From positions 2,604,001 to 2,668,000 of the forward strand of contig CAUYUJ010000001.1 of NCBI GenBank assembly GCA_963575745.1: a DNA stretch of 64,000 nt, given 5' to 3'. Shown here piece after piece: positions 1-64,000 of the stretch. A program made the position numbers and the translations under genes. The DNA comes from Prorocentrum cordatum (Eukaryota). The stretch's first letter is position 1. Every line of letters starts with the position of its first letter. Under the pieces are notes generated by a model. That model did no database searches. It saw only the letters and a list, made by a program, of their open reading frames with translations, and had not been told where the DNA came from.

Positions 1-1080
1 TCTATGACGTTCCACGAGGCATCGAAGAGGCTTCCCAAGAGGACCCCAACAGTTAGATAATCTTGCATAATGGTTAGCTTTCATCGTTTTTTGTCCAAGG
101 TGTTTGGCCTTCCAGCCTTCTCGGGCGTCCGAACGACGGCCCAAGAAGCCTCCAACACCGTCTCCAGACGACTGACGAGGCTCCCACGCGGGCTTGTAGA
201 CAGCCTACGCTGGCCCCACGACGGCCCAAAAGAGCTTCAAGTCAGCCTCATAGCGCTCGAAGACAGCTATATCAAAGGCCCAGGGCGGGGACCACGAACT
301 GCGAACTCAGCTCCCCGCTCCCCAAAATCGGTTTGGAGACCCCAACAAGAGTCCCACAAAACACACCCCTGGGCAAAACATACCCACGGGGGAAGGTCTA
401 CCCGGCCAGGCCGGGCCAGCTGGGAAGGGTACTTTGCTCCAGCAATTCTGCCAAGGTGGCATCGACGGCTTCACAACCGGCCACGAGGGCCACAAGAGAC
501 GTCCAAGACGGTCCACGAAGGCCCCAAGTCGCCGAAACATCGTCCGAAGACGCCCACGGCGACCTCCAGACAGCCCAAGATGCCTCCGAGACTCCCCAAC
601 AGGCTTCGAAGACATCTCCCACGAGGGTCCCAAGAGGCAAACAATATGTATGTATTTTCATGTGTTCTTCCCCGGTTCTTGCCTTGCTCGCCTTCTCGGC
701 TGCGACCTCCACGACGCCCACAGAGGCGCTCAAGACCAACTCCAAAAGAAAACTAGCCGAAGGACCCGATCGGACACTCCGAGCCCTCGGCCCCAAGAAG
801 ACCACATGAGGTCCCACCAGAACCCCCACAAGGCTGACACGAGGCCCCCACAGGACGGCATCTACTACACCCCCAGGGGGTGCGGCGTAAGCCCGAGAAT
901 CAGCAACGGTCGTGGGTTTCCCATGTGTTTTTGAAGGTTTCGGCCGTCCTCATGCTCAAAACGGGCCAAGGAGCCCGTCACACAAGCCTGTGCCGGCCCA
1001 CGAGACCCAGAAGAGGACCCGGAGACTGCCCAAGAGGGGCGCCAAAGCTGCACAAGTGGCCCCCCAATACGGCCGCCCAG
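1..1080. repeat. Degenerate CCAAGA-rich dispersed repeat
   Basis: Recurring ccaaga/cccaag motifs resembling the cargo of the elements at 2011-2993 and 54455-55621; boundaries approximate. Confidence 0.55.
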
Positions 1081-3510
1081 TAGCCTTCGAAATTGGCGAC
1101 AGTCTCGCAGCGCACATCCCCCCTGGGGTGGTGAGCTTTAAACAGAGACTGCGCTTGGTGCCCATTATGCACCTCTCCAAAAAAGCAGCCCAAACTGGCG
1201 ATCGCAGCCCCCCAAGGATGTTGAAGTCTAACATGAGTCTGCGCCATGACCCCCTCGAAAGTGGTGACAATTCTGCACTCCGCAGCCCCTCACGAATGGT
1301 GAGGATTAATATGAGAGGACGAGGGGGTGGTATGACAATGAATGTGTTAACTGCGATGTTCTCTGCGACGTACCCGACCGATTTGCATCAAGTGACCAAA
1401 ACGGTTGGCCCAAAGTTGTATGGACAACGACAGTGCATGAACTCATCGTGCAATCTACTGCGATGCGCGTGCGTTGCACCTTCCACAGGACAGCAACAGA
1501 AAGACGAGGAATGATCCCCCAAGCTCGACGAGGAAGGGGAAGGGAACGATGGGGCAGGAAGAGAACGGAAGTGGAGCCGAAAAGTCAACGCGGCAACAAC
1601 AGGGAAATGGAGGAAAGAGAGGACGACAACGAGGGAGGAGGGATGAGAAAGGATGGTTGCGATTGTTTCATGTGGCTCTGGCTGGTGATGGGCAGGGATG
1701 CCCGCGTCATTTCGCTCTGTCGATTCGAACGAGCAGCTGTTCGTAACTAGTTGCAGGAAGCGAACGTGGCCAAGCGCGCCCACCAGCCGCTCCGCTTCCT
1801 TCCTGCACCGTTCGGTCCCCCCCCAGCAGCCTTCGAAAGTGCTGACGGTTTCGCACTTCGCCCAACCCAAGGCATGGCGATGTCTAATACGAGTCCCCGC
1901 TCGGTACCCACTAGACTGCCTACCCCAACAGCCCTCGAAAATGCCAACTGTTTCGCAGTTCGCAGGCCCCCAAGCATAGCGAGGTGCAATCGGAGTGATC
2001 ACTCCGTAGTAATCCCACCAGCCCTCTGGGCGTAGGTGGTCTAGAGCAGATCCTCTTCCACCCCTCCCTCTTCCCCCTTGGGGAGGGGTTTACCCCTCCC
2101 CCTACCCCCTCCCCTGGACCTGGACGGGGGGGGCCGCGGGTAGTTAGAGCGTCCAAGATGGCCCAAGACGGCTCCAAGAGCGCCTCAGAGAACCCAAGAT
2201 GAGCTCCAAGATGGCTCAAGATAGCGCAAGATCGCTCACGATGGCTCCTAAGATGGTTCCAAGAAGCCCAAAGACGGCCCCAAGATAACTCCAAGTGGCC
2301 AAACAGCTCCCCAAGGAGGCCCCGAAGAGGCCAAAATCGTCCCAAAACCTAAGGAAAATCAATGATTTTTGCTTTCTCGCCTTTTCGCTTCCGATGGCCA
2401 TCCGAGGCCTGGAGATGGCTCCAAGATGGCCCAAGAGGGCCCCAAGAGAGCCCCAAAAGAGCCCCAAGACGGCCCCAAGAGCGCCCAAGAGCACTCCAAG
2501 AGCGTTCCAAGAGGGGTCCAAGAGGCGATTTTAGGGGCTTCCGAGGGGGGACGCTAATTAAACCCCCCCTCTTGTTTGATCGACTCCCTCCAAGATGGCC
2601 CCAAAAGCGCCCCGAAGGCTCCCCAGAGCGCCTCAAGAGGGTCCCAAGAGGCGCCCAAGATGCCCCAAGGCGCCCAAAAAGCCCTCCAAGAGGCCCTCAA
2701 AAGACCCCCAAGAAGCTCCTTCCCCTCCTCCTCCTCCTCCTCCGATTCTTCCTCCTTCTCCGTCCTCCTCCTCCTCCTCCTCCTCCTCCTCTTCCCCCTC
2801 CTCCTCCTCCTCCTCCTCCTCCGACGACGACGACGACGACGACGACTCCTCTTCCATCCTCCCCCTCTCGGGGTCTGTGACAGCTTCCCCCGCCCTTTGT
2901 TATTCTGCATGCTCCCCGACTTCCCTGATCACCTCAACTCCCCTGAGCATCGTTTCTGGATGGGCTGGTGGGGATACGCGAAGCGTCAACAATTGCGATG
3001 TCTCCCCCAGCATCCCTCCAATTGGCGACAGTTTCGCAGGGCACAGCCCCCCAGGGATGGTGAGGTCTAGTCGAGCCTGCGCTCGGTACCCACTATGCTG
3101 CCCCTCCCCGGCAGCCCTCGAAAGTGGCGACAGCCTAGCAGTTGGCATGCCCCCCCGGCACGGAGAGGTCTAGTGTAAATCCCCGCTCGGACCACACTAG
3201 ACTGTGTCCCCCAGCAGCCCTCGAAAGTGGCGACGACTTTGCAATTTCTCAGCCCCCGAAGTATGGCGAGAGGTCTTAGAAGACTTCCCGCTCGGTATCC
3301 ACAACGGTGTCCCCCCTAGCGGCCCTCGAAAGAAGCGACCGTTTCGCAGTTCGCAACCCCGCAAGGCATGGCGAGGTCCAATCTGAATCCCCACTCGGTA
3401 CCCATTATGTTGTCCTCCACAGCAGCCCTCGAAAGAGGCGACTGCTTCGCAACTCAATTCGCAGCCCCTCCAGACATTGCGAGGTCCAATCTGAATCCCC
3501 GCTCGAGTAT
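1075..3510. repeat. Interrupted ~103-bp tandem repeat (minisatellite)
   Basis: Unit core gcagccctcgaaagtggcgac...gcatggcgaggtc(c/t)aat...ccccgctcggtaccc recurs at ~1080, 1250, 1826, 1928, 3110, 3213, 3318, 3421; split by the 2011-2993 insertion. Confidence 0.75.
2011..2993 (+). mobile_element. Non-autonomous Helentron/HINE-like element, family A, copy 1
   Basis: Subterminal inverted repeat CCCACCAGCCC (2014-2024) / GGGCTGGTGGG (2962-2972), 3' hairpin ACGC-GAA-GCGT (2976-2986), AAT at both ends; same termini at 54455-55621. Confidence 0.7.
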
Positions 3511-3982
3511 GGGGGGACGAAGAGTTACTGTTCAGTCGGGCCTGTCCCCCTAAAGGCAGATTTTGAACGACAAATTCAAAAATGGAAAAAGTACCCCAAA
3601 CATTCTCAACAATTGTCAAAACATCGTCCCCAGACTAGAAGGAGGACACGCCCGACTTCAAATTACTGATGCCGCTACTCCCTGCAGGGCTCGAGCTAAA
3701 CAGTGTTTTCCGTTTTCGTTTTGTGCCCGTTTTCCCTCGTTCTGTCTTCGTTCCGCCTTTTTGATTTCCAAGGCGGAATCAAAACGAAGACAGTCCACGA
3801 TGTCGCCAAAACGCCGTTTAGCTCGAGCTCGGTTCCCAGGATCTCTCCCGAAGTGCGCTCTGGCCAAGACTTCGAAGAGAATCCAGCCGCGGCGACGCGC
3901 CTCCCAGGAACCCCGCGAAGGCCGAGACGAGGGAAGGGCAATTGTCGGTACCTGTACCTCTTCCTCCTCTGGAGGCACCGGA

Positions 3983-4350
3983 AGAGGAGGAGGAGGAGGA
4001 GGAGGAGGAGGAGGAGGAGGAGGAGGAGGAGGAGGAGGAGGAGGAGGAGGAGGAGTGTGGAGGAGTGTGGAGGAGTGTGGAGGCGTGGGGAGGAGTGGGA
4101 AGGAGTGGGGAGGAGTGGGGAGGAGGAGGAGGACGAGGAGGAGGAGGAGGAGGAGGAGGAGGAGAAGGAGGAGGAAGAGGAGGAGGAGGAGGAGGAGGAG
4201 TGGAGGAGGAGGAGGAGGAGGAGGAGGAGGAGGAGGAGGAGGAGGAGGAGGAGGAGGAGGAGGAGGAGGAGGAGGAGGAGGAGGAGGAGGAGGAGGAGTG
4301 GGGAGGGGTGGGAAGGAGGACTAGGAGGAGGAGGAGGAGGAGGAGGAAGA
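3983..4350. repeat. (GAG)n microsatellite
   Basis: Direct reading. Confidence 0.97.
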
Positions 4351-4927
4351 GGAGGTCAGGAGCAGGAGGGGCCCGGCCGCGCCGTCCAAGGCAACTTTGA
4401 TGTCGGCGGCGCGCAGCTCCTGCGCGGCCGCGCGCGCTGCGAAGCGTGCCCGCCTCGGCCCTGGACGTGCTCAGAGCGGGCAGATAGCAGCATGAGCATG
4501 GGTACAGTAGAAACGCTGTCAGAAGGGATCGCAAGCAAGGCACGAAGCCCCTTTGTCTCATACATTATAAACTTCGATTCCCGATCGACAACCTAAGGAA
4601 AGCCGGAGACAAGCTACAAACCATCAAAGAACACTGAGCCCTCCCCATAAAGAGAGTGCCTTGCTCAGCGACCCGACTGTACAGTCATCGTGCTGCCGGA
4701 AGGAACGCCGAATAGGGAGCGACGGGGCATGGCTGGCCACGGCGGGCCTCAGTCACGAGTGGGTTTCCCAACCCATCTCGAAGTAACGGCCTCCCAAAAC
4801 CACAGCACCTTCTCAGCCCAAAGCGGTCCTTGTTCCCGCGCATTGACTGCAGCAGCATCAGCAGGGGTATCTGCAGGAGGAGAGGGGCGTGAAGATCGGG
4901 ATGAGCAGTAGCCGAGGACTCCTACAC

Positions 4928-5107
4928 GTGGTCAGATTAGGTGGGGCCAGAGGATCGCGCCGCATCGCCGCTGCATCGCCGATGCATCGGCGACGTCGGC
5001 GATGCATCGGCGCTGCTGGCGCGGAAAACATCGGGCTCCACATCGAGCCGCATCGCCGATGCATCGGCGATGCGGCACGACCCTCCGACCCCACCTGCTC
5101 GGACCCT
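4928..5107. mobile_element. MITE-like element with internal perfect palindrome, copy 1
   Basis: Imperfect terminal inverted repeats (ggtcagattaggtgggg / ccccacctgctcggaccc); perfect 30-bp palindrome at 5047-5076; homolog at 9493-9740. Confidence 0.6.
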
Positions 5108-6549
5108 GTCCGGGAGGCCTGGAAGTAGTGCCAGCAGTGGCAGGTAGCGGTAAGAGGAGAGGGAGATTGGGGTGCGACGGAGGCGGGAGTGGGGAGCAGC
5201 AGCAGTGGCAGCAGTGGGACCCAGAGACGGCGGTGAAGATGATCGAGGCTCGACGTTTTGCAAGCGTTTTTGCCCAGCCGTCGGGCCTCCGGGGGCCTCC
5301 ACACGCCTCTGAGGACCTCCAGGGGGAGGGTAAACGAAGATGGGGGTATGCACGCTGGTGGCCCTCTGAAAACATCGGAAGCCTCCAGACGCTCCTGGGG
5401 CCTCCGTGGACCTCTCGGGGACCTCCAGGACCGCCTGGAGACCGCCTGGACACGTTGGGAGGCCACACACCTTCTGCGACTCGCAACGATCGCGCGGGAA
5501 AGTTATCGCCATGTTCGGCAACTGGGGTCCACTTCCAAGACCCAACTCTGGTCTCGGAGAAAGGGTCGAGTTCTCTGGTGGACCACCACTCGAAACAGTC
5601 GTGTCGATGGATGTATGGTCGTGGTGATAGTGGTACTGAGGAGTTGATGGAAATTCATAATGAAGACAACGTGCGGAGGGCCGAGCGCCAGAATGACGGT
5701 CACATGCGCATGCACCTTTCGCCTGGCCGCGTCATGTGTCTTCCTGGCAACCGATCATATGCTGCTGGGTCCCCTGGGAACATCCAGGGAGCGCCGACGC
5801 CCATCCGAACGAGTATGACGAGAAAGTCGACGACGAGGATGACGAGGGGGGAGAGCAGTCTAGAACTCCGAAGATTTGACAACCTCAAGTCCCAAAACCA
5901 CGCACCGATCGACCCCGTATCCAGGACAGGCTTTTCATCCAGAATCGTGTTTCCCGAACATCCTGTGGTGTTGGGTCCTCGTCTTGAAGAAACACCGCCC
6001 CGCGTGACAATCTCAGGTAAGATGGTCAGAATGTTTGTATATTATGAGTTCGAAGCGAGCGTGGCGGCCCCTGTGCCCCCAGAGGAAAGGTACCCCAGGG
6101 AACTCCTGGGGAACTCGGGTCAGAATAGCTTTGCTTCTGGGCGCGGTCCTCAGGATCCTCACCACGACCCAAAGGTCGTCACAAAGGACCTCCAACATGG
6201 CCCACAAGCGGCCAAGAAGAACGGATAACTGGGTGGCACGCCCCAAAATACCTCCAGGCCAACACCAAAAAGGCCCGAAACTGCCCCGAAGTGATCCCAA
6301 ACCGTCAGTGACAAGCCTCAGCACGCTTCCAGGAAGCCGAAATCATGTAATTCCTTAAGACTTGTTGAAAGCTTTGGGTTTCTCTGATTTTTCTCCACTG
6401 GAGTTCTGCAGTGCCACAACGGTCCCAAGATCGCCTAAGATAGTTCCGAACGGAGCCAAAAGAACCCCAAGAGCTCTCGAGACTCCTTGGACCGCTCCAG
6501 TGGAGGCCCAATGCAAGTCCAAGAGGACCCCAGGGCGGCCCGATGACAT

Positions 6550-7320
6550 GCGTCAAGGGATGGAAAGCCCCTGCGCGGCCCCGAAACAGCCCCAACATGC
6601 CCCCGAACAGCCCCAAGATGTCACAGAACAGCCCCGAAGTGGCCCAATACAGCCCAAGACGACCCCAAAGACGCCTTCAGGAGGTCCAGACTTTAAACAA
6701 TGACTGCCCAGCGGAAGAAGACCCCACACAGCGTCCCACAGGGTCCCGGCGATCCACCTCCTGACGCTTCCTATGACCACCACTACGACTACGACGACTA
6801 CGACTGACTACTGGCCTATCTAGCTGACAGGCCTAGCTAATCAACGAACCAACGAACTTACTAACGATTAAGACGACCACTCTTGCGAAGTAGTCATGTT
6901 GATGCACATCTACTGCTGCTAGTACTACTACTGCAGGTTCGTATGCGGAATACTACATCCAAGACGAGCATTTACAATCAGATAAACAATGCGACTATGT
7001 ATGCGCATGCTGAAACTAATACTCTATGGAGGCCCAACGCAGGCAGGTCCAACAGGCTCCAGGGTGGCCCACGGCAAGCGTCAAGGGATGGCAGGCCCCG
7101 GCGCGGCCCCGAAACAGCCCCAGTATGCCCCCCAAACAACCCCAAGATGTCCCAGGACAGTGCCGAAGTGAGTTAGTATATTCCAAGACATCTCCAAAGA
7201 AGCCTTCAGGAGGCCCAGAAAACAAACAATGACGCCCCCAACAACTTCCCACGGGGGCACGACAATCTACCTCCTGGCCCTTTCTATTACCACTACCACT
7301 ACAACAGCAACTACTACCTC
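6550..7320. repeat. Direct duplication with ~530-bp period
   Basis: cgtcaagggatgg...gcggccccgaaacagcccc...gccttcaggagg at ~6551 and ~7079. Confidence 0.8.
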
Positions 7321-7759
7321 TAGTTTGTTACTACCCACCAACTAACGAAGAAGCATCAATAATCCACCTAGCTACTAGAACAACTACGATTACGAACTAA
7401 TAATCCTACCGCAACTGATAGTACTACACACTACTACTTCGTATGCAGAATACGACTACTAACATTGGTAGTGTTACGGCGGAAAGTATATTCGTACGGA
7501 TACTGGAACTAATGCGAGTACCACTCTAAGTACGTGTGCGAATGCGACTCTGTTCCCGAATGCAAATGCCAAGACTCATAATTACACGGCTGGTGATACT
7601 AATGCTGATACGAATGCAACTGCTATTCTTTATGTGTGCGGTATACTAGTGCAGTTGATATTGATATGAACACTAGTTCAATCACTCCTGCTATAAATGC
7701 CCTTGCGCATACATAAAACCAAGCCATGCATGACTACTACTGAGGCGGATACTGATGCG

Positions 7760-8520
<761 letters not shown>

Positions 8521-9492
8521 CTGGTAATCATACTCGTGAACAGTACAATACTAATACTAATAAGACTACCGATGCGCACTACGAGGGCTGATCCTAATAC
8601 GCATGCGAATATTGATACTATTGTGATTTCCACTGCTGGTACGAAGTATGCAAGTTATGCTCATAAAACTTGGGGCCAACAGGGGGGGGCAACGTCGCCT
8701 AACCGATTCTGGATCTGGCGGGCCACCTGACACTAACGGGGGCCAGCGGGCCAACATTGCCCTACCGATCTGGATCCAGCAAAGCACCTAGTCGTTCCCT
8801 AGTCAAGTTAGATAGAGTCCTTACAAACTAGCTGTTCAGGAAACGCAGCACATTGTGAAATGATTTTGGCAATCTCACCTTTTCGCTTCCTGTGAGCTTC
8901 AGGACTCCCCAAGATGACCCCGAAGGGGCTCAAAGAGGGGATACGACTGCCATCCAACGGCTTCCCACGCGCCCCTCGTGACCTCGAACGCACGGAGTCA
9001 CCGAAGCCCGTGGCCGATATGGTCGAGGCGGCCCATCTTGCGCGTCAGGCCACCAAAGAGCGGCAAGAGGATCACACGCTAGGATTGTTTGCAATCCGCA
9101 GGCTGGGCCACCGGGCTGCGAACGTTTTGACCAGCTGTCACCTCTGACCGCGTCTGTGCGATTGGCTCCTGCAGGCGCTCGCCATCGCATCATGCCCTGG
9201 AGCATTGAGGTGCAACTCCGCGCAGCGTGCACTTCTACAAACCCCTCTTGGCCTTAAGTTACCCCCTCACCCATGGCACTTCTTCGCATGACCAGTATGG
9301 GCCGGCGGAGTGAGCGCAACGATGAAACGCAGACACACCTCAGGACTTGGAATTGTCGGACTCCCGCAGGCTTGGGGAGGGGGTACAGGAGCACGAGCGG
9401 CGTGGAGGAGGAGCGGCGAGAACCCCAGGCTGCAGCCGCAGCAGGGTGGGACATCAACCCTCGCCATGAGGAAGGCTAGAGGCCTCCCAAAT

Positions 9493-9740
9493 GGGGTCCG
9501 ACTAGATGGGGCCCGACCAGCGATGCATCAGCGACGATGGCGATGCATCGGCGACATAAAATCGGGCTCAACATCGAGCTGCATCGCCAATGCATCGGCG
9601 ATGCGGCATCGGCGATGCGGCGCGATCCTTCGACCCCGTCTCCTCGGACCCCTCGGTGCTGTGGCGCGATCCTCCGACTCCATCTGCTCGGACCCCTCGA
9701 TGATCCGGCGCGACCCTCCGACCACACATACTCGGACCCC
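9493..9740. mobile_element. MITE-like element with palindromic core, copy 2
   Basis: GGGGTCCGACTAGATGG (9493-9509) vs CCATCTGCTCGGACCCC (9680-9696), 15/17 inverted match; right end reiterated; gcatcggcgatgc palindromes. Confidence 0.6.
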
Positions 9741-10384
9741 ACTTGTCGAGTAGGAGATCGACTACAGAATTGGTTTTCCCCAGGATGGATTTTTCTGTCG
9801 ACTCCACAGCACATGCGCATATGCTATGCTCCGCTGATCCACGGAACATTTCTTCGACGCACTTTCCACACACTCGACGGAACCGTCAAGTCTAGGGTAT
9901 ATCAGTTCGGCAGTGGATCCCCTGCTCGAGCTCGGGACGCCTGGGCACGAGAACGGCGAGGGGGGCCTCGTGCAACGGGGGCGTCCAAGAAGGGGGGCGC
10001 AAATCATGGCCGGCGGCACGTGCGCGGCCCAGGGGGGCCCGGCAACGTACTGTGGGGGGATCTCATGGCCCACGCCATGCCATCCCCCCCCCCCCCTTGG
10101 CCGCCCCCGAGTGCAGTGGCCCCCGGGGATCTCCAGCGGGCCAGGCCAGGTGGGGCCCAGAGGCGCTGCGCTGCGCGAGGGAGCCCCATAGGCGGTCGGC
10201 GCCGGCGGCGGCGCTCGGAGGGGGGCGAGAGCGCGGCACCACAGGGAGGTCCTCTAGAGCCTCCGCCCGGGGCCCGAGGCCTAGCCAAATGGGAGCGCCC
10301 CCGCCCCCCTCCTCCATCCCCCCCATCCCTCCCCCCCCCCCCCTTCCCTCCCTCCCCCCTCCCTTCCCCCTAAGACGAAGCCAG

Positions 10385-10531
10385 GACAAGGATAAATTCG
10401 GGTGAGGATAAATCGAGAATCTCTGAGATCTGCCAAATCTGCAAGATACCTCGGGCGCCGCGGCCTTCTCAGAGCGTACCGGAACGCTCTGAGAGCGTTC
10501 CGGAACGCTCTGGAACTGATCTATCCTCGTC
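10385..10531. repeat. Short dispersed repeat with imperfect inverted ends (possible MITE)
   Basis: ggacaaggataaat... / ...atctatcctcgtcc; diverged second copy at ~50810-50970. Confidence 0.45.
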
Positions 10532-10958
10532 CTTGCCCCGTCCGATTCGGTTCCCCAAGATGGTGGAAACTTCGCTGCCCCGAGACGCAACACGCAACAC
10601 GCAAGATGTTGGCAGCACGGAGCTCGGCACGCATACGGAACACGCAGGTCTGGCGCGATACGTTCTCCAGAGCGTGGGCCAGCAAATGCCGAGCCAATAC
10701 GCAGCGTGTGAGCACGGACGTCTTGAATACGGCACGTGTTGCGTTCAAGATGGGCGCATCAGGGCAACTAAGGGTGGACGTCGGCACGTGTTTCTGCAGG
10801 CGCCCACGTCGAGTCTGAAGGGCCCCCCCACACTCACCCCTCTGGCAGGAGAGCCCAGAATCGAATCGACAAGTCAGATCGGCGATCGAAATGAATCGTG
10901 TCGGCAGAAATCGGCAGCCAAGTCGGGAGAAGTCGGCGGACCTCGGCAGGCTAGTAGA

Positions 10959-12564
10959 CCTGCTTGGCACGGGGACGGAAAGCGCACTTACTTTCAGAGC
11001 GCACGAGATCGCTGGCTCGTCCGCTCCTGCACCTCTTATTGACTCCCTTCCCCTCGCTCTTGTCCTATCTCAGCCTCGGAGAGTCGCGGAGCTTTCTTTG
11101 AGCGCGTTTCTTGTTTTGGAGGGGGCGGTCGGGTCGCGTTGCGTTTTCCGCGTTTGGGCTGCCAGCTTTCCAGAACCCCGCGTTTTCCTTGCGTGGACCG
11201 CTCGTTGTCCACGCGTTGCCGCCCGTCCCTGTGCCCTGGCGTCAAGAACTTTTTTTTTTTTTTTTTCCTCCCCAACGAACCCATCACCCGATGCCCGTCC
11301 AGAGGCCAGACAATTTCGATTGAGCGTCAAATCCGCTTCCCCTCAAGGGGGCTATAACCGCACCAACACATGACTCGCTCGCGACAGGGCTGTAAATTGG
11401 CCGGCCGGGTAAACGTCACCACATCCAGGGAGGAAGGGGGAGAAGGACGAGGACGAGGCGGAGCGGAGGAAAGGGAGGGGACGAGGACAGCCGAATGTCA
11501 ACGCGTGCCATCTGTCGACTCGGGGCGCACCGCCAGAGCTCCAACCTAGGCAGGCCATCTGCAGCCTGAAGCCCTGCATCAAAACATGCATACTGGGACG
11601 CTCCACGCCCGAAGAGTGGACTTGGGCAGCAGATTTCCGCGCCCATCCCGCCGACACGTCAACATGAATGCGGCCATGCTGCGACAAGAAATGCCGCGCC
11701 TGGGTGAGAAATGCCGGACAAGCCTGCCGCGCCTGGGTGAGAAATGCCGCGCCTTGCCCTGGCGTCAAGAACTTATTACGCCGCAGCTCTCTGTTGGGAG
11801 CTTTGGTCTTATCAGCTCGATTACGTCACCGCTCGCTCTTGGGAGCCGCGGTGCTAATAGCCTTTGGGAGTATTTTGAGCCTCTTGGGGGGCTCTTGGGG
11901 AGCCTCTTGGGTGCCTCTTGGGGACCTTTTTGAATTTTCCGGGGGCCTCTGGGGGCCTCCTGGGAGCTTCTGGGCTGCGGGGGTGAAGGGACTAGGCTGC
12001 CTTTGGCCGTCTTTGGGCTCTCTTGGGGGCCTCTTGGGGCCTTCTTGGGGCCGTCCTGGGGCCGTCTGGGGCCGTCTTGGCGCCTCTTGGGCCGTCTTGG
12101 CGCCCTCTTGGGCCGTTTGGGGGCCTTCTTGGGGGCCTCTTGGGCCTTTTTGGGGCGCTCTTGGGGGCCTCTTGGACAGTCTTGGGCGCCTCTTGGCCCG
12201 TCTTGGCGCCCTCTTGGGCTATTTTAAGGGCCTCTTGGGAACATCTTCAGCCGTCTTGGGGCGGTCTTGGGGGCCTCTTGGGCCGTCTTCAGCGCCATGA
12301 AAGGCGAAAAGCCGTATGTGCTAAAAATGCACGTTTTCCTCAAGAAACTCAATGATTTTGGCCTCTTGGGGCCCTCTTGGGAAGCCTCGTGGGCGCCTCT
12401 TGGGGTGTCGTGGAGGCCTCTTGGGACGACTTGAGGCCGCCTTGGGCGGTCTTGGGTTCTCTTGGAGCGCCCTTGGGCCGTCTTGGGCGCTTCTTGGGCC
12501 GTATTGGGCCGTCTTGGGCGCCGTCTTGGCCGCTTCTTGGGCTGTCTTAGGCGCCTGAGACGGC
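10959..12564 (-). mobile_element. HINE-like family B copy, truncated at the junction with LINE-A
   Basis: Begins CCTGCTTGGCACGGGGACGGAAAGCGC; near-identical to 16760-17834 and 22572-23600; TCTTGG satellite cargo. Confidence 0.7.
11252..11754 (-). mobile_element. ~500-bp poly(A)-tailed retroposed insertion (SINE or 5'-truncated LINE/mRNA) with 20-bp TSD
   Basis: TGCCCTGGCGTCAAGAACTT at 11232-11251 and 11755-11774; T-run 11250-11266; empty site in the paralogous copy at ~17026-17050. Confidence 0.85.
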
Positions 12565-12569
12565 AGCAA

Positions 12570-12950
12570 TGGCCCGAAAGGCAGGAGCCACAATGGGCAC
12601 AAACGTGATACGGGGGGTCGTGTGAAGGATCTGGATGAAGGATCTGGATGTGCTGTTTCTTGAAACACAGAGCCGCGTCACCTTTCTCACTGTGAGGGCT
12701 GCAAATGTTCACCCAGAACTCCACCCCCAGATTATACTTTTCGTGGCCGGCCGAGAAAACCAGGTAATTGCCTTGGCGGCGGGCCCCCTGGGCGTTTCTC
12801 CCTTCCTGGGCCCCAGTAAAATGCACACCCGCCTTATACATCCGGTCCTGAAAGAGGAGCAAGCGGGCCTGTCTCTGCTTCCCCTTGGTGCCTCTTCTGC
12901 CGTCGGCTGTAAGACACTGGGCGTTGAAAGACGCCGCTCGCAATCGAATT
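12570..12950 (-). pseudogene. N-terminal part of APE-type (EEP) endonuclease
   Basis: IRLRAASFNAQCL (motif I), VHFTGAQEGR (QE motif), LGVEFWVN. Confidence 0.75.
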
Positions 12951-13207
12951 GTGGGGCCCCTGCCGCGCTTCCTTCCAGGGGCGTCTTGAGGGGTGGGAAC
13001 CACTTTGGAAGAAGGAAGGAGGCCTGAAAAGCTTCCTTGGCTGTCCAAGGTGACCTTAGGGTAAGCTCCTCCATCCTCCTTATCTCCTCGATGCAAAGCT
13101 TCAAGCCACTCCCACTCGCGACTGCATGTGTAAACTATCGCTTGCGCCCAGGAGAAGGGGAACGAAACCTCGTGGGGGGGGGGGAGCGCGCTGTCACAAG
13201 CAGTCGC

Positions 13208-13640
13208 TTACGCAAGATTGTCGGCAAGCATGTTCCAATGATGCCCAGTGCGGCTTTTCTCTTGCGAAATAATCACACGTTTCTGTAAGCACGCTATGGC
13301 CCAAATCTGCGCGAGAAGCCTCGCAAGATCTCTGTCAGATCGCGCGCAGCTCTGTCCAATGGCCGCACCTATCGCACTAAGAGAATCACTGACGACATGG
13401 AAGTCCACATCGAATGGGCACGTAATGGCCCACAACGCAGCCCAAACAAGTCGGAGGAGCTCCAAAGTCGTGCTATTCGAGTCCTCTATGTTAAGTCTCA
13501 TGGAGCTGGAATCCTCGAGTTTTCGCCTCCAACATCCCCACATAGAAACACCTCCATCACCTTCCGCTATGACCACGAAGGCCCATGCCGCGCGGGGCGT
13601 TCCATTGACGTAGTGGGAACCATCGGTGTAAATGTGGAAC
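13208..13640 (-). pseudogene. RNase H1-like domain
   Basis: IYTDGS...AAWAFVV...NSTTLEL...VVSDSLSAI...KSRTGHHWNMLADNLA, with D-E-D-D catalytic residues in order. Confidence 0.85.
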
Positions 13641-14544
13641 GTAGAAGGGGTGATGGGTCTGGGTGGGGCCATGTCAGTCGCGATCCTGGGGGCGTCCTCA
13701 ATCACTCCAGCTTGGGCCATATCCTGCAGGGGCACCAGTTCGAGGAGGGGGGCGGGAGAGGTCAACAGCACCTCCAGGGTAAGCTTGCAAGCTTCAAACG
13801 TGCACAAGTGACTTATCGTGCTAACTTGCTCGCATTCATGCTGCTCCAGCTGGCTCTGACCATTCATGCCGTTGCCCTCTTGGCGTCTGCGATGATGGGC
13901 ATCGCCTTTTCTCTCGAGCGGAAGCGGGGGGGGGGGGGGGGGCGAGACGGGGGGGGGGGGGGCAAGACGACGCGCGAACATCCATCATCCCAGGGGGTGA
14001 GCCTTCGCGTGAAAGGGGGGGGGCTCGAGGGGGGGGCAGGGCTCCAGCGGAGCCCTGGGGGGCCACCTCCGAGTTAGCCCCCCCCCCCCCCCCCCCCCGG
14101 AATTTTTAATTATCGCCCGTTGGTCGTCTTTGGACTCGAGTCTACCCTGCCCAATCTTTTGACCTGGCTTATAATACATAATGTGTGAAACTCCCCAGCA
14201 GACATTCTTCTTCCCCTTGGGCCTCTTTGGGGGAGGGGGGCCGTGTTCCCCTGGCCGAATGTCATGCTATATATTCGCAATGAAAAGCGCTGCCCGCAAG
14301 GCTGTTGCCTCGAGGGCCCTTAGAATCAGTGCGCTGGCGATCCATGCCAGCTGGCTGCTGGCGTTGACCTCGATCCCAAGATCATCTCCAACATAAAACG
14401 ACTGCAAAACTGACATGATAAAACAACTGGCGGGCTCATTCACTGCAGCTGCGGTGGGGGTTGACGACGCGGAAGGCGACGCCCCATGCATCGAGTCCTC
14501 CCTCATCATGTGCTCCTCCTTCAGCTGCGTGTTGGCCGAGTTGT

Positions 14545-15983
14545 TCAGATGTCGTCGGTGAGGCTCTCCTTCGGGCCCTGAATCAACTCCTGCTGCGATG
14601 CTGGCTGCGTTGGCGCCAGCTGCGCTGGATCTACGAAGGCCGCCGCCTCTGCCTGTGAGCACTGCGTGGACAACTGCTGCTGGCTGTTCGGGTTGCCCCA
14701 CATCTGCGTGGGTCCCCAGATGGCGCCGCGCTGGTAGAGGGCCTGCGACGGGTCCGATTGTGAGACCACGATCGGCTGCATGTTGTTCGTCTTCTGGAGT
14801 TCCGCAATCTGCTGCGCTCTCAGGGCCCCTCCGACTGAGGAAGATGCTGCTGATGCCGTGCCCGCTGCTGGCTGTGGGGTCGCGGTGCCCTAGCAGATCA
14901 GGCCGCTGAGCTCCGCGCCCACCATCTTGTCGTCCTCGCCCTCCTGCTGCTTGACCTGGTGCTTGAGGCTGGGCTGCTCGCTGGGTGGGCGTGTTGGCCC
15001 TTCTCTCTTCGCACCTGGGCTCGGCGAAGGGCGATGTGGCATCTGAGATGGCGGCGGCGGTCCTGAGGATAGCCACGGCATGAACGCCCCCCCTTTGCCC
15101 GTTCCTTTGGCCTGCTGCGCCGCCTGCTGCTGCATCCACATCTGCATGAGCTGCTGAATCTCGGCTGGGGGGTTCATCCCCTGCTGCTGAGGAATGAGCG
15201 GGCTCTGGACAGGGAGCTGCGGGATCGGCCACGCAGTAGTTGACGGTCCAGTCGCAATGCCGTGCGTTGCCATAAAAGGCGATGCCGCCGCTGGTTTCGC
15301 AGGGGGCGGGGCGACGTTGTGCGCCGCCGCCTCCTGCTGCTTCTTCGTCTTCTCTTCCTCCCCCATGGCCTCCAGGTCCTGCATGGTCTCCATGAGCCCT
15401 GAGACTTTCTGTGCCATCTCCTCTCGCTGAGTCTGGAGCTCCTCGATCCGGTGGTCTAGCTTCTCGATCTGCTCGGTGGTCATCGCGATCTCGTATTTTG
15501 TCTGCGCCATTTTGGTACTGATCGGATCCAATGCAGCAGTCGCAGACTTGAGGACCGCAGTGTGCTCTACGGAAGGTTGATCCTCTGCACCTGACCTCCG
15601 TGTAGCCACCTCCAGTGTCGCAAGAACCTCTATATGGTGGTTCACGTCGTTCTTGTACGCATCTCTTGTTGTGCTCTGCTGGGCGGTGGCTGCTGGTACT
15701 TGAGGTGCGCCTCCGCCACTTCCTTTGACGCCGTAGGCACCGAGTCCACCACCTGGCGAATCTCGTTTCGAGTGATCGGTCCAGTACGTCCTTTCATCGG
15801 TCGAGGGCGGTATGGCGGGGTCGGCTGGACTGTTGACTGCTGCTGCTCGCGTGTGCTGCGACTCGCCGACCTCGCCCTTTGACGACTGTGTGACCGCTGT
15901 CGCCACTTGTAACCACACAAACACTGCCAGTGCCTCATAGGCACTTCTCTGCTGCACTTCCCGCAACGCCATGTGGCAGGCAT
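14545..15983 (-). pseudogene. LINE-A ORF1 (zinc finger + coiled coil), disrupted
   Basis: MPATWRCGKC...WQCLCGYKW, frameshift ~15650, heptad-like IEKLDHRIEELQTQREEM, in-frame TAG at 14890; 3' end uncertain. Confidence 0.65.
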
Positions 15984-16132
15984 GAAAGGGCTCTTCTGGA
16001 GGTGTGTGAGCAAGCGTCCGCCTGCTTGGACCAGCTGGACTGAGGTGCGCGCAAGAAATCAAAACTACAGAAGGCCAGGGCGAGGCGTGAGCCTGCCTAC
16101 CCTGGTCAAATCTGGGTTCACTGTCGAACCAC

Positions 16133-16187
16133 CTTGACAATGGCCACGGACTTGAGCCAAAATGGCTTGAGCCAAAATGGCTACGGA
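16133..16187 (-). other. DinoSL stack: perfect 22-nt SL + perfect 15-nt relic + degenerate SL
   Basis: Minus strand TCCGTAGCCATTTTGGCTCAAG (16187-16166), CCATTTTGGCTCAAG (16165-16151), TCCGTGGCCATTGTCAAG (16150-16133). Confidence 0.95.
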
Positions 16188-16188
16188 T

Positions 16189-16307
16189 CTCCTCCTCGTT
16201 TTCCTCCTCCTCCTCCTCCTCCTCCTCCTCCTCCTCCTCCTCCTCCTCCTCCTCCTCCTCCTCCCCCGCCTCCTCCCCCTCCCCCTCCCCCTCCCCCTCC
16301 TCCTCTT
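16189..16307. repeat. (CCT)n microsatellite flanking LINE-A 5' end
   Basis: Direct reading. Confidence 0.95.
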
Positions 16308-16759
16308 CGGGCGCGCTGGGGATCCCATTGGGGCCCCTTTGGGCTCTCTTAGGGCCCTCGGGGCCTTCTTGGCCGTATTGGGGCAGTCTGGAGGCCATCT
16401 TGGGCCGTTTGGGGCCCCTTTGGGGCGCCTCTGGGGCCGTCTTGGGATGATCTCTGGGGCCTCTTAGGCCGTCTTGGGCCCGTCTGGGGGCCCTCTTGGA
16501 CCGCTATGGGCCCGTTTGGGGCGCCTCCGGGGCCGTCTTGGGACGATATTTGGGGCCTCTGGGCCGTCTTGGGCCCGTCTGGGGAAGAAACGGGCCATGG
16601 GGCCCGCCCGGGAGCCGCTTCACTCGAAACAATACGAGGGAAACGGGCTATTAGACTCTGACCATTCCGTTCGGGCCTCGCACCCCCCATGGACCCCCCC
16701 CCAAGAAGGGCTTCGCCCCCTACTCAACGTCACTCGCTCGTACCTCGCTCTTTCCGTCA

Positions 16760-18821
16760 CCTGCTTGGCACGGGGACGGAAAGCGCACTTACTTTCAGAG
16801 CGCACGAGATCGCTGGCTCGTCCGCTCTTACACCTCTTATTGACTCCCTTTCCCTCGCTCTTGTCCTATCTCAGCCTCGGAGAGTCCCGGAGTTTTCTTT
16901 GAGCGCGTTTCTTGTTTTGGAGGGGTCGGTCGGGTCGTGTTGCGTTTTCCGCGTTTGGGCTGCCAGCTTTCCAGAAACCCCGCGTTGTCCTTGCCGCTCG
17001 TTGTCCACGCGTTGCCGCCCGTCCCTGCCCTGGCGTCAAGAACTTATTACGCCGCAGCTCTCTGTTGGGAGCTTTGGTCTTATCAGCTCGATTACGTCAC
17101 CGCTCGCTCTTGGGAGCCGCGGTGCTAATAGCCTTTGGGAGTATTTTGGGCCTCTGGGGGGCCTTTGGTGGGCCTCTTGGGTGCCTCTTGGGGACCTTTT
17201 TGGGTTTTCCGGGGGCCTCTGGGGGCCTCCTGGGAGCTTCTGGGCTGCGGGGGTGAAGGGACTAGGCTGCCTTTGGCCGTCTTTGGGCTCTCTTGGGGGC
17301 CTCTTGGGGCCTTCTTGGGGCCGTCCTGGGGCCGTCTTGGGCCGTCTTGGCGCCTCTTGGGCCGTCTTGGCGCCCTCTTGGGCTGTTTTGGGGCCTTCTT
17401 GGGGGCCTCTTGGGCCTTCTTGGGGCGCTCTTGGGGGCCTCTTGGACAGTCTTGGACGCCTCTTGGCCCGTCTTGCCGCCCTCTTGGGCTATTTTAGGGG
17501 CCTCTTGGGAACATCTTCGGCCGTCTTGGGGCGGTCTTGGGGGCCTCTTGGGCCGTCTTCAACGCCATGAACAGCGAAAAGCCGTATATGCTAAAAATGC
17601 ACGTTTTCCTTAAGACAATCAATGATTTTGGCCTCTTGGGGCCCTCTTGGGACGCCTCGTGGGCGCCTCCTGGGGCGTCGTGGAGGCCTCTTGGGACGCC
17701 TTGGGGCCGCCTGGGGCGGTCTTGGGCTCTCTTGGAGCGCTTTTGGGCCAACTTGGGCGCTTCTTGGGCCGTCTTGGGCCGTCTTGGGCGCCGTCTTGGC
17801 CGCTTCTTGGGCTGTCTTAGGCGCCTGAGACGGCCAAAAAAGCGCCCAAGAAGCGTTCTCCGATGATGTCTCGAGCGAAACGCTGTTTTTAAGCCCCGGA
17901 GACCGTCCTACTCAATAAAAAAAAAAACGAGGCGCGGGTTCTTTCTGTGAGGGCGCGAGGTCGCTGGCCAGTGTCTTGGACCCCTGCTGGTGTGACGGCT
18001 TTGGTACGACATACTGAAATGTAGCAACGAGCCTCGCGAAAATCAGTGAATATTGTATTTCCGGGCCTTCCTGGGGGTCCTTTTGGGGCTCTTTTGGGCC
18101 GCCCCAAGACCCTCTTGAGCCGTCTTGGCGGGCTTGGGTCGTCTTGGGGCCCTCTCGGGGCCCTCTTGGGGACCTCATGTGGCCTCCTGTGGCCCCCTTG
18201 GGGCTCTCTTGGGAACCTTTCGGGGCCCTCTGGGACTCGTTTTGGGCCGTCTTGGGGCTCTCTTGGGCCGTCTTGGGGCCCTTTGGGGCCGTCTTGGGGC
18301 GCTCTTGGGGGCCTCTTAGGCAGTCCTGGGGCGGTCTTGGCCGCATCTTGGGCCGTCTTCGGCACTTGGAAAAATGTATGTTTTCCGGAGGGAATGAAAC
18401 GATTTTTGCCTCTTGGGGGTCCCCTTGGGGGCCTCTTCCGGCGTCTTGGGGGCCTCGTGGGCCGTCTTGAAGCCATATTGGGCCCTCTTTGAGCGCTCAT
18501 GGGCCGTCTTCGGGCCCTCTTGGACCTCTCCGACGCGTCTTGGAGGTATCTTGGGCGCTCTTGGGGCTGTCTTGGGCCGTCCTGAGGGCCTCTCAGGCGC
18601 TCTTGGGGCTGTCTTGGGCCGTCTTGGGCCGAAAATTGGGCTATTAGATCTGGGCCCGGTCCTGCCTAACCCCCCACCCCCCCTTGTTATTTCTCCCGAC
18701 TAACGGATCGCGACGCTACGCGCGCTTTCCGTCATCTGCCCCGCCCCCCTGCCTACCCCCCCCCCCCTGTTTTATTTCTCCCGACTAACGGATCGCGACG
18801 CTACGCGCGCTTTCCGTCATC
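16760..18821 (-). mobile_element. HINE-like family B copy (composite, duplicated terminus)
   Basis: GACGGAAAGCGC (16775-16786) inverted to GCGCTTTCCGTC (18722-18733 and 18807-18818); TCTTGG satellite interior. Confidence 0.65.
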
Positions 18822-18859
18822 CGGGGTGTCCCCCCCCTCGCTCCTCCCCTGGACCCCTC

Positions 18860-20430
18860 CCGAGAGGGCTTCGCCCCACCTGAACGTCATCACTCGTACC
18901 TCGCTGTTTCCGTTACCTGGGCCGGCAGGGAAACGGAAAGAGCGGTCTCGGAGACTTGCCCGAGATGGCTCGTGGCACGTCCGTTCTTGGCCCGAAGAAG
19001 CGAGAGCTCGAAAACCTCCAAAAACAATTCGAACAAAAAAACAATGAACTTTGCTTCTTGAAGGTTACGTATCTGGGGCCCTTTTGGGGCCCTTCTGGGG
19101 CCCTCTTGGGCTGTCTCGGGGCCCTTTTGAGCCGTCTTGGGCCGTATTGGAGCGTCTTAGAAGCGTTTGGCCGTCTTCGGGCTCTGTTGGGGGCCTCTTG
19201 GGAGCCTCCCGGGGCTCTCTTGGGGCCCTCTTGGGGCCGTCTTGGGGCCCTTTTGGGGCCCTCTTGGGCCGTCTGGGGGCGCTTTGGGGCTGTCTTGGGC
19301 CGTCTTGGAAGCCTTTGGCCGTCTTGGGGCTCTCTTGGGGGCCTCTTGGGGCCCTCTTGGGAGCCTTTGGGGCTCTCTTGGGGGCCTCTTGGGGGCCTCT
19401 TGGGCCGTTTTGGCGCTCTCTGGGGCCGTCTTGGGGCCCTCCTGGGTTGTTTTCGGGCCCTTTGGGGGGCCTTTTCGGCCGTCTTGGGACAATATTTGGG
19501 GCCTCTTGGGCAGTTTTAAGCTGTTCTTGGCCTGAAGAGGAGAGAACCCGAGAAACCTACAAAAACCAATCGAAGAATCAATGACATCTGCATCTTGGGG
19601 CGCTTTTGGGAAGCCTCGTGGAGGCCTCTTGGGGCGTCTCGGGGGCCCCTTGGACCGTCTCGAGGCCATCTTAGGCCATCTTGGAACGATCTTGGACGGT
19701 GTTGGAGTCTCTTGGAGCGCTCTTGGGCCGTCTTGGAGCCGTCTTGGACCCCTCTTGGGGGTATCTTGGCCTGTCTTGGGCGCTTCTTGGGCCGTCTTGG
19801 GCGCGTCTGGGGCCGTCTCGAGGGGGGGCCTGGCCATTTGACCAATTTGGGCACGCCTCGCCCCTCCCCTGGACCCCCCCCCTGAAGGGCTTCGCCCCAC
19901 CTGAACGTCATCACTCGTACCTCGCTGTTTCCGTTACCTGGGCCGGCAGGGAAACGGAAAGAGCGGTCTCGGAGACTTGCCCGAGATGGCTCATGGCACC
20001 GTGCGCTCTTGGGAGCCTTGGTGTTCAGAGCTTGTTACGTCACCGCTCTCTGTCGGGAACCCTTGTGTTCAGAGACTTTCACGTTGCCGCCCGTTCTTGG
20101 GCCTTGGTGTCAAGAGCTTGTTGCGTCACCGCTCTCTGTTGGGAGCCCTGGTGTTCAGAGACTTTTACGTTGCCGCCCGTTCTTGGGCCTTGGAGTCGCG
20201 AGCTTGTTGCGTCACCGCTCTCTGTTGCAAGCCCTGGTGTTCAGAGACTTTTATGTTGCCGCTCGCTCTTGGGAGCCTGGGTGTTAAGAGTTTTTACGTC
20301 ACCGCGCTCTGGAGAGCCTTGGTGCTAAGAGCTTCTTACGTCACCGATCGCTGTTGGGAGCCATGGTGTTATTTAGCTTCTCTGGGGGCTCTTAGGGGTC
20401 TTCTTGGGGCCCTATCGGAGCCTTTTTGGG
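18860..20430. repeat. Family-B-related subfamily, two tandem units, with TCTTGG satellite and ~35-bp subrepeats
   Basis: agggcttcgccccacctgaacgtcatcactcgtacctcgctgtttccgttacc at ~18866 and ~19887; subrepeats gttcagag...acgtcaccgctc at 20010-20370. Confidence 0.7.
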
Positions 20431-20608
20431 GCCCTCTGGCAGGGCCAGGAAGGCGCTGCGGGCAGCTAGAGAGCGCCAGAGCCGCAAGCCGCAACGGCAG
20501 CTACATGACAGCAGAAACTGACGGACAGGCGGGGGTCGCCTGAAAGCTGGCAGGCCAGCAGAGTCAGTCAGATCCATAGCACAATGCGTCGACGCACCCT
20601 CTCCCGCT

Positions 20609-22268
20609 TTACTCGCGCAGGAGGTTCTCATGCGGCCCCATCGTGAACTTGAAGAAGTTGTATTTGACAAAGGAGCGGTCGCCCTTGGCGGTGAAATTGA
20701 CGCCGAGGCTCTTGTCTTGCTTGAGGCCCTCCGCCTGCTCAGCCGACGTGGGCGAATTGAGCGTGTACTTCATCATTTCCGCATACTCCGTGACGTTCGT
20801 CGGCCACTTCCTTGACTGCGTGAGCACCCTCTGCACGCTCGGGTCGCCGAGGTTGATGATGCGCGCCGCCGGCTGGTGGCTGGTCGAGTAGAGCGCAATC
20901 GAGAACTCGGCGCAGCACCAGCCGCGGTTCTCGTACGGGACCTCGTTGATCACGCCCCACACCTTGCCACCCGGATGCTCGTCTGGGCCGTGGAGCTCGG
21001 GGAGCACGATCACCTCGCAGTCGCGGTAGCAATAGAGGCGGCTCATTTCAAACATGGCGACGCCGAAGGCACGCTTCTCCTCCGGCGACCTACCCTTGAG
21101 CGGCCGCGTGAGCCCGTGCTGCTCGAAGTACGCGTCGGCCGCACAACTGCGCGCCGGCGCGCCCTCCCACGGCACGTGCTGCGGCATGAACACAGATCCC
21201 ATCTTGGCCTCCTGCGGGTTGGAGCAGAAGTCGAAGAAGACGAGGTCGTCGTCGGCGGCGGCGTTCCTTGCGAGCGCCGCCGCGAGCTGCCTCATCTTAT
21301 GGCCGCCGGGGCTCGGGTGGACCTCTGTCTCCCACCCGTGTGAGACGACGAAGAGGCGCCTGCCACGTGGCGGCGCACCGATCAGAAGGCTGCCGGACGG
21401 GATGTCTTGGCGGCGCGGGAACGGGCCACCCGTATCGACGAACTGCTTGACGGCCTTCACTAGGAGCCACCCCACTTGTGCGCGGTTGCACCAGTGGCGG
21501 AACCCCTTGCGATCCCTGGCAGCTGGTTGCATCTTTGCGAAACGATCGCGGAGCCAATGAAGTGCGTCACCAGAGTCAAGTGCGTTTGTCCATTCGGATT
21601 GATTGATCAAGCCTCGAATGTCGCTGTATCTCTCTGGGTCGAGGGCCTGCCTCTTTCATTATGCCTTCCACATCCTCCCAGCCTTTACCCGAAGGGTATA
21701 CGATCTCCTGGCAGTAGAGAAATTGCGTGAGGAAAACATTCGACCAGCCTCTCTTCAGATATCCTTTGAACTTAGAATGTTCTGGAATCCGCGGCATCAT
21801 AATCTGACGAACTCGCCAGTAATTTGCAATGCATGCGCTCTTTGTGAGGTAATTGCGAAATAGCAACTCTTCTACTTCCGAGCGCGGTATCATTGGCACG
21901 CATGTAAAGTCGAAGAACACAAGGTCATCGTCTGAAGCTCCGCACTGGTGTAAGGCAGTCGCAGCTTGAATCAATTGATCGCCCTCTGGACCTGCATGAA
22001 GCCTTGACAACCAAGATGCGTCCCAAGCAAAGATCGACACACTGTCCGGCGGAATGCCAAAGTGGAATGCTGCCGCCGGCATTTCCTGCCGGCGCGTCAG
22101 GGTGCCGCCCTCAGCAGCGACTCTCCTGAGGTATCCAACCTTGAGCCAACCTATCGAGTAATAGTCGTCAATATTATACTCGCACCACGCGTGAAATGTA
22201 GCGTCGTCCCAACGAGGATCAGGTGTGGCGGGTGCCTCCTCTTCCAGCAGCATTCTGGCGGCCCGCAT
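20609..22268 (-). pseudogene. Intronless retrocopy encoding two tandem HET-like domains, frameshifted near 21620
   Basis: Domain 2: VVSHGW..HPSP..VFFDFCSNPQ..MSRLY..YENRGWCCAEF; domain 1: DASW..VFFDFTCVP..YLKRGW; SL relics upstream. Confidence 0.7.
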
Positions 22269-22358
22269 CGGCCTCCGTTGATCCTTGTGCCGCTGTGAAG
22301 ATTCAGGTGGCGTTTCCTCGGTCTGAACGTGGCTCGTGCGAAATTGATTTCGACTAGC

Positions 22359-22392
22359 CTTGAGCAAACATCGCTTGAGCCAAGGCTACGGA
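22359..22392 (-). other. Two decayed DinoSL relics
   Basis: TCCGTAGCC---TTGGCTCAAG (22392-22374, 3-nt deletion) then CGATGTTTGCTCAAG (22373-22359, 12/15). Confidence 0.85.
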
Positions 22393-22571
22393 AGCCATCT
22401 GAGGCCATCTTGGAACGCTCTTGGACGGTCTTGGGGTCTGTTGGATCGCTCTTGGCTCGTCTTGGAGCCCTCTTGGACCCCTTTTGGGGGTATCTTGGGC
22501 TGTCTAGGGCGCTTCTTGGGCCGTCTTGGACGCCTCTTGGGCCGTCTCGGGGGGGGGGCCTGGCCATCATC

Positions 22572-23810
22572 CCTGCTTGGCATGGGGACGGAAAGCGCAC
22601 TTACTTTCAGAGCGCACAAGATCGCTGGCTCGTCCGCTCTTACACCTCTTATTGACTCCCTTCCCCTCGCTCTTGACCTATCTCAGCCTCGGAGAGTCGC
22701 GGAGCTTTCTTTGAGCGCGTTTCTTGTTTTGGAGGGGGCGGTCGGGTCGCGTTGCGTTTTCCGCGTTTGGGCTGCCAGCTTTCCAGAACCCCGCGTTGTC
22801 CTTGCGTGGACCGCTCGTTGTCCACGCGTTGCCGCCCGTCCCTGTGCCCTGGCTGCAAGAACGTATTACGCCGCAGCTCTCTGTAGGGAGCTTTGGTCTT
22901 ATCAGCTCGATTACGTCACCGCTCGCTCTTGTGAGCCGCGGTGCTAAGGGCCTTTGGGAGTATTATGGGCCTCTTGGGGGGCTCTTGGGGAGCCTCTTGG
23001 GTGCCTCTTGGGGACCTTTTGGAGCTTCTCGGGGGCCTCTGGGGGCCTCCTGGGAACTTTTGGGTGGCGGGGGTGAAGGGGCTAGGCTGCCTTTGGCCTT
23101 CTTTGGGCTCTCTTGGGGGCCTCTTGGGGCCTTCTTGGGGCCGTCCTGGGGCCGTCTTGGCGCCTCTTGGGCCGTCTTGGCGCCCTCTTGGGCCGTTTTG
23201 GGGCCCTCTTGGGGGCCTCTTGGGCCTTCTTGGGGCGCTCTTGGGGGCCTCTTGGACAGTCTTGGACGCCTCTTGGCCCGTCTTGCCGCCCTCTTGGGCT
23301 ATTTTAGGGGCCTCTTGGGAACATCTTCGGCCGTCTTGGGGCGGTCTTGGGGGCCTCTTGGGCCGTCTTCAACGCCATGAAAGGCGAAAAACCGTATATG
23401 CTAAAAATGCACGTTTTCCTTAAGACAATCAATGAGTTTGGCCTCTTGGGGCCCTCTTGGGACGCCTCGTGGGCGCCTCCTGGGGCGTCGTGGAGGCCTC
23501 TTGGGACGTCTTGGGGCCGCCCTGGGCGGTCTTGGGCTCTCTTGGAGAGCTCTTGGGCCGTCTTGGGCGCTTCTTGGGCCGTCTTGGGTCGTCTTGGGCG
23601 CCTACAGCGGCCCAAGAAGCGCCCAAGAAGCGTTCTCCGATGATGTCTCGAGCGAAACGCTGTTTTAAGCCCCGAAGGCCGCCCTACTCGATACAAAACG
23701 AGGCGCGAGGGCAATTAGATCCGGGTCCGCGGATGCCAACCCCTCGAACTCCGCCAGATCCAATTTCTTCCGACTAACGGACCGCACGCTAACGCGCGCT
23801 TTCCGTCATC
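22572..23810 (-). mobile_element. HINE-like family B, apparently complete copy
   Basis: GACGGAAAGCGC 22587-22598 / GCGCTTTCCGTC 23796-23807; short terminal hairpin TGC-TTG-GCA; ATC on both sides. Confidence 0.7.
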
Positions 23811-24345
23811 CGGGGCTCGCGATGCCACCCCCCTCGAACTCCCCCAAGTCCAATTTCTTCCGACTAACGGACCGCACGCTAACGCGCGCGGTGCGTCATC
23901 CCCATTCAGCAATCGGAGCCCAAATCGGAATCCGAAACCGAATCGAATCGGAATCGGGGGCGCTCGAAATCGCATCGAGCCGAGTCGGAGGAATCGTAAT
24001 GAGCCCTACTCTGCGCGTACTTATCTGGTCCCAAGGATTCTGGAGCAGCGCCTCTTCCCTGACGGGGGAAGGCCCCCCCCTTCGCCTGCACCCCCCTCCG
24101 CTGTGCGTGGGTGTGTGGGGGCCCCGGTGCCGCGAAGTATCCAGGACACTGGGGACTCCTCCTCCTCCTCCTCGTACTCCTCCTCCTCGTGCTCCTCCAT
24201 GCCGTGTCCTCCTCCTCCTCCTCCTCCTCCTCCTCCTCCTCCTCCTCCTCCTCCTCCTCCTCGTACTCTTCCTAGCCGTTTCGGGGCGAGGCAGGTGCCC
24301 GCTCTTGCGGGAGCAAGCTTCGGAGCGGCGTGCCCCCGCGGGCCG

Positions 24346-25510
24346 ATGGCGAATGGCGTTGCAGGTGGCGCGCGCGGAGCCAGCCAGGGTGGCGACCCCT
24401 GAACGTGTCGTGCGTGCGCTGGTGGCTACAGCAACATGGCCTGGCGCACGGAGCGCAGGCTCTGCAAGGCGGCGCGGCCGCCGCGCGGCGCTGGCACGAT
24501 CGGCGAGGCCATCGACAAGGCCAAGGCGAAGGCCAAGGCCAAGGGGAAGGCGAAGGCCGAGGCGAAGCGCGTGCGCTTTGCCTCGGATGTGCCTGGCCCT
24601 GCCGCCGCCGCGGCCACGCCGGCGCCGTGGGCGCTGGGCGCGGCCAAGCAGGCGGCTGAGGAGCAGCCCAGCGGCAGCGGCGGCAAGGACGAGGAGGTGC
24701 GCCAGGCCCTCCTCCGCCACTTTGGCCCCAGGGGAAGGCTGGTCGGCGGCCCTGGTCCAGGACTTCGGGGCCTTGGTGCCTGTGGTGGACGCGCCGCCGC
24801 CTGCGAAGCCCTTTGCCGAGCTGTCGCTCCAGGCCCTCCTGGCCAGGGAGGCGAAGATCAAGGGCCAGGTCGGGCGCGCGGAGATCGCGCCGGCGGCCGT
24901 CAAGGAGGAGCAGGAGGCCGTCGCGGCCCGCGTGGCGGAGCAGGCTGACGTCCTCCAGAAGCGGCGCGACCAGCTGGAGGAGGTGGCCGAGGCGGTGCGT
25001 GCCAGGAAGCGCGCCGACCTGGCGCAGCACACGGGGCCGTCGCCCATGGAGGAGGGCGAGCCTGAGGAGGCCGAGGGCTGCCTGGGCAAGGCGCTGCTCA
25101 AGGGCCTCGAGGGCCTCGAGGCTGAGCGGGAGCGGGTTCTCTTGCTCGGGGAGGAGGGCGGCGCCCTGCTCGCGATGGCCGCCGAGGCCCGCAGCCTCGC
25201 GGAGAAGCTCGCCGCCGCTGACGCCCGTGCTCGCGAGGCAGCGGCGGCCGAGCGGGCCCGCGCGACTGCAGCCGCAGCTGAGCGGGCCGCCGCGGCGCAG
25301 GAGGCCGCTCCCGAGGCCGATGGCGGTGATGATGGCGCTGCTGGTCCTCCTTGGGACCGCAAGCGCGTCGGCGACCTCGACCTCGGCCCCGAGCTCGTCG
25401 GGCTTGACGCCGTGTTCGGCGAGCTGGGCATGGGGGACGAGCAGCAGCGCGCTGCCTGGCGCGCAGCGCTGGCCAAGCGCCAGCGGGTGGCAGGCCCCGC
25501 CCCAGGGTAG
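24346..25510 (+). pseudogene. LINE-B ORF1 (RanBP2-like zinc finger + coiled coil), disrupted
   Basis: MANG...DP*TCRACAGGYSNMAWRTERRLCK (TGA at 24400 where W is expected), frameshift ~24725, E/A-rich helical region, stop TAG at 25508. Confidence 0.7.
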
Positions 25511-28500
25511 CCGCCCGCAGGCGGCGGACGTGGTGGAGCTGGTGACGGCCAACGCCACCGCGTGGGGCTCGGCGCAGTCGCTGGTCGAGTGGCTGCACGG
25601 TGATCTGCCTCCAGGAGCACCGCCTCAAGGGCAAGCAGGCGGTGGCCCGCGCTGCGGGCTGGATGCAGGCGCGCGGCTTCAGCTGGCACGGCCAGGCGGC
25701 GCTGCCGACGGGCCCAGGGCCGCTGGAGAGCTCGGGAGGAGTGGCAGTGGCCACTCTGCGGCCGTCGGCGGCCGCCGCCGCGCCTGGGCCCCCTGCCCAT
25801 CGGTTCCAGGTGTGCGAGGTGAACCTGGGGTTCAGGGAGCCGTGCCGCGTCATCTCGGCTTACTTCATCACGAAGGTGGGCAGGGCGAAGGAGAACATCG
25901 GGCTCCTGGCGGCGCTGCACGAGTTCGTGGGGCAGCTGGAGTCGCCGTGGATCGTGATGGGTGACTGGAACATGGAGCCCGAGGACGTCCGTGAGTGGGC
26001 GCGCAGCGCTGGCGGTGCGCTCGTCGCCCCAGAGGAGCCGACCTGCGGCTCGAAGGTCTTCGACTTCGCGGTCGCCAGCAAGGTCCTCACGGGCTTTGTG
26101 GATGCGGCTGAGGTGCTGCTGAGGGCGCCGACGAAGGACCACGTGCCGTCCAAGGTGGTGCTGCGCGGCGTGGGGCCAGCGGCGAAGGTGCAGCGGCCGC
26201 TCTTCCCTGCCGCCTTCCCATTGCCGCTGCCGCCGCCAGTGCGGCCAGCGCCGCTCGAGCGTGCCTTCTCGACCTGGAGCCCCGGCGGTGGGCAGTCGCT
26301 CAAGGTGGGCTGCCAGGAGTGGTTCGAGGCGGCGGGGGCCTACCTGATCGACCTCCGCGAGATCGCGCCGCCCAGCCGCTGGAAAGGGCGCGCCGGCGGG
26401 CTGCGAGCGCAGAGGGTCGAGATGGAGGTGGCCTGGCAGCAGGGCCTCAAGAGGAGTGTTGGCGCTGCCTGCAGGCGCTGGATGTCATTCGCGGCGGCAT
26501 GCGCCCGCTGGCGCGCGCTGCAGGAGGCGGCGCCAGGAGGTCGCTGCTGGGCGCCGCTGCGCAAGCAGCGCGAGGTGCTGATGGCGTTCGAGCTCGAGCG
26601 GCCTGAGGAAGGCCCGCTGGCTGGGCTGTCGGTGGCCCGCGTGGTGGGCCTGCTCAGCTCCTCATCGTGCCAGCTGACGGTGCAGTTCGTCCAGGGGGAG
26701 GCGAGGCGGCGCTGGAGGCTGGACAAGCAGCAGAAGGCCGCGGAGTGGCGCACCTGGGCCCAGGCCGCGGCCACCGAGAAGGGCGGCTCGGCGGCCCACC
26801 GCTTCATCAAGCAGGTCGCGGCGGCGCCCGCGGTGGTGCTCGCGGGCGCGGACGGGGGCGACGACCCGCGCATGCCCGTTGCGGGCGAGGCCGCAGTGGC
26901 TGCGCTGCTGGAGGCGCGGCAGCCGCTCTGGATCAAGCCGTCGCGTGCAGGCGAGGCGGCGCCCGAGGACTGGGGCGTCCAGGAGTCGGAGCTGCCGCCG
27001 CTGGAGCTCGAGGACCTCGAGCGGGTCTTGGGCACCTACCGCGAGGGGTGCGGCCTAGGGTGGGATAGGCTCCACCCGAAGCAGCTGCTGCGCCTCCCGC
27101 GGTCCTACAGGCAGCGCTTCCTGGAGCTCCCCATGGCCTGGGGGCGGAAGCCTTCGCGGGAGGCGCTGTGGCAGCTGATCGTGGTGTTCACCCCCAATAC
27201 TACTGGCGGCCAGCGGCCGATCGGCCTCGCGGCCATCTGGCTGAGGGTCTGGAGCAGGTTGCGACAGCCGCTGGTGGCCCGCTGGGAGGTCTCGTTGAAG
27301 AACCCTGCCTTCTGGGGCACGTCGGAGTGCCCGTGCGAGCGCGCGGGGGCGGTGCACAACCTCCTGGCAGCCTTTGCTCGCAGCAGGGGCCTCTCGGCGG
27401 CCACGGGTGTCACCGACCTGGCGCGGTTCTACGAGCACGTCAGCCATGAGGAGCTGCGCGTGCAGGCGGCCGCCGCGGAGTTCCCGCTCGCGCTGCTGCA
27501 GTGCTACTGCGTGTCGTACCGCACGCAGCGCCGCGTTTCCTGGTGTGGCTCGGTCTCCCAGCCGTTCGAAGCGAACGGCGCCATTGTGGCGGGCTGCAGT
27601 GGTGCGGTCGGGCTGGCCAAGCTGCTGGTGCACACCCTCTTCGTGAAGATTGTGCGCACTAACCCTATGGTTCGCCTGCAGAACGTCGTCGACGACGTGC
27701 TGCTGCAGGCTGTCGGCGGCAGGGCTCAGGTGGTGCAGCAGCTCCCCAGGGCCATGGCTGCCCTCGCAGAGGGCCTGGTCGCCAAGGGGCTTGTCATCTC
27801 GGAGGCGAAGCCGGGCTGCCTAGCGAACGGCGAGGACCTCGGCGACGCGCTGGACGGCTGCTGGGCGCACGGGCCGCTGCCCCGCTGGACTGGCGCCCGC
27901 TGCCTTGGCGGCGACGCCGCCGATGGGCGCTGGAGGCGCGCGCGCGAGCAGGGCGCTCGGCTCGGCCGCGCGGTGGCGGTCAGTGCGCGGGCGCGCCTGC
28001 TGCGCAGTGCTGGTGCGCAGGTGGGCCACATCCAGAGAGGCAGCCCCGCGGCCACCGCCGTCTGGGGCTCCGCGGTGACGGGCCTCGCCTGCGGGAAGCT
28101 GCGCGGCCTGCGGGTCGCCGCCATGCGCGCGGAGGGCAGGCTGCCCATGGGCGCCAGCGTCGGCCTGCGGCTGCGGGCGCTGCACGGCGCTGCCTACCGT
28201 GACCCCTTCGCGGTGCACGCGGTGGAGGTGGCGCGCTCCTCGGGCGTGACGCTGGAGACGGGCCTGCCCAGCGCCGCGGTGGTGCAGGAGTGCTGGCTCG
28301 GGGCGCAAGGCTTGCTCGACCTTCGCCGCCCCTGGGGGCAGCGCCGCGACCCTGCGCAGGCTTGTGTGCTGGCGTTACGACGGGTCGGCATCGATATGGT
28401 GGCCTACAATGCCGTCATCGACTGGCAGGCGCGCGTCCTCTCGCTGGAGTTATACTCGCCTGGCATGCTGGTGCAGGTGGTGCGCGAGTCGGCGATGCTG

Positions 28501-30366
28501 GCCTCGGACGTGCTCGCGCTGAAGCGGCTGCGCGGGCCTGGCGCCTGGGCATGGCCTGTGCACTGGAAGGGGCTGGAGCGCCTCCTCCACGCGCGCCGCC
28601 GCCCCGAGGGGCAGGCCGACGCCGAGGCCGCCGATGGCGCTGGCCGCCTGGTGCCCGCGCCGCCGCCGCCGCACTGGCAGGCCCGCCACAGGCGAGCGCT
28701 CGTGGCGGTCCTCGGCGGCTCCCACTGGCCGCAGGAGCGCCTCTGGAAGGAGGGCAAGGCGCGCGACGGCCTCTGCCGCCTCTGCGGTGGCCGAGGCACG
28801 CTGCGGCACAGGGCCTTCGAGTGCGACGCCTGGCTGCCTCTGCGGCGGGACGCGTGCTCGCCTGAGCTGCTGGAGGGGGCGCGGCTGGTGGCGCAGCGCG
28901 GGGACGCCGCGGCGGAGCTCTTCGCGCGTGCGTTGTGCCCCGACCCCGCCCTAGCCTTCCCCGCGGCGGCCGACGCCGCGCTCGCGGCCCCGCGCTGGTT
29001 CGGCGTGCCGCCTGGCTCGAAATTCGCGGGCAGGGTCTTCGTGGACGGCAGCGCCAGGTTTCCTGCGCTGCGCGGGGCCCGCCGCGCAGGCTGGGCGGTG
29101 GTGCAGATCGGCCTCAGCAGGGGGGTCATCGGCGGGATGCACGGCATCGTCCCGCGGGCGTACGGGCCCGAGCAGGAGGCCAGGGACGGCGAGGACTACG
29201 CGTTCCACATGCTGGCCCAGTTCTGGCTGCCGTCGGCCGGCGGCTCGGGCCTTGAGGTCTTCTGCGACTGCGCGGGCGCGGTCGGCTTGGCGCTCTCGCA
29301 AGGCAAGGCCCTCGCGCCGCTGCAGGCGCGCCGCCACCTGTGGCAGGAGTGGTGGGCAGGGCCAGGCCCGTCGGCCACGGTGCGCAAGGTCAAGGCGCAC
29401 ACGGTGCTCGCAGCGGCCTCCTGGGAGGATGAGCTCCTGATCAGGGGCAACAGGGCAGCCGACCTGTGGGCCAAGAGAGGCGCCGCCCTGTGGCCGATCG
29501 ACGAGGAGCGGGTCTGGTTCCTCCAGGCATGCGCCTGGCGCGTGGAGGAGCTCGGGCGCTGGGTCGGCGAGCTGGCCGCCACCATGGTGGACCGCGAGCA
29601 GCTGGACTCGGACGGGGTGGTGGGCACGGCCGACCTCGTCTACGACATCCCGCAGGCGGCGCTGGACGCGGCGGAGCTGGCCGACGCGGAGGTGGCGGCG
29701 CTGGCGCTCGAGGCCGACCTCGAGCTCGGCCAGGCGCCTGGCGCTGCTGCTGGGGCCGCTGCTGGCGTGGAGCTCGGCCAGGCGACCGCTGCTGCCGCTG
29801 GGGCCGCGGCCGACGAGCTTGCGGAGGCAGCTGTGGCCGCTCCCGAGCTGAAGGCTGCGGCAGCTGGAGCTGGAGTGGCGCGGGTGGTGCGCGGGCACTG
29901 CATCGTCGTCTCGCGCCTCGTGAACGGCGACGGGGCCATGGCCTGGTGCCTGAAGTGCGGCTGCCGCTTCTGGAAGCGGTCCCCTCCAGCTGGGACAGGC
30001 CTGCTGGGCAGCTGCAAAGGGCGGCCTGCCCCAGGCGAGAGGGCGGCGGAGGCGCGGCGGCTCTTGATGCGCCTCCAGGAGCCGAAGAGCAGGGCGAGGC
30101 TCTTCGCTCCTCAGCCGCCCACGGAGGAGGAGCAGGCGCGGCTCGCGGCGGTGCTCCACGGCGACGCAGGCGCTGTGGACGGCGCTGGAGCTCCCGCTGG
30201 AGCAGGGCGGTCGCCGCGCTGGGGGCTGCGGCCCGCCACGGCAGACGCCTGGCAGGCGGCCGAGCTCCACGGCTTCGCCTCGCCTGCTGCCGCCGCTCGC
30301 TGGGCGCGGGCGCGCGTGGCGGCGGGCAGGGAGTCGCCCTTCGGCGACGGCGAGGGCGCGGTCTGA
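25506..30366 (+). CDS. LINE-B ORF2 polyprotein: APE endonuclease, reverse transcriptase, CCHC finger, RNase H, C-terminal Cys motif (one frameshift ~25595)
   Basis: VTANATAW, ICLQEH, MGDWN, FDFAV, KDH; RPIGL, DLARFYE, IVAGCS, NVVDD; CRLC..HRAFEC; FVDGS..CDC..KVKAH..GNRAAD. Confidence 0.92.
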
Positions 30367-30458
30367 CAGCTGCGCAGACGGCACCTGGTTTAGCCCGCCG
30401 GCAGGGCGCCAGGGGGCCGAACATAAAAATAGCCTCGTACTCTTCCTCCTGCTCCTCC

Positions 30459-30558
30459 NNNNNNNNNNNNNNNNNNNNNNNNNNNNNNNNNNNNNNNNNN
30501 NNNNNNNNNNNNNNNNNNNNNNNNNNNNNNNNNNNNNNNNNNNNNNNNNNNNNNNNNN
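30459..30558. other. Assembly gap (100 N) inside a (CCT)n tract
   Basis: Run of n. Confidence 1.
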
Positions 30559-30667
30559 TCCTCCTCCTCCCCTCCTCGTCCTCGTCCTCCTCCTTCAAGC
30601 TCCTCCAAGCTGCGGAACGTCTGCCTCCAGATGAAACACGACGCCCAGGGTTAAAAAGGGGGGTGAA

Positions 30668-31547
30668 TTAAGAGATGGTGAGGCGAAAGCTCCTGCCCAC
30701 CACTCGGTTGGTGGAAGGATCCCTCCCCTCCTTGAGCAGCCTCAGGGTATTCTCTCCGTCCTTGTTGCGGGGGTTCCCACGGCAGGGACCACCGAGCAAG
30801 CGGAGCCTGGAACTCCCGAAGGCTGCACACATAGAGCACCACACTAGGGAGGAACCCATGAGCCAGAGCCGATGAGACTTGTCGGCCAGGCGGGCCAATC
30901 GTGGGAGGCCCGTGCATGGCATAGCACACACAGCACGCTCAGACAGACCACGACCTCCGCAGCGGGCGCAAATGAAAGCTCGAGAAGACTTGCCCACTCG
31001 CTGCAGAACGTGGCCTTGACGGTCTGGGACGAGCTGGAAAGCATTGTACGTCGGGCGGCGGGGCTTATTTACCCGCTGGACGTCAGGAAACTTGAAATTG
31101 GACAAATGATTACCGAAGGCGCCAATGAGTTTGCAAACGGAACGGACCGAATCGCGGCTATCTTTGCGCCTGCGCACAAGCTCGGGATTCGAAACATGCG
31201 CCTTGGCACCTTGCTGAGCAAGCATGTCAGCGAGCGTGTGGCCAGACCATGCCCAGAACGGCGCCTTGGAGGTTCGGGAGCACGCCTGCCAGGAAAGGTG
31301 GGCCTTGATTTTACGGAGCTCGATGTTCTCGAGTCCGAAGTCGGTGGCTGAAAAAAAAACACCTCATCCCACAACTCAGCGAAAGCGACATGGGAGCGGT
31401 CCGCGTTGGGGCCAGCTGTCCAAATGTCAATGACAGCTTGGTAATCCGAGTAAATGATAAGGAGGCCAGGGGCAGCAAGACGGATGGCCATGATGAGGGC
31501 ATACATCCCCCCCCCCCCCACACCGCTTCGTTGAAGGGGGTGTGTGG

Positions 31548-31626
<79 letters not shown>

Positions 31627-31629
31627 GTG

Positions 31630-31678
<49 letters not shown>

Positions 31679-34600
31679 TGGGGGGGGGGGGGGGGGGGGG
31701 GGGGGTCCAAAGACACTGCCGTCAGGGCCTCCTACTTCTTGCATGCTAACAACAGCCCGACCAGCTCTGGCCGAAAAAGGGTTCCGTTGGTCCAGACCCG
31801 ACCCGTCAATACAAAGCCGAGGGCCAAGGAGGCCCGAGGACGGGCGAAGGTGCCAGAGCCTGGAATCGGCCATAGACAGGGGGGGGCCATTCGGCCCCAG
31901 GGTCGGGTCCAAGGGCCCTAGTGCACAACAAACCCTGCTCGGGTCTACCTACTTCTTCTCGGGCGACTTCGGCCAAATCGAGATCTCGACGGAAGAGGTG
32001 GAAGCCTGGGCGCTCGTAGAGCCTGTGCTTGGGGGTCCCATGGGCCTGGCCACAGCGGAGGCAGTGGGGGTTCAGCACACGGCGGTCAGTGAACAACTGC
32101 AACTGGCACGGGTACCCTCCTGCAACCACTCCGCTCAGGAAGATGGCGGCGTCAACATTATCTTTACTTCGAAAGGCCTGCAGCTCCTCTCGGACCACTG
32201 AGATGAGAGGCGGGCATAACTGGCCAGCCGCGTTCGGGATGGATACATGACGCAGCAACTGGCGGTAGGTGGCCTGCTCGATCAAGGTGGCCACCGTATG
32301 CCTACCAAAGGAACCTAGGTCGATGAAGATCCCGCCCCCGATGTCCCACTTGTCGAACTCCACCCCCGCCCAACAGAGACGCGGGGGAGTGGCCAGCACG
32401 ACGCCCGTTGGGCCGAGGACCTTGGGCCACTTGCCAGCAGAGTTGGAGGACTGGTAACGCTTCCAGCAACTGCTAAGCATGGACCTGGGAAGCCATCGTT
32501 GTTGGATAGCCTGGTGCCACATTCCAAGAGGGAGCAGATTCGCCTGGTAGGTGGGGTCCGACTTGTGGTCCTGGTTGAGAAGGAACTGGATCGTTCTGCT
32601 ACGGCCCCTGGCAGGGCCGAATGCCGCATCTCCGATGATGGCTCTCAAAGAAGCCAGCTGGGTTGGGGCCGCGCCAGTGACCCTGACGCCGTACAGGGCC
32701 GCTGGGGCCCCACCCGTCTCGATGACCCTGTGCGTGCCCGACAAGGTCGACCTGAGACCACGGAACCTCCTGATGCGCAGGAGTAGGGATTGCCAACGTC
32801 GCTGCTGGACCTTGGCAGAGCGCCTGGGAGTCCCTGCGAAGTCCACACCTAGGTTCTTCGTGGCCCCCATGCCCTTGAAATCCCAGAACAAGAGACCCGC
32901 GCGGATAACCTGGGCGATCTGGGCCGGCGAGCCCGTGACGATACCTTTGGTGGGCGAGATGGTGAACCCCAAAGCCTCGAGCTGGACGCAGATGAACTTG
33001 GTGGTTCCCCAAACCATGTGGGTAACATGCTTACGCTTACCCACAGCTCCTATAGTAACGTCATCCACGACATTGTAGACAGATATGCTGGGGTAGAGGC
33101 GGACAGCGTCGTCCCACACGTCGAGCAAAAAACAAAATAAGAGAGTGGTGGCAAACGAACAGCCTGCCAGGACCCCTTGCTCGACATAAATGTCTGCTGC
33201 TACTCGCATGTCAAACTGCAGCGAGCGCTTGCCACGATGCAGCGCAAGCAGGGACCTAAGCCGACGCGCTGGGAAGCCGTGCTTAATCCCCGAGCGCGCG
33301 AGGAGGTAGTGGGGCACCTTTGCGTAGCATTTGGTCATGTCAACCAGGGCGTGCGCAGATTGATGTTTGCATATGTGCGTATGCTCGAGACGAACCGATT
33401 GCTCCCAGCCCTCTCGCACGACTTGCCCATGCTGCCGAACTGATACGCACGAAGATGGGCCTCCTCCCATCTCTTGGCTTCGATCCGAGAAAACCTACCG
33501 ACTATGCGAATGTTTCCTGGTAGAACTCCGATAGGTCGGCGACCCCCGTCGTCACGAGGAATCATTGCGAGCAGGATGTGATGGAGGGGCTCTTGGTTTC
33601 CTGGCCTAGGCGCTCCATGTGAAACCACATGCTCGCCAGGCACTGCAAGCCTGCGTCGGATAACAGCAGACAGTCCCGCGGTCTGGTGCGGTCTGCCCCC
33701 GCGGCCGCGAGCGCCTTGACGGTCTTGGCCACAGCGCGGATGTCCTCAGGAGACGCCTGAGCGAGAGGCTGTTCTCCAGACCGAAAAATAACTTGGCTGA
33801 GGTATTGGATGGGGCCGGGCAAGTTGGCAACGTGAGGGGCAGGGGTCCAGATCTTCTTCCACTCCTCCTCCAGACACCTCATCTGCTCCTCAAGGCTGGG
33901 AGGGGGGCCCCCTTCGGGGTTGTCGGGGATGAACCCACGAGGCTTCTTGGTGAACCGGTGCGCCAGGCCTCCTCCTCCCTCGAGAGATTTAGCAACCCAA
34001 GTCCGCCACTGCTTGGCCCTCTTGGTGCGGAAGCGCCGTTCGAACAGCTCTGCCTGGCGCTTGGACGCAGCGGCAAACTGCAGCAACTGGTTAATCTCGA
34101 TCGAGCCGAGCTGGAAATGCGCGCGCAAGTGCTTCCACTCGGGGTTCTCGAGGAGCTTATTCGGGCCCGAGGCCAACTTGGAGCCCAGCGAGAGGATCTC
34201 TGGATGGTCCCTCGGGTGGTCCTTCCTGAGCAGGCACGCCAACTGCAGAAACCAAGTAGCCACCTTCCTCCAAGCACGGCCTTCAGGACAAGAAACAAGG
34301 TAATCTCCTCCGGAAGTCCGCACAGCTGAAACCCCCTTAAACTTGAGCCCGTTGGCCCTGCCAGAATAGGTACGGTCCAGGGAATCGACGCCGTGGGCAC
34401 TCTTGAGTTCCGCCTCGAAGAGCTTGCAAAACTGAACATAAGCCTGGTCCAGATCGTAAGGGGCCACATTGGGACTGTCGAGGATGTCGCTGCAGGGGGC
34501 CCACGACGGGGGAGTCGGGTAGGGGCCCATGGGGCGCTCCTTCGGGAACGGCTTGGGCCCTTGCAGAACCTTGACCTTGGCCTCCAATGGATTCCCTTCA

Positions 34601-35843
34601 AGCTCCAACGACACCGCGTAATGGGGCGATGTGGTGCTGGCCTCGTTGCGATCAATCTTTCTCCACGCGATGTGGTGCTGGCGTGTGGCGGACTCGAGGC
34701 CCCGCGAGACAACAAAGAAATCGATGGTCCTCCACTGCTTGTCCGACTTGCCGCACGTGGGTCTGCTAGAATGCAAAGTTGTGCCGCCTTGTCAGCCCAC
34801 CCAGTGTTGAGCAGCTGTGATGGGTGAGTGTTCCAATCCCCTCCAATGATGAACGGAATCTGCAGCTGGTGGATCTCTTCGCCTATGCGATTCAAAGTCC
34901 TGATCGAGTCGAGGCCTAGCGGGCCGTTGCAATCTAAATAAAGCGAGAAGACCGCCAGGCCTCCAGGGGCGAACGTGTTGACCCACGCGGAGCATGCCCT
35001 CTCAGGCTGAGGAAGGGGGCGAGCGAGTGGCAAAGCTCCAATGGGGATGTGCGGACGAACCGCAATTCCTGTACCGCTGCTGAGTCCCCCTCCCAGGGTG
35101 GGGATACTGGGATTGACGATCGATTTCCACCCTATGCTCTTCAGCTGGTTGACCCCCTCGTACGGCGGCTCCCCGAAGCTGAAGTCCTGGAGGAAAACGA
35201 TGGTCCCCTGGGCCTCGTCCTGCAAATATGTTTTGAGAGATCCCCAGGACGTAGTATTGGCCGTGTCGAACACCACGCGCTTCAACTCTGACGAGGAAGG
35301 AAGAGTGGGTTTGGCGCGCGCGCCAGGCGTGCTGGCATCCTGCTCGCTCGCGCCTCCAGACTCACAGGAAGGTCGGGGGCATGTGCAAGCGGGAGTTCGC
35401 AGCGCCGAAGCTGAAACAGATCTCGTAGTAGATGATGGCTGCACCGCCCCTGCCGACGGCGACTGGACAGGACGACAGGGCAGCTGAGCAGGAAGGCGAA
35501 ACTGAAACCATGATGGTGCTGGTGTCATGCGTGCGCAGCTTGAGAATCTCGGGGCAATTTCGGGCTGCCCCCAACCCAGTGAGGTAGTGCCCGTGGAGGA
35601 GGTATCGCGAGGCAAGCCGTGCCGCGAACATGTGGCGCCCTCTGCCTGCCATGCTCGCGCCGATTCCCTGCCCCAGGGTCCCTCTAGGCGGTCCCAGCGC
35701 CTCGGGGGCGCTGGCCTACCGAGGGTTTCGTCTGGGGGGGGGGGGGGTCTCAGCGGTCTCATGGCAGGTGAGTGTGGCGACCATGTCGGAGACGTCGAAA
35801 TCGAAGTCCCGAGCGTAGTTGCCCACTGCCATGATAGGCTAAA
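30668..35843 (-). pseudogene. LINE-C ORF2 (APE-RT-ZnF-RNase H), several frameshifts
   Basis: DTANTTSW, IGGDWN, TIDFFV; RPIGVL, DMTKCY, QGVLAGCS, NVVDD; CLRCG..HRLYE; CIDGS..YSDY..KVKAH..LADMLA; WCSMC. Confidence 0.9.
31505..31705. repeat. (TG)n plus poly-G/poly-C tract inside the LINE-C RNase H domain
   Basis: Lies between the DGS and SD motif segments. Confidence 0.9.
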
Positions 35844-37248
35844 GTCCTGGCTGCGAATGACCTGGTTCGACTGAATTTCTTGAAAGTGCAAGGGCCATGT
35901 CGAGCCGCAACCTGTGCTCAGCAGAGTCCGACGCATCGACAGGGCGCTTCTCAGCGGTAGAACCCTGGTTGATGTCGCAGGCCTGGGCCACTGCGGCAGC
36001 CGATGGGGCCGAGGGGGCCCTCGGGCCTGGGGCAGTGGCAAGAGTGGCCGCGAGGGCCTCGGCTGCTGCGGGGGTAGCAGCCGCGGCCGAGCCAGGGGTG
36101 GCTGGCGCGCCACCTCTAGCAGCGTCGCAGTCGCCCTCGTCGTCGATGCCGAACTTGCGGCGCTTGAGCTGCATGCGGGCACGGAAGGCGCGCTGCTCGT
36201 CGACCAGCTCCTTGGCCCTCTGCTTGACCTGGCCAAAGGACTCCGCCACTGCCCTCTTGATGGTGTATTCGGCCTCCGCCTTGCGCCGAGCCACCTCTTC
36301 GCGCTCGTGTTCAGAGGGCTCGACGCCCTCGGCCTCCAAACCGAACAGGCCGTCGTCGGCGAAGATCTCAACAGAAGCGTGCTCGTCCAGCAGGCGTTCC
36401 AGGCTGAGGCCGCGGGTGCGGGGCGCGGCTGCGGGGGCCGCTGTCGCGCCCGCACCCTCGGGATGCACATGCTCGGCCAGGATGCGCACTGCCCTGTGGC
36501 AGTTAGCTTGGCACTCCTCGAAATCGGAGAGGGCGCTGATGGCGGCCTGCTCTGCGTCGTGGAGCTGTTGCTTGGGAGACCCAGCAGCGCGCACTTTTTT
36601 GTCCAGGAACGTATTCGCCTCACGCATGGCGTGCTGAGCAGCCCCCACCGTCTGGGGCTTGGGCACCGCGGCCATCTGCAGCTGGCTGGCACAACGGTTG
36701 TACAAGTCGGCACTGTGCGTGTCGCCAGTGCGCTGGAAATTCGCGGCCAAACTGAGCAGCACTGACACGTCCTCCTTGGAATAGCTGGTCCAAGAGTGAT
36801 GACCTGCCGAGCGTAGCCATCCAGATTCACCCAGCTGAAGTCCAGGCATTCTGGGCTCACTCGCTGGCTTGCCTGGGCCAGGTGGCTGCGGAGCTGAGGA
36901 CAGGGCATCGGTTTGACCCTTGCCTTTGCCCTTGTCGGAGTTGCCTCCCTTGCCGCCCTTGGTGAACTGGGATGCGCCTGTGCCCGCATCGCCCCCGTCG
37001 CACAGGGAGCGGTGGGAGCCCGCGGGGGGCCTGCTGGCCCAGGCGCCCGAGGCCTCGGGCGGAGCGGACGGGGCCACGAAGGACAATGGCTGCAGGCAGT
37101 GCTTGCAGAACCAGTAGTGTTTCTTGTTGTTCTTGCAACCGCAGTGGGGGCAGGGCGCTTTGCTGAGCGCTTCGCCGTCGCCGTACCATTGCTGAGGCTC
37201 ACCTGTTGGCTTGCGCACCCAAGGATCACGAAAGAACAGAGGAGCCAT
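35839..37248 (-). CDS. LINE-C ORF1 (C4 zinc finger, coiled coil)
   Basis: MAPLFF...CPHCGCKNNKKHYWFCKHC; open to TAG at 35839; start chosen as the ATG before the finger. Confidence 0.8.
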   Translation of the reverse strand: MAPLFFRDPWVRKPTGEPQQWYGDGEALSKAPCPHCGCKNNKKHYWFCKHCLQPLSFVAPSAPPEASGAWASRPPAGSHRSLCDGGDAGTGASQFTKGGKGGNSDKGKGKGQTDALSSAPQPPGPGKPASEPRMPGLQLGESGWLRSAGHHSWTSYSKEDVSVLLSLAANFQRTGDTHSADLYNRCASQLQMAAVPKPQTVGAAQHAMREANTFLDKKVRAAGSPKQQLHDAEQAAISALSDFEECQANCHRAVRILAEHVHPEGAGATAAPAAAPRTRGLSLERLLDEHASVEIFADDGLFGLEAEGVEPSEHEREEVARRKAEAEYTIKRAVAESFGQVKQRAKELVDEQRAFRARMQLKRRKFGIDDEGDCDAARGGAPATPGSAAAATPAAAEALAATLATAPGPRAPSAPSAAAVAQACDINQGSTAEKRPVDASDSAEHRLRLDMALALSRNSVEPGHSQPGL

Positions 37249-37395
37249 CGGCGAGCCGTAGCCAGGGGCTGACCTGACTGGGACGTCGTTGCTCCAGCAG
37301 GAGATCACAAAGAAAATGAAGGGAACCAACCTCGTCTGGCAGGCAACGAGGAGAAACTGTGGGGGCCGTCCTTCCCCCTTGCCAAACAGCCAGGT

Positions 37396-37438
37396 CCTGT
37401 GCCGAAACACTACGGACTTGAGCCTAAATGGCTACGGA
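37396..37438 (-). other. DinoSL (21/22) followed by an older degenerate SL
   Basis: TCCGTAGCCATTTAGGCTCAAG (37438-37417) + TCCGTAGTGTTTCGGCACAGG (37416-37396). Confidence 0.9.
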
Positions 37439-37440
37439 GG

Positions 37441-37472
37441 TCCTCCCTCTCCTCCTCCTCCTCCTCCTCCTC

Positions 37473-37508
<36 letters not shown>

Positions 37509-38033
37509 CCCTCCTTCTCCTCGTGCTCCTCCTCCTCCTCCTCGTCCTCCTCCTCCTCCTCCTCGTCCTCGGTTTCCTCCTCCTCCTTCTCCACCTCCTC
37601 GTCCTCGTCCTCGTCCTCCCCTCCTCGTCCTCCTCCTCCTCCTCCTCGTCCTCGTTCTCCTCCTCGTCCTCCTCCTCCTCGTTCTCTTTTTCCTCCTCCT
37701 CCTTGTCCTCGTTCTCCTCCTCTCCTCCTCCTCCTCCTCCTCCTCCTCCTCCTCCTCCCTCCTCCTCCTCTCCTCTCCTCCTCCTCCTCTCTCCTCCTCC
37801 TCTCCTCCTCCCTCCTCGTCCTCTCTCCTCCTCCCTCCTCCTCTCCTCCTCCTCCTCCTCTCCTCCTCCTCCTCCTCCTCCTCCTCGTCCTCCTCCCTCC
37901 TCCTCCTCCTCTCCTCCTTCCTCGTCCTCGTCCTCGTCGTCCTCGTCCTCCTCCTCCTTCTTCTTCTTCTCCTTCTTCTTCTTCTTCTTTTCCTCCTCCT
38001 CCTCCTCCTCCTCCTCCTCCTCCTCCTCCTCTC
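37441..38033. repeat. (CCT)n microsatellite
   Basis: Direct reading. Confidence 0.97.
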
Positions 38034-38198
38034 CCTGCGAGCGGAGCCTGGAGGCCCGCAAAGGGGGGGTCCCACAGCGGTGGGGCGACAGGCTGCGCCG
38101 TGGCCACGGGATCCCAAAGAGGACCTTGCCGCGCGGTCCGTCACCGCACCGCCGCGGGGCCCCGGATGCCCCAATCGCCCGAGACGTCCCTGGATAGA

Positions 38199-38338
38199 CG
38201 AGCGCGTTCCACTACTCGCAAAGTAGCTACTCGCAAATGAACTGGATCCCCCGCGAGGGATCTACGATCAATTACATCGAAGCAGACACGTGTGCGTTCG
38301 GTGCGAGTAGGCACTTTGCGAGTAGTGGAACGCGCTCG
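38199..38338. mobile_element. 140-bp MITE-like element with perfect 26-bp terminal inverted repeats
   Basis: CGAGCGCGTTCCACTACTCGCAAAGT (38199-38224) and its reverse complement (38313-38338); longer relative at ~58516-58832. Confidence 0.75.
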
Positions 38339-39519
38339 GTGACTGGAGGACGGCCCAAGTCTCAAAACAATGCGGTCACCCCGAATCCCCACTGACTCAC
38401 CGCACGGTGTGGTTGCCGCACCGTTTGGAGGCCCCCGAGAGAAGCTGCGAGTCCGGCCTCGGCGCCGCGGCCGAGTTCGACGAGCTCGCTGCCGGTGGGA
38501 GGTGTGGCCACCGATAGGCAGCCTGAAGGGCGACAACTCTGGTCCACCGTCCGAGACTGGCGGGGGCACCGACGTCTTTCTCTTGACGGCCTCCTTGACA
38601 TCGCGGTCGATGGCAGAGTCAAAGCCCGCACAGTCGACGGCTCCGACCTCGGCTCCGCGTCCGGCTTCGGCGGGAGCGCCAGTGCCGTACTGCTGCATAA
38701 CACGCCGTCGGGCCTTGACGACCTGGAGGCCCAGGCTGATAGCCTCGCCCACAGTCGCGCACGAGGCAGTCGCTGCTGCCATCCCGCGCATGGGCAAAAC
38801 GGGAGCGACGACGGCTGGCGATGAGGAGCACGGGTGCCAGAACGCACTTCGCCGTGAGGCACGGCTCCGATAAGGACGGCGACGAACCTATGCTTCATGA
38901 GCCCGCTGCCGCTGACGGAAGGGCGGCACTGGCGCCAGGGGCCTGGGAGCAGCGACAGCACAGGCCCGAACAACTCAGTGGGCTCGCAGACACCATCGGT
39001 GTCGCGTAAGAGGGCGCGCTCCCAACTCCGACGCCTTCGCCTAGCTCGAGTCCGACGCCGATGGCAGGGAGGTGCTGGCACACCAGGACGGGGAGCCGAT
39101 GAAACACCACGAGGATCTTCCACAAGACAAGGAGCAGGGGCTCAAATGGATGAGGATGAGGACCAGTTGGACGCTGCCGTGGCTCGAGTGCGATGTGTCA
39201 ACTCACGCGTCGATGAGAAGCTTGCCAATGGTGCCCCCATTCACTCGCTACTACTGTGCCGCGTTTCCAGCAGCACATCTCGCGAGGTACGGCCCCATGC
39301 CAGACCTGTCCGCATACCTTGTCGTGCGCTGCTGGCTTAGCTGGCACGCCGATGTTATGTTCACTCGACGTCCGTAAGGACACCTCGGCCCTAGTTTTGT
39401 TCAGTGTTCTTGTTTCTGTGAGCAGCTCCAACTTGTTCTTCGCGAGGTGCACTGGATTGCTTGGCTGACTGACAAACTGAATGACTGACTTACTTGTCGC
39501 ACCCGTCAGCCGGCCGATC

Positions 39520-39920
39520 TATATTCGGCCGCCGATTGCGCAACCGATGGTGCAACCAGTAAAAGGCTGATTCTTCTCGGCCGCCGAGTGCGCGCCGTGA
39601 GGAGCAACAGGTAACTAGCAGGCCGTTCGACTCTCGGCCGTCGAGTGCGGCACCCATGGCGCAACCAGAAGCGGGCCCCTTTATTGGCGGCCGCCGAGTG
39701 CGCAGCCTATGGCGAACCCGATCGCAGGTCGTTTTACTATCTGGCGCCGAGTGCGCAACCTATGGCGCAGCCGATCGCAGGCTGTGATATTCTCGGCTGC
39801 CGAGTGGACGACCTATGGCGCAACCAATGTCAAGCCGCTTTATCCTGGGCCACCGAGTGCGCAATAGCAGGCCCTTCGACTCCGGGCCGCCGAGTTAGCA
39901 ACGCATGGGGCAACCGATGG
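39520..39920. repeat. ~53-bp degenerate tandem repeat, about 8 units
   Basis: Core tctcggccgccgagtgcgcaacc(t/c)atggcgcaacc. Confidence 0.8.
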
Positions 39921-40391
39921 ATGGCGAAAGGGGGGGGAATAGCAAAGGGGGCGTTTGAGAATCAGCTCACGTAGTTGATTTTCCCGGCGCCTCCCGGCGC
40001 CGGAGGCGGCTATGTATCGAGGAATGGTCCCAGCGGCGGGGCCGAAACCAGCTGCATGCCGCAGATTTCGTACCCCCGCCTTTCCCAATACCACCCTTTC
40101 GTCTGCCCCGAAACCCATGGGCCGCGCAATCCATGGATGGAACGATGGAGCTTATCGCAATCCATGGACGGCACCGCAACCGATGGCGCAGCCCAGGGAC
40201 CGCGCAACCCATGGCGCGCAGCATGGGAGGCACCTTCTCGATCTTCCGCCGATGAGGAGGAGGTGGAGGAGGGGGAGGGGGAGGAGGAGGAGGAGGAGGA
40301 GGAGGAGGAGGAGGAGGAGGAGGAGCGAACGTAACCTTGAAGGAAGGTTCGTCCGCGCTTAGCCGAGCGCGCGGCGCGCCCGCGCCTCCAC

Positions 40392-43300
40392 TCAGGTCAG
40401 AGGAAGCTGGAGGGCGCGGCGGGCGGCGGCGAAGGCGGTGTACTGGTCGTGGTAGGAGATCGGGAGGGGGTGGTCCTTGGTGAGGTGGTATGCCCGCGTC
40501 GCGACGGCGAGGCGCGTGGCGGAGTTCGGGATGCCGTTCTCGCCGTCGAACGGGTGCGACAGCTCGGGGAGCGCCATGCGCGTGAGGAGGTCGGCGCTCA
40601 GCTGGCCGCGGGCAGGCTCAGCTGGTGCCACATGCGCTCGCACGTCATGTAGTGCTGAATGTTGTCCTTGGCGAGCGGGTGCGTGCACCCGAAGTGGCAA
40701 GGGCGCTTGTCCTGGATGACATGCATGCGGTAGCTGGTGGCCCATGCGCCCACGAGGGCCTTCACTGTGGCCCACATCCGTGCGGGCGGTTGCGTGGCCA
40801 GGTAGGTGCGCAGGCGTTTCCATCGAGCTGGAAGATCGGCAGGAACCCGTTGGAGACGTAGAAGATCAGGCGGCTCGTCTTCATCATCGGGAGGGTCTTC
40901 GTCGCCGTCGGGGAAGTCGGCGTCACTGATGTCGGTGTCGGGCAGCTGGTACGGGGGAAAGTTGGTGACCCAGCGGCGGCGAGCACGATGTTGGGCAGCC
41001 TCATGTTGAAGTAGCGAAATCTGGCTGCTCGGTTCATCTGAGCGGGTCCGAGCTCTTGAGAGGCGATGTTCGAGGAGGATTCTGCCAGTACCGCTGTTGT
41101 CCCATGCCTGCTGACACATATCGGCGGCGATCTGTCGACGGCGAGTGGAGGTGGCATAAAGCGGGCGAGAGGTCTCGGATCCGAGAAGCTCGCACAGGTA
41201 CTCTGTGCACCACTGCATCCAGTCTGAGCGGTTGTCGATCGTGTTGTCGTTGAGCAGGATGTCGGGGATCCAGTGGGCGGCCCACGCACGAGCTCGGTCA
41301 GCCAGGCGTTCTTGCACGATTTCGGCTTTTCGGCGAGGCCCGCTGATCGGTTCCCTGGTTAGCGACTTCGCAGGGTCAAGAGACGGGAACCAGGACATGA
41401 GCCGCCGCTTGATGGTGTCTGCCATCGTGTCGGTGTAGAGCTGCTCGTTGAGGGACATCATGTAGGCCTTCTGCGGCGTGATCTGTGCGGCTCGGCGGCG
41501 GTGCGATTCTTGTTGCTGCTGTAGGAGGGCCTGCATTCCAGCACGGGCGGCTCGCTTGTGGATGCCAATCATAGCGGCTCGGGCGCGGGGAAGGGGGCCC
41601 GCTGTGCGGGTCAACCTCTTTAAGTGGGAACCCTTGCCGTCGGGGAAGAAAGTAGAGTTGGTGATGTGCTCGAAACGTTGGACAATGGAAGTCTTGATGG
41701 ACCAGCACTCGCTGCACCAGCGGCCGCGCTGCACTGTGACAATGGGGAGCTGCTCGTACGCGGTGTCGCAGAGCGCGTTGAATGCATCGCGCCACTCTGC
41801 CACCGCGTTGGTGGCTGTGCGCCACATAGTGGCTGCCAGGTAGTTCTCGATGCCAGTGGGAACCTCAGCCTTGGTCCAGAGGGACATCGCGAGGATGTCG
41901 GACTTCGCGAAGCTGGACGGGGCGACGCGCAGCAACTTGTGGATGGCCTTCAGCTCCTTCTGGAGGATGCCCTCCGAGGGTTCGAATAGCTGGCCAACGT
42001 AACCGAGGACCGTGACGGCAGCGACGTTGCACAGTTTGATGCTTTGCTGGATAGGGGCGTGGGACGCAGCAAGCTTCTCGATGCGGTCCCACCACTTGAC
42101 CGCGGGGCCGCGCCATTGGTCGTCAAGTGTGGCGCCAGGGCCGATGATGAAGCCGAGGTATCTGGCGCTGGACTCAACTTTGAAGGCGGCCCGGGGAGCG
42201 TGGGCGGTCGCAAGTACTTGACGTATCTCTGCAATGATGTCCTGAGTGGGCAACGTCCAGGTCGGGACCACGATGCATTCCTTGGCCTGGAGGCACAGCC
42301 CCGCGAGAGTCTCCACCGCGATGATGTGCGGCGCGAGCTTGCTGATGTCCGCGAGCCTCGCGAGGATAATGCCGAGGTCGTCAGCACATGCGCTAACCAG
42401 ACCGCGCTCGATGGCTGAGAGCTCTCTGGTGAGGGCTCTGATGACGGGGTCGAAGACGAGGGCCCATATCGTTCCGCTTAACGGGCAACCCTGGGCGACT
42501 CCTGGGGCTGCGATCAGGAGGGGGTGGCGTGCACCTGCCAGGTCCAGGTAGGAGACAGGCCAATGGTAGCAGGCTTGAAGCAGGTGAAGCATGTGTCCGT
42601 GGATGCCCCACCGCTGGAGAACGCTCCACATCCAGCGGTGGCCGAGGCTGGGGAAAGCGGCCGCGATGTCCATGCTGACAAAGACGGGCTTGTCAGTAGC
42701 TGCATTAGGTGAAAGACTGTGACGTCGAGCGGCGGCGTCCACCACGACGACGTTGCGCAAAAACTGGCGGCCATTGACGAATCCCTGCTGCTCGGGGGAC
42801 GTCTCGGCTGCGAGGGCGTGAAGCTGCTTCACGTCCGAGTTCTCCATTGAGAGCGGACGTAGGCACTCCGCAGGGCTCGTCGCCCTTCGGTAGCGTGGCC
42901 ATGAGGGAGTAGTTGAGGTCGTGAGGCGGTGCGCGTCGGGTAGCGATGCCCCTGCAGAAGTCGGCGAGGATGTCGAAGCTGTCGGGAGTACGCAGCCATG
43001 CTTTGTAAGGAAGTGTGTCAGGACCTGGTGCTGAATCGCCAGCCAGGCGAGCGGCCTTCTCGAGAGCTTGGGCGTCAGGAAGGTCGAGGTGAGTGAGTGC
43101 GCGTCTGGGAAAGATCGAGTCGAGGTAGTTGGAGAGGGCGTCGTCGGGAACATGATTTGCGGAGAAGACAGGGGCCCAGTGGCGCATGATGGCCTGATGC
43201 ATCGTCGCGGGGTCGGTGACGATGTTGGTGACGCCGCCCGCGATGATCTTGAGGCCCGTCAAGACGAGCCGCTTGGAGAAGGGCTTCCAGAGCTCGCCGT

Positions 43301-44694
43301 GGAGGCCTTCACGTTTGGCGCGCTGGCGCCACTTCTGACCGAGCTGGACATTGTTGGCGGCGAAAGCGGCTCGCGAGCGTGCCGCAGAGAGGGCCTTGCG
43401 CTCATCACTAAGGCTCGCGTGCGTGGCGTCGGTGGTCGAGGTGAAGTCATGCATGTCGTTGATGCTGACGGTGCGACCGTCAATCTTCAGGTGCAGTTTG
43501 CCGATGTCAGTGTTGTCGATCAGCGTCTGGGCAAGGGGGATGTTCTGGTACCATGCGGCCCTGGCGATGCTGCGTAGTGTCGTGGCCCTGGTCTCCTTTC
43601 TGACAGTACCACTTTGTGATGATAGTTCGGCGGCTGGGATCTTGAGAAGCGTGTCGCGGGCTCTGGCAGCAGCAACTCTCATGGCTGCCTTCAAGGCCCT
43701 CCAGCGCGCCGTGGGAGTGAGGGAAGACATGTCGACCGCGGCGAGCACTCTTGTGATGTGGTGCTTGTAGTGGTCGGTGTCGAAGATGTACGCGGGGATG
43801 CCGCGCTCGGTGACCTTCTTGGGCTTGCGAAGACGGATGCGCAGGTGCATGATCTTGTGGTCGCTGACGGGGCCCTTGGGGTTCTCGAGGGGAGCGTCGT
43901 CGGCGATGTAGACAGTTTCCATGAAGGGCATGAGGTGGCTGGGTAGGTTGATGAAGCAGCGGTCAATCGTCGATTCATTCTTGTTAGCCTCCGACCTGTG
44001 TGTCGTCGAGGGAGTCACTATCTCGATGACGTCGCGGAACAGGTTGCGCCAGAAGACAGGTTGGTACTGGTACCGCTGTGAAGCTGTGGTGTCTGAGTCG
44101 ACAGGCGTGTTGATCGAGCGTGGTGGGAACTCGGAGACGTTGAAGTCGCCGACGATGACTAGAAGCCGATGCTGAGGGGCTTCGTCAGCATGATGGCGGA
44201 GAGCGTGCCATTGGTCACGAAGGAGAAACCGATCTGCTGGAGTCAAGCCGAAGTTGTGAATGTTGAGGACGGTGACTTCGTGCTGGAGGTTGGCATCCGT
44301 GGTCCGGAGCCGCGCGGCTCGGCCAGGGATGACGACCTCGAACCTGAGTTGAGGCCGTTCGTCAGGGGGAAGTTGAAGCTCTGCTTTGTCGTAAGGGGAC
44401 GAGGAAGCCGATGCCACCAGCGTTCGTTACGGGCACGCCGTTGACCTTCACAGGCGAGTGGAAAGCTTTGTACCGATGTTGAGTAGAGTTCGCCAGCAGC
44501 TTGAGGTCGTCCAGTGTCCCATGAGTCTCTTGAACTGCAATGAGAGCTCGTTGGCGAAAATATGGTAGGAGTTGCTGGCGTTTGTCCGCGCGACGTAGTG
44601 CGGACTGTCCGAGAAGCGCTTGCGAGTTCCAGAATGCGATGTCCAGGCCCTCCTGCGAGGGCTTCAGGAGCCAGGGGCTCCAGCGAAGGCTAAA
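40392..44694 (-). pseudogene. LINE-D ORF2 (APE-RT-CCHC), several frameshifts
   Basis: AFWNSQAL, AVQETH, VGDFN, TIDRCF, SDH; SAPGPD, RPLSM, QQGF, DIAAAF, GVAQGCPLS, ACADD; CHFGC..HYMTC. Confidence 0.9.
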
Positions 44695-45700
44695 GCCACT
44701 GTGCGGCGGCGAGGGGGTCTGCGAAGTTGCTGATGAACTCGGCTGCAATCTGCTTCTGGTCATCTTCAGAGATTCCGAGTCTGATGGCGGCTTGTGACCA
44801 CTGGAGCTTAGTAGGAGCATCAGCATTGCTGCCAACAATAAGCCGAACCAAGGCTTCGCCACGGCACGAAATGTATCCCAGGGTTCTGTGTGAGCGAGCG
44901 TCGAGGTCGGGCTTGAAGTTCTGCATGATCTTGGCGAGGCGCTTGATCTGGACCTCCGTGCGGACGGCCTTCGGGCTTTTGTCGGCAGATACGTATAAAG
45001 GAACGAGTTTGTCATTACCACAATCGAGAGTAAATGTGCGCCAATCCTTTCCATTGCGCAAAGTATTATGAAGCCGTTGCGCCCGAGGTTCCGCAACCAC
45101 TGTGCCTCCACTGACTTGAAACGAATGGCGCTTGGAGGGGCCAACTGTGTTGAAGATGACCATATCCTTCTTGATGTTGGCGGCCTGGAACCATGGGATA
45201 AGCGCTTTTTCCAGGTGCTGCTGACTGAACTCCTGCGGGCTGCTGCACCAGAAGGTCGTGATGTCGGGGTCGCGGTCCCAGCTGCCCAGGCCGTCCAGGT
45301 TGAGGGCGGGAGCGCGTGCTTCAGCTGCTGTGACAATGGACTCGAGCTTGGCGACGGCGGCTTTGAGTTCGGAGTTCTGTTTTTCCAGGGCATTGGTGCG
45401 GAGCTTGACTGCGGTGATGTCTCGTTCTGTGGCTTCGTGCCGTCTGCTGAGGTCGGACGTGATCTGCGTGAGGGAGGCGAGAAACTCTGAGCTGGCCTTT
45501 GCTGTGACTGCCTTGGCTGTGGCTTCGAACTTTTCGGTGGCGTCTTTGATCTGGGCAGCCATGGTCTCCTCGAGTTGCTTACGAACATGTGCTGGGAGGT
45601 CGTGGACTGCGAGTTTGGAAGCACTGTCATGCCATGGATCTTGTTGTCGCTTGACAGGGTCGGTGGCTCCGTCTCGAGGGGTTGATGCAGCGCTGGCCAT
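44690..45700 (-). CDS. LINE-D ORF1 (coiled coil followed by an alpha/beta region)
   Basis: Open frame MASAAS...QWL*; heptads ITAVKLRTNALEKQNSELKAAVAKLE; position between SL and APE. Confidence 0.8.
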   Translation of the reverse strand: MASAASTPRDGATDPVKRQQDPWHDSASKLAVHDLPAHVRKQLEETMAAQIKDATEKFEATAKAVTAKASSEFLASLTQITSDLSRRHEATERDITAVKLRTNALEKQNSELKAAVAKLESIVTAAEARAPALNLDGLGSWDRDPDITTFWCSSPQEFSQQHLEKALIPWFQAANIKKDMVIFNTVGPSKRHSFQVSGGTVVAEPRAQRLHNTLRNGKDWRTFTLDCGNDKLVPLYVSADKSPKAVRTEVQIKRLAKIMQNFKPDLDARSHRTLGYISCRGEALVRLIVGSNADAPTKLQWSQAAIRLGISEDDQKQIAAEFISNFADPLAAAQWL

Positions 45701-45930
45701 GCAGTCGACGGGAGGACCCAGGTTGGCGACGACAGCGAACTGAGCGAACTGAGGCCCGCGCCAGCCTCTGGTGGCAATCCGCCGAAGTGCGCGTGGAGGA
45801 GACTGCAGGCGAATGCAGCTCCAGATATGAAGCTCAACCCGCTGGGCAGCAGGAAGGCGAGGATATGAAAACGTGTCCTTAGCTGTCCCTGGACCAAGGG
45901 TCTCCGTGCTCTGCCACGGGGCTGAATCAT

Positions 45931-45952
45931 CTTGAGCCAAAATGGCTACGGA
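45931..45952 (-). other. Perfect 22-nt DinoSL at LINE-D 5' end
   Basis: TCCGTAGCCATTTTGGCTCAAG. Confidence 0.97.
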
Positions 45953-46765
45953 GGAGGAGGAGGAGGAGGAGGAGGAGGGGGAGGAGGAGGAGGAGGAGGA
46001 GGAGGACGAGGAGGAGGAGGAGGAGGAGGAGGACGAGGAGGAGGAGGAGGACGAGGAGGAGGGGGGGCTCCGGTTGTGGGGCAGCTCCTCCGAACCCCCC
46101 CTGCTCCCCGATCCGTCTCATCCGCCTTGCCTCTGCTCCTCGAGCCTCGCACTCCTCCGGCTCTTCCTCTTCCTGGCTCCGCCCTGCAGAAAGGGGCCCT
46201 GAGACACACAAAAAAACAGACACGAATGACAGGATACACCATGTCTGCCCATATCTTCTGGGCTTTTTGTCTTCCCCACCGCTTCCCATATGTTTCCATA
46301 TTTTCCTGGAAACCGACGGTTGATTGTGTCTGTGTGTTTTTCCCCTCCTGACCTGATCTCCTCACTTTTCAAGGATTCAAGTCCCCGTCTGCCCTTGACT
46401 GTCGAGAGATGGGCCCTGCTCGAAAATCGGTCGAATCGATGGGATCACCGACTCGATCGAATCGAGCCGCATCAGAGGAGGAGGCGAGTCGCCTGTTGGG
46501 ATGCGTACGTGGTCGAATCGACCGAAGGATGCGTACATTGTCGAATTGATCGAATCATGGACAGCCCTGGAATACCGAAGCTCATCTCCTCGACCTTCCG
46601 GCTGCTGCTGCCCCTCCTTCTCCTCGATCCTCCTACTGGCCCTCCTCCTACGGGTACGGCGTCAAGGCTTGCCTGGGGAGATGCTGCTGGCTGATGTGGA
46701 CGTGGCCGGCTTGCCCGGGGTGATACTGATGTGCAACTGGCCCGACGCAGTAGGCACGGCGACGC

Positions 46766-49132
46766 TCACGCCCCAGCGCCGTGAGCACGGCGACGCCGCG
46801 GCGCCGTGCCAGTCGCCTCGGCCTCGGCCTTTGCACCCGAAGCCGCCTCGTAGCAGGCAGCGCACGGGCTGGGCGCGCCTGCGCCGTCGACCTGGGGCGC
46901 AGGCAGCGCCTTCGGCGTCAGGCTCACCAGGCGGGCGTACTCCTCCTCGAGGCCTTTGGCGCGCCAGTCGACGTCGCGGCCGGGCGAGCGACCAGGCGCC
47001 GCAACCAGGCCGGCGACCTCTGAAGCTGGCGGGCGGCTGGCCTGCGGCACCTCCACAGAGGTGGCTGGCGGCCGCTTCGGAGTCCAGACCTTCTGCTTCG
47101 GGCCCGGCCGCGCCGGACTCGCCCTGGACTTCTTCGCGGCCGCCCGCGCCGGGGAGGCCGCCGGCGAGGGCCGCGCAGGCGTCGGCGGGGGGGCCGCCGG
47201 CGGGGCCGCCAGCGCGCTGTGGCCTGGAGCGTCGGCGTCGTTGCCGCCGCCTGCGGGGTCAAGCGTCGGCAGGGACTGCGTCCGCCGCAAGGGCCTCTGT
47301 GCCATCTCCGCCTCGCCCTCCGGGATGTTTATGAACGTGTTCTTGACGCTGGGCCGCGCAGACGTCAGCGGGGAGTCCGCCAGCGAGGGCTCGGCGGCGG
47401 GCGGCGCGTCCGCCGCGCGCTGCGCGCCCTCCTCCTCGCTCGCATCCACGAAGGCCGGGCGGCGCGAGAGCTGGGCGACCACGGAGGGAAGGTGGAAGGA
47501 GAGCTTGCGCTGGAAGGCCTGCTGCATCTCCCTGGGGCTGCCGCTGGGGCGCGCAGGCGTCGGCGGGGAGTCCGCCAACGATGCCGCCGGCGAGGGCCGC
47601 GCAGATCTCGGTGGGGGGGACGATGGCGAGGGCTCGGCTTCGGGCGGGGCGGCCGCCGCGCGCTGCGAGCCCTCCTCCTCGACGTCCTCAAAGACGAGGC
47701 GGCGCGAGAGCGGCGCGGGAGCCTCCTCCCCGATGCTGGCCGCCTGCTGCTTTCGGCGCTGCTGGCCCTCAGCCACAGCTGCGCACGCCGCCTCCAACAG
47801 CCGCTCTGAGCTTGGGGCTGGGCTCCTGCTGAGATCGCGCAGGGGCGGACTGCCGCCAGCCTCGGCGCAGCTGTTGCCCTCCCCGAGGTTGGCCTGCTGC
47901 TCTCGGCGCTGCTTGCCCTCAGTCACTGCTGCGCACGCTGCCTCCAACACCCGCTCTGGGCTTGGGGCCGGGCTCCTGCTCAGGTGGCGCCTGGGGGGGC
48001 TGCCATCCCTGATGCACGCGCCGCTGCCATCCCAGATGTCGGCCCCCTCTGGGCGCGCGGGTGAGTGACTCAGGGAGCGGCTGACCCGATCCTGGAGCCG
48101 CTCCTGGAGCGCCTCGCGCCTGAGCTGCTCCACCAGGGCCTTCGGCGGGCTTGCCGATGGAGACCTGGCGGCTGGCGAGAAGGGCGTGAACGACGCGGCG
48201 AGGGGGTTCAGGGGTTTAGCCTTGGGGGATGCGGCAAGCATCGCCTCGGCGCGGCAGGCAGGAGGCGGCCGCCAGGCGCCGACCAGGTTGGCCTCGGAGA
48301 GGGCCGTGGGCCCGGATGCCGAGGTGGCGCTGGTGCTCGGAGCGGCTGCGGGCGGAGGGAACGGCGAGCGGGGCGCCGGAAGCGCGATCGGACAGCCCGC
48401 GGGGGGCGGCGGCGGCTCCAGAGGCGCGGGCAGCACGGACAGGCCTCCTGCCAGGGGCGTCGGCGAGACGACCTGCCTCCGCCAGGGACCGGGGACGGCG
48501 AGAGCATCGACGGCGCCCGCCGCGCAGCCGCAGGAGGCCTCCAGCGGCTCCACGCGCACGGCGGCGGGGTGCTTCCGCAGGTGCCGCCAGCGCAGCAGCA
48601 CCAACAGCAGGACCGCGTCGACGAGGCTGGCTGCGCCGCACCACGCCCAGGCAGACGCAGACCGAGGGACTGCACTCGCGGTGGGGGCCAAGGGAGCATG
48701 TGCGGCGATCACTGCAGCGAGCTCCACTGCTTCGTTCTGAATGGCAGTCCTATCCGCGGCTGACTTCTCGGCAGACGCATCGGTTGCATTCTGCGCAGCT
48801 GCCCACTGCGCAACCATACGCTCTTGTGCCGTCGCCTCGTCGACAATCCTATCCTTCGCGGCGGTCTCCTGAACTGCCGACTCTTTTGCCGCCGCCTTCT
48901 TGTCCGTCCTTCCTTTGACCGTCTTGTCCCAAACTGCTTGCGATGCGCACCATGGGTGCGCTGCAGGCAGGTGCTGTGAAATGTCAGGCAAGTCCTCAGA
49001 AATGCCAGCCATGAGGGCCTCTCTGATCAATTGCACATCTGGCAAAATGGGCAACTGCTCGCCTGGGAGATACGCCTTCCACACGCAGAAACCCCAGAAG
49101 ACGGTGATCGCCGCTGCGGTCCCGGAAACCAT
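46766..49132 (-). CDS. Intronless hypothetical protein with two hydrophobic segments, internal repeats and a VKNTF motif (probable retrogene)
   Basis: 788-codon ORF with ATG; VKNTFINI...RRTQSLP motif common in dinoflagellate proteins; SL-like relic upstream; true C-terminus may be frameshifted to ~46662. Confidence 0.6.
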   Translation of the reverse strand: MVSGTAAAITVFWGFCVWKAYLPGEQLPILPDVQLIREALMAGISEDLPDISQHLPAAHPWCASQAVWDKTVKGRTDKKAAAKESAVQETAAKDRIVDEATAQERMVAQWAAAQNATDASAEKSAADRTAIQNEAVELAAVIAAHAPLAPTASAVPRSASAWAWCGAASLVDAVLLLVLLRWRHLRKHPAAVRVEPLEASCGCAAGAVDALAVPGPWRRQVVSPTPLAGGLSVLPAPLEPPPPPAGCPIALPAPRSPFPPPAAAPSTSATSASGPTALSEANLVGAWRPPPACRAEAMLAASPKAKPLNPLAASFTPFSPAARSPSASPPKALVEQLRREALQERLQDRVSRSLSHSPARPEGADIWDGSGACIRDGSPPRRHLSRSPAPSPERVLEAACAAVTEGKQRREQQANLGEGNSCAEAGGSPPLRDLSRSPAPSSERLLEAACAAVAEGQQRRKQQAASIGEEAPAPLSRRLVFEDVEEEGSQRAAAAPPEAEPSPSSPPPRSARPSPAASLADSPPTPARPSGSPREMQQAFQRKLSFHLPSVVAQLSRRPAFVDASEEEGAQRAADAPPAAEPSLADSPLTSARPSVKNTFINIPEGEAEMAQRPLRRTQSLPTLDPAGGGNDADAPGHSALAAPPAAPPPTPARPSPAASPARAAAKKSRASPARPGPKQKVWTPKRPPATSVEVPQASRPPASEVAGLVAAPGRSPGRDVDWRAKGLEEEYARLVSLTPKALPAPQVDGAGAPSPCAACYEAASGAKAEAEATGTAPRRRRAHGAGA

Positions 49133-49199
49133 TCGGGGCGACGCCTTGTGTGCAAGCGGTCAAGAAACAGGGGCACGCGTGCTCAGGGGGAAAACACAA

Positions 49200-49220
49200 T
49201 TAAAGCAAAGTGGCTATGAA
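49200..49220 (-). other. Heavily decayed DinoSL relic
   Basis: TTCATAGCCACTTTGCTTTAA, 15/21 to SL, about 68 nt upstream of the ATG at 49132. Confidence 0.5.
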
Positions 49221-49638
49221 CGACGCGCGGGAGTGGGTGATGATGGATGAGTGGGCGGAGGACCAGGACAAGTTGGGGAATGTTGTTCGCTTCAGCTGAG
49301 CTTGCCTCAAAGCTCCAGGGTCAAGGCCAGCGCCCAGATGAGAGCGACGAAGAAAAGGGTGTCTCACGCATGAGGATACAGTGACCTCAATTATGCGACG
49401 GCTTCAGCAGGCATCCCAAACTGCTCACCACGTGAACACAATACGCCTAAACGCGACCTTGCGCGGGCAATTTGCGCGATAATGCCCGCGCAGCCGACGC
49501 TCCTACGGTGAGGGCATTGGACAAGGAACCGTTGGAGAAGGAATCCAGGGTCTGGAGGCTGGTGGAAAGCCAATCGTGGATTAGCCATGGATAGCACCGC
49601 CGCCCTCATCAGATAAGGAACCCTCCAAGGCACGCTCC

Positions 49639-49739
49639 ATTTCTTGGATCCGCGCTGGGCTCCCCTCCCTGGCGCGCGGAGTGCGCCAGGGGCGGCGCCG
49701 GAGGCGGCGCCAGGGGGGCCCAGCGCGGATCCAAGAAAT
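49639..49739. repeat. Perfect 22-bp inverted repeat enclosing a GC-rich core
   Basis: ATTTCTTGGATCCGCGCTGGGC 49639-49660 / 49718-49739; diverged relative at ~57265-57395. Confidence 0.75.
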
Positions 49740-51171
49740 CCGCGCGGAGCTCCAAAAAGTCTATGTTAATGCCGTTTTTTCTTCTTCGAGCTAAGACGGT
49801 CAAGATGGCCTCCACGACGGCCAGGATGGCCTCCACGGTCGCCCAAGATGGTCCAAGACGGCCTCCCAAGAGGGCCCAAGAGGGTCCGATGTCCCTCCAA
49901 GTCCGCCCAAGAGACCACCAAGACGGCCCAAGATGGCTACAAGATGGCCCAAGACGGTCCCAGAAGCGTCCCATATGGATGGATGTCTGCCGGAGTCGTG
50001 CGCGCTCCGCGAGGGAGCCCGCCCGTGCCCAGTAGGGCATGGCGTGGAGGCCGTGGCCCCAAGAATGTCCCCAAGAGAGGTGGGCACTTCCCGCGGGGGC
50101 CCTGGGACACGCCCTCAGGGGCGGTCGAGCCCCTTCCGAACACAGCGCATTCTTTGTTTCGATGCTCTGGCCCAAGCGGGAGGGCGACGACGAGGACGAA
50201 GGGTGAGGAGAGGGGGGGGCGAGGACGAAGATGCAGATGAGCGGCGCAGATTCTTGGCTGCCCTGGCAGATGCGCGAGAGGGGCCCCCGTTGCGAGGAAG
50301 GCAAGGGGCATCCAGCAGCACTCCGAAGGGAACTCCAACTAAAAGGTCGATGGGGAAAGGCACAAAGAATCTGAAAGGAGGGTCCCGCCGACACTCTACG
50401 CGTGGGTGGTTCGTGGTAACAGATCTTCCAAAATTGTGCTCCTCCGAGATTGCGTCCCCCGTCTCCTACCCCTCGATTGGAGAGTAAATCTTGTTGCCGC
50501 GAGGTGTCAGGGGGTCACTACCAATGCGCTGCCCAGCCATCCACCCCGTTTTCTTCTCTTGTTCCTGCCTTCTAGTCATCATGTTTTGTCGTGGGAACGC
50601 GTGAAGGTAGCTCGCCAGAAAAAAAAACATCCCTCGAGCAAAAACTCGCCGCTCGCGCGAGCCTTCACGCATGCGCCTGTTATTCTCCGTTCGCGCGTGA
50701 ATCGACACACGGCGCATCCTCTTTCGCTCGAACGCGCAAAGAACTATAGTCAATGTCCCATCGGCACGGAGGGCGCAGGGCCCCGAATGTGGACACTGTA
50801 AGACGTAGCCAAGTCAGAACGGGGATCACATCGGGTAAAGATAAATCGAGGATCTCTGAGGTCCGACGGTTCTGGATAATGTCTCGGGCGCCGCGGCCTT
50901 CTCGGAGGGTCCCGGGAAAACCTTACAACGTTCCTGGACGCTCTGGAACGGATTTGTCCTCCTCCTCCTAGCTCCGTCCGGCAGCGTCGCACTTACAACA
51001 AGCGCGCGGGCGCCCGAATTTCCTGCGCGCCTGGGTTCCCGCACGCAGATATGGTGCGGCCGCCGATAGCGGCGGAGGCAGGAAAAGGGGGGCGGAGGGA
51101 GAGGGGGCGAGGAGGGGACGTGGCGCGGCTGAGGAAGAGGGGGAGGGAGGCGGGGGGGGGGGGGGAGGGGG

Positions 51172-51377
51172 CGGAGGAGGAGGAGGAGGAGGAGGAGGAG
51201 GAGGAGGAGGAGGAGGAGGAGGAGGAGGAGGAGGAGGAGGGGAGGAGGAGGAGGAGGAGGAGGAGGAGGAGGACGAGGAGGAGGGGAAGGAGGGGGAGGA
51301 GGAACAGGAGGAGGAGGAGGAGGAGGAGGAGGAGGAGGAGGAGGAGGAGGAGGAATTGGAGGAGGAGGAGGAGGAGG
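51172..51377. repeat. (GAG)n microsatellite
   Basis: Direct reading. Confidence 0.97.
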
Positions 51378-52729
51378 AAAAAGGTGTTTGGCCCGGACAA
51401 GGCCTGATCACAGGTGTGCTGCCAGAGAGGTAGCCACGCCCTGCTACTGTACCTCACAACAAAGGAGCCAGCGTGGCACTGGCGTAGCCGCGCCAAACGC
51501 CACCAGGCCCGACTTCTTCTCTTGTTGAGCAAGTTGCTGATCGTCTGGCCGAATTGAAACAGAAACGTGACAATTGTGTCTCAATCGCATCAAGGCCTTG
51601 ACGGCAAAGATGAAGGAGATAGGAGGCCAGGAGGAACGAGGCAGAGCGTGACTGAGTCTTGTGGAAGAAGGTCCATCGGGGAACTGGAGGACCCAGATAA
51701 TTAGCAAATTGGAAGTGAAATGAGCGACTGCGAGCCACGTGCATGTGCAGCAGGAACCCACCCAGCAGGTGGGATGCCACCACTAGCGCCGATGCCAGCC
51801 CCCGCTCCGCCTACCGCATGGCCCACAGTGGACGCTGCGATCGGCCTTGCTCAGGCAGACCAAGCAACGAGGGCGACGGAGGCATGTCCACCTTTGCCTC
51901 CGCCGCCGCCACCAGCCTCAGCGTAAATCGGATGGAGCAGCTGCTGATGTTTATGATTGACAAACAGCATGCCGCCGATGCTCATAATAACATCGTCATC
52001 GGCCACCTCCAGCCCCAGTGCACAGTGCCGACTCAAGCTACGCCTACGCCACTCGGTTTTCGTGTACCAGGTCAGACACAAGGTCCACAACATTGTCCAG
52101 CGTCAGGAGCAGCACCGAAAAAAACGATCGGATGTACCGCAACACAAGTCACAGCAGTGCCGAAGAGCAGTTTGCCCATCCCGACGGAGGAGCCGCGCCC
52201 GTTCAGCCAGCCCGAGGTGATTGCTTCCAGCCAGCCGCTCTCGTCGACGGAGGTCCCCGAGGATCGATATGGGAGCCAAGTCTAGGAGAAGACCCCAATA
52301 ACCAAGGATTTTAATGCCGCATTTTTGGGCCTACCCCAACCGATGGCCCCCCCCCCAATGCCCAGGAGGATCCCCCGGTGCCCCCGCCCGAAGGGGAGGT
52401 GGAACCCAAGACGGGAATTGAGAAGGAGCTTCGAAGCCCTCCGCCGAAGGTGCCGACGCGGGAGGGCGAACTTCCGACGAATTTCAGTCTGGACCAAACG
52501 CGATCAGGTTAATTAAACCCTTCTCCCAGTGGCGGGGCCGCGAGAAGAGTTCCCCTTCCCCTCGTGCTCTAGTTGACCTGGGATCGCGTCTGAGATCGCC
52601 CGCGGGGCCAGAGAATTCAAAAAACCAACTAATTGCACCTCCCTTGTCTGATTCTGGGGCCCTTAGCTGCCCCGATACACAACGCGCAAAGTAGCGTCGA
52701 CAAACGCACGCACGCATGCACGCACGCAC

Positions 52730-53570
52730 TATTCTTCTACCGCCCAGCCAAGCCCAATGGCACAGGGGGACAGAGAGAGGGAGGAGGGGAGGGAGGAGGA
52801 GACCGAAGGAAAGCGCGGCCTCCAGATGAGGCGAGAACTAATTCCATAATTCGTCCGGCGGGCCGGGGCGCTCTAGCAGCCGGCGGCGCAACGCCGCGCG
52901 CCAACCGGCCTCGCTGCCGCCTGCGCGCGGGGCCCCGAAAAGCAGCAGCCCGGCCGCCTGCGGGGGCAGCGCTGGGGCCCATCCCGAGCATGGGCGGCTG
53001 GCGAAGCGCCCCCAACCTTGCGCCCAGCAACCACGCACCATGCAGGCCACCCAGGCCGGGCCCTGCGAGGCCACGTGCGCCCGCCAAGCTGCGCCCGCGA
53101 ACAGCGCGGCCGCCGCGCCAGGGCGCGATGAGCTTCGGCAGGCGCACCCTGGGTCCCCGGCGGCGCTGCCGCGGCCACGGCGGCCGCGACGGCCGCGTCG
53201 CCCCCCTCGCGGGGCGCGCGGCGGCGGCGGCGGCGCGGCCCGGCAGGGGCGGAGCGTCGTCGCACGTGCGGCCCGCCAGCGCCAGTGTCGCCGTGGTTCG
53301 CTTTCACCGCGGCCAGCTCCACGGCGGCGAACGTGCGCTGCACCGCCTCCAGCGCCTGCAGCTGCCGCAGCCGCTCGCTGACCTGCGCGGGAGGCGGCAA
53401 GCGGCAAGCGGCAGCCTCCCTGGCAAGCCGGTCTGGGGCCGCGTTGCCCTGCCAGTCCTCCGCGGACAGGCCGCGCTCCCTGGCCTCGGCCGCGTCCAAA
53501 GTGGCCCTTGACCCAACGTGCCTGGAGCTGCCCGCTGCGACAGTGCGCGGAGGCGCAGTCCCAAATGTCG
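52730..53570 (-). mobile_element. LINE-E: 5'-truncated LINE 3' end (RNase H C-terminus) in a (CACG)n tract
   Basis: ADIW...RWVKGH...DWQGNAAPDRLAREAA; GCACGCACGCAC on both sides (52718-52729, 53571-53582); A-rich end AGAAGAATA. Confidence 0.75.
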
Positions 53571-54363
<793 letters not shown>

Positions 54364-54454
54364 CCCTTCGTTTCCACATCGGGTCATTTTGAATTCCGGC
54401 CACGAATTAGAAATGCGAGGTGCCGACTTGATGGGGGCGGTAGCCGGTCCCACG

Positions 54455-55621
54455 AATCCCACCAGCCCTCTGGGCGTAGGCAGTCCAGGGTGTTTCCTCT
54501 TCCACCCCCCTTCTTCCTCTTCGGGGAGGGGTTTACCCCTACCCCTACCCCCTCCCCTGGATCTGGACGGGGGGGTTCGCGAGGGGTCGGGGCGTCTAAC
54601 ACGGCCCAAGACGGCTCCAAGAGGACCTCAGAGAGCCCAAGATGGCCTCCAAGATGGATCAAGATAGCGCAAGATGCCTCAAGATGGCTTCCAACATGCT
54701 CCAAGATACCCCAAGGTTCCCAAGACGGCTCCAAGTGGCCACAGAGCTCCACAAGGAAACCCCGAAGAGGCTAACGTCCTACCAACACCTTAGGAAGATC
54801 CATGTTTTTAATTTCTCGCCTTTTCGCTTCGGATGGCCATCCGAGGCTTCAAGATGGCTCTAAGATGGGCAGACAGGGCCCCAAGAAAGGCCCAAGAGAG
54901 CCCTAAGACGGCCCCAAGAGCGCCCAAGAGCGCTACAAGAGCACCAAGATGCGATGTTTGAGGCTCCCGTGGGGGGGCGATAATTGGAGCTCCCCTGTTG
55001 TTTGATCGATGGCCTCCAAGATGGCCTGAAGAGCGCCCCTAAGGCTCCCAAGAGCACCCCCAAAGGGCCGCAAGAGGCACCCAGACGGCTCCAAGAGGCC
55101 TCCACGAGGCTCCCAAGAGACCCCCAAGAGGCCTCAAAATGATCCCCGAGGTACCCAAGACGATCAAAGGCGGCCCCCGGTCCGCAAAGAGCTTCCCCAG
55201 ACGTTTCAAGAGGCATCCAATGTTCAATAAGCTTCCCCAAATCATCTGAAAAGACTCCGAGAGGCGTTTAAGAAGCTTCTGGCTCTTCTGTTCGCCGTCC
55301 GCTTCATCTTCCTCACGAGCTCCTTCTCCTCCCCCTGCCTCCCCCTCCTCCTCATCATCATCCTCCTTCTCCTCCTTCTCGTCGTCCTCGTCCTCGCCGT
55401 ACTCCATCTCCTCCTCATCATTATCATCCTCTTCGTCCTCCTCCTCCTCATATTCCTCCTCCTCCAACTACGACGATTCCTCCTCCATCCTCCTCTTGGG
55501 GTATTGGACAGTCCCCGACGCCTTTTGTTCTTCTGCGTGCCCTCCCGCTTCCCTGATCACTTCAAATCCCCCAGGCATCGTTTCTGGATGGGCTGGTGGG
55601 GATACGCGAAGCGTCAACAAT
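54455..55621 (+). mobile_element. HINE-like family A, copy 2
   Basis: Same 5' AATCCCACCAGCCCTCTGGGCGTAGG and 3' GGGCTGGTGGGGATACGCGAAGCGTCAACAAT as 2011-2993; colinear diverged interior. Confidence 0.72.
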
Positions 55622-56733
55622 ATAAATGAACGCTTCTCACCCATATGATGATTAACCTTGTGACCTTGATGTAGTGCATGCTCATGAGTTAATGGTGTCG
55701 TGGTCGTCGTGCTTGTTGGCTGATGTGTCCGTCAGCCTGTCTTTATTGTTCGCTGACGCGGCCGTCAGCCTTTCGGATCGGTGTTGGGTGCGTGTTGGTA
55801 TGCTGCGCCCGTAAGCGCTGCGGGGAGGTGGACCGCGATAAAGAATTACCAATTGGCTGATGGTGGGTCGGAGAATAATGGCTCATAGTCGTGGCATACA
55901 CATGCAAGCTGACATGGCCGTCGGCATATGTGCTGTTACGTGTGAGCCCGTTTCCTGGCCCTGATCCCTGGAGGGAAGCCGGCGCAATAAGACGTACCAC
56001 CATAGAAATAGTCAGCCGTTCTGTCGTGGAATACTGGTATTCGGATTCGAACCATCCACATGAAGATGAGGCCAGCTCCGCTACCGAGTCGAAAGGGATA
56101 TGGTAACCCATACTAAATACTACGCCTTGAGCGTACCATAGAACCCCATGGTTGATCCATGCAGGAAGTATGAGCCGGTAGACGAGAGATAAAACATGGG
56201 AGTAGAGGGTGCATCGTCGAAGGAAGTGGACGTCTCCTTTTGTCCGTTACTCGGATACAATCGTGCCAAAAGTCTGGGTCAGTCGCATAGAGCGACGTCG
56301 CTTAAGCCCAGGCAGCGGCGGGACGCAGACGCGTCGCTCGCGTTTCGCGTCTGACCTCAATTCAAAATCCGCAGACCAAATGACCACGCAGCGATAACGG
56401 GGAAACCACGAGCTGCAAGAGGAACGGCACGGCCAATCTCTCAGCTGGTGGGGTGGTCACCGCTCAGGGGAGGCGAGGAGGAGAAGGAGGAGGGTCTGCC
56501 GTCCTGCAAGACATGCGACGATGACTTTTTTTCAATGCGCGGCCCCAGACGTCCCGACCGCATCCCCGGGGGCAGTTTTTCGCCCCAGTTCCATCATTGA
56601 TGGTCGGGGGGCCCGAGAAAAAGGGAACAAAAGGCCGACGCCGAAGAGAACTGCCCCGATTGCCAGAGATCTGGGTTCGGTGGCGGACAGCGACTTGATC
56701 TTGAAGCGCCTCCACCGACCAGGACGACACCCA

Positions 56734-56956
56734 AACACACACACAGACACACACACACACGCGCACGCATGCGCATGCACACGCACACACACACAAACAC
56801 ACACACACACACGCACACGCACGCACGCACGCACACACACACACGCACACACGCACACGCACACGCACATGCACACACACACACGCACACGCACGCGCAC
56901 GCGCACACGCATACATACACACGCACACACACACGCACACACACACACACACACGC

Positions 56957-57001
<45 letters not shown>

Positions 57002-57253
57002 CACACACACACGCACACGCACACACACACACACGCACACGCACACGCACACGCACACGCACACGCACACGCACACACACACGCACACACACACACACGC
57101 ACACGCACACACCCACACACACACACACACCCACACACACACACACACACGCACGCACACACACACACACACACACATGCACACACACACACACACGCAC
57201 GCACACAATAAACAACACACACACAACACACAACACACAACACACAACACACA
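56734..57253. repeat. (CA)n/(CACACG)n microsatellite
   Basis: Direct reading. Confidence 0.97.
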
Positions 57254-59033
57254 ATTTCGGAGGGACGCGCGGATCCCTCAGATCGGCACTGTACCCCCTC
57301 CCTGGCGCGCGGAGCGAGCCAGGCAGGGGCGGCGCTGGGGGTACCGCCAGGGGGCTGGGGGGCCCAGCGCAGATCTAAAAAACCCGCGCGGACCTCTGGA
57401 AGTCTATGCCTGTGAGGTTTTTCTTCCTGCGAGTCTCCTCCGACGAGGCCGACACCAAACAGGGGGAGTGTGGCGTGCAAGAGGGGGATCGCAAATCATG
57501 GCCCGTGGCATGAGCGCCGACGAAGGGGGAAGGGGGACCGGGAAACGTGCTGAAAGAGGAAAAGGGCCATGGAGCCCAGGGAGATTTCATGGCCGCGGCC
57601 GTGGTGTGCACGCGCCCCGAGGCCTCCCCCCTGCGTCGGAGGTCCTCAAGCCGTGCGGTGGCCCCGATTTCCCACTGACCCACCACGCGGTGTGGCCACC
57701 AAACGATTTGCCCGCCCCCCCCCCCCCCTCTTGGACGACGGAAGGAGCCCTGGGACACACAAGCAAATACACGCGCAAATAACAGGATCCCCCAGATTCT
57801 CCCATGTTCTCTGGGTCTTCGTCTTCCCCCCCACCTCCCAGATTTCCCCATACTTCCTGGGAGTCGAGGATGAATTGTGCCAGTGTGTGTTTTTGTTCCT
57901 CTCTCTTGGGCGACCTCGGCGGCGGCAGAGGGCCGTACCCGGAAACCCGGGGCCTTGGCGGCGGCGGCGGCGCCTTCTGCTCCGCCAGCGCGCGCCGCTC
58001 CCGCGAGAGCTCCGCGCCGAGCAGCGCCGCAGACCTGGCCGCCGCGCGCCCACCCCCCTCGGGGAAATACGGTGGGGGTAGTGGACAAGGAACCAATGGA
58101 TGAGGAATCCAGGGCCTCGAAGCCAGTGGAACTTCGATCGTGGATTGGCCATGGATATCACCGCCGCCCTTATTAGATAAGGAATCCCCCAGGGTCTGCA
58201 GCTTCCTGGGCGGATTCCTTAACCAACGCCCCCACCGTAGAGGGAATGACGAACGACAGGAAGAATATGTCGGAGGACCGCGCGCACCTCCGGACGTTTG
58301 CGTCTCTCTTTTTTTTCTCCCCTGATGTATGATAGCGGACCGGTGGAAGCGTGCCGGGGATGGCACCACCTCCTCGGGGGCGCGCGTACCCCCCGCACCC
58401 TCTCGCTCGGAGCACCCCCTATCCTTCCCCTTCGGCCCGTCCTTGGCCGTTTTCGCTGGCTGCGCCCCGCTCGCAAAAGATCGGCACGGCCTTCCAAGGC
58501 TCCTGCATCCTTAGACAAGCGCGTTCCGCTACTCGCAAATGGCCCGGATCCGCCGCAGGGGACTTACGATGTATTGCACAAAGGCAGGCGTATGGTTTTT
58601 ATGACGTTTGCGAGTGCGGGCGCGGCCGCAAGAAACACTCGCAAGAAACCCAACCCTGAACACCCGCGCGCGAGGGCACCGGAGGGGAAACCCGGAGCAC
58701 CCTGAACGCAGCAGCTCCTTCAACGGCCGCGGGAAGTCGCCGCGCAGCGCGCTGAACGAAGAAACCCAGGATACCCTGACGAAAATTATATGGTTTCTTG
58801 ATGCGCGTCCCCACTGTAGTGGAACGCGCTCGGCGAATCCTTACCGCCCGTCCTTACCACACGGGTTGACTGTACCCCCAGCTCGGGGAGGCATCGTGGA
58901 CCCCCCTCGCTGGAGGTGGCCCCTCTCCGACTGGCTGGAGCGGGCTCCGCGGAGGAGGGAGGTCGGCGGCGCGCCCGAGGGGGCGGGGCAGAAGGGGCGG
59001 GCCTCCTCAGAAGGGCCTGCCGAGACGCTCTCT

Positions 59034-59055
59034 CGTCGTCGTCGTCGTCGTCGTT

Positions 59056-59099
<44 letters not shown>

Positions 59100-59105
59100 T
59101 GTCGG

Positions 59106-59146
<41 letters not shown>

Positions 59147-59290
59147 TCGGCGTCGTCGTCGTCGTCGTCGCGGCGGCAGCTGCGTCGGCATCGTCGGCGG
59201 CGGCGGCGTCGGCGTCGTCGTCGGCGTCAGCGGCGGCGTCGGCGTCGGCGGCGTCGTCGTCGGCGACGTCGTCGTCGACGCCGACGCCGC
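59034..59290. repeat. (GTC)n microsatellite
   Basis: Direct reading. Confidence 0.95.
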
Positions 59291-60415
59291 CGCTGGCCTC
59301 TCCCGAGCCGCAGAGGGCTTCCCGGAAGGCCAGATGATTTCCGAGAAGCCCCGCCGCCCTCTGAGACGGCCGCCCCCTCTGCCTTCCCACCTCGACGCGC
59401 CACCGAGAAGGGGAGGGAGAGGGAAGCACTTCTTTTCCAGGGGCCACAGAACGGTGAGGCGACAGATCGTGCGATGCCCTAGGAATCCAAGAAGGCCTCA
59501 TCGCACGGTCCGTCATGCCAGAACCGTGCTGTGACCCCGAATCCCCACTGACTCACCACACGGTGAGGTCACCGCACTGTTTGGGCCCCCCCGATTTTCT
59601 AGAGCTTCCCTGAAACTTCTGGGCGCCGGCAGTGTCGCCTGCAGACGCTCGGCAGGCAGCAGCACGCATGGGACCCTTTTTCACTGGTTCCCCCAGCGCT
59701 GGCGGTCGCCAGACAGCCCGCTTTGGACCGTATGGTGGCATCGCGATCGTGATGTGGAGTCCTCGATGTTGAAATCCTACTCACACTCACCCATGCCATG
59801 CGCTGAAACGCGTGGGCAAATCAGCGCACGCCGGTTGCCGCTTTACGGGAATGGCGGCCTAACAGCAATCACTCGTAATCTAGATATTGTGCAGCAGGAG
59901 GGGCAGGACACGCGACAAAACAACAACAAGACAAACGCTTGATTCGCGGGGGAGGAGGATTCGCCAATTAACGGGCTCGCGAACGCTTTGCATTGCAGCC
60001 TCCTTGGAAGGGAAGTGTGGGCCAATCATGTTGATCGGGCACTTTGCCCATTCATGTCTCGGCCACACTAAAGCCCATGCAGGCGTCTGTAGCTGGTCGC
60101 AGGCTTCCATGCGGAAAAATAAAACACTACAATAAATTACATGGATCTCATGCAAAGACGGGTTTGCCTTCCTTCACCAGTCGACCGGCGACGAATCAAA
60201 TTCAATGCCACCCCCCTACCAAACACGCCAACCGGAATACGAAAATAACAAAACAACAAACACACGAAATCCAGACTGGGCAACCCTCAAACTACACCGT
60301 TGATGCTCAACATTATACAAGAACAACGTTCACAAACGTAGCATGGCAACGAGGAGGACAAACAGAGTGATGATGAACCGCACTGCGACACAACACATAA
60401 ACAAAAACATGCCAC

Positions 60416-62026
60416 CTAATTATGCAATCCCACCACGCACTCTACGAGCTCGTCCGGGGTCCCGAAATCGTACAAGCCGGCCTGCGTGTACAGCTTGACA
60501 AGCAGGTCGGTAAGGTGCTCCTTCGTCTCGCTGGGCAGGCCCTCCAGGGAGGCGGGCTGCGCGCCAAACATGATGGGCTTCTGCCGCCTCCCACCGATGA
60601 CATCCTCCAGAGTCACGAGATTCACCTCTGCAAGGAACTCCGCCTGCTCTGGCATGCCACGCCACAGGGAGGCAGCCCACCTCTTGCTGAGGTCCTCGAC
60701 CGAAATCGGAAATTGAGACTTGTTCGGTACATTCGCTGTGGTCCCTGGCAGCCAATTGAAGGAATGAACAGAGTCTGTGTTACCAATTGTGACAGAACCT
60801 GCCTCCCAACCATGCTCGTCCATTTTCTTGTTCAGCTTCTCCTCCCAAGACTTCGAATATGCGAGCTTGAAGTGGTCCAGCTTCTGCACCGAGTGAACGC
60901 ACTCGAAATTACTCCGAGACATCGCCCAAAGAGTATACATGGTAAACTCAGTGGCGCCCTGGCCGCTGTCACCGCGTGCGCCGAACATGTCACATAGAGG
61001 ACCGTCGCACAGGGCACCGATGCCTGACTTCTCGCCGATGTGCTCCAGCATATCAAGCACTGTCTGTGTATGGAATACCACAGGCGTGATAGATGCTGGC
61101 CAGTAACCTTCGGACGGGGGATCCATGCCCAGCGCCTTTGCAGAGGCTTTGTACCAATCAATGTGCGGCACTGGAATCTTATCAGCTGTATACTGCGCTT
61201 GGATTCTTGCAGTATTACATTTCGTGAAGAGGTCGTCTGGCTCCACAGGTCTGATGAGTGTATTTTTGGAGTCCAACACCACGTAGTACGGCGCTTTCAC
61301 AAGAGACGCAGCCTTGAGCTTGAGAACCTGTTGGGCGTGCCATCCACTCAACGAATCTGTGTACTCCATCAGATCCGTGAACTCGATGAGTTGCACGCTG
61401 TGTGTTGCGGAGATTGCCTCGGCGGCCTCTCTGAGTTCGTCGGAGAATTCGGAAGAGTGCTTTGTAGATACCCATAGGAGGTACACATCCCCGAACATAC
61501 CATTCGGATCGTTTACAGACAACGACTTTGCTGTGGTCTTCAGCTTGCACAGATCGCGCTCGAAGAAGGGAATGACCAGGTCGGGACTGGTGGGGAACTC
61601 CGGCGCACAACTGGGGCATTCTGTTGCGCCGGGGTCCTGGGTTGTTCCATCGGCCACACGCACTGACGCCGCCAAACCTTTCTTCTTTTTGGGAGAAGAG
61701 GAGGACGCCGCCAGATCAATCAAGGTTGATGTGATGCCAGCCTGAAGCTGCGACCGCGCCTGGCTGTTCCGGGAGAACCACGCTGCTCCTAGAGCGCCGA
61801 CGATGCCCAAGGTCACAATGCCGGTCAAAGCAAGCGCCGATATGATACGGCGTCGGGGGTCCGCTGCGGCTTGCCTCTGAGTGTTTCCACGTGGAGAAAC
61901 GATCAGCTCCTCCTCAGATGAGAAACTCCCGTCGGTATTGGAGACTGCTTCGCCCAGCTTGATAGACTTCTGGCTCTCAACCTCGGTTGCAGCTTCGAGT
62001 GATGTGCCAAACAGCCTCGTCTCCAT
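60416..62026 (-). CDS. DUF6492-like putative GT-A-fold glycosyltransferase, type II membrane protein, 536 aa, intronless
   Basis: N-terminal TM IISALALTGIVTLGIVGALGAAWF; DLVIPFFERDL; GWHAQQVLKL...YYVVLDSKNTLIRP; intact frame; ATG downstream of the SL relic. Confidence 0.75.
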   Translation of the reverse strand: METRLFGTSLEAATEVESQKSIKLGEAVSNTDGSFSSEEELIVSPRGNTQRQAAADPRRRIISALALTGIVTLGIVGALGAAWFSRNSQARSQLQAGITSTLIDLAASSSSPKKKKGLAASVRVADGTTQDPGATECPSCAPEFPTSPDLVIPFFERDLCKLKTTAKSLSVNDPNGMFGDVYLLWVSTKHSSEFSDELREAAEAISATHSVQLIEFTDLMEYTDSLSGWHAQQVLKLKAASLVKAPYYVVLDSKNTLIRPVEPDDLFTKCNTARIQAQYTADKIPVPHIDWYKASAKALGMDPPSEGYWPASITPVVFHTQTVLDMLEHIGEKSGIGALCDGPLCDMFGARGDSGQGATEFTMYTLWAMSRSNFECVHSVQKLDHFKLAYSKSWEEKLNKKMDEHGWEAGSVTIGNTDSVHSFNWLPGTTANVPNKSQFPISVEDLSKRWAASLWRGMPEQAEFLAEVNLVTLEDVIGGRRQKPIMFGAQPASLEGLPSETKEHLTDLLVKLYTQAGLYDFGTPDELVECVVGLHN

Positions 62027-62093
62027 GGCGCGCGCCCCTCGAAAACACCGCGCTCTTGCGACGAGTCGGCTCGGTGGCGGCGGTTCGAACCGA

Positions 62094-62114
62094 CCTGAGC
62101 CCAAACTGCTACGG
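62094..62114 (-). other. Decayed DinoSL relic
   Basis: CCGTAGCAGTTTGGGCTCAGG, 17/21, abutting the TSD. Confidence 0.85.
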
Positions 62115-62587
62115 GTGACGTGGAGTCCTCGATGGGGAGGGCGGGAGGGAGAAGGATCCGGAGAAAGCGCATAGGGACGCTGACCGTCGGGGGCGTCCAG
62201 GAGGGGGGGCGTCACAGAGGTGGGGCGCAAATCATGGCTGACAGCATTTGCGCGGTCCGGGGGGGGGGGGGCGGGAACGTATTGAAATAAGAAGAGGCGC
62301 CATGACATCTGGGGAGACATCATGGCCCCCGCCATGATACATCCCCGCTCAAGTATCCATCCACCCCTCTAGGCCGCCCCCGATACGGGACCTCATTCAC
62401 CTCCCTGAGCGCCATCCTGTGCACAACCAGATCAAGATCACGGGCGCGCTCAGGTTCTAGTCGAAGCCCATACTTCCTCCAAGGCCCCCTGAGGACCGCA
62501 GTCATGTCTACCAAGCTTCCCTGCGAACAAGCGTTCACAAGCGAAGGCACCAAGGCGCTAACGTGAATGTCCATGGGGACCTGCATG

Positions 62588-64000
62588 AATCCCACCAGCC
62601 CTCTGGGCGTAGGTGGTTTAGCGAACTTGTGTCGCCTCTCTTCTAAAATCCCTGCTTCATCTGCTCGGGGGAGGGGCATTTACCACTATTCCCTATTGAT
62701 ATACACCCCCTCCCCCAAGCGACCGATTGCGCCGACCCTATGCGCCCCCCCAAACTATCCATATCACAAAACACACTCTGCCTCCAAATTCGGAGCCCGC
62801 GTAACCAATATGATGCGGTCCCCCCATCATCCCTGTCAGAACACAGAGTACACTTTGGGGCAAAAATCTTGAGTCATGTTCGTGAGGCCAGCGGGCACTT
62901 TGTACTGTTTTTTGAAAGGGACGGCGGGTGTGTCAGCATATTGCCTGTTGTGCGCAAGGCCACCATCCATGTCAAAAACAATACAACAGAGACCTCGCGG
63001 CTAAATCTGGATCATACATGGCCACCCCGTGATCACTATCAACAGATTTTTGACAGGGACGGCGGGGTTGGTGGCGCATGGCCTTCTGTGTGCAGGCCCA
63101 CCAGGCACCATGATGGACATTGGTTTACGACAAGGATGGTGGGGGCCGACATGTTTCCTGATGTGTGCTGGCATGTGCGCAAGCGCACACGACACGATCT
63201 GCACGTGCCCCGAACGTGGTGCACCTGGCGCGGCTGGAGTATGCGGCACACCTGGCGCACGTGGAGCACGTAGCGCATCTGGCACACCAGGCGTGCCTGG
63301 CACGCTCGGGCCCCAGGGGTGCCTGGCGCGTGTCGCGCCTGGCACGCGTGGCGCACCTCACCCCAGCGTCGCGCACAAGGGGTCGGTTTCAGTTTCCAGT
63401 AGCTGTCCATCCAGAGTCGACCACTGAACATGCTGAGGCTCGGGTTTTACTTATATGTTGGGGGGGCGGGTGGGAGTGAGCCAGGCGCCTTGCGATCAAG
63501 GAGGGTGTCTTGACCCCTCCCCGTGCCCCCTCCACTGGGTCTGGAGGGGGGGAGGGGCGCGGGAAGTTAGAGGTTAGAGCGTCCAATATGGGCACAGATG
63601 GCTTCAAGAGGGCCTCAGAGACCCCAAGATTGCCTCCAAGATGGGTCAGAATATCCCAAGATGGCTCAATATAGCCTCCGAGTCACATCCAAGAGGCCTC
63701 AAGACGACCCCAAGACGGCTTCAAGTGCTCGCCGAGCCTTCAAGGACCCCCCCCAAGAGGCCAAAAGGCTTCGAAACCTAAAGGCGAATCAATGTTGTTT
63801 GCCTTCTCGCTTGTTCTCTTCCGATGGGCATTGGGGCCTCAAGATGGTTTGAGGATGGCTTAAGAGAGGCCCGAGAAGGACTCAAGAGGGCCCCATGAGG
63901 GCCCAATATCGCCCAGGAGCGCTCCAAGAGCTGCCCGATTGGGCCCCAAGTCTGCATGTTCGAGCCTCCGATGGGGAGGGGACCTGACTTTCCTACCCCC
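62588..64000 (+). mobile_element. HINE-like family A, copy 3 (interrupted; runs off the window)
   Basis: Identical 5' terminus at 62588; family-A interior resumes at ~63510. Confidence 0.5.

What the first reader, a model, noticed from the sequence alone, without database searches (positions are those of the whole stretch)
12565..45952. LINE retrotransposons whose 5' end is the host spliced leader
Seen: LINE-A (16187-16166) and LINE-D (45952-45931) begin with a perfect 22-nt DinoSL, and LINE-C (37438-37417) with a 21/22 match. LINE-B starts at its TSD with a degenerate TAGCCGTTTCGGGGCGAG (13/18). In each case the SL is in sense orientation, about 55-230 nt upstream of ORF1, and abuts unrelated flanking microsatellite. 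The elements represent at least three ORF2 architectures. Established: dinoflagellate mRNAs receive DinoSL by trans-splicing and retrogenes keep SL relics; NeSL and CRE/SLACS elements instead insert INTO SL-RNA genes. Inference: these LINEs may need no internal promoter. They would be cut out of read-through transcripts by trans-splicing, which caps them and regenerates a defined 5' end every cycle.
Basis: partly seen in the sequence, partly recalled or inferred. Interest (0 to 1): 0.9.

Follow-up and report, generated by a model that had tools for sequence, protein, structure and literature searches.

The report
LINE retrotransposons starting with the spliced leader
Several unrelated jumping genes (LINEs) in this dinoflagellate DNA begin exactly with the host's 22-base spliced leader, which shows that their RNA was trans-spliced like an ordinary mRNA before being copied back into the genome, in some lineages more than once.

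Summary
DinoSL lies on the minus strand at 16187-16166 and 45952-45931 (22/22) and 37438-37417 (21/22); 0.01 matches are expected by chance. Each is the first base of an APE-type non-LTR retrotransposon and abuts a microsatellite. LINE-B starts with a degenerate leader just inside a perfect 13-bp target duplication. The leader therefore belongs to the inserted unit. No site is an SL-RNA gene.

LINE-A carries three stacked leaders and LINE-C two, the signature of repeated trans-splicing and retrotransposition. An acceptor inside or just before the old leader needs upstream RNA, so parent copies were probably transcribed from flanking DNA.

Independent support comes from a 9.1-kb contig (L258). 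It has a (GA)n flank, the leader, a zinc-finger ORF1, a fully open 2536-aa APE+RT ORF2, and (GA)n again. L261 shows the same 5' layout.

Not shown: LINE RNA, family consensus boundaries, or the absence of an internal promoter. LINE-B's fossil leader on a young copy argues against renewal in every family.

This extends known dinoflagellate mRNA recycling to the autonomous elements. I found no explicit report of it. Verdict: a new variant of a known kind, interest 0.6.

The parts
12565..16187 (-). LINE-A: a leader-tagged retrotransposon copy, broken by frameshifts and stops, and cut at its 3' side inside the endonuclease (no RT left)
   Evidence: The 5' end was read. The 3' junction at 12565 was fixed by aligning the paralogous 1-kb repeat copies.
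16166..16187 (-). LINE-A newest DinoSL, 22/22 (TCCGTAGCCATTTTGGCTCAAG)
16151..16165 (-). LINE-A 15-nt relic leader CCATTTTGGCTCAAG: an older leader cut at its internal AG
16133..16150 (-). LINE-A oldest leader, degenerate (TCCGTGGCCATTGTCAAG)
   Evidence: Anchored alignment score 10; a fraction of 6.8e-4 of random window 28-mers reach it.
16188..16292 (.). (GAG)n microsatellite, in element orientation, abutting LINE-A's 5' end
15642..15983 (-). LINE-A ORF1 start (ATG 15983) with a C-x2-C...W-x-C-x-C zinc-finger-like motif; the frame breaks after 114 aa
   Evidence: Read; frames. The motif was judged by eye.
13211..13639 (-). LINE-A RNase H domain, at the N-terminal end of ORF2
   Evidence: Pfam RNase_H E 0.002, below the curated cut-off. 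88 relatives were found. Long relatives have the order RNaseH-APE-RT and come from Prorocentrum and Polarella.
12650..12990 (-). LINE-A N-terminal part of the APE endonuclease; the element stops here
   Evidence: BLASTP to P0059 residues 320-433, E 8e-5. P0059 has Pfam Exo_endo_phos at 343-567. Pfam itself gave no hit on this piece.
24273..30433 (+). LINE-B: ORF1 plus a 1606-aa open ORF2 frame (25546-30366) with APE and RT
   Evidence: Pfam Exo_endo_phos E 8.9e-4 and RVT_1 E 0.007, both below the cut-offs. RT similarity to LINE-C. Ends read.
24260..24272 (+). LINE-B target-site duplication, 5' copy (CTCGTACTCTTCC)
30434..30446 (+). LINE-B target-site duplication, 3' copy, 13/13 identical
24273..24290 (+). 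LINE-B degenerate leader: 13/18 ungapped, or 16/22 if the TCC of the duplication is counted
30610..37438 (-). LINE-C: leader, zinc-finger ORF1 (ATG 37248), APE, RT, an internal (C)n(CA)n tract, an RNaseH-like stretch; several frameshifts. The 3' end is only approximate.
   Evidence: Pfam RVT_1 E 4.9e-5 and Exo_endo_phos E 0.007, both below the cut-offs. The RNaseH-like stretch at about 31360-31500 was judged by eye only.
37417..37438 (-). LINE-C DinoSL, 21/22 (T to A at leader position 15)
37397..37416 (-). LINE-C older, degenerate full-length leader (TCCGTAGTGTTTCGGCACAG)
   Evidence: Anchored alignment score 9; null fraction 8.5e-4.
40326..45952 (-). LINE-D: leader, 230-nt 5' UTR, ORF1, then ORF2 (APE-RT) spread over three reading frames
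45931..45952 (-). LINE-D DinoSL, 22/22, with no relic behind it
   Evidence: The relic test was negative: score -4, null fraction 0.71.
44690..45700 (-). LINE-D ORF1, 336 aa, coiled-coil-like
   Evidence: Translation; no Pfam family.
42708..44670 (-). LINE-D APE endonuclease and linker, in two frames
   Evidence: Motifs judged by eye. BLASTP to the APE+RT protein P0008, residues 208-650, E 5e-15. No direct Pfam hit.
40598..43258 (-). LINE-D RT frame (886 aa)
   Evidence: Pfam RVT_1 E 8.6e-14, 52 bits. R2 and LINE-1 ORF2 structures match at E 3e-10 to 2e-8. The nearest proteins are from Prorocentrum cordatum at 33% identity; other, unnamed relatives carry APE+RT.
45953..46070 (.). (CCT)n microsatellite, in element orientation, abutting LINE-D's 5' end
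40246..40325 (.). (CTC)n microsatellite following LINE-D's 3' end; the same repeat as at the 5' side

Best explanation
These are APE-type non-LTR retrotransposons of a dinoflagellate. Their RNA intermediates received the host 22-nt spliced leader by trans-splicing, like ordinary mRNAs. Full-length target-primed reverse transcription copied the RNA to its first base, so each new copy starts with DinoSL.

Shown:
- The leader is the first sequence of the inserted unit in four unrelated families here, and in independent elements elsewhere.
- In two lineages, leader-tagged copies were transcribed, spliced again and reinserted at least 2 (C) or 3 (A) times.

Inferred:
- Re-splicing at an AG inside the old leader (the 15-nt relic in A), or directly before it (the full-length relics in A and C), needs an outron. 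The parent copies were therefore transcribed from DNA upstream of the element, by read-through or a neighbouring promoter. Trans-splicing then set and capped the 5' end.
- A genomic leader brings its own acceptors: AG at leader bases 6-7 and at 21-22. Use of the terminal AG would replace the old leader exactly and leave a single leader, as in D and L258.
- The microsatellite targets may help. (CCT)n is a polypyrimidine tract, and (GAG)n and (GA)n are arrays of AG.

I put about 0.9 on 'the leader comes from a trans-spliced RNA template', about 0.75 on 'tagged copies are recycled from flank-initiated transcripts', and about 0.4 on 'these families need no promoter of their own'.
For: 1. Leader sites are far beyond chance: 4 matches against 0.01 expected. 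All of them lie at LINE 5' ends.
2. The leader lies inside the insertion. In B it follows a 13/13 target duplication. In D the same CCT/CTC repeat lies on both sides. C has GAG-rich flanks on both sides.
3. None is an SL-RNA gene. 27 of 101 environmental leader contexts continue with a GT[AT].. start, the kind seen in the SL-gene intron GTACAAGTTGGGCTG...GCAGGCCTTTTT. None of the window's sites does. Rfam found nothing in the window.
4. Stacked leaders: A has 22 nt, then the 15-nt AG-truncated relic, then a degenerate leader. C has 21/22 followed by a degenerate full-length leader. Anchored alignments have null fractions of 6.8e-4 and 8.5e-4.
5. The elements are LINEs. D has RT at 52 bits with R2/L1 structure matches and an APE region homologous to an APE+RT protein. 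B and C have weak APE and RT hits. A's relatives have the order RNaseH-APE-RT.
6. Independent replicates come from a scan of genome contigs. L258 (G001:C12, 9096 nt) reads: (GA)n, then the leader at 117-137, ORF1 with a RanBP2 zinc finger (30.9 bits), an ORF2 of 2536 aa without a stop carrying APE (36.6 bits) and RT (43.3 bits), then ...GGGTAAAAAA and (GA)n again. L261 reads: leader, ORF1, then an ORF2 beginning with APE (32.9 bits) before the contig ends.
7. None of the four window elements ends in a long poly(A) tract. This fits elements whose own 3' ends are recognised, rather than poly(A)-primed pseudogenes.
Against: - Only one copy per family was available. It is therefore not shown that family homology stops at the leader.
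- LINE-B looks young (perfect 13-bp duplication, open 1606-aa ORF2) but has only a decayed leader (13/18). Its RNA did not carry a fresh leader at its 5' end when it was copied, or it was 5'-truncated. Renewal is not universal.
- The window copies of A, C and D are broken: A has no RT, and C and D have frameshifts.
- Most dinoflagellate mRNAs are trans-spliced. An element with its own promoter and an acceptor in its 5' UTR would also shed leader-tagged copies, so a single leader (D, L258, L261) says nothing about promoters.
- LINEs are a minority of leader-tagged loci. None of the 99 ORF entries scanned downstream of leaders on metagenome contigs had RT (some ORFs were scanned in both calls), though most contigs are under 3 kb. 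Among the 14 non-SL-gene loci in genome contigs, 2 are firm and 1 tentative.
- The APE and RT Pfam hits for B and C are below the curated cut-offs.
Confidence: 0.8

Rival explanations
1. Dead-end by-products. Active master copies have their own internal promoter and a trans-splice acceptor in their 5' UTR. The leader-tagged copies lack the promoter part and do not propagate. The leader marks only processed pseudocopies of LINE mRNA.
For: Trans-splicing of most mRNAs in dinoflagellates is established knowledge (texts read). A, C and D are broken copies. LINE-B is young and intact but has no fresh leader.
Against: The stacked leaders in A and C show that tagged copies were themselves expressed, re-spliced and reinserted. 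L258 is leader-tagged and fully open over ORF1 and a 2536-aa ORF2, so tagged copies are not all dead.
Confidence: 0.2
2. Leader as a built-in 5' UTR or promoter. After one capture the leader is simply inherited. Transcription starts at or near its first base, driven by the leader's TTTT motif or a downstream internal promoter, without new trans-splicing. The RNA mimics a spliced mRNA.
For: Song et al. 2017 (PMC5585692, abstract and passages read) propose that the TTT(T/G) motif of relic leaders acts as a promoter element. LINE-B keeps a degenerate leader as its exact 5' end. The giant-virus contigs seen in passing seem to encode leaders directly in front of genes.
Against: Stacks of 2-3 leaders with an AG-truncated relic need renewed splicing. 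The leaders of A, D and L258 are perfect, while the older relics behind them have decayed. That fits renewal, not inheritance.
Confidence: 0.12
3. Reverse transcriptase template switching. At the end of cDNA synthesis the enzyme jumped onto an SL RNA or another capped mRNA, fusing a leader to the LINE, as in U6-L1 chimeras (recalled, not from a call).
For: For the single-leader copies (D, L258, L261) the sequence alone does not exclude it.
Against: A jump onto SL RNA would copy its intron too, and none is present (compared with the SL genes). Only the 22-nt exon is found, at the very start, in seven independent elements. The 15-nt relic ends at the known internal AG acceptor.
Confidence: 0.03
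4. Site-specific insertion into SL-RNA genes or genomic leader copies, as in NeSL, CRE, SLACS and CZAR.
For: Such LINE clades that target spliced-leader exons exist (PMC4640811, passages read).
Against: No SL intron or SL-gene flank is present. The upstream DNA is microsatellite. The leader lies inside B's target duplication and inside the continuous microsatellites of C, D and L258. The endonuclease is APE, not restriction-like.
Confidence: 0.01

Closest known systems
DinoSL-relic retrogenes: 'recycling of processed cDNAs' (Slamovits and Keeling 2008, known to me only through citing papers; Song et al. 2017, PMC5585692; Stephens et al. 2020, PMC7245778)
   Same: A genomic leader at the 5' end of a retrocopy. 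Stacked relics truncated at the leader's internal AG after renewed trans-splicing. Expression without a promoter of the copy's own.
   Different: Here the recycled RNA is the autonomous element itself (ORF1 plus APE-RT), not a host mRNA. The copies have target duplications or microsatellite targets and no poly(A) tail. Song et al. noted only that the GO class 'RNA-dependent DNA replication' is enriched among leader-tagged genes. [quoted passage not shown]
Spliced-leader-gene-specific LINEs: CRE, SLACS, CZAR, NeSL (PMC4640811)
   Same: A LINE physically next to spliced-leader sequence, in an organism that trans-splices.
   Different: Those elements carry a restriction-like endonuclease and insert into the SL exon of SL-RNA genes, so the leader is target DNA. 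Here the complete leader is part of the inserted cDNA, the endonuclease is APE, and the targets are microsatellites.
R2-type LINEs, co-transcribed with the host gene and released by a 5' self-cleaving HDV-like ribozyme (recalled; no paper read here)
   Same: What it would work like: no promoter of its own, transcription from the host unit, and RNA processing that defines the 5' end.
   Different: Processing here would be host trans-splicing, which also supplies a cap. No ribozyme family matched in the window (Rfam). The target is not rDNA.
Trypanosomatid L1Tc/ingi with the Pr77 internal promoter (PMC1874656, PMC8190864; search-listing abstracts only)
   Same: LINEs living in a genome with polycistronic transcription and universal SL trans-splicing.
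   Different: Those elements carry an internal RNA polymerase II promoter and give unspliced transcripts. This is the opposite solution to the one inferred here.
Microsatellite-targeting non-LTR retrotransposons (for example (TG)n-specific Togen and HERO families; PMC4640811)
   Same: Insertion into simple repeats, with the repeat on both sides of the element.
   Different: The examples cited there belong to the restriction-like-endonuclease clades. Here the elements are APE-type, and the repeat may also act as a splice-acceptor context (an inference).

Membership tests
Non-LTR (LINE) retrotransposon, APE type | Reverse transcriptase of the non-LTR kind | tested here: met
   D: RVT_1 52 bits, plus R2 and LINE-1 ORF2 structure matches. 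L258: 43.3 bits. B (E 0.007) and C (E 4.9e-5) are below the Pfam cut-off but match each other in the RT region. A has no RT left in this copy; its relatives do.
Non-LTR (LINE) retrotransposon, APE type | Apurinic-like endonuclease N-terminal to the RT | tested here: met
   L258 36.6 bits and L261 32.9 bits. D by homology to P0008, E 5e-15. A by homology to P0059, E 8e-5. B and C have weak Pfam hits only.
Non-LTR (LINE) retrotransposon, APE type | Target-site duplication and no terminal repeats | tested here: met
   B has a 13/13 duplication. C, D and L258 have the same microsatellite on both sides. Window self-BLAST shows no direct repeats bracketing any element. A's 3' side is a truncation, so no duplication can be read there.
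DinoSL-tagged retrocopy (mRNA recycling) | Complete or relic DinoSL encoded in the DNA at the 5' end of the copy, in sense orientation | tested here: met
DinoSL-tagged retrocopy (mRNA recycling) | Stacked relics joined at the leader's AG acceptor | tested here: met
   A has the 15-nt relic directly behind the full leader. A and C also have full-length degenerate relics. Not seen in B, D, L258, L261 or L253.
DinoSL-tagged retrocopy (mRNA recycling) | The transcript of the locus carries a new leader | not testable with these tools
   This needs RNA reads of the source organism.
SL-gene-specific LINEs (CRE/SLACS/NeSL) | Insertion inside an SL-RNA gene, with SL-gene sequence on both sides | tested here: not met
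   The flanks are microsatellites. There is no SL intron of the kind seen in the SL genes (27 of 101 contexts start GT[AT]..).
SL-gene-specific LINEs (CRE/SLACS/NeSL) | Restriction-like endonuclease C-terminal to the RT | tested here: not met
   APE domains were found instead. No restriction-like endonuclease family was reported by Pfam.
Co-transcribed LINEs with a 5' ribozyme (R2-like) | HDV-like self-cleaving ribozyme at the 5' junction | tested here: not met
   Rfam at gathering thresholds gave 0 matches in the whole window. A divergent ribozyme cannot be excluded.

The most novel reading that the evidence does not exclude
A class of LINEs has given up an internal promoter and uses host trans-splicing as its 5'-end machinery. 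Every new copy starts with a DNA-encoded leader. That leader's own AG dinucleotides (bases 6-7 and 21-22) are ready-made acceptors, so any read-through transcript can be cut there, capped with a fresh leader and turned into a translatable, mobilisable RNA. The (CCT)n, (GAG)n and (GA)n targets chosen by the endonuclease supply the polypyrimidine tract or AG array in front of the acceptor. The same elements would be the long-sought machinery that makes the thousands of leader-tagged retrogenes of dinoflagellates, which are likewise enriched next to microsatellites.
Probability: 0.35. Interest if true: 0.8.

Novelty: new variant of a known kind. Interest (0 to 1): 0.6.

Why it matters
Dinoflagellate genomes are full of leader-tagged retrogenes, yet the elements that make them, and the way promoter-less copies survive, have stayed conjectural. 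This finding shows that the autonomous LINEs pass through the same trans-splice-and-reinsert cycle. It points to concrete candidate families: APE-type, microsatellite-targeting, and one of them intact. It also gives a simple route by which a LINE can persist without carrying a promoter. The idea can be tested directly with DinoSL-primed long-read cDNA; such libraries have been made for Symbiodinium species (methods of PMC8045281). It also offers a contrast with trypanosomatid LINEs, which solved the same problem with an internal promoter.

Tried and rejected
- Whole genome: none is held for this window, so family-wide alignment was impossible.
- Earlier findings of the scan: nothing by place, words or sequence.
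- Sequencing runs: no RNA holder listed.
- Laying contigs: contigs of 4 DNA runs were laid on 30600-46300 at 85% likeness. In X1, 2193 short pieces lay on the stretch (224 / 525 / 902 / 542 in the classes 99+ / 95-99 / 90-95 / under 90% alike). The pieces listed for all four runs lie across LINE-C and LINE-D. The tool skipped the microsatellites at 37439-38040, 40242-40332 and one more place, and contigs are cut there. The leader/flank junctions could therefore not be examined, and no loose ends at the leader were among the rows shown. Nothing is concluded from depth.
  - tblastn with the window's LINE proteins found nothing, and nothing again with 12 added dinoflagellate LINE proteins.
  - Pfam on 68 ORFs of 180 aa or more, at E up to 1e-4, gave 0 RT. 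It gave one APE, in an AT-rich giant-virus-like contig, and one zf-CCHC ORF in L056.
  - Pfam on 31 ORFs at E up to 0.05 gave 0 RT and 0 APE. Most of these contigs are too short to reach an RT. Some ORFs were scanned in both calls.
- Viral contigs: relatives of LINE-D's RT, none. The leader scan gave giant-virus contigs but no LINE.
- LINE-A: phmmer against PDB found nothing. The word-index search among longer proteins found nothing. The exhaustive HMMER search then succeeded.
- PDB searches of LINE-D's middle ORF, LINE-B's ORF2, L253 and L258 found nothing.
- tblastx among the four elements was swamped by compositional matches and was not used.
- Relic test behind the leaders of D, L258, L261 and L253: not significant.
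- Full-length-type relics in metagenome loci: 0 of 101 contexts at 7 mismatches or fewer. The full-length stacks of A and C have no environmental counterpart in this sample.
- L253: the leader is flanked on both sides by a 19-nt duplication, and the downstream RT hit is weak (25.7 bits, cut-off 29.6). I kept it only as a tentative case.
- Literature: eight answered searches, plus passages of 13 papers, gave no explicit description of LINEs that begin with a spliced leader. Subscription journals and supplements were not seen, so this is not proof of absence. Slamovits and Keeling 2008 was not read.

Full report
**Observation.** The 21-nt DinoSL core occurs four times in the window at 3 mismatches or fewer, against 0.01 expected. 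The sites are 16166-16186 and 45931-45951 (exact), 37417-37437 (one mismatch), and the overlapping relic register at 16151-16171, all on the minus strand. There is no other leader-like site in the 64 kb. Every one sits at the 5' end of a retrotransposon. LINE-B's 18-mer is at 24273-24290 on the plus strand.

**Anatomy of the four window elements.**

- **LINE-D (45952 to about 40326, minus strand).**
  - It has the leader, a 230-nt UTR and a 336-aa coiled-coil-like ORF1 (45700-44690).
  - ORF2 follows, with APE motifs in two frames and an 886-aa RT frame. RVT_1 scores 52 bits. R2 and LINE-1 ORF2 structures match. The APE/linker part aligns to an APE+RT protein at E 5e-15.
  - The nearest proteins are from Prorocentrum cordatum at 33% identity; other, unnamed relatives carry APE+RT.
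  - The same CCT/CTC microsatellite lies on both sides.
- **LINE-B (24273-30433, plus strand).**
  - It is bracketed by a perfect 13-bp duplication, CTCGTACTCTTCC.
  - It has a 1606-aa open frame with weak APE and RT hits.
  - It begins with a decayed leader. This matches 13/18 ungapped, which only 13 of 127,730 window 18-mers reach. Anchored at the junction and counting the TCC of the duplication, the null fraction is 8.5e-4.
- **LINE-C (37438 to about 30610, minus strand).**
  - It has a zinc-finger ORF1, weak APE and RT hits, an internal (C)n(CA)n tract and an RNaseH-like stretch judged by eye.
  - It has several frameshifts and GAG-rich flanks on both sides.
- **LINE-A (16187-12565, minus strand).**
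  - It has no RT. It carries a broken zinc-finger ORF1. An RNase H domain and the N-terminal part of an APE domain then follow in one frame.
  - An exhaustive HMMER search found 88 relatives of the RNase H piece.
  - The long relatives (1276-1555 aa) have the order RNaseH-APE-RT. They come from Prorocentrum and Polarella.
  - LINE-A's last 120 residues align to the APE start of one of them.
  - LINE-A is therefore a copy of a family with an unusual ORF2 layout, cut inside the endonuclease. Alignment with two paralogous copies of a 1-kb repeat fixes the breakpoint at 12565.
- The four elements share no nucleotide similarity beyond the leader and the microsatellite. Protein similarity is limited to the RT of B and C.

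**The leader belongs to the insertion and is not an SL gene.** In B the decayed leader lies inside the target duplication. In C and D the microsatellite continues on both sides of leader plus element. Real SL-RNA genes were recovered in the environmental scans. There the leader is followed by an intron such as GTACAAGTTGGGCTG...GCAGGCCTTTTT, and 27 of 101 distinct contexts start GT[AT].. in this way. None of the window's leaders is followed by such sequence. Rfam reports nothing in the window. The endonucleases are APE-type, unlike the restriction-like enzymes of the clades that target SL exons (PMC4640811).

**Recycling.**

- LINE-A reads: full leader, then CCATTTTGGCTCAAG, then TCCGTGGCCATTGTCAAG. 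The middle piece is the known relic form, a leader truncated at its internal AG when a new leader was spliced on. This description comes from PMC7245778 and PMC12014239.
- LINE-C reads: a 21/22 leader, then TCCGTAGTGTTTCGGCACAG (null fraction 8.5e-4).
- A's lineage therefore passed through at least three rounds of trans-splicing and reinsertion, and C's through at least two. The older relics are decayed while the newest leader is perfect or nearly so.
- An acceptor inside the old leader, or directly in front of it, can be used only if the pre-mRNA includes sequence upstream of the element. The parent copies were therefore transcribed from flanking DNA. This is an inference, but it is the strongest sequence-level argument that these lineages did not depend on an internal start site.
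- The full-length relics would arise if the acceptor was an AG at the very end of the flank. (GAG)n and (GA)n flanks offer many such AGs.
- A single clean leader (D, L258) is what use of the leader's terminal AG would give. This too is an inference.

**Independent elements elsewhere.** A scan of genome contigs for the exact leader gave 20 rows. By the sequence behind the leader, seven sites on four contigs are SL genes, and 14 loci are not.

- **L258.**
  - It is a 9096-nt contig of 70% G+C, filed under a bacterial MAG.
  - It reads: (GA)n, then the leader at 117-137, a 95-nt UTR, and an ORF1 with a RanBP2 zinc finger (30.9 bits).
  - ORF2 is 2536 aa without a stop and carries APE (36.6 bits) and RT (43.3 bits). 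The element ends ...GGGTAAAAAA, followed by (GA)n.
  - It is intact, so leader-tagged copies are not only wreckage.
- **L261** reads: leader, 98-nt UTR, ORF1, and an ORF2 starting with APE (32.9 bits) before the contig ends.
- **L253** has a leader flanked by a 19-nt duplication, with a weak RT hit 4 kb downstream. It is only tentative.

**What stays open.** No genome is held, so homology among the copies of each family could not be checked at the leader boundary. Other attempts are listed under Tried and rejected. LINE-B looks young and intact but has only a fossil leader. At least that family did not carry a fresh leader when this copy was made. The cause may be 5' truncation, or a start at or near the relic as in the promoter proposal of Song et al. 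(PMC5585692). A single leader does not say whether a promoter exists.

**Mechanism.**

- The best-supported reading is that these LINE RNAs are trans-spliced like host mRNAs, and that full-length cDNA carries the leader into each new site.
- A copy that lands in a transcribed region is then cut out again at an AG of its own leader or of the flank. It is capped by the new leader, translated, and reinserted at a microsatellite nicked by its APE.
- In function this resembles R2-type co-transcription with ribozyme processing (recalled). It is the opposite of the trypanosomatid L1Tc solution, an internal promoter giving unspliced RNA (PMC1874656, listing abstract).
- Rivals are dead-end pseudocopies of promoter-bearing masters (0.2), the leader inherited as a built-in UTR or promoter (0.12), template switching (0.03) and SL-gene targeting (0.01).

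**Novelty.**

- Leader relics in front of retroposed host genes are well known.
- Song et al. noted only a GO enrichment of 'RNA-dependent DNA replication' among such genes.
- In eight answered searches and 13 papers I found no description of LINEs whose first bases are the leader.
- Because nearly all dinoflagellate mRNAs are trans-spliced, a specialist would find the basic fact plausible rather than shocking.
- The value lies in four things: the recycling evidence for autonomous elements, the intact example, the microsatellite targeting shared with leader-tagged retrocopies (5 of 76 contexts against 137 of 20,000 control positions), and the testable promoter-free model.

Noticed in passing
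Loci L127-L245 (viral contigs); also L002/L003, L017, L018, L043, L047 and L061-L063 (metagenome contigs): Giant-virus MAG contigs (17-29% G+C in the metagenome set) carry many exact DinoSL copies in front of genes. There are 136 distinct contexts in the viral set, and 129 of them are preceded by A. Many follow an AT-rich motif such as TTTATTTTTTATTTTTAAATATAAATTTTA. Downstream genes include a RecQ helicase, a PolX, an FtsJ methyltransferase and DUF4116 proteins. It looks like viruses of dinoflagellates encoding the host leader directly at the start of their transcripts. One literature search listing showed no obvious report.
   Followed up: partly
window 12650-13639 (-); proteins P0026, P0058, P0059, P0065: A LINE ORF2 layout with RNase H at the N-terminus, before the APE endonuclease and the RT, found in Prorocentrum and Polarella proteins and in LINE-A. 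In LINEs RNase H usually follows the RT (recalled).
   Followed up: partly
window 16188-16292, 24160-24272, 37439-38040, 40246-40325, 45953-46070; loci L019, L054, L059, L096, L116, L246, L249, L258, L260: All four window LINEs and L258 sit in purine/pyrimidine microsatellites. Leader-tagged retrocopies on metagenome contigs directly follow a simple repeat in 5 of 76 contexts, against 137 of 20,000 random positions and 0 of 25 SL genes. This suggests that the same microsatellite-nicking machinery makes both.
   Followed up: partly
window 10958-12564, 16759-17834, 22572-23602: Three copies (93-97% identical) of a roughly 1-kb repeat, spaced about 5.8 kb apart. Each ends in a minisatellite of about 12 nt of the GGCCCAAGA type. 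LINE-A's truncated end abuts copy 1.
   Followed up: partly
window 37936-38459 and 39508-40555: Very many contig pieces from all four laid runs pile up here (summed contig depth 1197 to 4315 in X1, against 8-130 over the LINEs). Many loose ends lie at 38302 and 38339-38343. These are probably short, very abundant repeats between LINE-C and LINE-D.
   Followed up: no
L253 7983-8059 (-): An exact leader is flanked on both sides by the same 19 nt, TTTTGCTTGCAGGCGTGAG, upstream of four long ORFs with a weak RT hit. It may be a cDNA that recombined back into its parent's 5' region.
   Followed up: partly
Loci L246, L255, L260 (one MAG), L258, L261 and others: Contigs with dinoflagellate leaders, SL-RNA genes and eukaryotic LINEs are filed under bacterial metagenome-assembled genomes. 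These are probably mis-binned eukaryotic DNA.
   Followed up: no
Protein P0016 compared with window 13652-13867 (-): A 72-aa transcriptome-derived peptide labelled Pyramimonas sp. CCMP1952 is 79% identical to the part of LINE-A's ORF2 just before the RNase H domain. A close relative of this element seems to be transcribed in that culture.
   Followed up: no
window 46766-49159 (-) and 60416-62368 (-): Long open frames lie on the same strand as LINE-A, C and D. One is a 797-aa Ala/Pro/Ser-rich frame about 800 nt upstream of LINE-D. The other is a 650-aa frame with DUF6492. They would fit a minus-strand gene array, but no gene models were built.
   Followed up: no

What the first reader, a model, noticed from the sequence alone, without database searches (positions are those of the whole stretch)
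25505..44695. Conserved +1 'shifty-stop' ORF1/ORF2 junction in three different LINEs
Seen: LINE-C ORF1 ends CTT-TAG-CCT (35844-35836) and LINE-D ORF1 ends with the identical CTT-TAG-CCT (44695-44687), although the two differ in RT motif and domain content. LINE-B ends GGG-TAG-CCG (25505-25513). In all three the APE-coding frame is +1 (TTT-AGC or GGT-AGC). In B and D there is no ATG between the stop and APE motif I. Established: CUU next to a stop or slow codon drives +1 frameshifting (prfB CUU-UGA-C, Ty1 CUU-AGG-C), and CUU>UUU or GGG>GGU permit P-site re-pairing; L1 ORF2 is normally made by reinitiation. Inference: programmed +1 frameshifting yields an ORF1-ORF2 fusion. Alternative: TAG|CC is a trans-splice acceptor (it matches TAG|CC inside the SL) producing a monocistronic ORF2 mRNA.
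Basis: partly seen in the sequence, partly recalled or inferred. Interest (0 to 1): 0.88.

Follow-up and report, generated by a model that had tools for sequence, protein, structure and literature searches.

The report
LINE ORF2 frame overlapping all of ORF1
Three decayed dinoflagellate LINE retrotransposons have their endonuclease/reverse-transcriptase gene one base out of frame with ORF1, and that frame is kept open through the whole of ORF1, so a frameshift at the ORF1 stop codon is possible but probably not the main way ORF2 is reached.

Summary
The quoted sequences are at the stated coordinates. All three elements are APE+RT LINEs of a dinoflagellate, and each starts with a spliced-leader (SL) relic.

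- **LINE-D:** the junction is real and conserved. The window copy and its 5 ORF1 homologues (45-66% identity) all end QWL*. Four of 9 ORF2-frame sequences read SGFS there, which fits TGG-CTT-TAG-Y.
- **LINE-B:** the +1 arrangement holds once a copy-specific 23-nt deletion is allowed for. Whether GGG-TAG-C is conserved could not be tested.
- **LINE-C:** this junction fails. Codon bias stays in frame 0 for about 155 codons after its TAG.

A new result argues against a stop-only frameshift. The ORF2 frame is kept free of stops across ORF1. NTG codons are followed by an A-starting codon in 1 of 99 cases in ORF1s, against 53 of 349 for other G-ending codons and 48 of 346 in ORF2s. In D, the first AUG after the SL lies in the ORF2 frame.

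My reading, with rough confidence:
- ORF2 is entered upstream as a long overlapping ORF: about 0.4.
- +1 slip at CUU-UAG-C: about 0.25.
- Reinitiation, trans-splicing at TAG|CC, or chance: the remainder.

No DNA or RNA of relatives could be obtained, so the mechanism stays open.

The parts
24270..24287 (+). LINE-B 5' end: a degenerate SL relic (TCCTAGCCGTTTCGGGGC). It is preceded by a (TCC)n run and by the same 14-mer that ends LINE-B (24259 and 30433).
24353..25510 (+). LINE-B ORF1, an Ala/Glu-rich coiled-coil-like protein whose start is uncertain. It ends GGG-TAG (stop at 25508-25510).
25505..25513 (+). LINE-B junction GGG-TAG-CCG. The +1 frame reads GGT-AGC (G-S), and the APE starts about 10 codons later (VVELVTANATAWGS).
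25597..25598 (+). Site of a copy-specific 23-nt deletion in the window's LINE-B. Other copies carry 23 extra bases here, which makes the APE continuous in the +1 frame.
   Evidence: table 4; reading
25546..30366 (+). LINE-B ORF2 as it stands in this copy: rest of the APE, RT, a zinc knuckle and an RNase H-like part. Stop is TGA.
37417..37437 (-). dinoSL (1 mismatch) at the 5' end of LINE-C.
35839..37248 (-). LINE-C ORF1 (zinc-finger-like CxxC...CxxC plus a helical region). It ends CTT-TAG (stop at 35841-35839). The +1 frame has 0 stops.
35364..35832 (-). LINE-C frame-0 continuation after the TAG. ATG at 35832, in-frame TAG at 35718, TGA at 35364, and a 14-C tract at 35747-35734. Codon bias says frame 0 is the coding frame here.
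33879..37304 (-). LINE-C APE frame (+1 relative to ORF1), open for 1141 codons across ORF1 and the linker. The APE motif starts near 35230.
31806..33494 (-). LINE-C RT, in yet another frame because this copy is decayed. Stop is TGA. The 3' tail is poly-C plus (CA)n from about 31705.
45931..45951 (-). dinoSL (exact match) at the 5' end of LINE-D, preceded by (TCC)n.
45928..45930 (-). First AUG of the LINE-D RNA. It directly abuts the SL and lies in the ORF2 (+1) frame. That frame is open from here to the APE.
44690..45700 (-). LINE-D ORF1, an L1-ORF1p-like protein (coiled coil plus RRM-like plus C-terminal domain). It ends ...AAQWL-TAG. The +1 frame has 0 stops.
44687..44695 (-). LINE-D junction CTT-TAG-CCT. 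The +1 frame reads GGC-TTT-AGC-CTT-CGC-TGG (GFSLRW). It lies in the 5' arm of a predicted 9-bp hairpin.
44362..44689 (-). LINE-D ORF2 start in the +1 frame. It holds the conserved RW[ST]PW motif and APE motif I (LDIAFWNSQALLG...IAVQETHG). A copy-specific extra base lies near 44393-44395.
40598..44426 (-). Rest of LINE-D ORF2: APE in frame 44426-42705, RT in frame 43258-40598. Stop is TGA. The 3' (TCC)n tail is at 40324-40280.

Best explanation
These are SL-capped APE-type LINEs of a dinoflagellate.

**Shown.**
- In B and D the endonuclease/RT ORF sits in the +1 frame.
- Its conserved protein sequence begins within 2-14 codons after the ORF1 stop (TAG), with no AUG in between.
- The ORF2 frame is not only open at the junction. 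Synonymous codon choice and residue order keep it free of stops through the whole of ORF1.

**Inferred.** Ribosomes already read the ORF2 frame inside the ORF1 region. ORF2 would then be the 3' part of a long ORF that overlaps ORF1 and is entered upstream.
- In D, entry would be at the first AUG of the mRNA, which abuts the 22-nt SL. ORF1 would be read from the next AUG by leaky scanning.
- In C and B the entry point is not identified.
- ORF2p would carry a basic Ser/Pro/Arg-rich N-terminal extension.

Under this reading, the invariant TGG-CTT-TAG-Y of the D family is a doubly coding stretch: QWL-stop in ORF1 and SGFS in ORF2. A +1 slip on CUU-UAG-C may still act as a second route into ORF2.
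For: **Stop avoidance in the ORF2 frame.**
- NTG codons followed by an A-starting codon would create TGA in the +1 frame. Counts: D ORF1 0/12, C ORF1 0/37, C frame-0 linker 0/13, B ORF1 1/37, so 1/99 in all.
- Controls: other G-ending codons in the same ORF1s 53/349 (Fisher 1.5e-5); NTG codons in five ORF2 segments 48/346 (Fisher 7e-5); a host-like ORF 13/65.
- NTN codons before an A-starting codon end only in C or T: D has 23 C and 3 T, C has 16 C. Before other codons G is common.
- Synonymous-codon shuffles: +1 stops are 0 against 4.0 expected in C (P=0.005), 0 against 3.1 in D (P=0.012), and 1 against 2.0 in B (not significant). ORF2 segments and the host-like ORF were at most mildly below expectation for +1 stops (P 0.06-0.9).

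**Entry point in D.**
- The first AUG (45930) abuts the SL, is in the ORF2 frame, and opens 522 codons to a copy-specific break.
- There is no other AUG before the ORF1 AUG.
- A 46%-identical relative (P0013) reads ...VAILAQDV..., which also places ATG right after the SL in the +1 frame (inferred from the protein).

**Other support.**
- 0 of 30 Met residues in the six D-family ORF1 proteins are followed by I, M, T, N or K, which would force a +1 TGA. These positions are not independent.
- LINE-A shows the same kind of avoidance for a -1-frame overlap: 2 stops against 8.9 expected, P=0.001. NNT before AA/AG/GA is 2/42 against 77/317.
- There is no ATG between the stop and the APE in B and D.
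Against: - Nothing in this model explains why the last sense codon is the classic shifty CUU. It also does not explain why all four ORF1 stops are TAG while three ORF2-type stops are TGA, or why the unrelated C and D share CTT-TAG-CCT.
- Only D has a suitably placed first AUG. In C the first +1 AUG is the third AUG of the RNA. In B the only +1 AUGs lie 59-63 codons before the junction, behind six other AUGs, and the +1 frame has one stop at 24657.
- If D's first AUG were used efficiently, ORF2 fusion protein would outnumber ORF1p. That is the opposite of what LINEs are thought to need (PMC3894237, passages read).
- Codon bias gives no coding signal for the +1 frame inside ORF1 or in the 5' UTR. 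This is expected for an overprinted frame, but it is not positive evidence.
- All window copies are decayed, and the stop-avoidance test was devised after I had seen the open frames.
- No DNA of relatives, RNA or protein data could be examined.
Confidence: 0.4

Rival explanations
1. Programmed +1 ribosomal frameshift at the ORF1 stop. With CUU (B: GGG) in the P site and the poorly terminating UAG-C in the A site, peptidyl-tRNA re-pairs on UUU (B: GGU). Decoding continues with AGC, giving a low-yield ORF1-ORF2 fusion analogous to Gag-Pol.
For: - D family: 6 of 6 ORF1 proteins end QWL*, although the C-terminal 8 residues are modelled with pLDDT below 50.
- Of the 9 ORF2-frame sequences spanning the site, 4 read SGFS and a fifth reads LFS. 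With WL* this requires [C]TT-TAG-Y, yet CTT is only 19% of D's Leu codons.
- Met positions in the +1 frame upstream of the junction are not conserved.
- The conserved ORF2 motif RW[ST]PW starts 2 codons after the site.
- There is no ATG between the stop and the APE in B and D.
- All four ORF1 stops are TAG, and three are followed by C.
- CUU-UAG-C resembles prfB CUU-UGA-C and Ty1 CUU-AGG-C (recalled, not from a call).
Against: - It does not predict the stop-free +1 frame throughout ORF1 (1/99 against about 15%).
- It does not predict the -1-frame equivalent in LINE-A.
- C's coding signal stays in frame 0 after its CTT-TAG, so the apparent third case is not one.
- GGG to GGU re-pairing in B is weaker, and its conservation is untested.
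- The only predicted structure at the D site contains the shift site itself in its 5' arm, so no downstream stimulator is evident. Downstream folding is unremarkable: z = -1.7 for D and -0.7 for B.
- CTT-T is not clearly avoided inside ORF2 (4/47 against 15% expected).
- The SGFS conservation could equally reflect dual coding.
Confidence: 0.25
2. Termination-reinitiation without a fixed AUG, as described for human L1 ORF2, or SART1-type coupling. Ribosomes finish ORF1 at UAG and a fraction restart nearby in the ORF2 frame.
For: - The ORF2 conserved sequence starts right at the stop and no AUG follows in B and D.
- In C an ATG lies 6 nt after the stop, within a strongly predicted hairpin (z = -3.6; 0 of 200 shuffles fold as well).
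- Reviews describe SART1 UAAUG coupling with a downstream structure, and an AUG-independent, unknown initiation for L1 ORF2 (PMC3894237 and PMC5009743, passages read).
Against: - It gives no reason for conserving CTT and TAG at nucleotide level in the D family.
- It gives no reason for the open +1 frame across ORF1.
- Long upstream ORFs disfavour reinitiation (PMC3894237, passage read).
Confidence: 0.1
3. The ORF1 stop doubles as an SL trans-splice acceptor (YAG|CC, as inside the SL itself), producing a monocistronic SL-capped ORF2 mRNA.
For: - All four ORF1 stops are TAG, which supplies an AG, while three ORF2-type stops are TGA.
- TAG|CC matches the GTAG|CC acceptor used inside relic SLs; a tandem relic at 16151-16186 shows that use.
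- These LINE RNAs are demonstrably SL-trans-spliced at their 5' ends.
- In C the spliced product would carry an AUG 6 nt after the SL.
Against: - In B and D the product would have no AUG before the catalytic part of the APE. The SL contributes none in that frame (and my own reading of the SL sequence).
- C's nearby AUG is in frame 0, not the APE frame.
- Transcriptome-derived peptides of relatives run 27-97 codons upstream through the junction, so unspliced RNA exists.
- It does not explain the open +1 frame.
Confidence: 0.08
4. No special mechanism at the junction. The shared 9-mer, the TAG stops and the +1 offsets would be coincidences among decayed copies, picked out post hoc.
For: - All three copies carry ORF2 frameshifts.
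- CTTTAGCC occurs at the chance rate in the window, 2 against 1.44 expected.
- C's TAG may be a nonsense mutation in a longer frame-0 ORF.
- C and D are otherwise unrelated.
Against: - D's stop position and codons are conserved in relatives down to 45% identity.
- Other copies keep the +1 relation in B and D.
- The stop avoidance in the ORF2 frame is far beyond chance.
Confidence: 0.07

Closest known systems
+1 programmed frameshift sites at or next to a slow codon: E. coli prfB CUU-UGA-C, yeast Ty1 CUU-AGG-C, antizyme UCC-UGA-U (recalled; antizyme and the importance of C after the stop also from passages of PMC5009743)
   Same: A CUU codon directly before a stop followed by C. The downstream ORF is in the +1 frame and has no start codon of its own. 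In Ty1 the product is a Gag-Pol-like fusion of a retroelement.
   Different: The stop here is UAG. No stimulatory element was found. The +1 frame is kept open far upstream, which these sites do not require. One of the three cases (C) fails the coding-frame test. Nothing has been shown at the protein level.
Overlapping (overprinted) genes of RNA viruses read by leaky scanning
   Same: There is a long alternative frame with significantly too few stops, maintained by synonymous choice in the other gene. In D, two successive AUGs in different frames have no AUG between them. The overprinted product is basic and of low complexity.
   Different: The overlap covers an entire LINE ORF1 and runs straight into ORF2. 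I found no report of this for a LINE in searches. The entry codon is identified only for D, and only by inference.
Human L1 ORF2 (AUG-independent, unconventional initiation) and Bombyx SART1 (UAAUG coupling with a downstream structure)
   Same: A bicistronic LINE RNA with an L1-type ORF1p (D's model matches the human L1 ORF1p trimer, Foldseek E = 8e-5). ORF2 has no obligatory AUG. In C, the stop is followed closely by an AUG and a hairpin.
   Different: L1's ORFs are in frame and separated by a spacer (recalled). SART1 has an overlapping stop-start. Here the ORFs are offset by +1, the stop context is conserved at nucleotide level, and the ORF2 frame is open across ORF1.
Euplotes 'shifty stops' (+1 at AAA-UAA/UAG; recalled, with a brief mention in passages of PMC5009743)
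   Same: An internal stop codon far from the 3' end would serve as a +1 shift site.
   Different: In Euplotes this is a genome-wide property. Nothing here shows that dinoflagellate host genes do it.

Membership tests
APE-type LINE (non-LTR retrotransposon) | Reverse transcriptase domain | tested here: met
   RVT_1 scores: D 52 bits (cut-off 29.6); C 23.6 and B 16.5 bits, both below cut-off. D's RT matches R2 and L1 ORF2p chains at E = 3e-10 to 1e-8. B's RT is 25-30% identical to C's.
APE-type LINE (non-LTR retrotransposon) | N-terminal apurinic-type endonuclease | tested here: met
   Exo_endo_phos hits in B, C and D fall below Pfam's cut-off at 16-20 bits. D-type relatives P0031 and P0032 pass it at 26.8 and 25.8 bits. 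Motif I and the LQE(T/H) motif are visible.
APE-type LINE (non-LTR retrotransposon) | Upstream ORF1 encoding an RNA-binding or chaperone-type protein | tested here: met
   D: the AlphaFold2 model (pLDDT 73.6) has a long helix plus alpha/beta domains, and its best PDB matches are human L1 ORF1p trimers (E = 8e-5, probability 1.0). ORF1 of B and C was not classified: Pfam found nothing and C has no homologues.
Programmed +1 ribosomal frameshift site (prfB/Ty1/antizyme type) | P-site codon that can re-pair in the +1 frame, next to a stop or slow codon | tested here: met
   CUU-UAG-C in C and D, with UUU in the +1 frame; GGG-UAG-C in B, with GGU in the +1 frame. That these codons are shifty is recalled knowledge.
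Programmed +1 ribosomal frameshift site (prfB/Ty1/antizyme type) | Downstream ORF in the +1 frame, coding from the site on, with no start codon of its own | tested here: inconclusive
   Met for B and D. Not met for C, where frame 0 stays coding after the TAG and an ATG follows.
Programmed +1 ribosomal frameshift site (prfB/Ty1/antizyme type) | Shift site conserved at nucleotide level among relatives | tested here: inconclusive
   D family: 6/6 ORF1 proteins end QWL*, and 4/9 ORF2-frame sequences read SGFS with one more reading LFS. This fits TGG-CTT-TAG-Y, but the two frames come from different records and no DNA was available. B and C were not testable.
Programmed +1 ribosomal frameshift site (prfB/Ty1/antizyme type) | Trans-frame protein product or measured shift efficiency | not testable with these tools
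   No RNA holder was listed, and there are no proteomic data.
Overlapping gene (overprinting) read from an upstream start | Alternative frame open far beyond chance, enforced by synonymous choice in the known gene | tested here: met
   1/99 against 53/349 and 48/346. Shuffle P = 0.005 for C and 0.012 for D; B is not significant.
Overlapping gene (overprinting) read from an upstream start | Accessible start codon in the overlapping frame, conserved in relatives | tested here: inconclusive
   D: the first AUG of the RNA is in the ORF2 frame, and this is also inferred for P0013. C: it is the third AUG. B: it lies only 59-63 codons before the junction.
SL trans-splice acceptor | SL-joined transcripts, or SL-headed genomic copies, starting at the site | not testable with these tools
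   No RNA run was available. The loose-end table shows only 24 of 1255 rows, none at the junctions. That is no evidence either way.

The most novel reading that the evidence does not exclude
Dinoflagellate LINEs of several unrelated families would encode ORF1 entirely inside the 5' part of the ORF2 reading frame, a whole-gene overlap maintained by codon choice. They would reach ORF2 by recoding or alternative initiation on an SL-capped RNA. The routes would be a cap-proximal AUG abutting the SL, a Ty1/prfB-like +1 slip at CUU-UAG-C at the ORF1 stop, or both. This would be the first LINE expression strategy built on full ORF1/ORF2 dual coding, with or without a Gag-Pol-style frameshift.
Probability: 0.45. 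Interest if true: 0.8.

Novelty: new variant of a known kind. Interest (0 to 1): 0.62.

Why it matters
How LINEs make a little ORF2p from a bicistronic RNA is an old, unsettled question. A 2013 review of non-LTR protein biogenesis does not use the word frameshift at all (PMC3894237; term search). The 2016 recoding review lists only HeT-A gag among non-LTR elements and calls L1 ORF2 initiation unknown (PMC5009743, passages read).

Here two concrete signatures sit in one system: a nucleotide-conserved CUU-UAG-Y junction, and an ORF2 frame kept open through all of ORF1. Each makes a sharp prediction that ribosome profiling, mass spectrometry or reporter assays could test.

The work also shows that these LINEs ride the dinoflagellate spliced-leader system. 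Full-length copies begin with the SL. That bears on how retroposition shaped these very large genomes.

Tried and rejected
**Whole genome and earlier notes.** No whole genome is held for this window. Earlier notes of this scan returned nothing in three look-ups.

**DNA of relatives could not be obtained.**
- Viral contigs, two scans: nothing.
- Metagenome contigs, two scans: nothing, then one spurious bacterial contig, L001.
- Genome contigs, two scans: nothing, then two spurious bacterial MAG hits, L002 and L003.
- As a result, codons at relatives' junctions are inferred from proteins only.

**Sequencing runs.** No RNA holder was listed. Only small-share DNA contig runs were available. Laying four of them gave family-level indels, but its truncated tables had no rows at the junctions. 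A single-contig joint from 25507 to 40879 (shorter side 20 letters) was treated as chance.

**Homologue searches.**
- C ORF1 has no homologues at E <= 1e-5.
- The window holds no second copy of any of the three families.
- C and D show no similarity in ORF1, in ORF2 N-termini or around the junction. The shared 9-mer is therefore not residual homology of the flanks.
- B ORF2 has no PDB sequence match.
- P0030, a 1859-aa hit, is a host-gene/LINE chimera rather than an ORF1-ORF2 fusion.

**Ideas tested and dropped.**
- A homopolymer (14 C) indel as C's frame switch: rejected, because frame 0 stays the best-scoring frame well past the tract.
- Distributed +1 shift sites inside ORF1: CTT, GGG and CCC followed by T show no enrichment in ORF1 and no clear avoidance in ORF2.
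- Coding signal in the 5' UTRs of C and D: none in any frame.
- A downstream stimulatory structure: D z = -1.7 and B z = -0.7, both unremarkable.

**Literature.** Four searches found no report of frameshifting or whole-ORF1 overlap in dinoflagellate LINEs. Subscription-only papers are not covered.

Full report
**What is there.**

The window is 62% G+C and has one 100-N gap at 30459-30558. The dinoflagellate spliced leader (SL) occurs four times, against 0.01 expected. The sites are 16166-16186 with a tandem relic beside it, 37417-37437 and 45931-45951, all on the minus strand.

Pfam finds an endonuclease and a reverse transcriptase in each of B, C and D. Only D's RT clears the curated cut-off. 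D's RT matches R2 and L1 ORF2p chains.

D's ORF1 has five homologues. Its model has a long coiled coil plus alpha/beta domains, and it hits the human L1 ORF1p trimer (Foldseek E = 8e-5). These are therefore genuine two-ORF, APE-type LINEs whose RNAs were SL-trans-spliced before they were copied into the genome.

**The observation.**

The three junction sequences are exactly as described, and the APE frame is +1 relative to ORF1 in each copy. All three copies are decayed, with further frame breaks inside ORF2.

Contigs of four public runs were laid at 80% likeness or better. Other family members carry 23 extra bases behind 25597/25598, and they lack one base at 44393/44395. With these differences, the APE of B (...VEWLH + 23 nt + ICLQEHRL) and of D becomes continuous in the frame that is +1 to ORF1. 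The +1 relation in B and D is therefore a family property and not an artefact of decay.

B and D have no in-frame ATG between the stop and APE motif I.

**LINE-D is conserved.**

The window's D ORF1 and its five homologues (45-66% identity) all end ...QWL-stop. Q, W and L are invariant columns, although the last eight residues are modelled with pLDDT below 50.

A search with the ORF2-frame translation across the junction gave 18 representatives, and a profile search added P0033. Nine sequences span the site, counting the window:
- four read SGFS two codons before a conserved RW[ST]PW motif (window, P0015, P0025, P0033);
- a fifth, P0017, reads LFS at the same spacing;
- four more distant ones (P0022, P0027, P0031, P0032) cannot be read.

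W-L-stop in one frame and G-F-S in the next can only be TGG-CTT-TAG-Y. CTT is 19% of D's Leu codons.

Two caveats apply. The two frames come from different records. And all the named ORF2-frame peptides come from one transcriptome set.

Met positions upstream in the ORF2 frame are not conserved.

**LINE-C does not fit.**

C and D share the 9-mer but nothing else. I scored the three frames with a codon-usage log-likelihood trained on the LINE ORFs, leaving out the C linker.
- After C's TAG, frame 0 stays the best-scoring frame at +0.44 and +0.34 bits per codon, and again at +0.08 to +0.23 over codons 60-140.
- Over the same stretch the +1 frame scores like a non-coding phase, at -0.1 to -0.37.
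- The +1 frame wins only from about codon 160.

In frame 0 an ATG lies two codons after the stop, followed by an in-frame TAG at 35718 and a TGA at 35364. So C's CTT-TAG is either a true stop followed by an in-frame restart, or a nonsense change inside a longer frame-0 ORF. Either way it is not where coding moves to +1. C ORF1 has no homologues with which to settle this.

**The unexpected result.**

The ORF2 frame is open not only at the junction but across the whole of ORF1: from 45945 in D, from 37304 in C and from 24660 in B.

*Synonymous-codon shuffles.*

| Region | +1 stops seen | Expected | P |
|---|---|---|---|
| C ORF1 | 0 | 4.0 | 0.005 |
| D ORF1 | 0 | 3.1 | 0.012 |
| B ORF1 | 1 | 2.0 | not significant |

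Five ORF2 segments and a host-like ORF were at most mildly below expectation for +1 stops (P 0.06-0.9).

*The cause shows at codon level.* A codon NTG followed by an A-starting codon makes TGA in the +1 frame.

| Codon class and region | Followed by an A-starting codon |
|---|---|
| NTG, D ORF1 | 0/12 |
| NTG, C ORF1 | 0/37 |
| NTG, C frame-0 linker | 0/13 |
| NTG, B ORF1 | 1/37 |
| NTG, all ORF1 regions | 1/99 |
| Other G-ending codons, same regions | 53/349 (Fisher 1.5e-5) |
| NTG, five ORF2 segments | 48/346 (Fisher 7e-5) |
| NTG, host-like ORF | 13/65 |

Hydrophobic NTN codons before an A-starting codon end only in C or T. D has 23 C and 3 T, and C has 16 C.

In the six D-family ORF1 proteins, 0 of 30 Mets precede I, M, T, N or K. 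These positions are not independent.

A fourth element, LINE-A, has its ORF1 at 15972-14893 and ends TGC-TAG-G. It shows the same kind of depletion for a long overlapping -1 frame: 2 stops against 8.9 expected, P = 0.001.

I devised these tests after seeing the open frames. The effect is nevertheless large, repeated across elements, and absent from the internal controls.

**What it means.**

Phase-specific avoidance of stops implies that ribosomes read that phase. A slip at the ORF1 stop does not need an open +1 frame upstream, whereas entry upstream does.

In D the first AUG of the RNA abuts the SL and lies in the ORF2 frame. No other AUG precedes the ORF1 AUG, and the frame runs open into the APE. 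The P0013 relative reads ...VAILAQDV..., which puts ATG at the same place and phase.

The encoded extension is Ser/Pro/Arg-rich, with net charge +39 in D, +74 in C and +66 in B.

This is my best reading, at about 0.4 confidence. It leaves several things unexplained:
- the CUU codon;
- the four TAG ORF1 stops against three TGA ORF2-type stops;
- the 9-mer shared by C and D;
- the lack of an obvious entry codon in C and B.

**Rivals.**

- **+1 frameshift at CUU-UAG-C (about 0.25).** It accounts for the nucleotide conservation and for the resemblance to prfB and Ty1 (recalled). It does not account for the open frame, for C's coding phase or for LINE-A. No downstream stimulator stands out, and CTT-T is not clearly avoided in ORF2.
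- **AUG-independent reinitiation (about 0.1).** It has precedent in L1 and SART1 (PMC5009743 and PMC3894237, passages read). It suits C, where the stop is followed after 6 nt by an ATG within a hairpin (z = -3.6).
- **Trans-splicing at TAG|CC (about 0.08).** It fits the TAG stops and the SL biology, but it leaves B and D without a start codon.
- **Pure coincidence (about 0.07).** The D-family conservation and the stop avoidance argue against it.

**Limits.**

No genome was held, no RNA run was listed, and no DNA of relatives could be retrieved. Junction codons in relatives are inferred from proteins. B's and C's families are untested. No translation product has been observed. Four literature searches found no prior description; subscription journals are not covered.

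**Verdict.**

C is a look-alike. The frameshift reading is plausible but not the best-supported. The more striking fact is the stop-free ORF2 frame across ORF1. I rate this a new variant of a known kind, with interest 0.62.

Noticed in passing
window 45931-45951(-), 37417-37437(-), 16151-16186(-), 24270-24287(+): Full-length LINE copies begin with a complete dinoSL (D, C, A) or a degenerate relic of it (B). LINE-A has the SL plus a truncated second relic. The LINE RNAs were therefore SL-trans-spliced before retrotransposition, and the relic SL could let read-through transcripts regenerate a capped element RNA. A 46%-identical relative (P0013) also reads through (TCC)n plus SL.
   Followed up: partly
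window 40324-40280(-), 30433-30600(+), 24150-24272(+), 45952-46100(-), 37438-37480(-): B and D end in (TCC)n tails rather than poly-A. Every element's 5' end abuts a (TCC)n or (GAG)n run. The 14-mer CCTCGTACTCTTCC occurs only at B's 3' end (30433) and directly before B's 5' SL relic (24259). This suggests insertion into the microsatellite tail of a like element, that is, microsatellite-targeted or head-to-tail insertion. C instead ends in poly-C plus (CA)n at about 31705-31500.
   Followed up: partly
window 15972-14890(-) and 15793-14267(-): LINE-A has a coiled-coil ORF1 ending TGC-TAG-G. A 508-codon open frame in the -1 (+2) phase overlaps its last ~300 codons and runs 208 codons beyond the stop. 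That phase has 2 stops against 8.9 expected (P=0.001). The downstream ORF has no Pfam match. An RNase H-like ORF (13984-13208) and an APE-like ORF (13207-12224) follow in other frames.
   Followed up: partly
window 14890, 25508, 35839, 44690 versus 30364, 31806, 40598: All four ORF1 stops are TAG (three followed by CC, one by GG). The three ORF2-type ORFs end in TGA. The DUF6492-like host ORF ends in TAG.
   Followed up: partly
window 44697-44676(-) and 35843-35750(-): The D junction sits in the 5' arm of a predicted 9-bp hairpin (GGCUUUAGC/GCUGGAGCC, loop CUUC). After C's TAG there is a long hairpin that sequesters the ATG (z = -3.6; 0 of 200 shuffles fold as well), closed by UUUAGC/GCUGAG pairing. 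Conservation could not be tested.
   Followed up: partly
window 30436-31102 and 39774-40440: Contig depth is extremely high in all four laid runs, up to about 172,000 and about 19,800 summed word depth in X5. These bins cover the (TCC)n tract and a short repeated unit downstream of LINE-D (...CCATGGGTTGCGC/CCATAGGTTGCGC...). It is probably a very abundant satellite.
   Followed up: no
proteins P0015, P0017, P0022, P0025, P0027, P0033: All named ORF2-frame relatives of this dinoflagellate LINE come from one transcriptome-derived protein set that its source labels as a green alga (Pyramimonas sp.). Either that alga has D-like LINEs, or the set contains dinoflagellate sequence. In either case the relatives are transcribed.
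   Followed up: no
window 60416-62368(-): A 650-codon open frame has a DUF6492 domain (E = 2e-21). It is probably a host gene and was used only as a codon-pair control.
   Followed up: no
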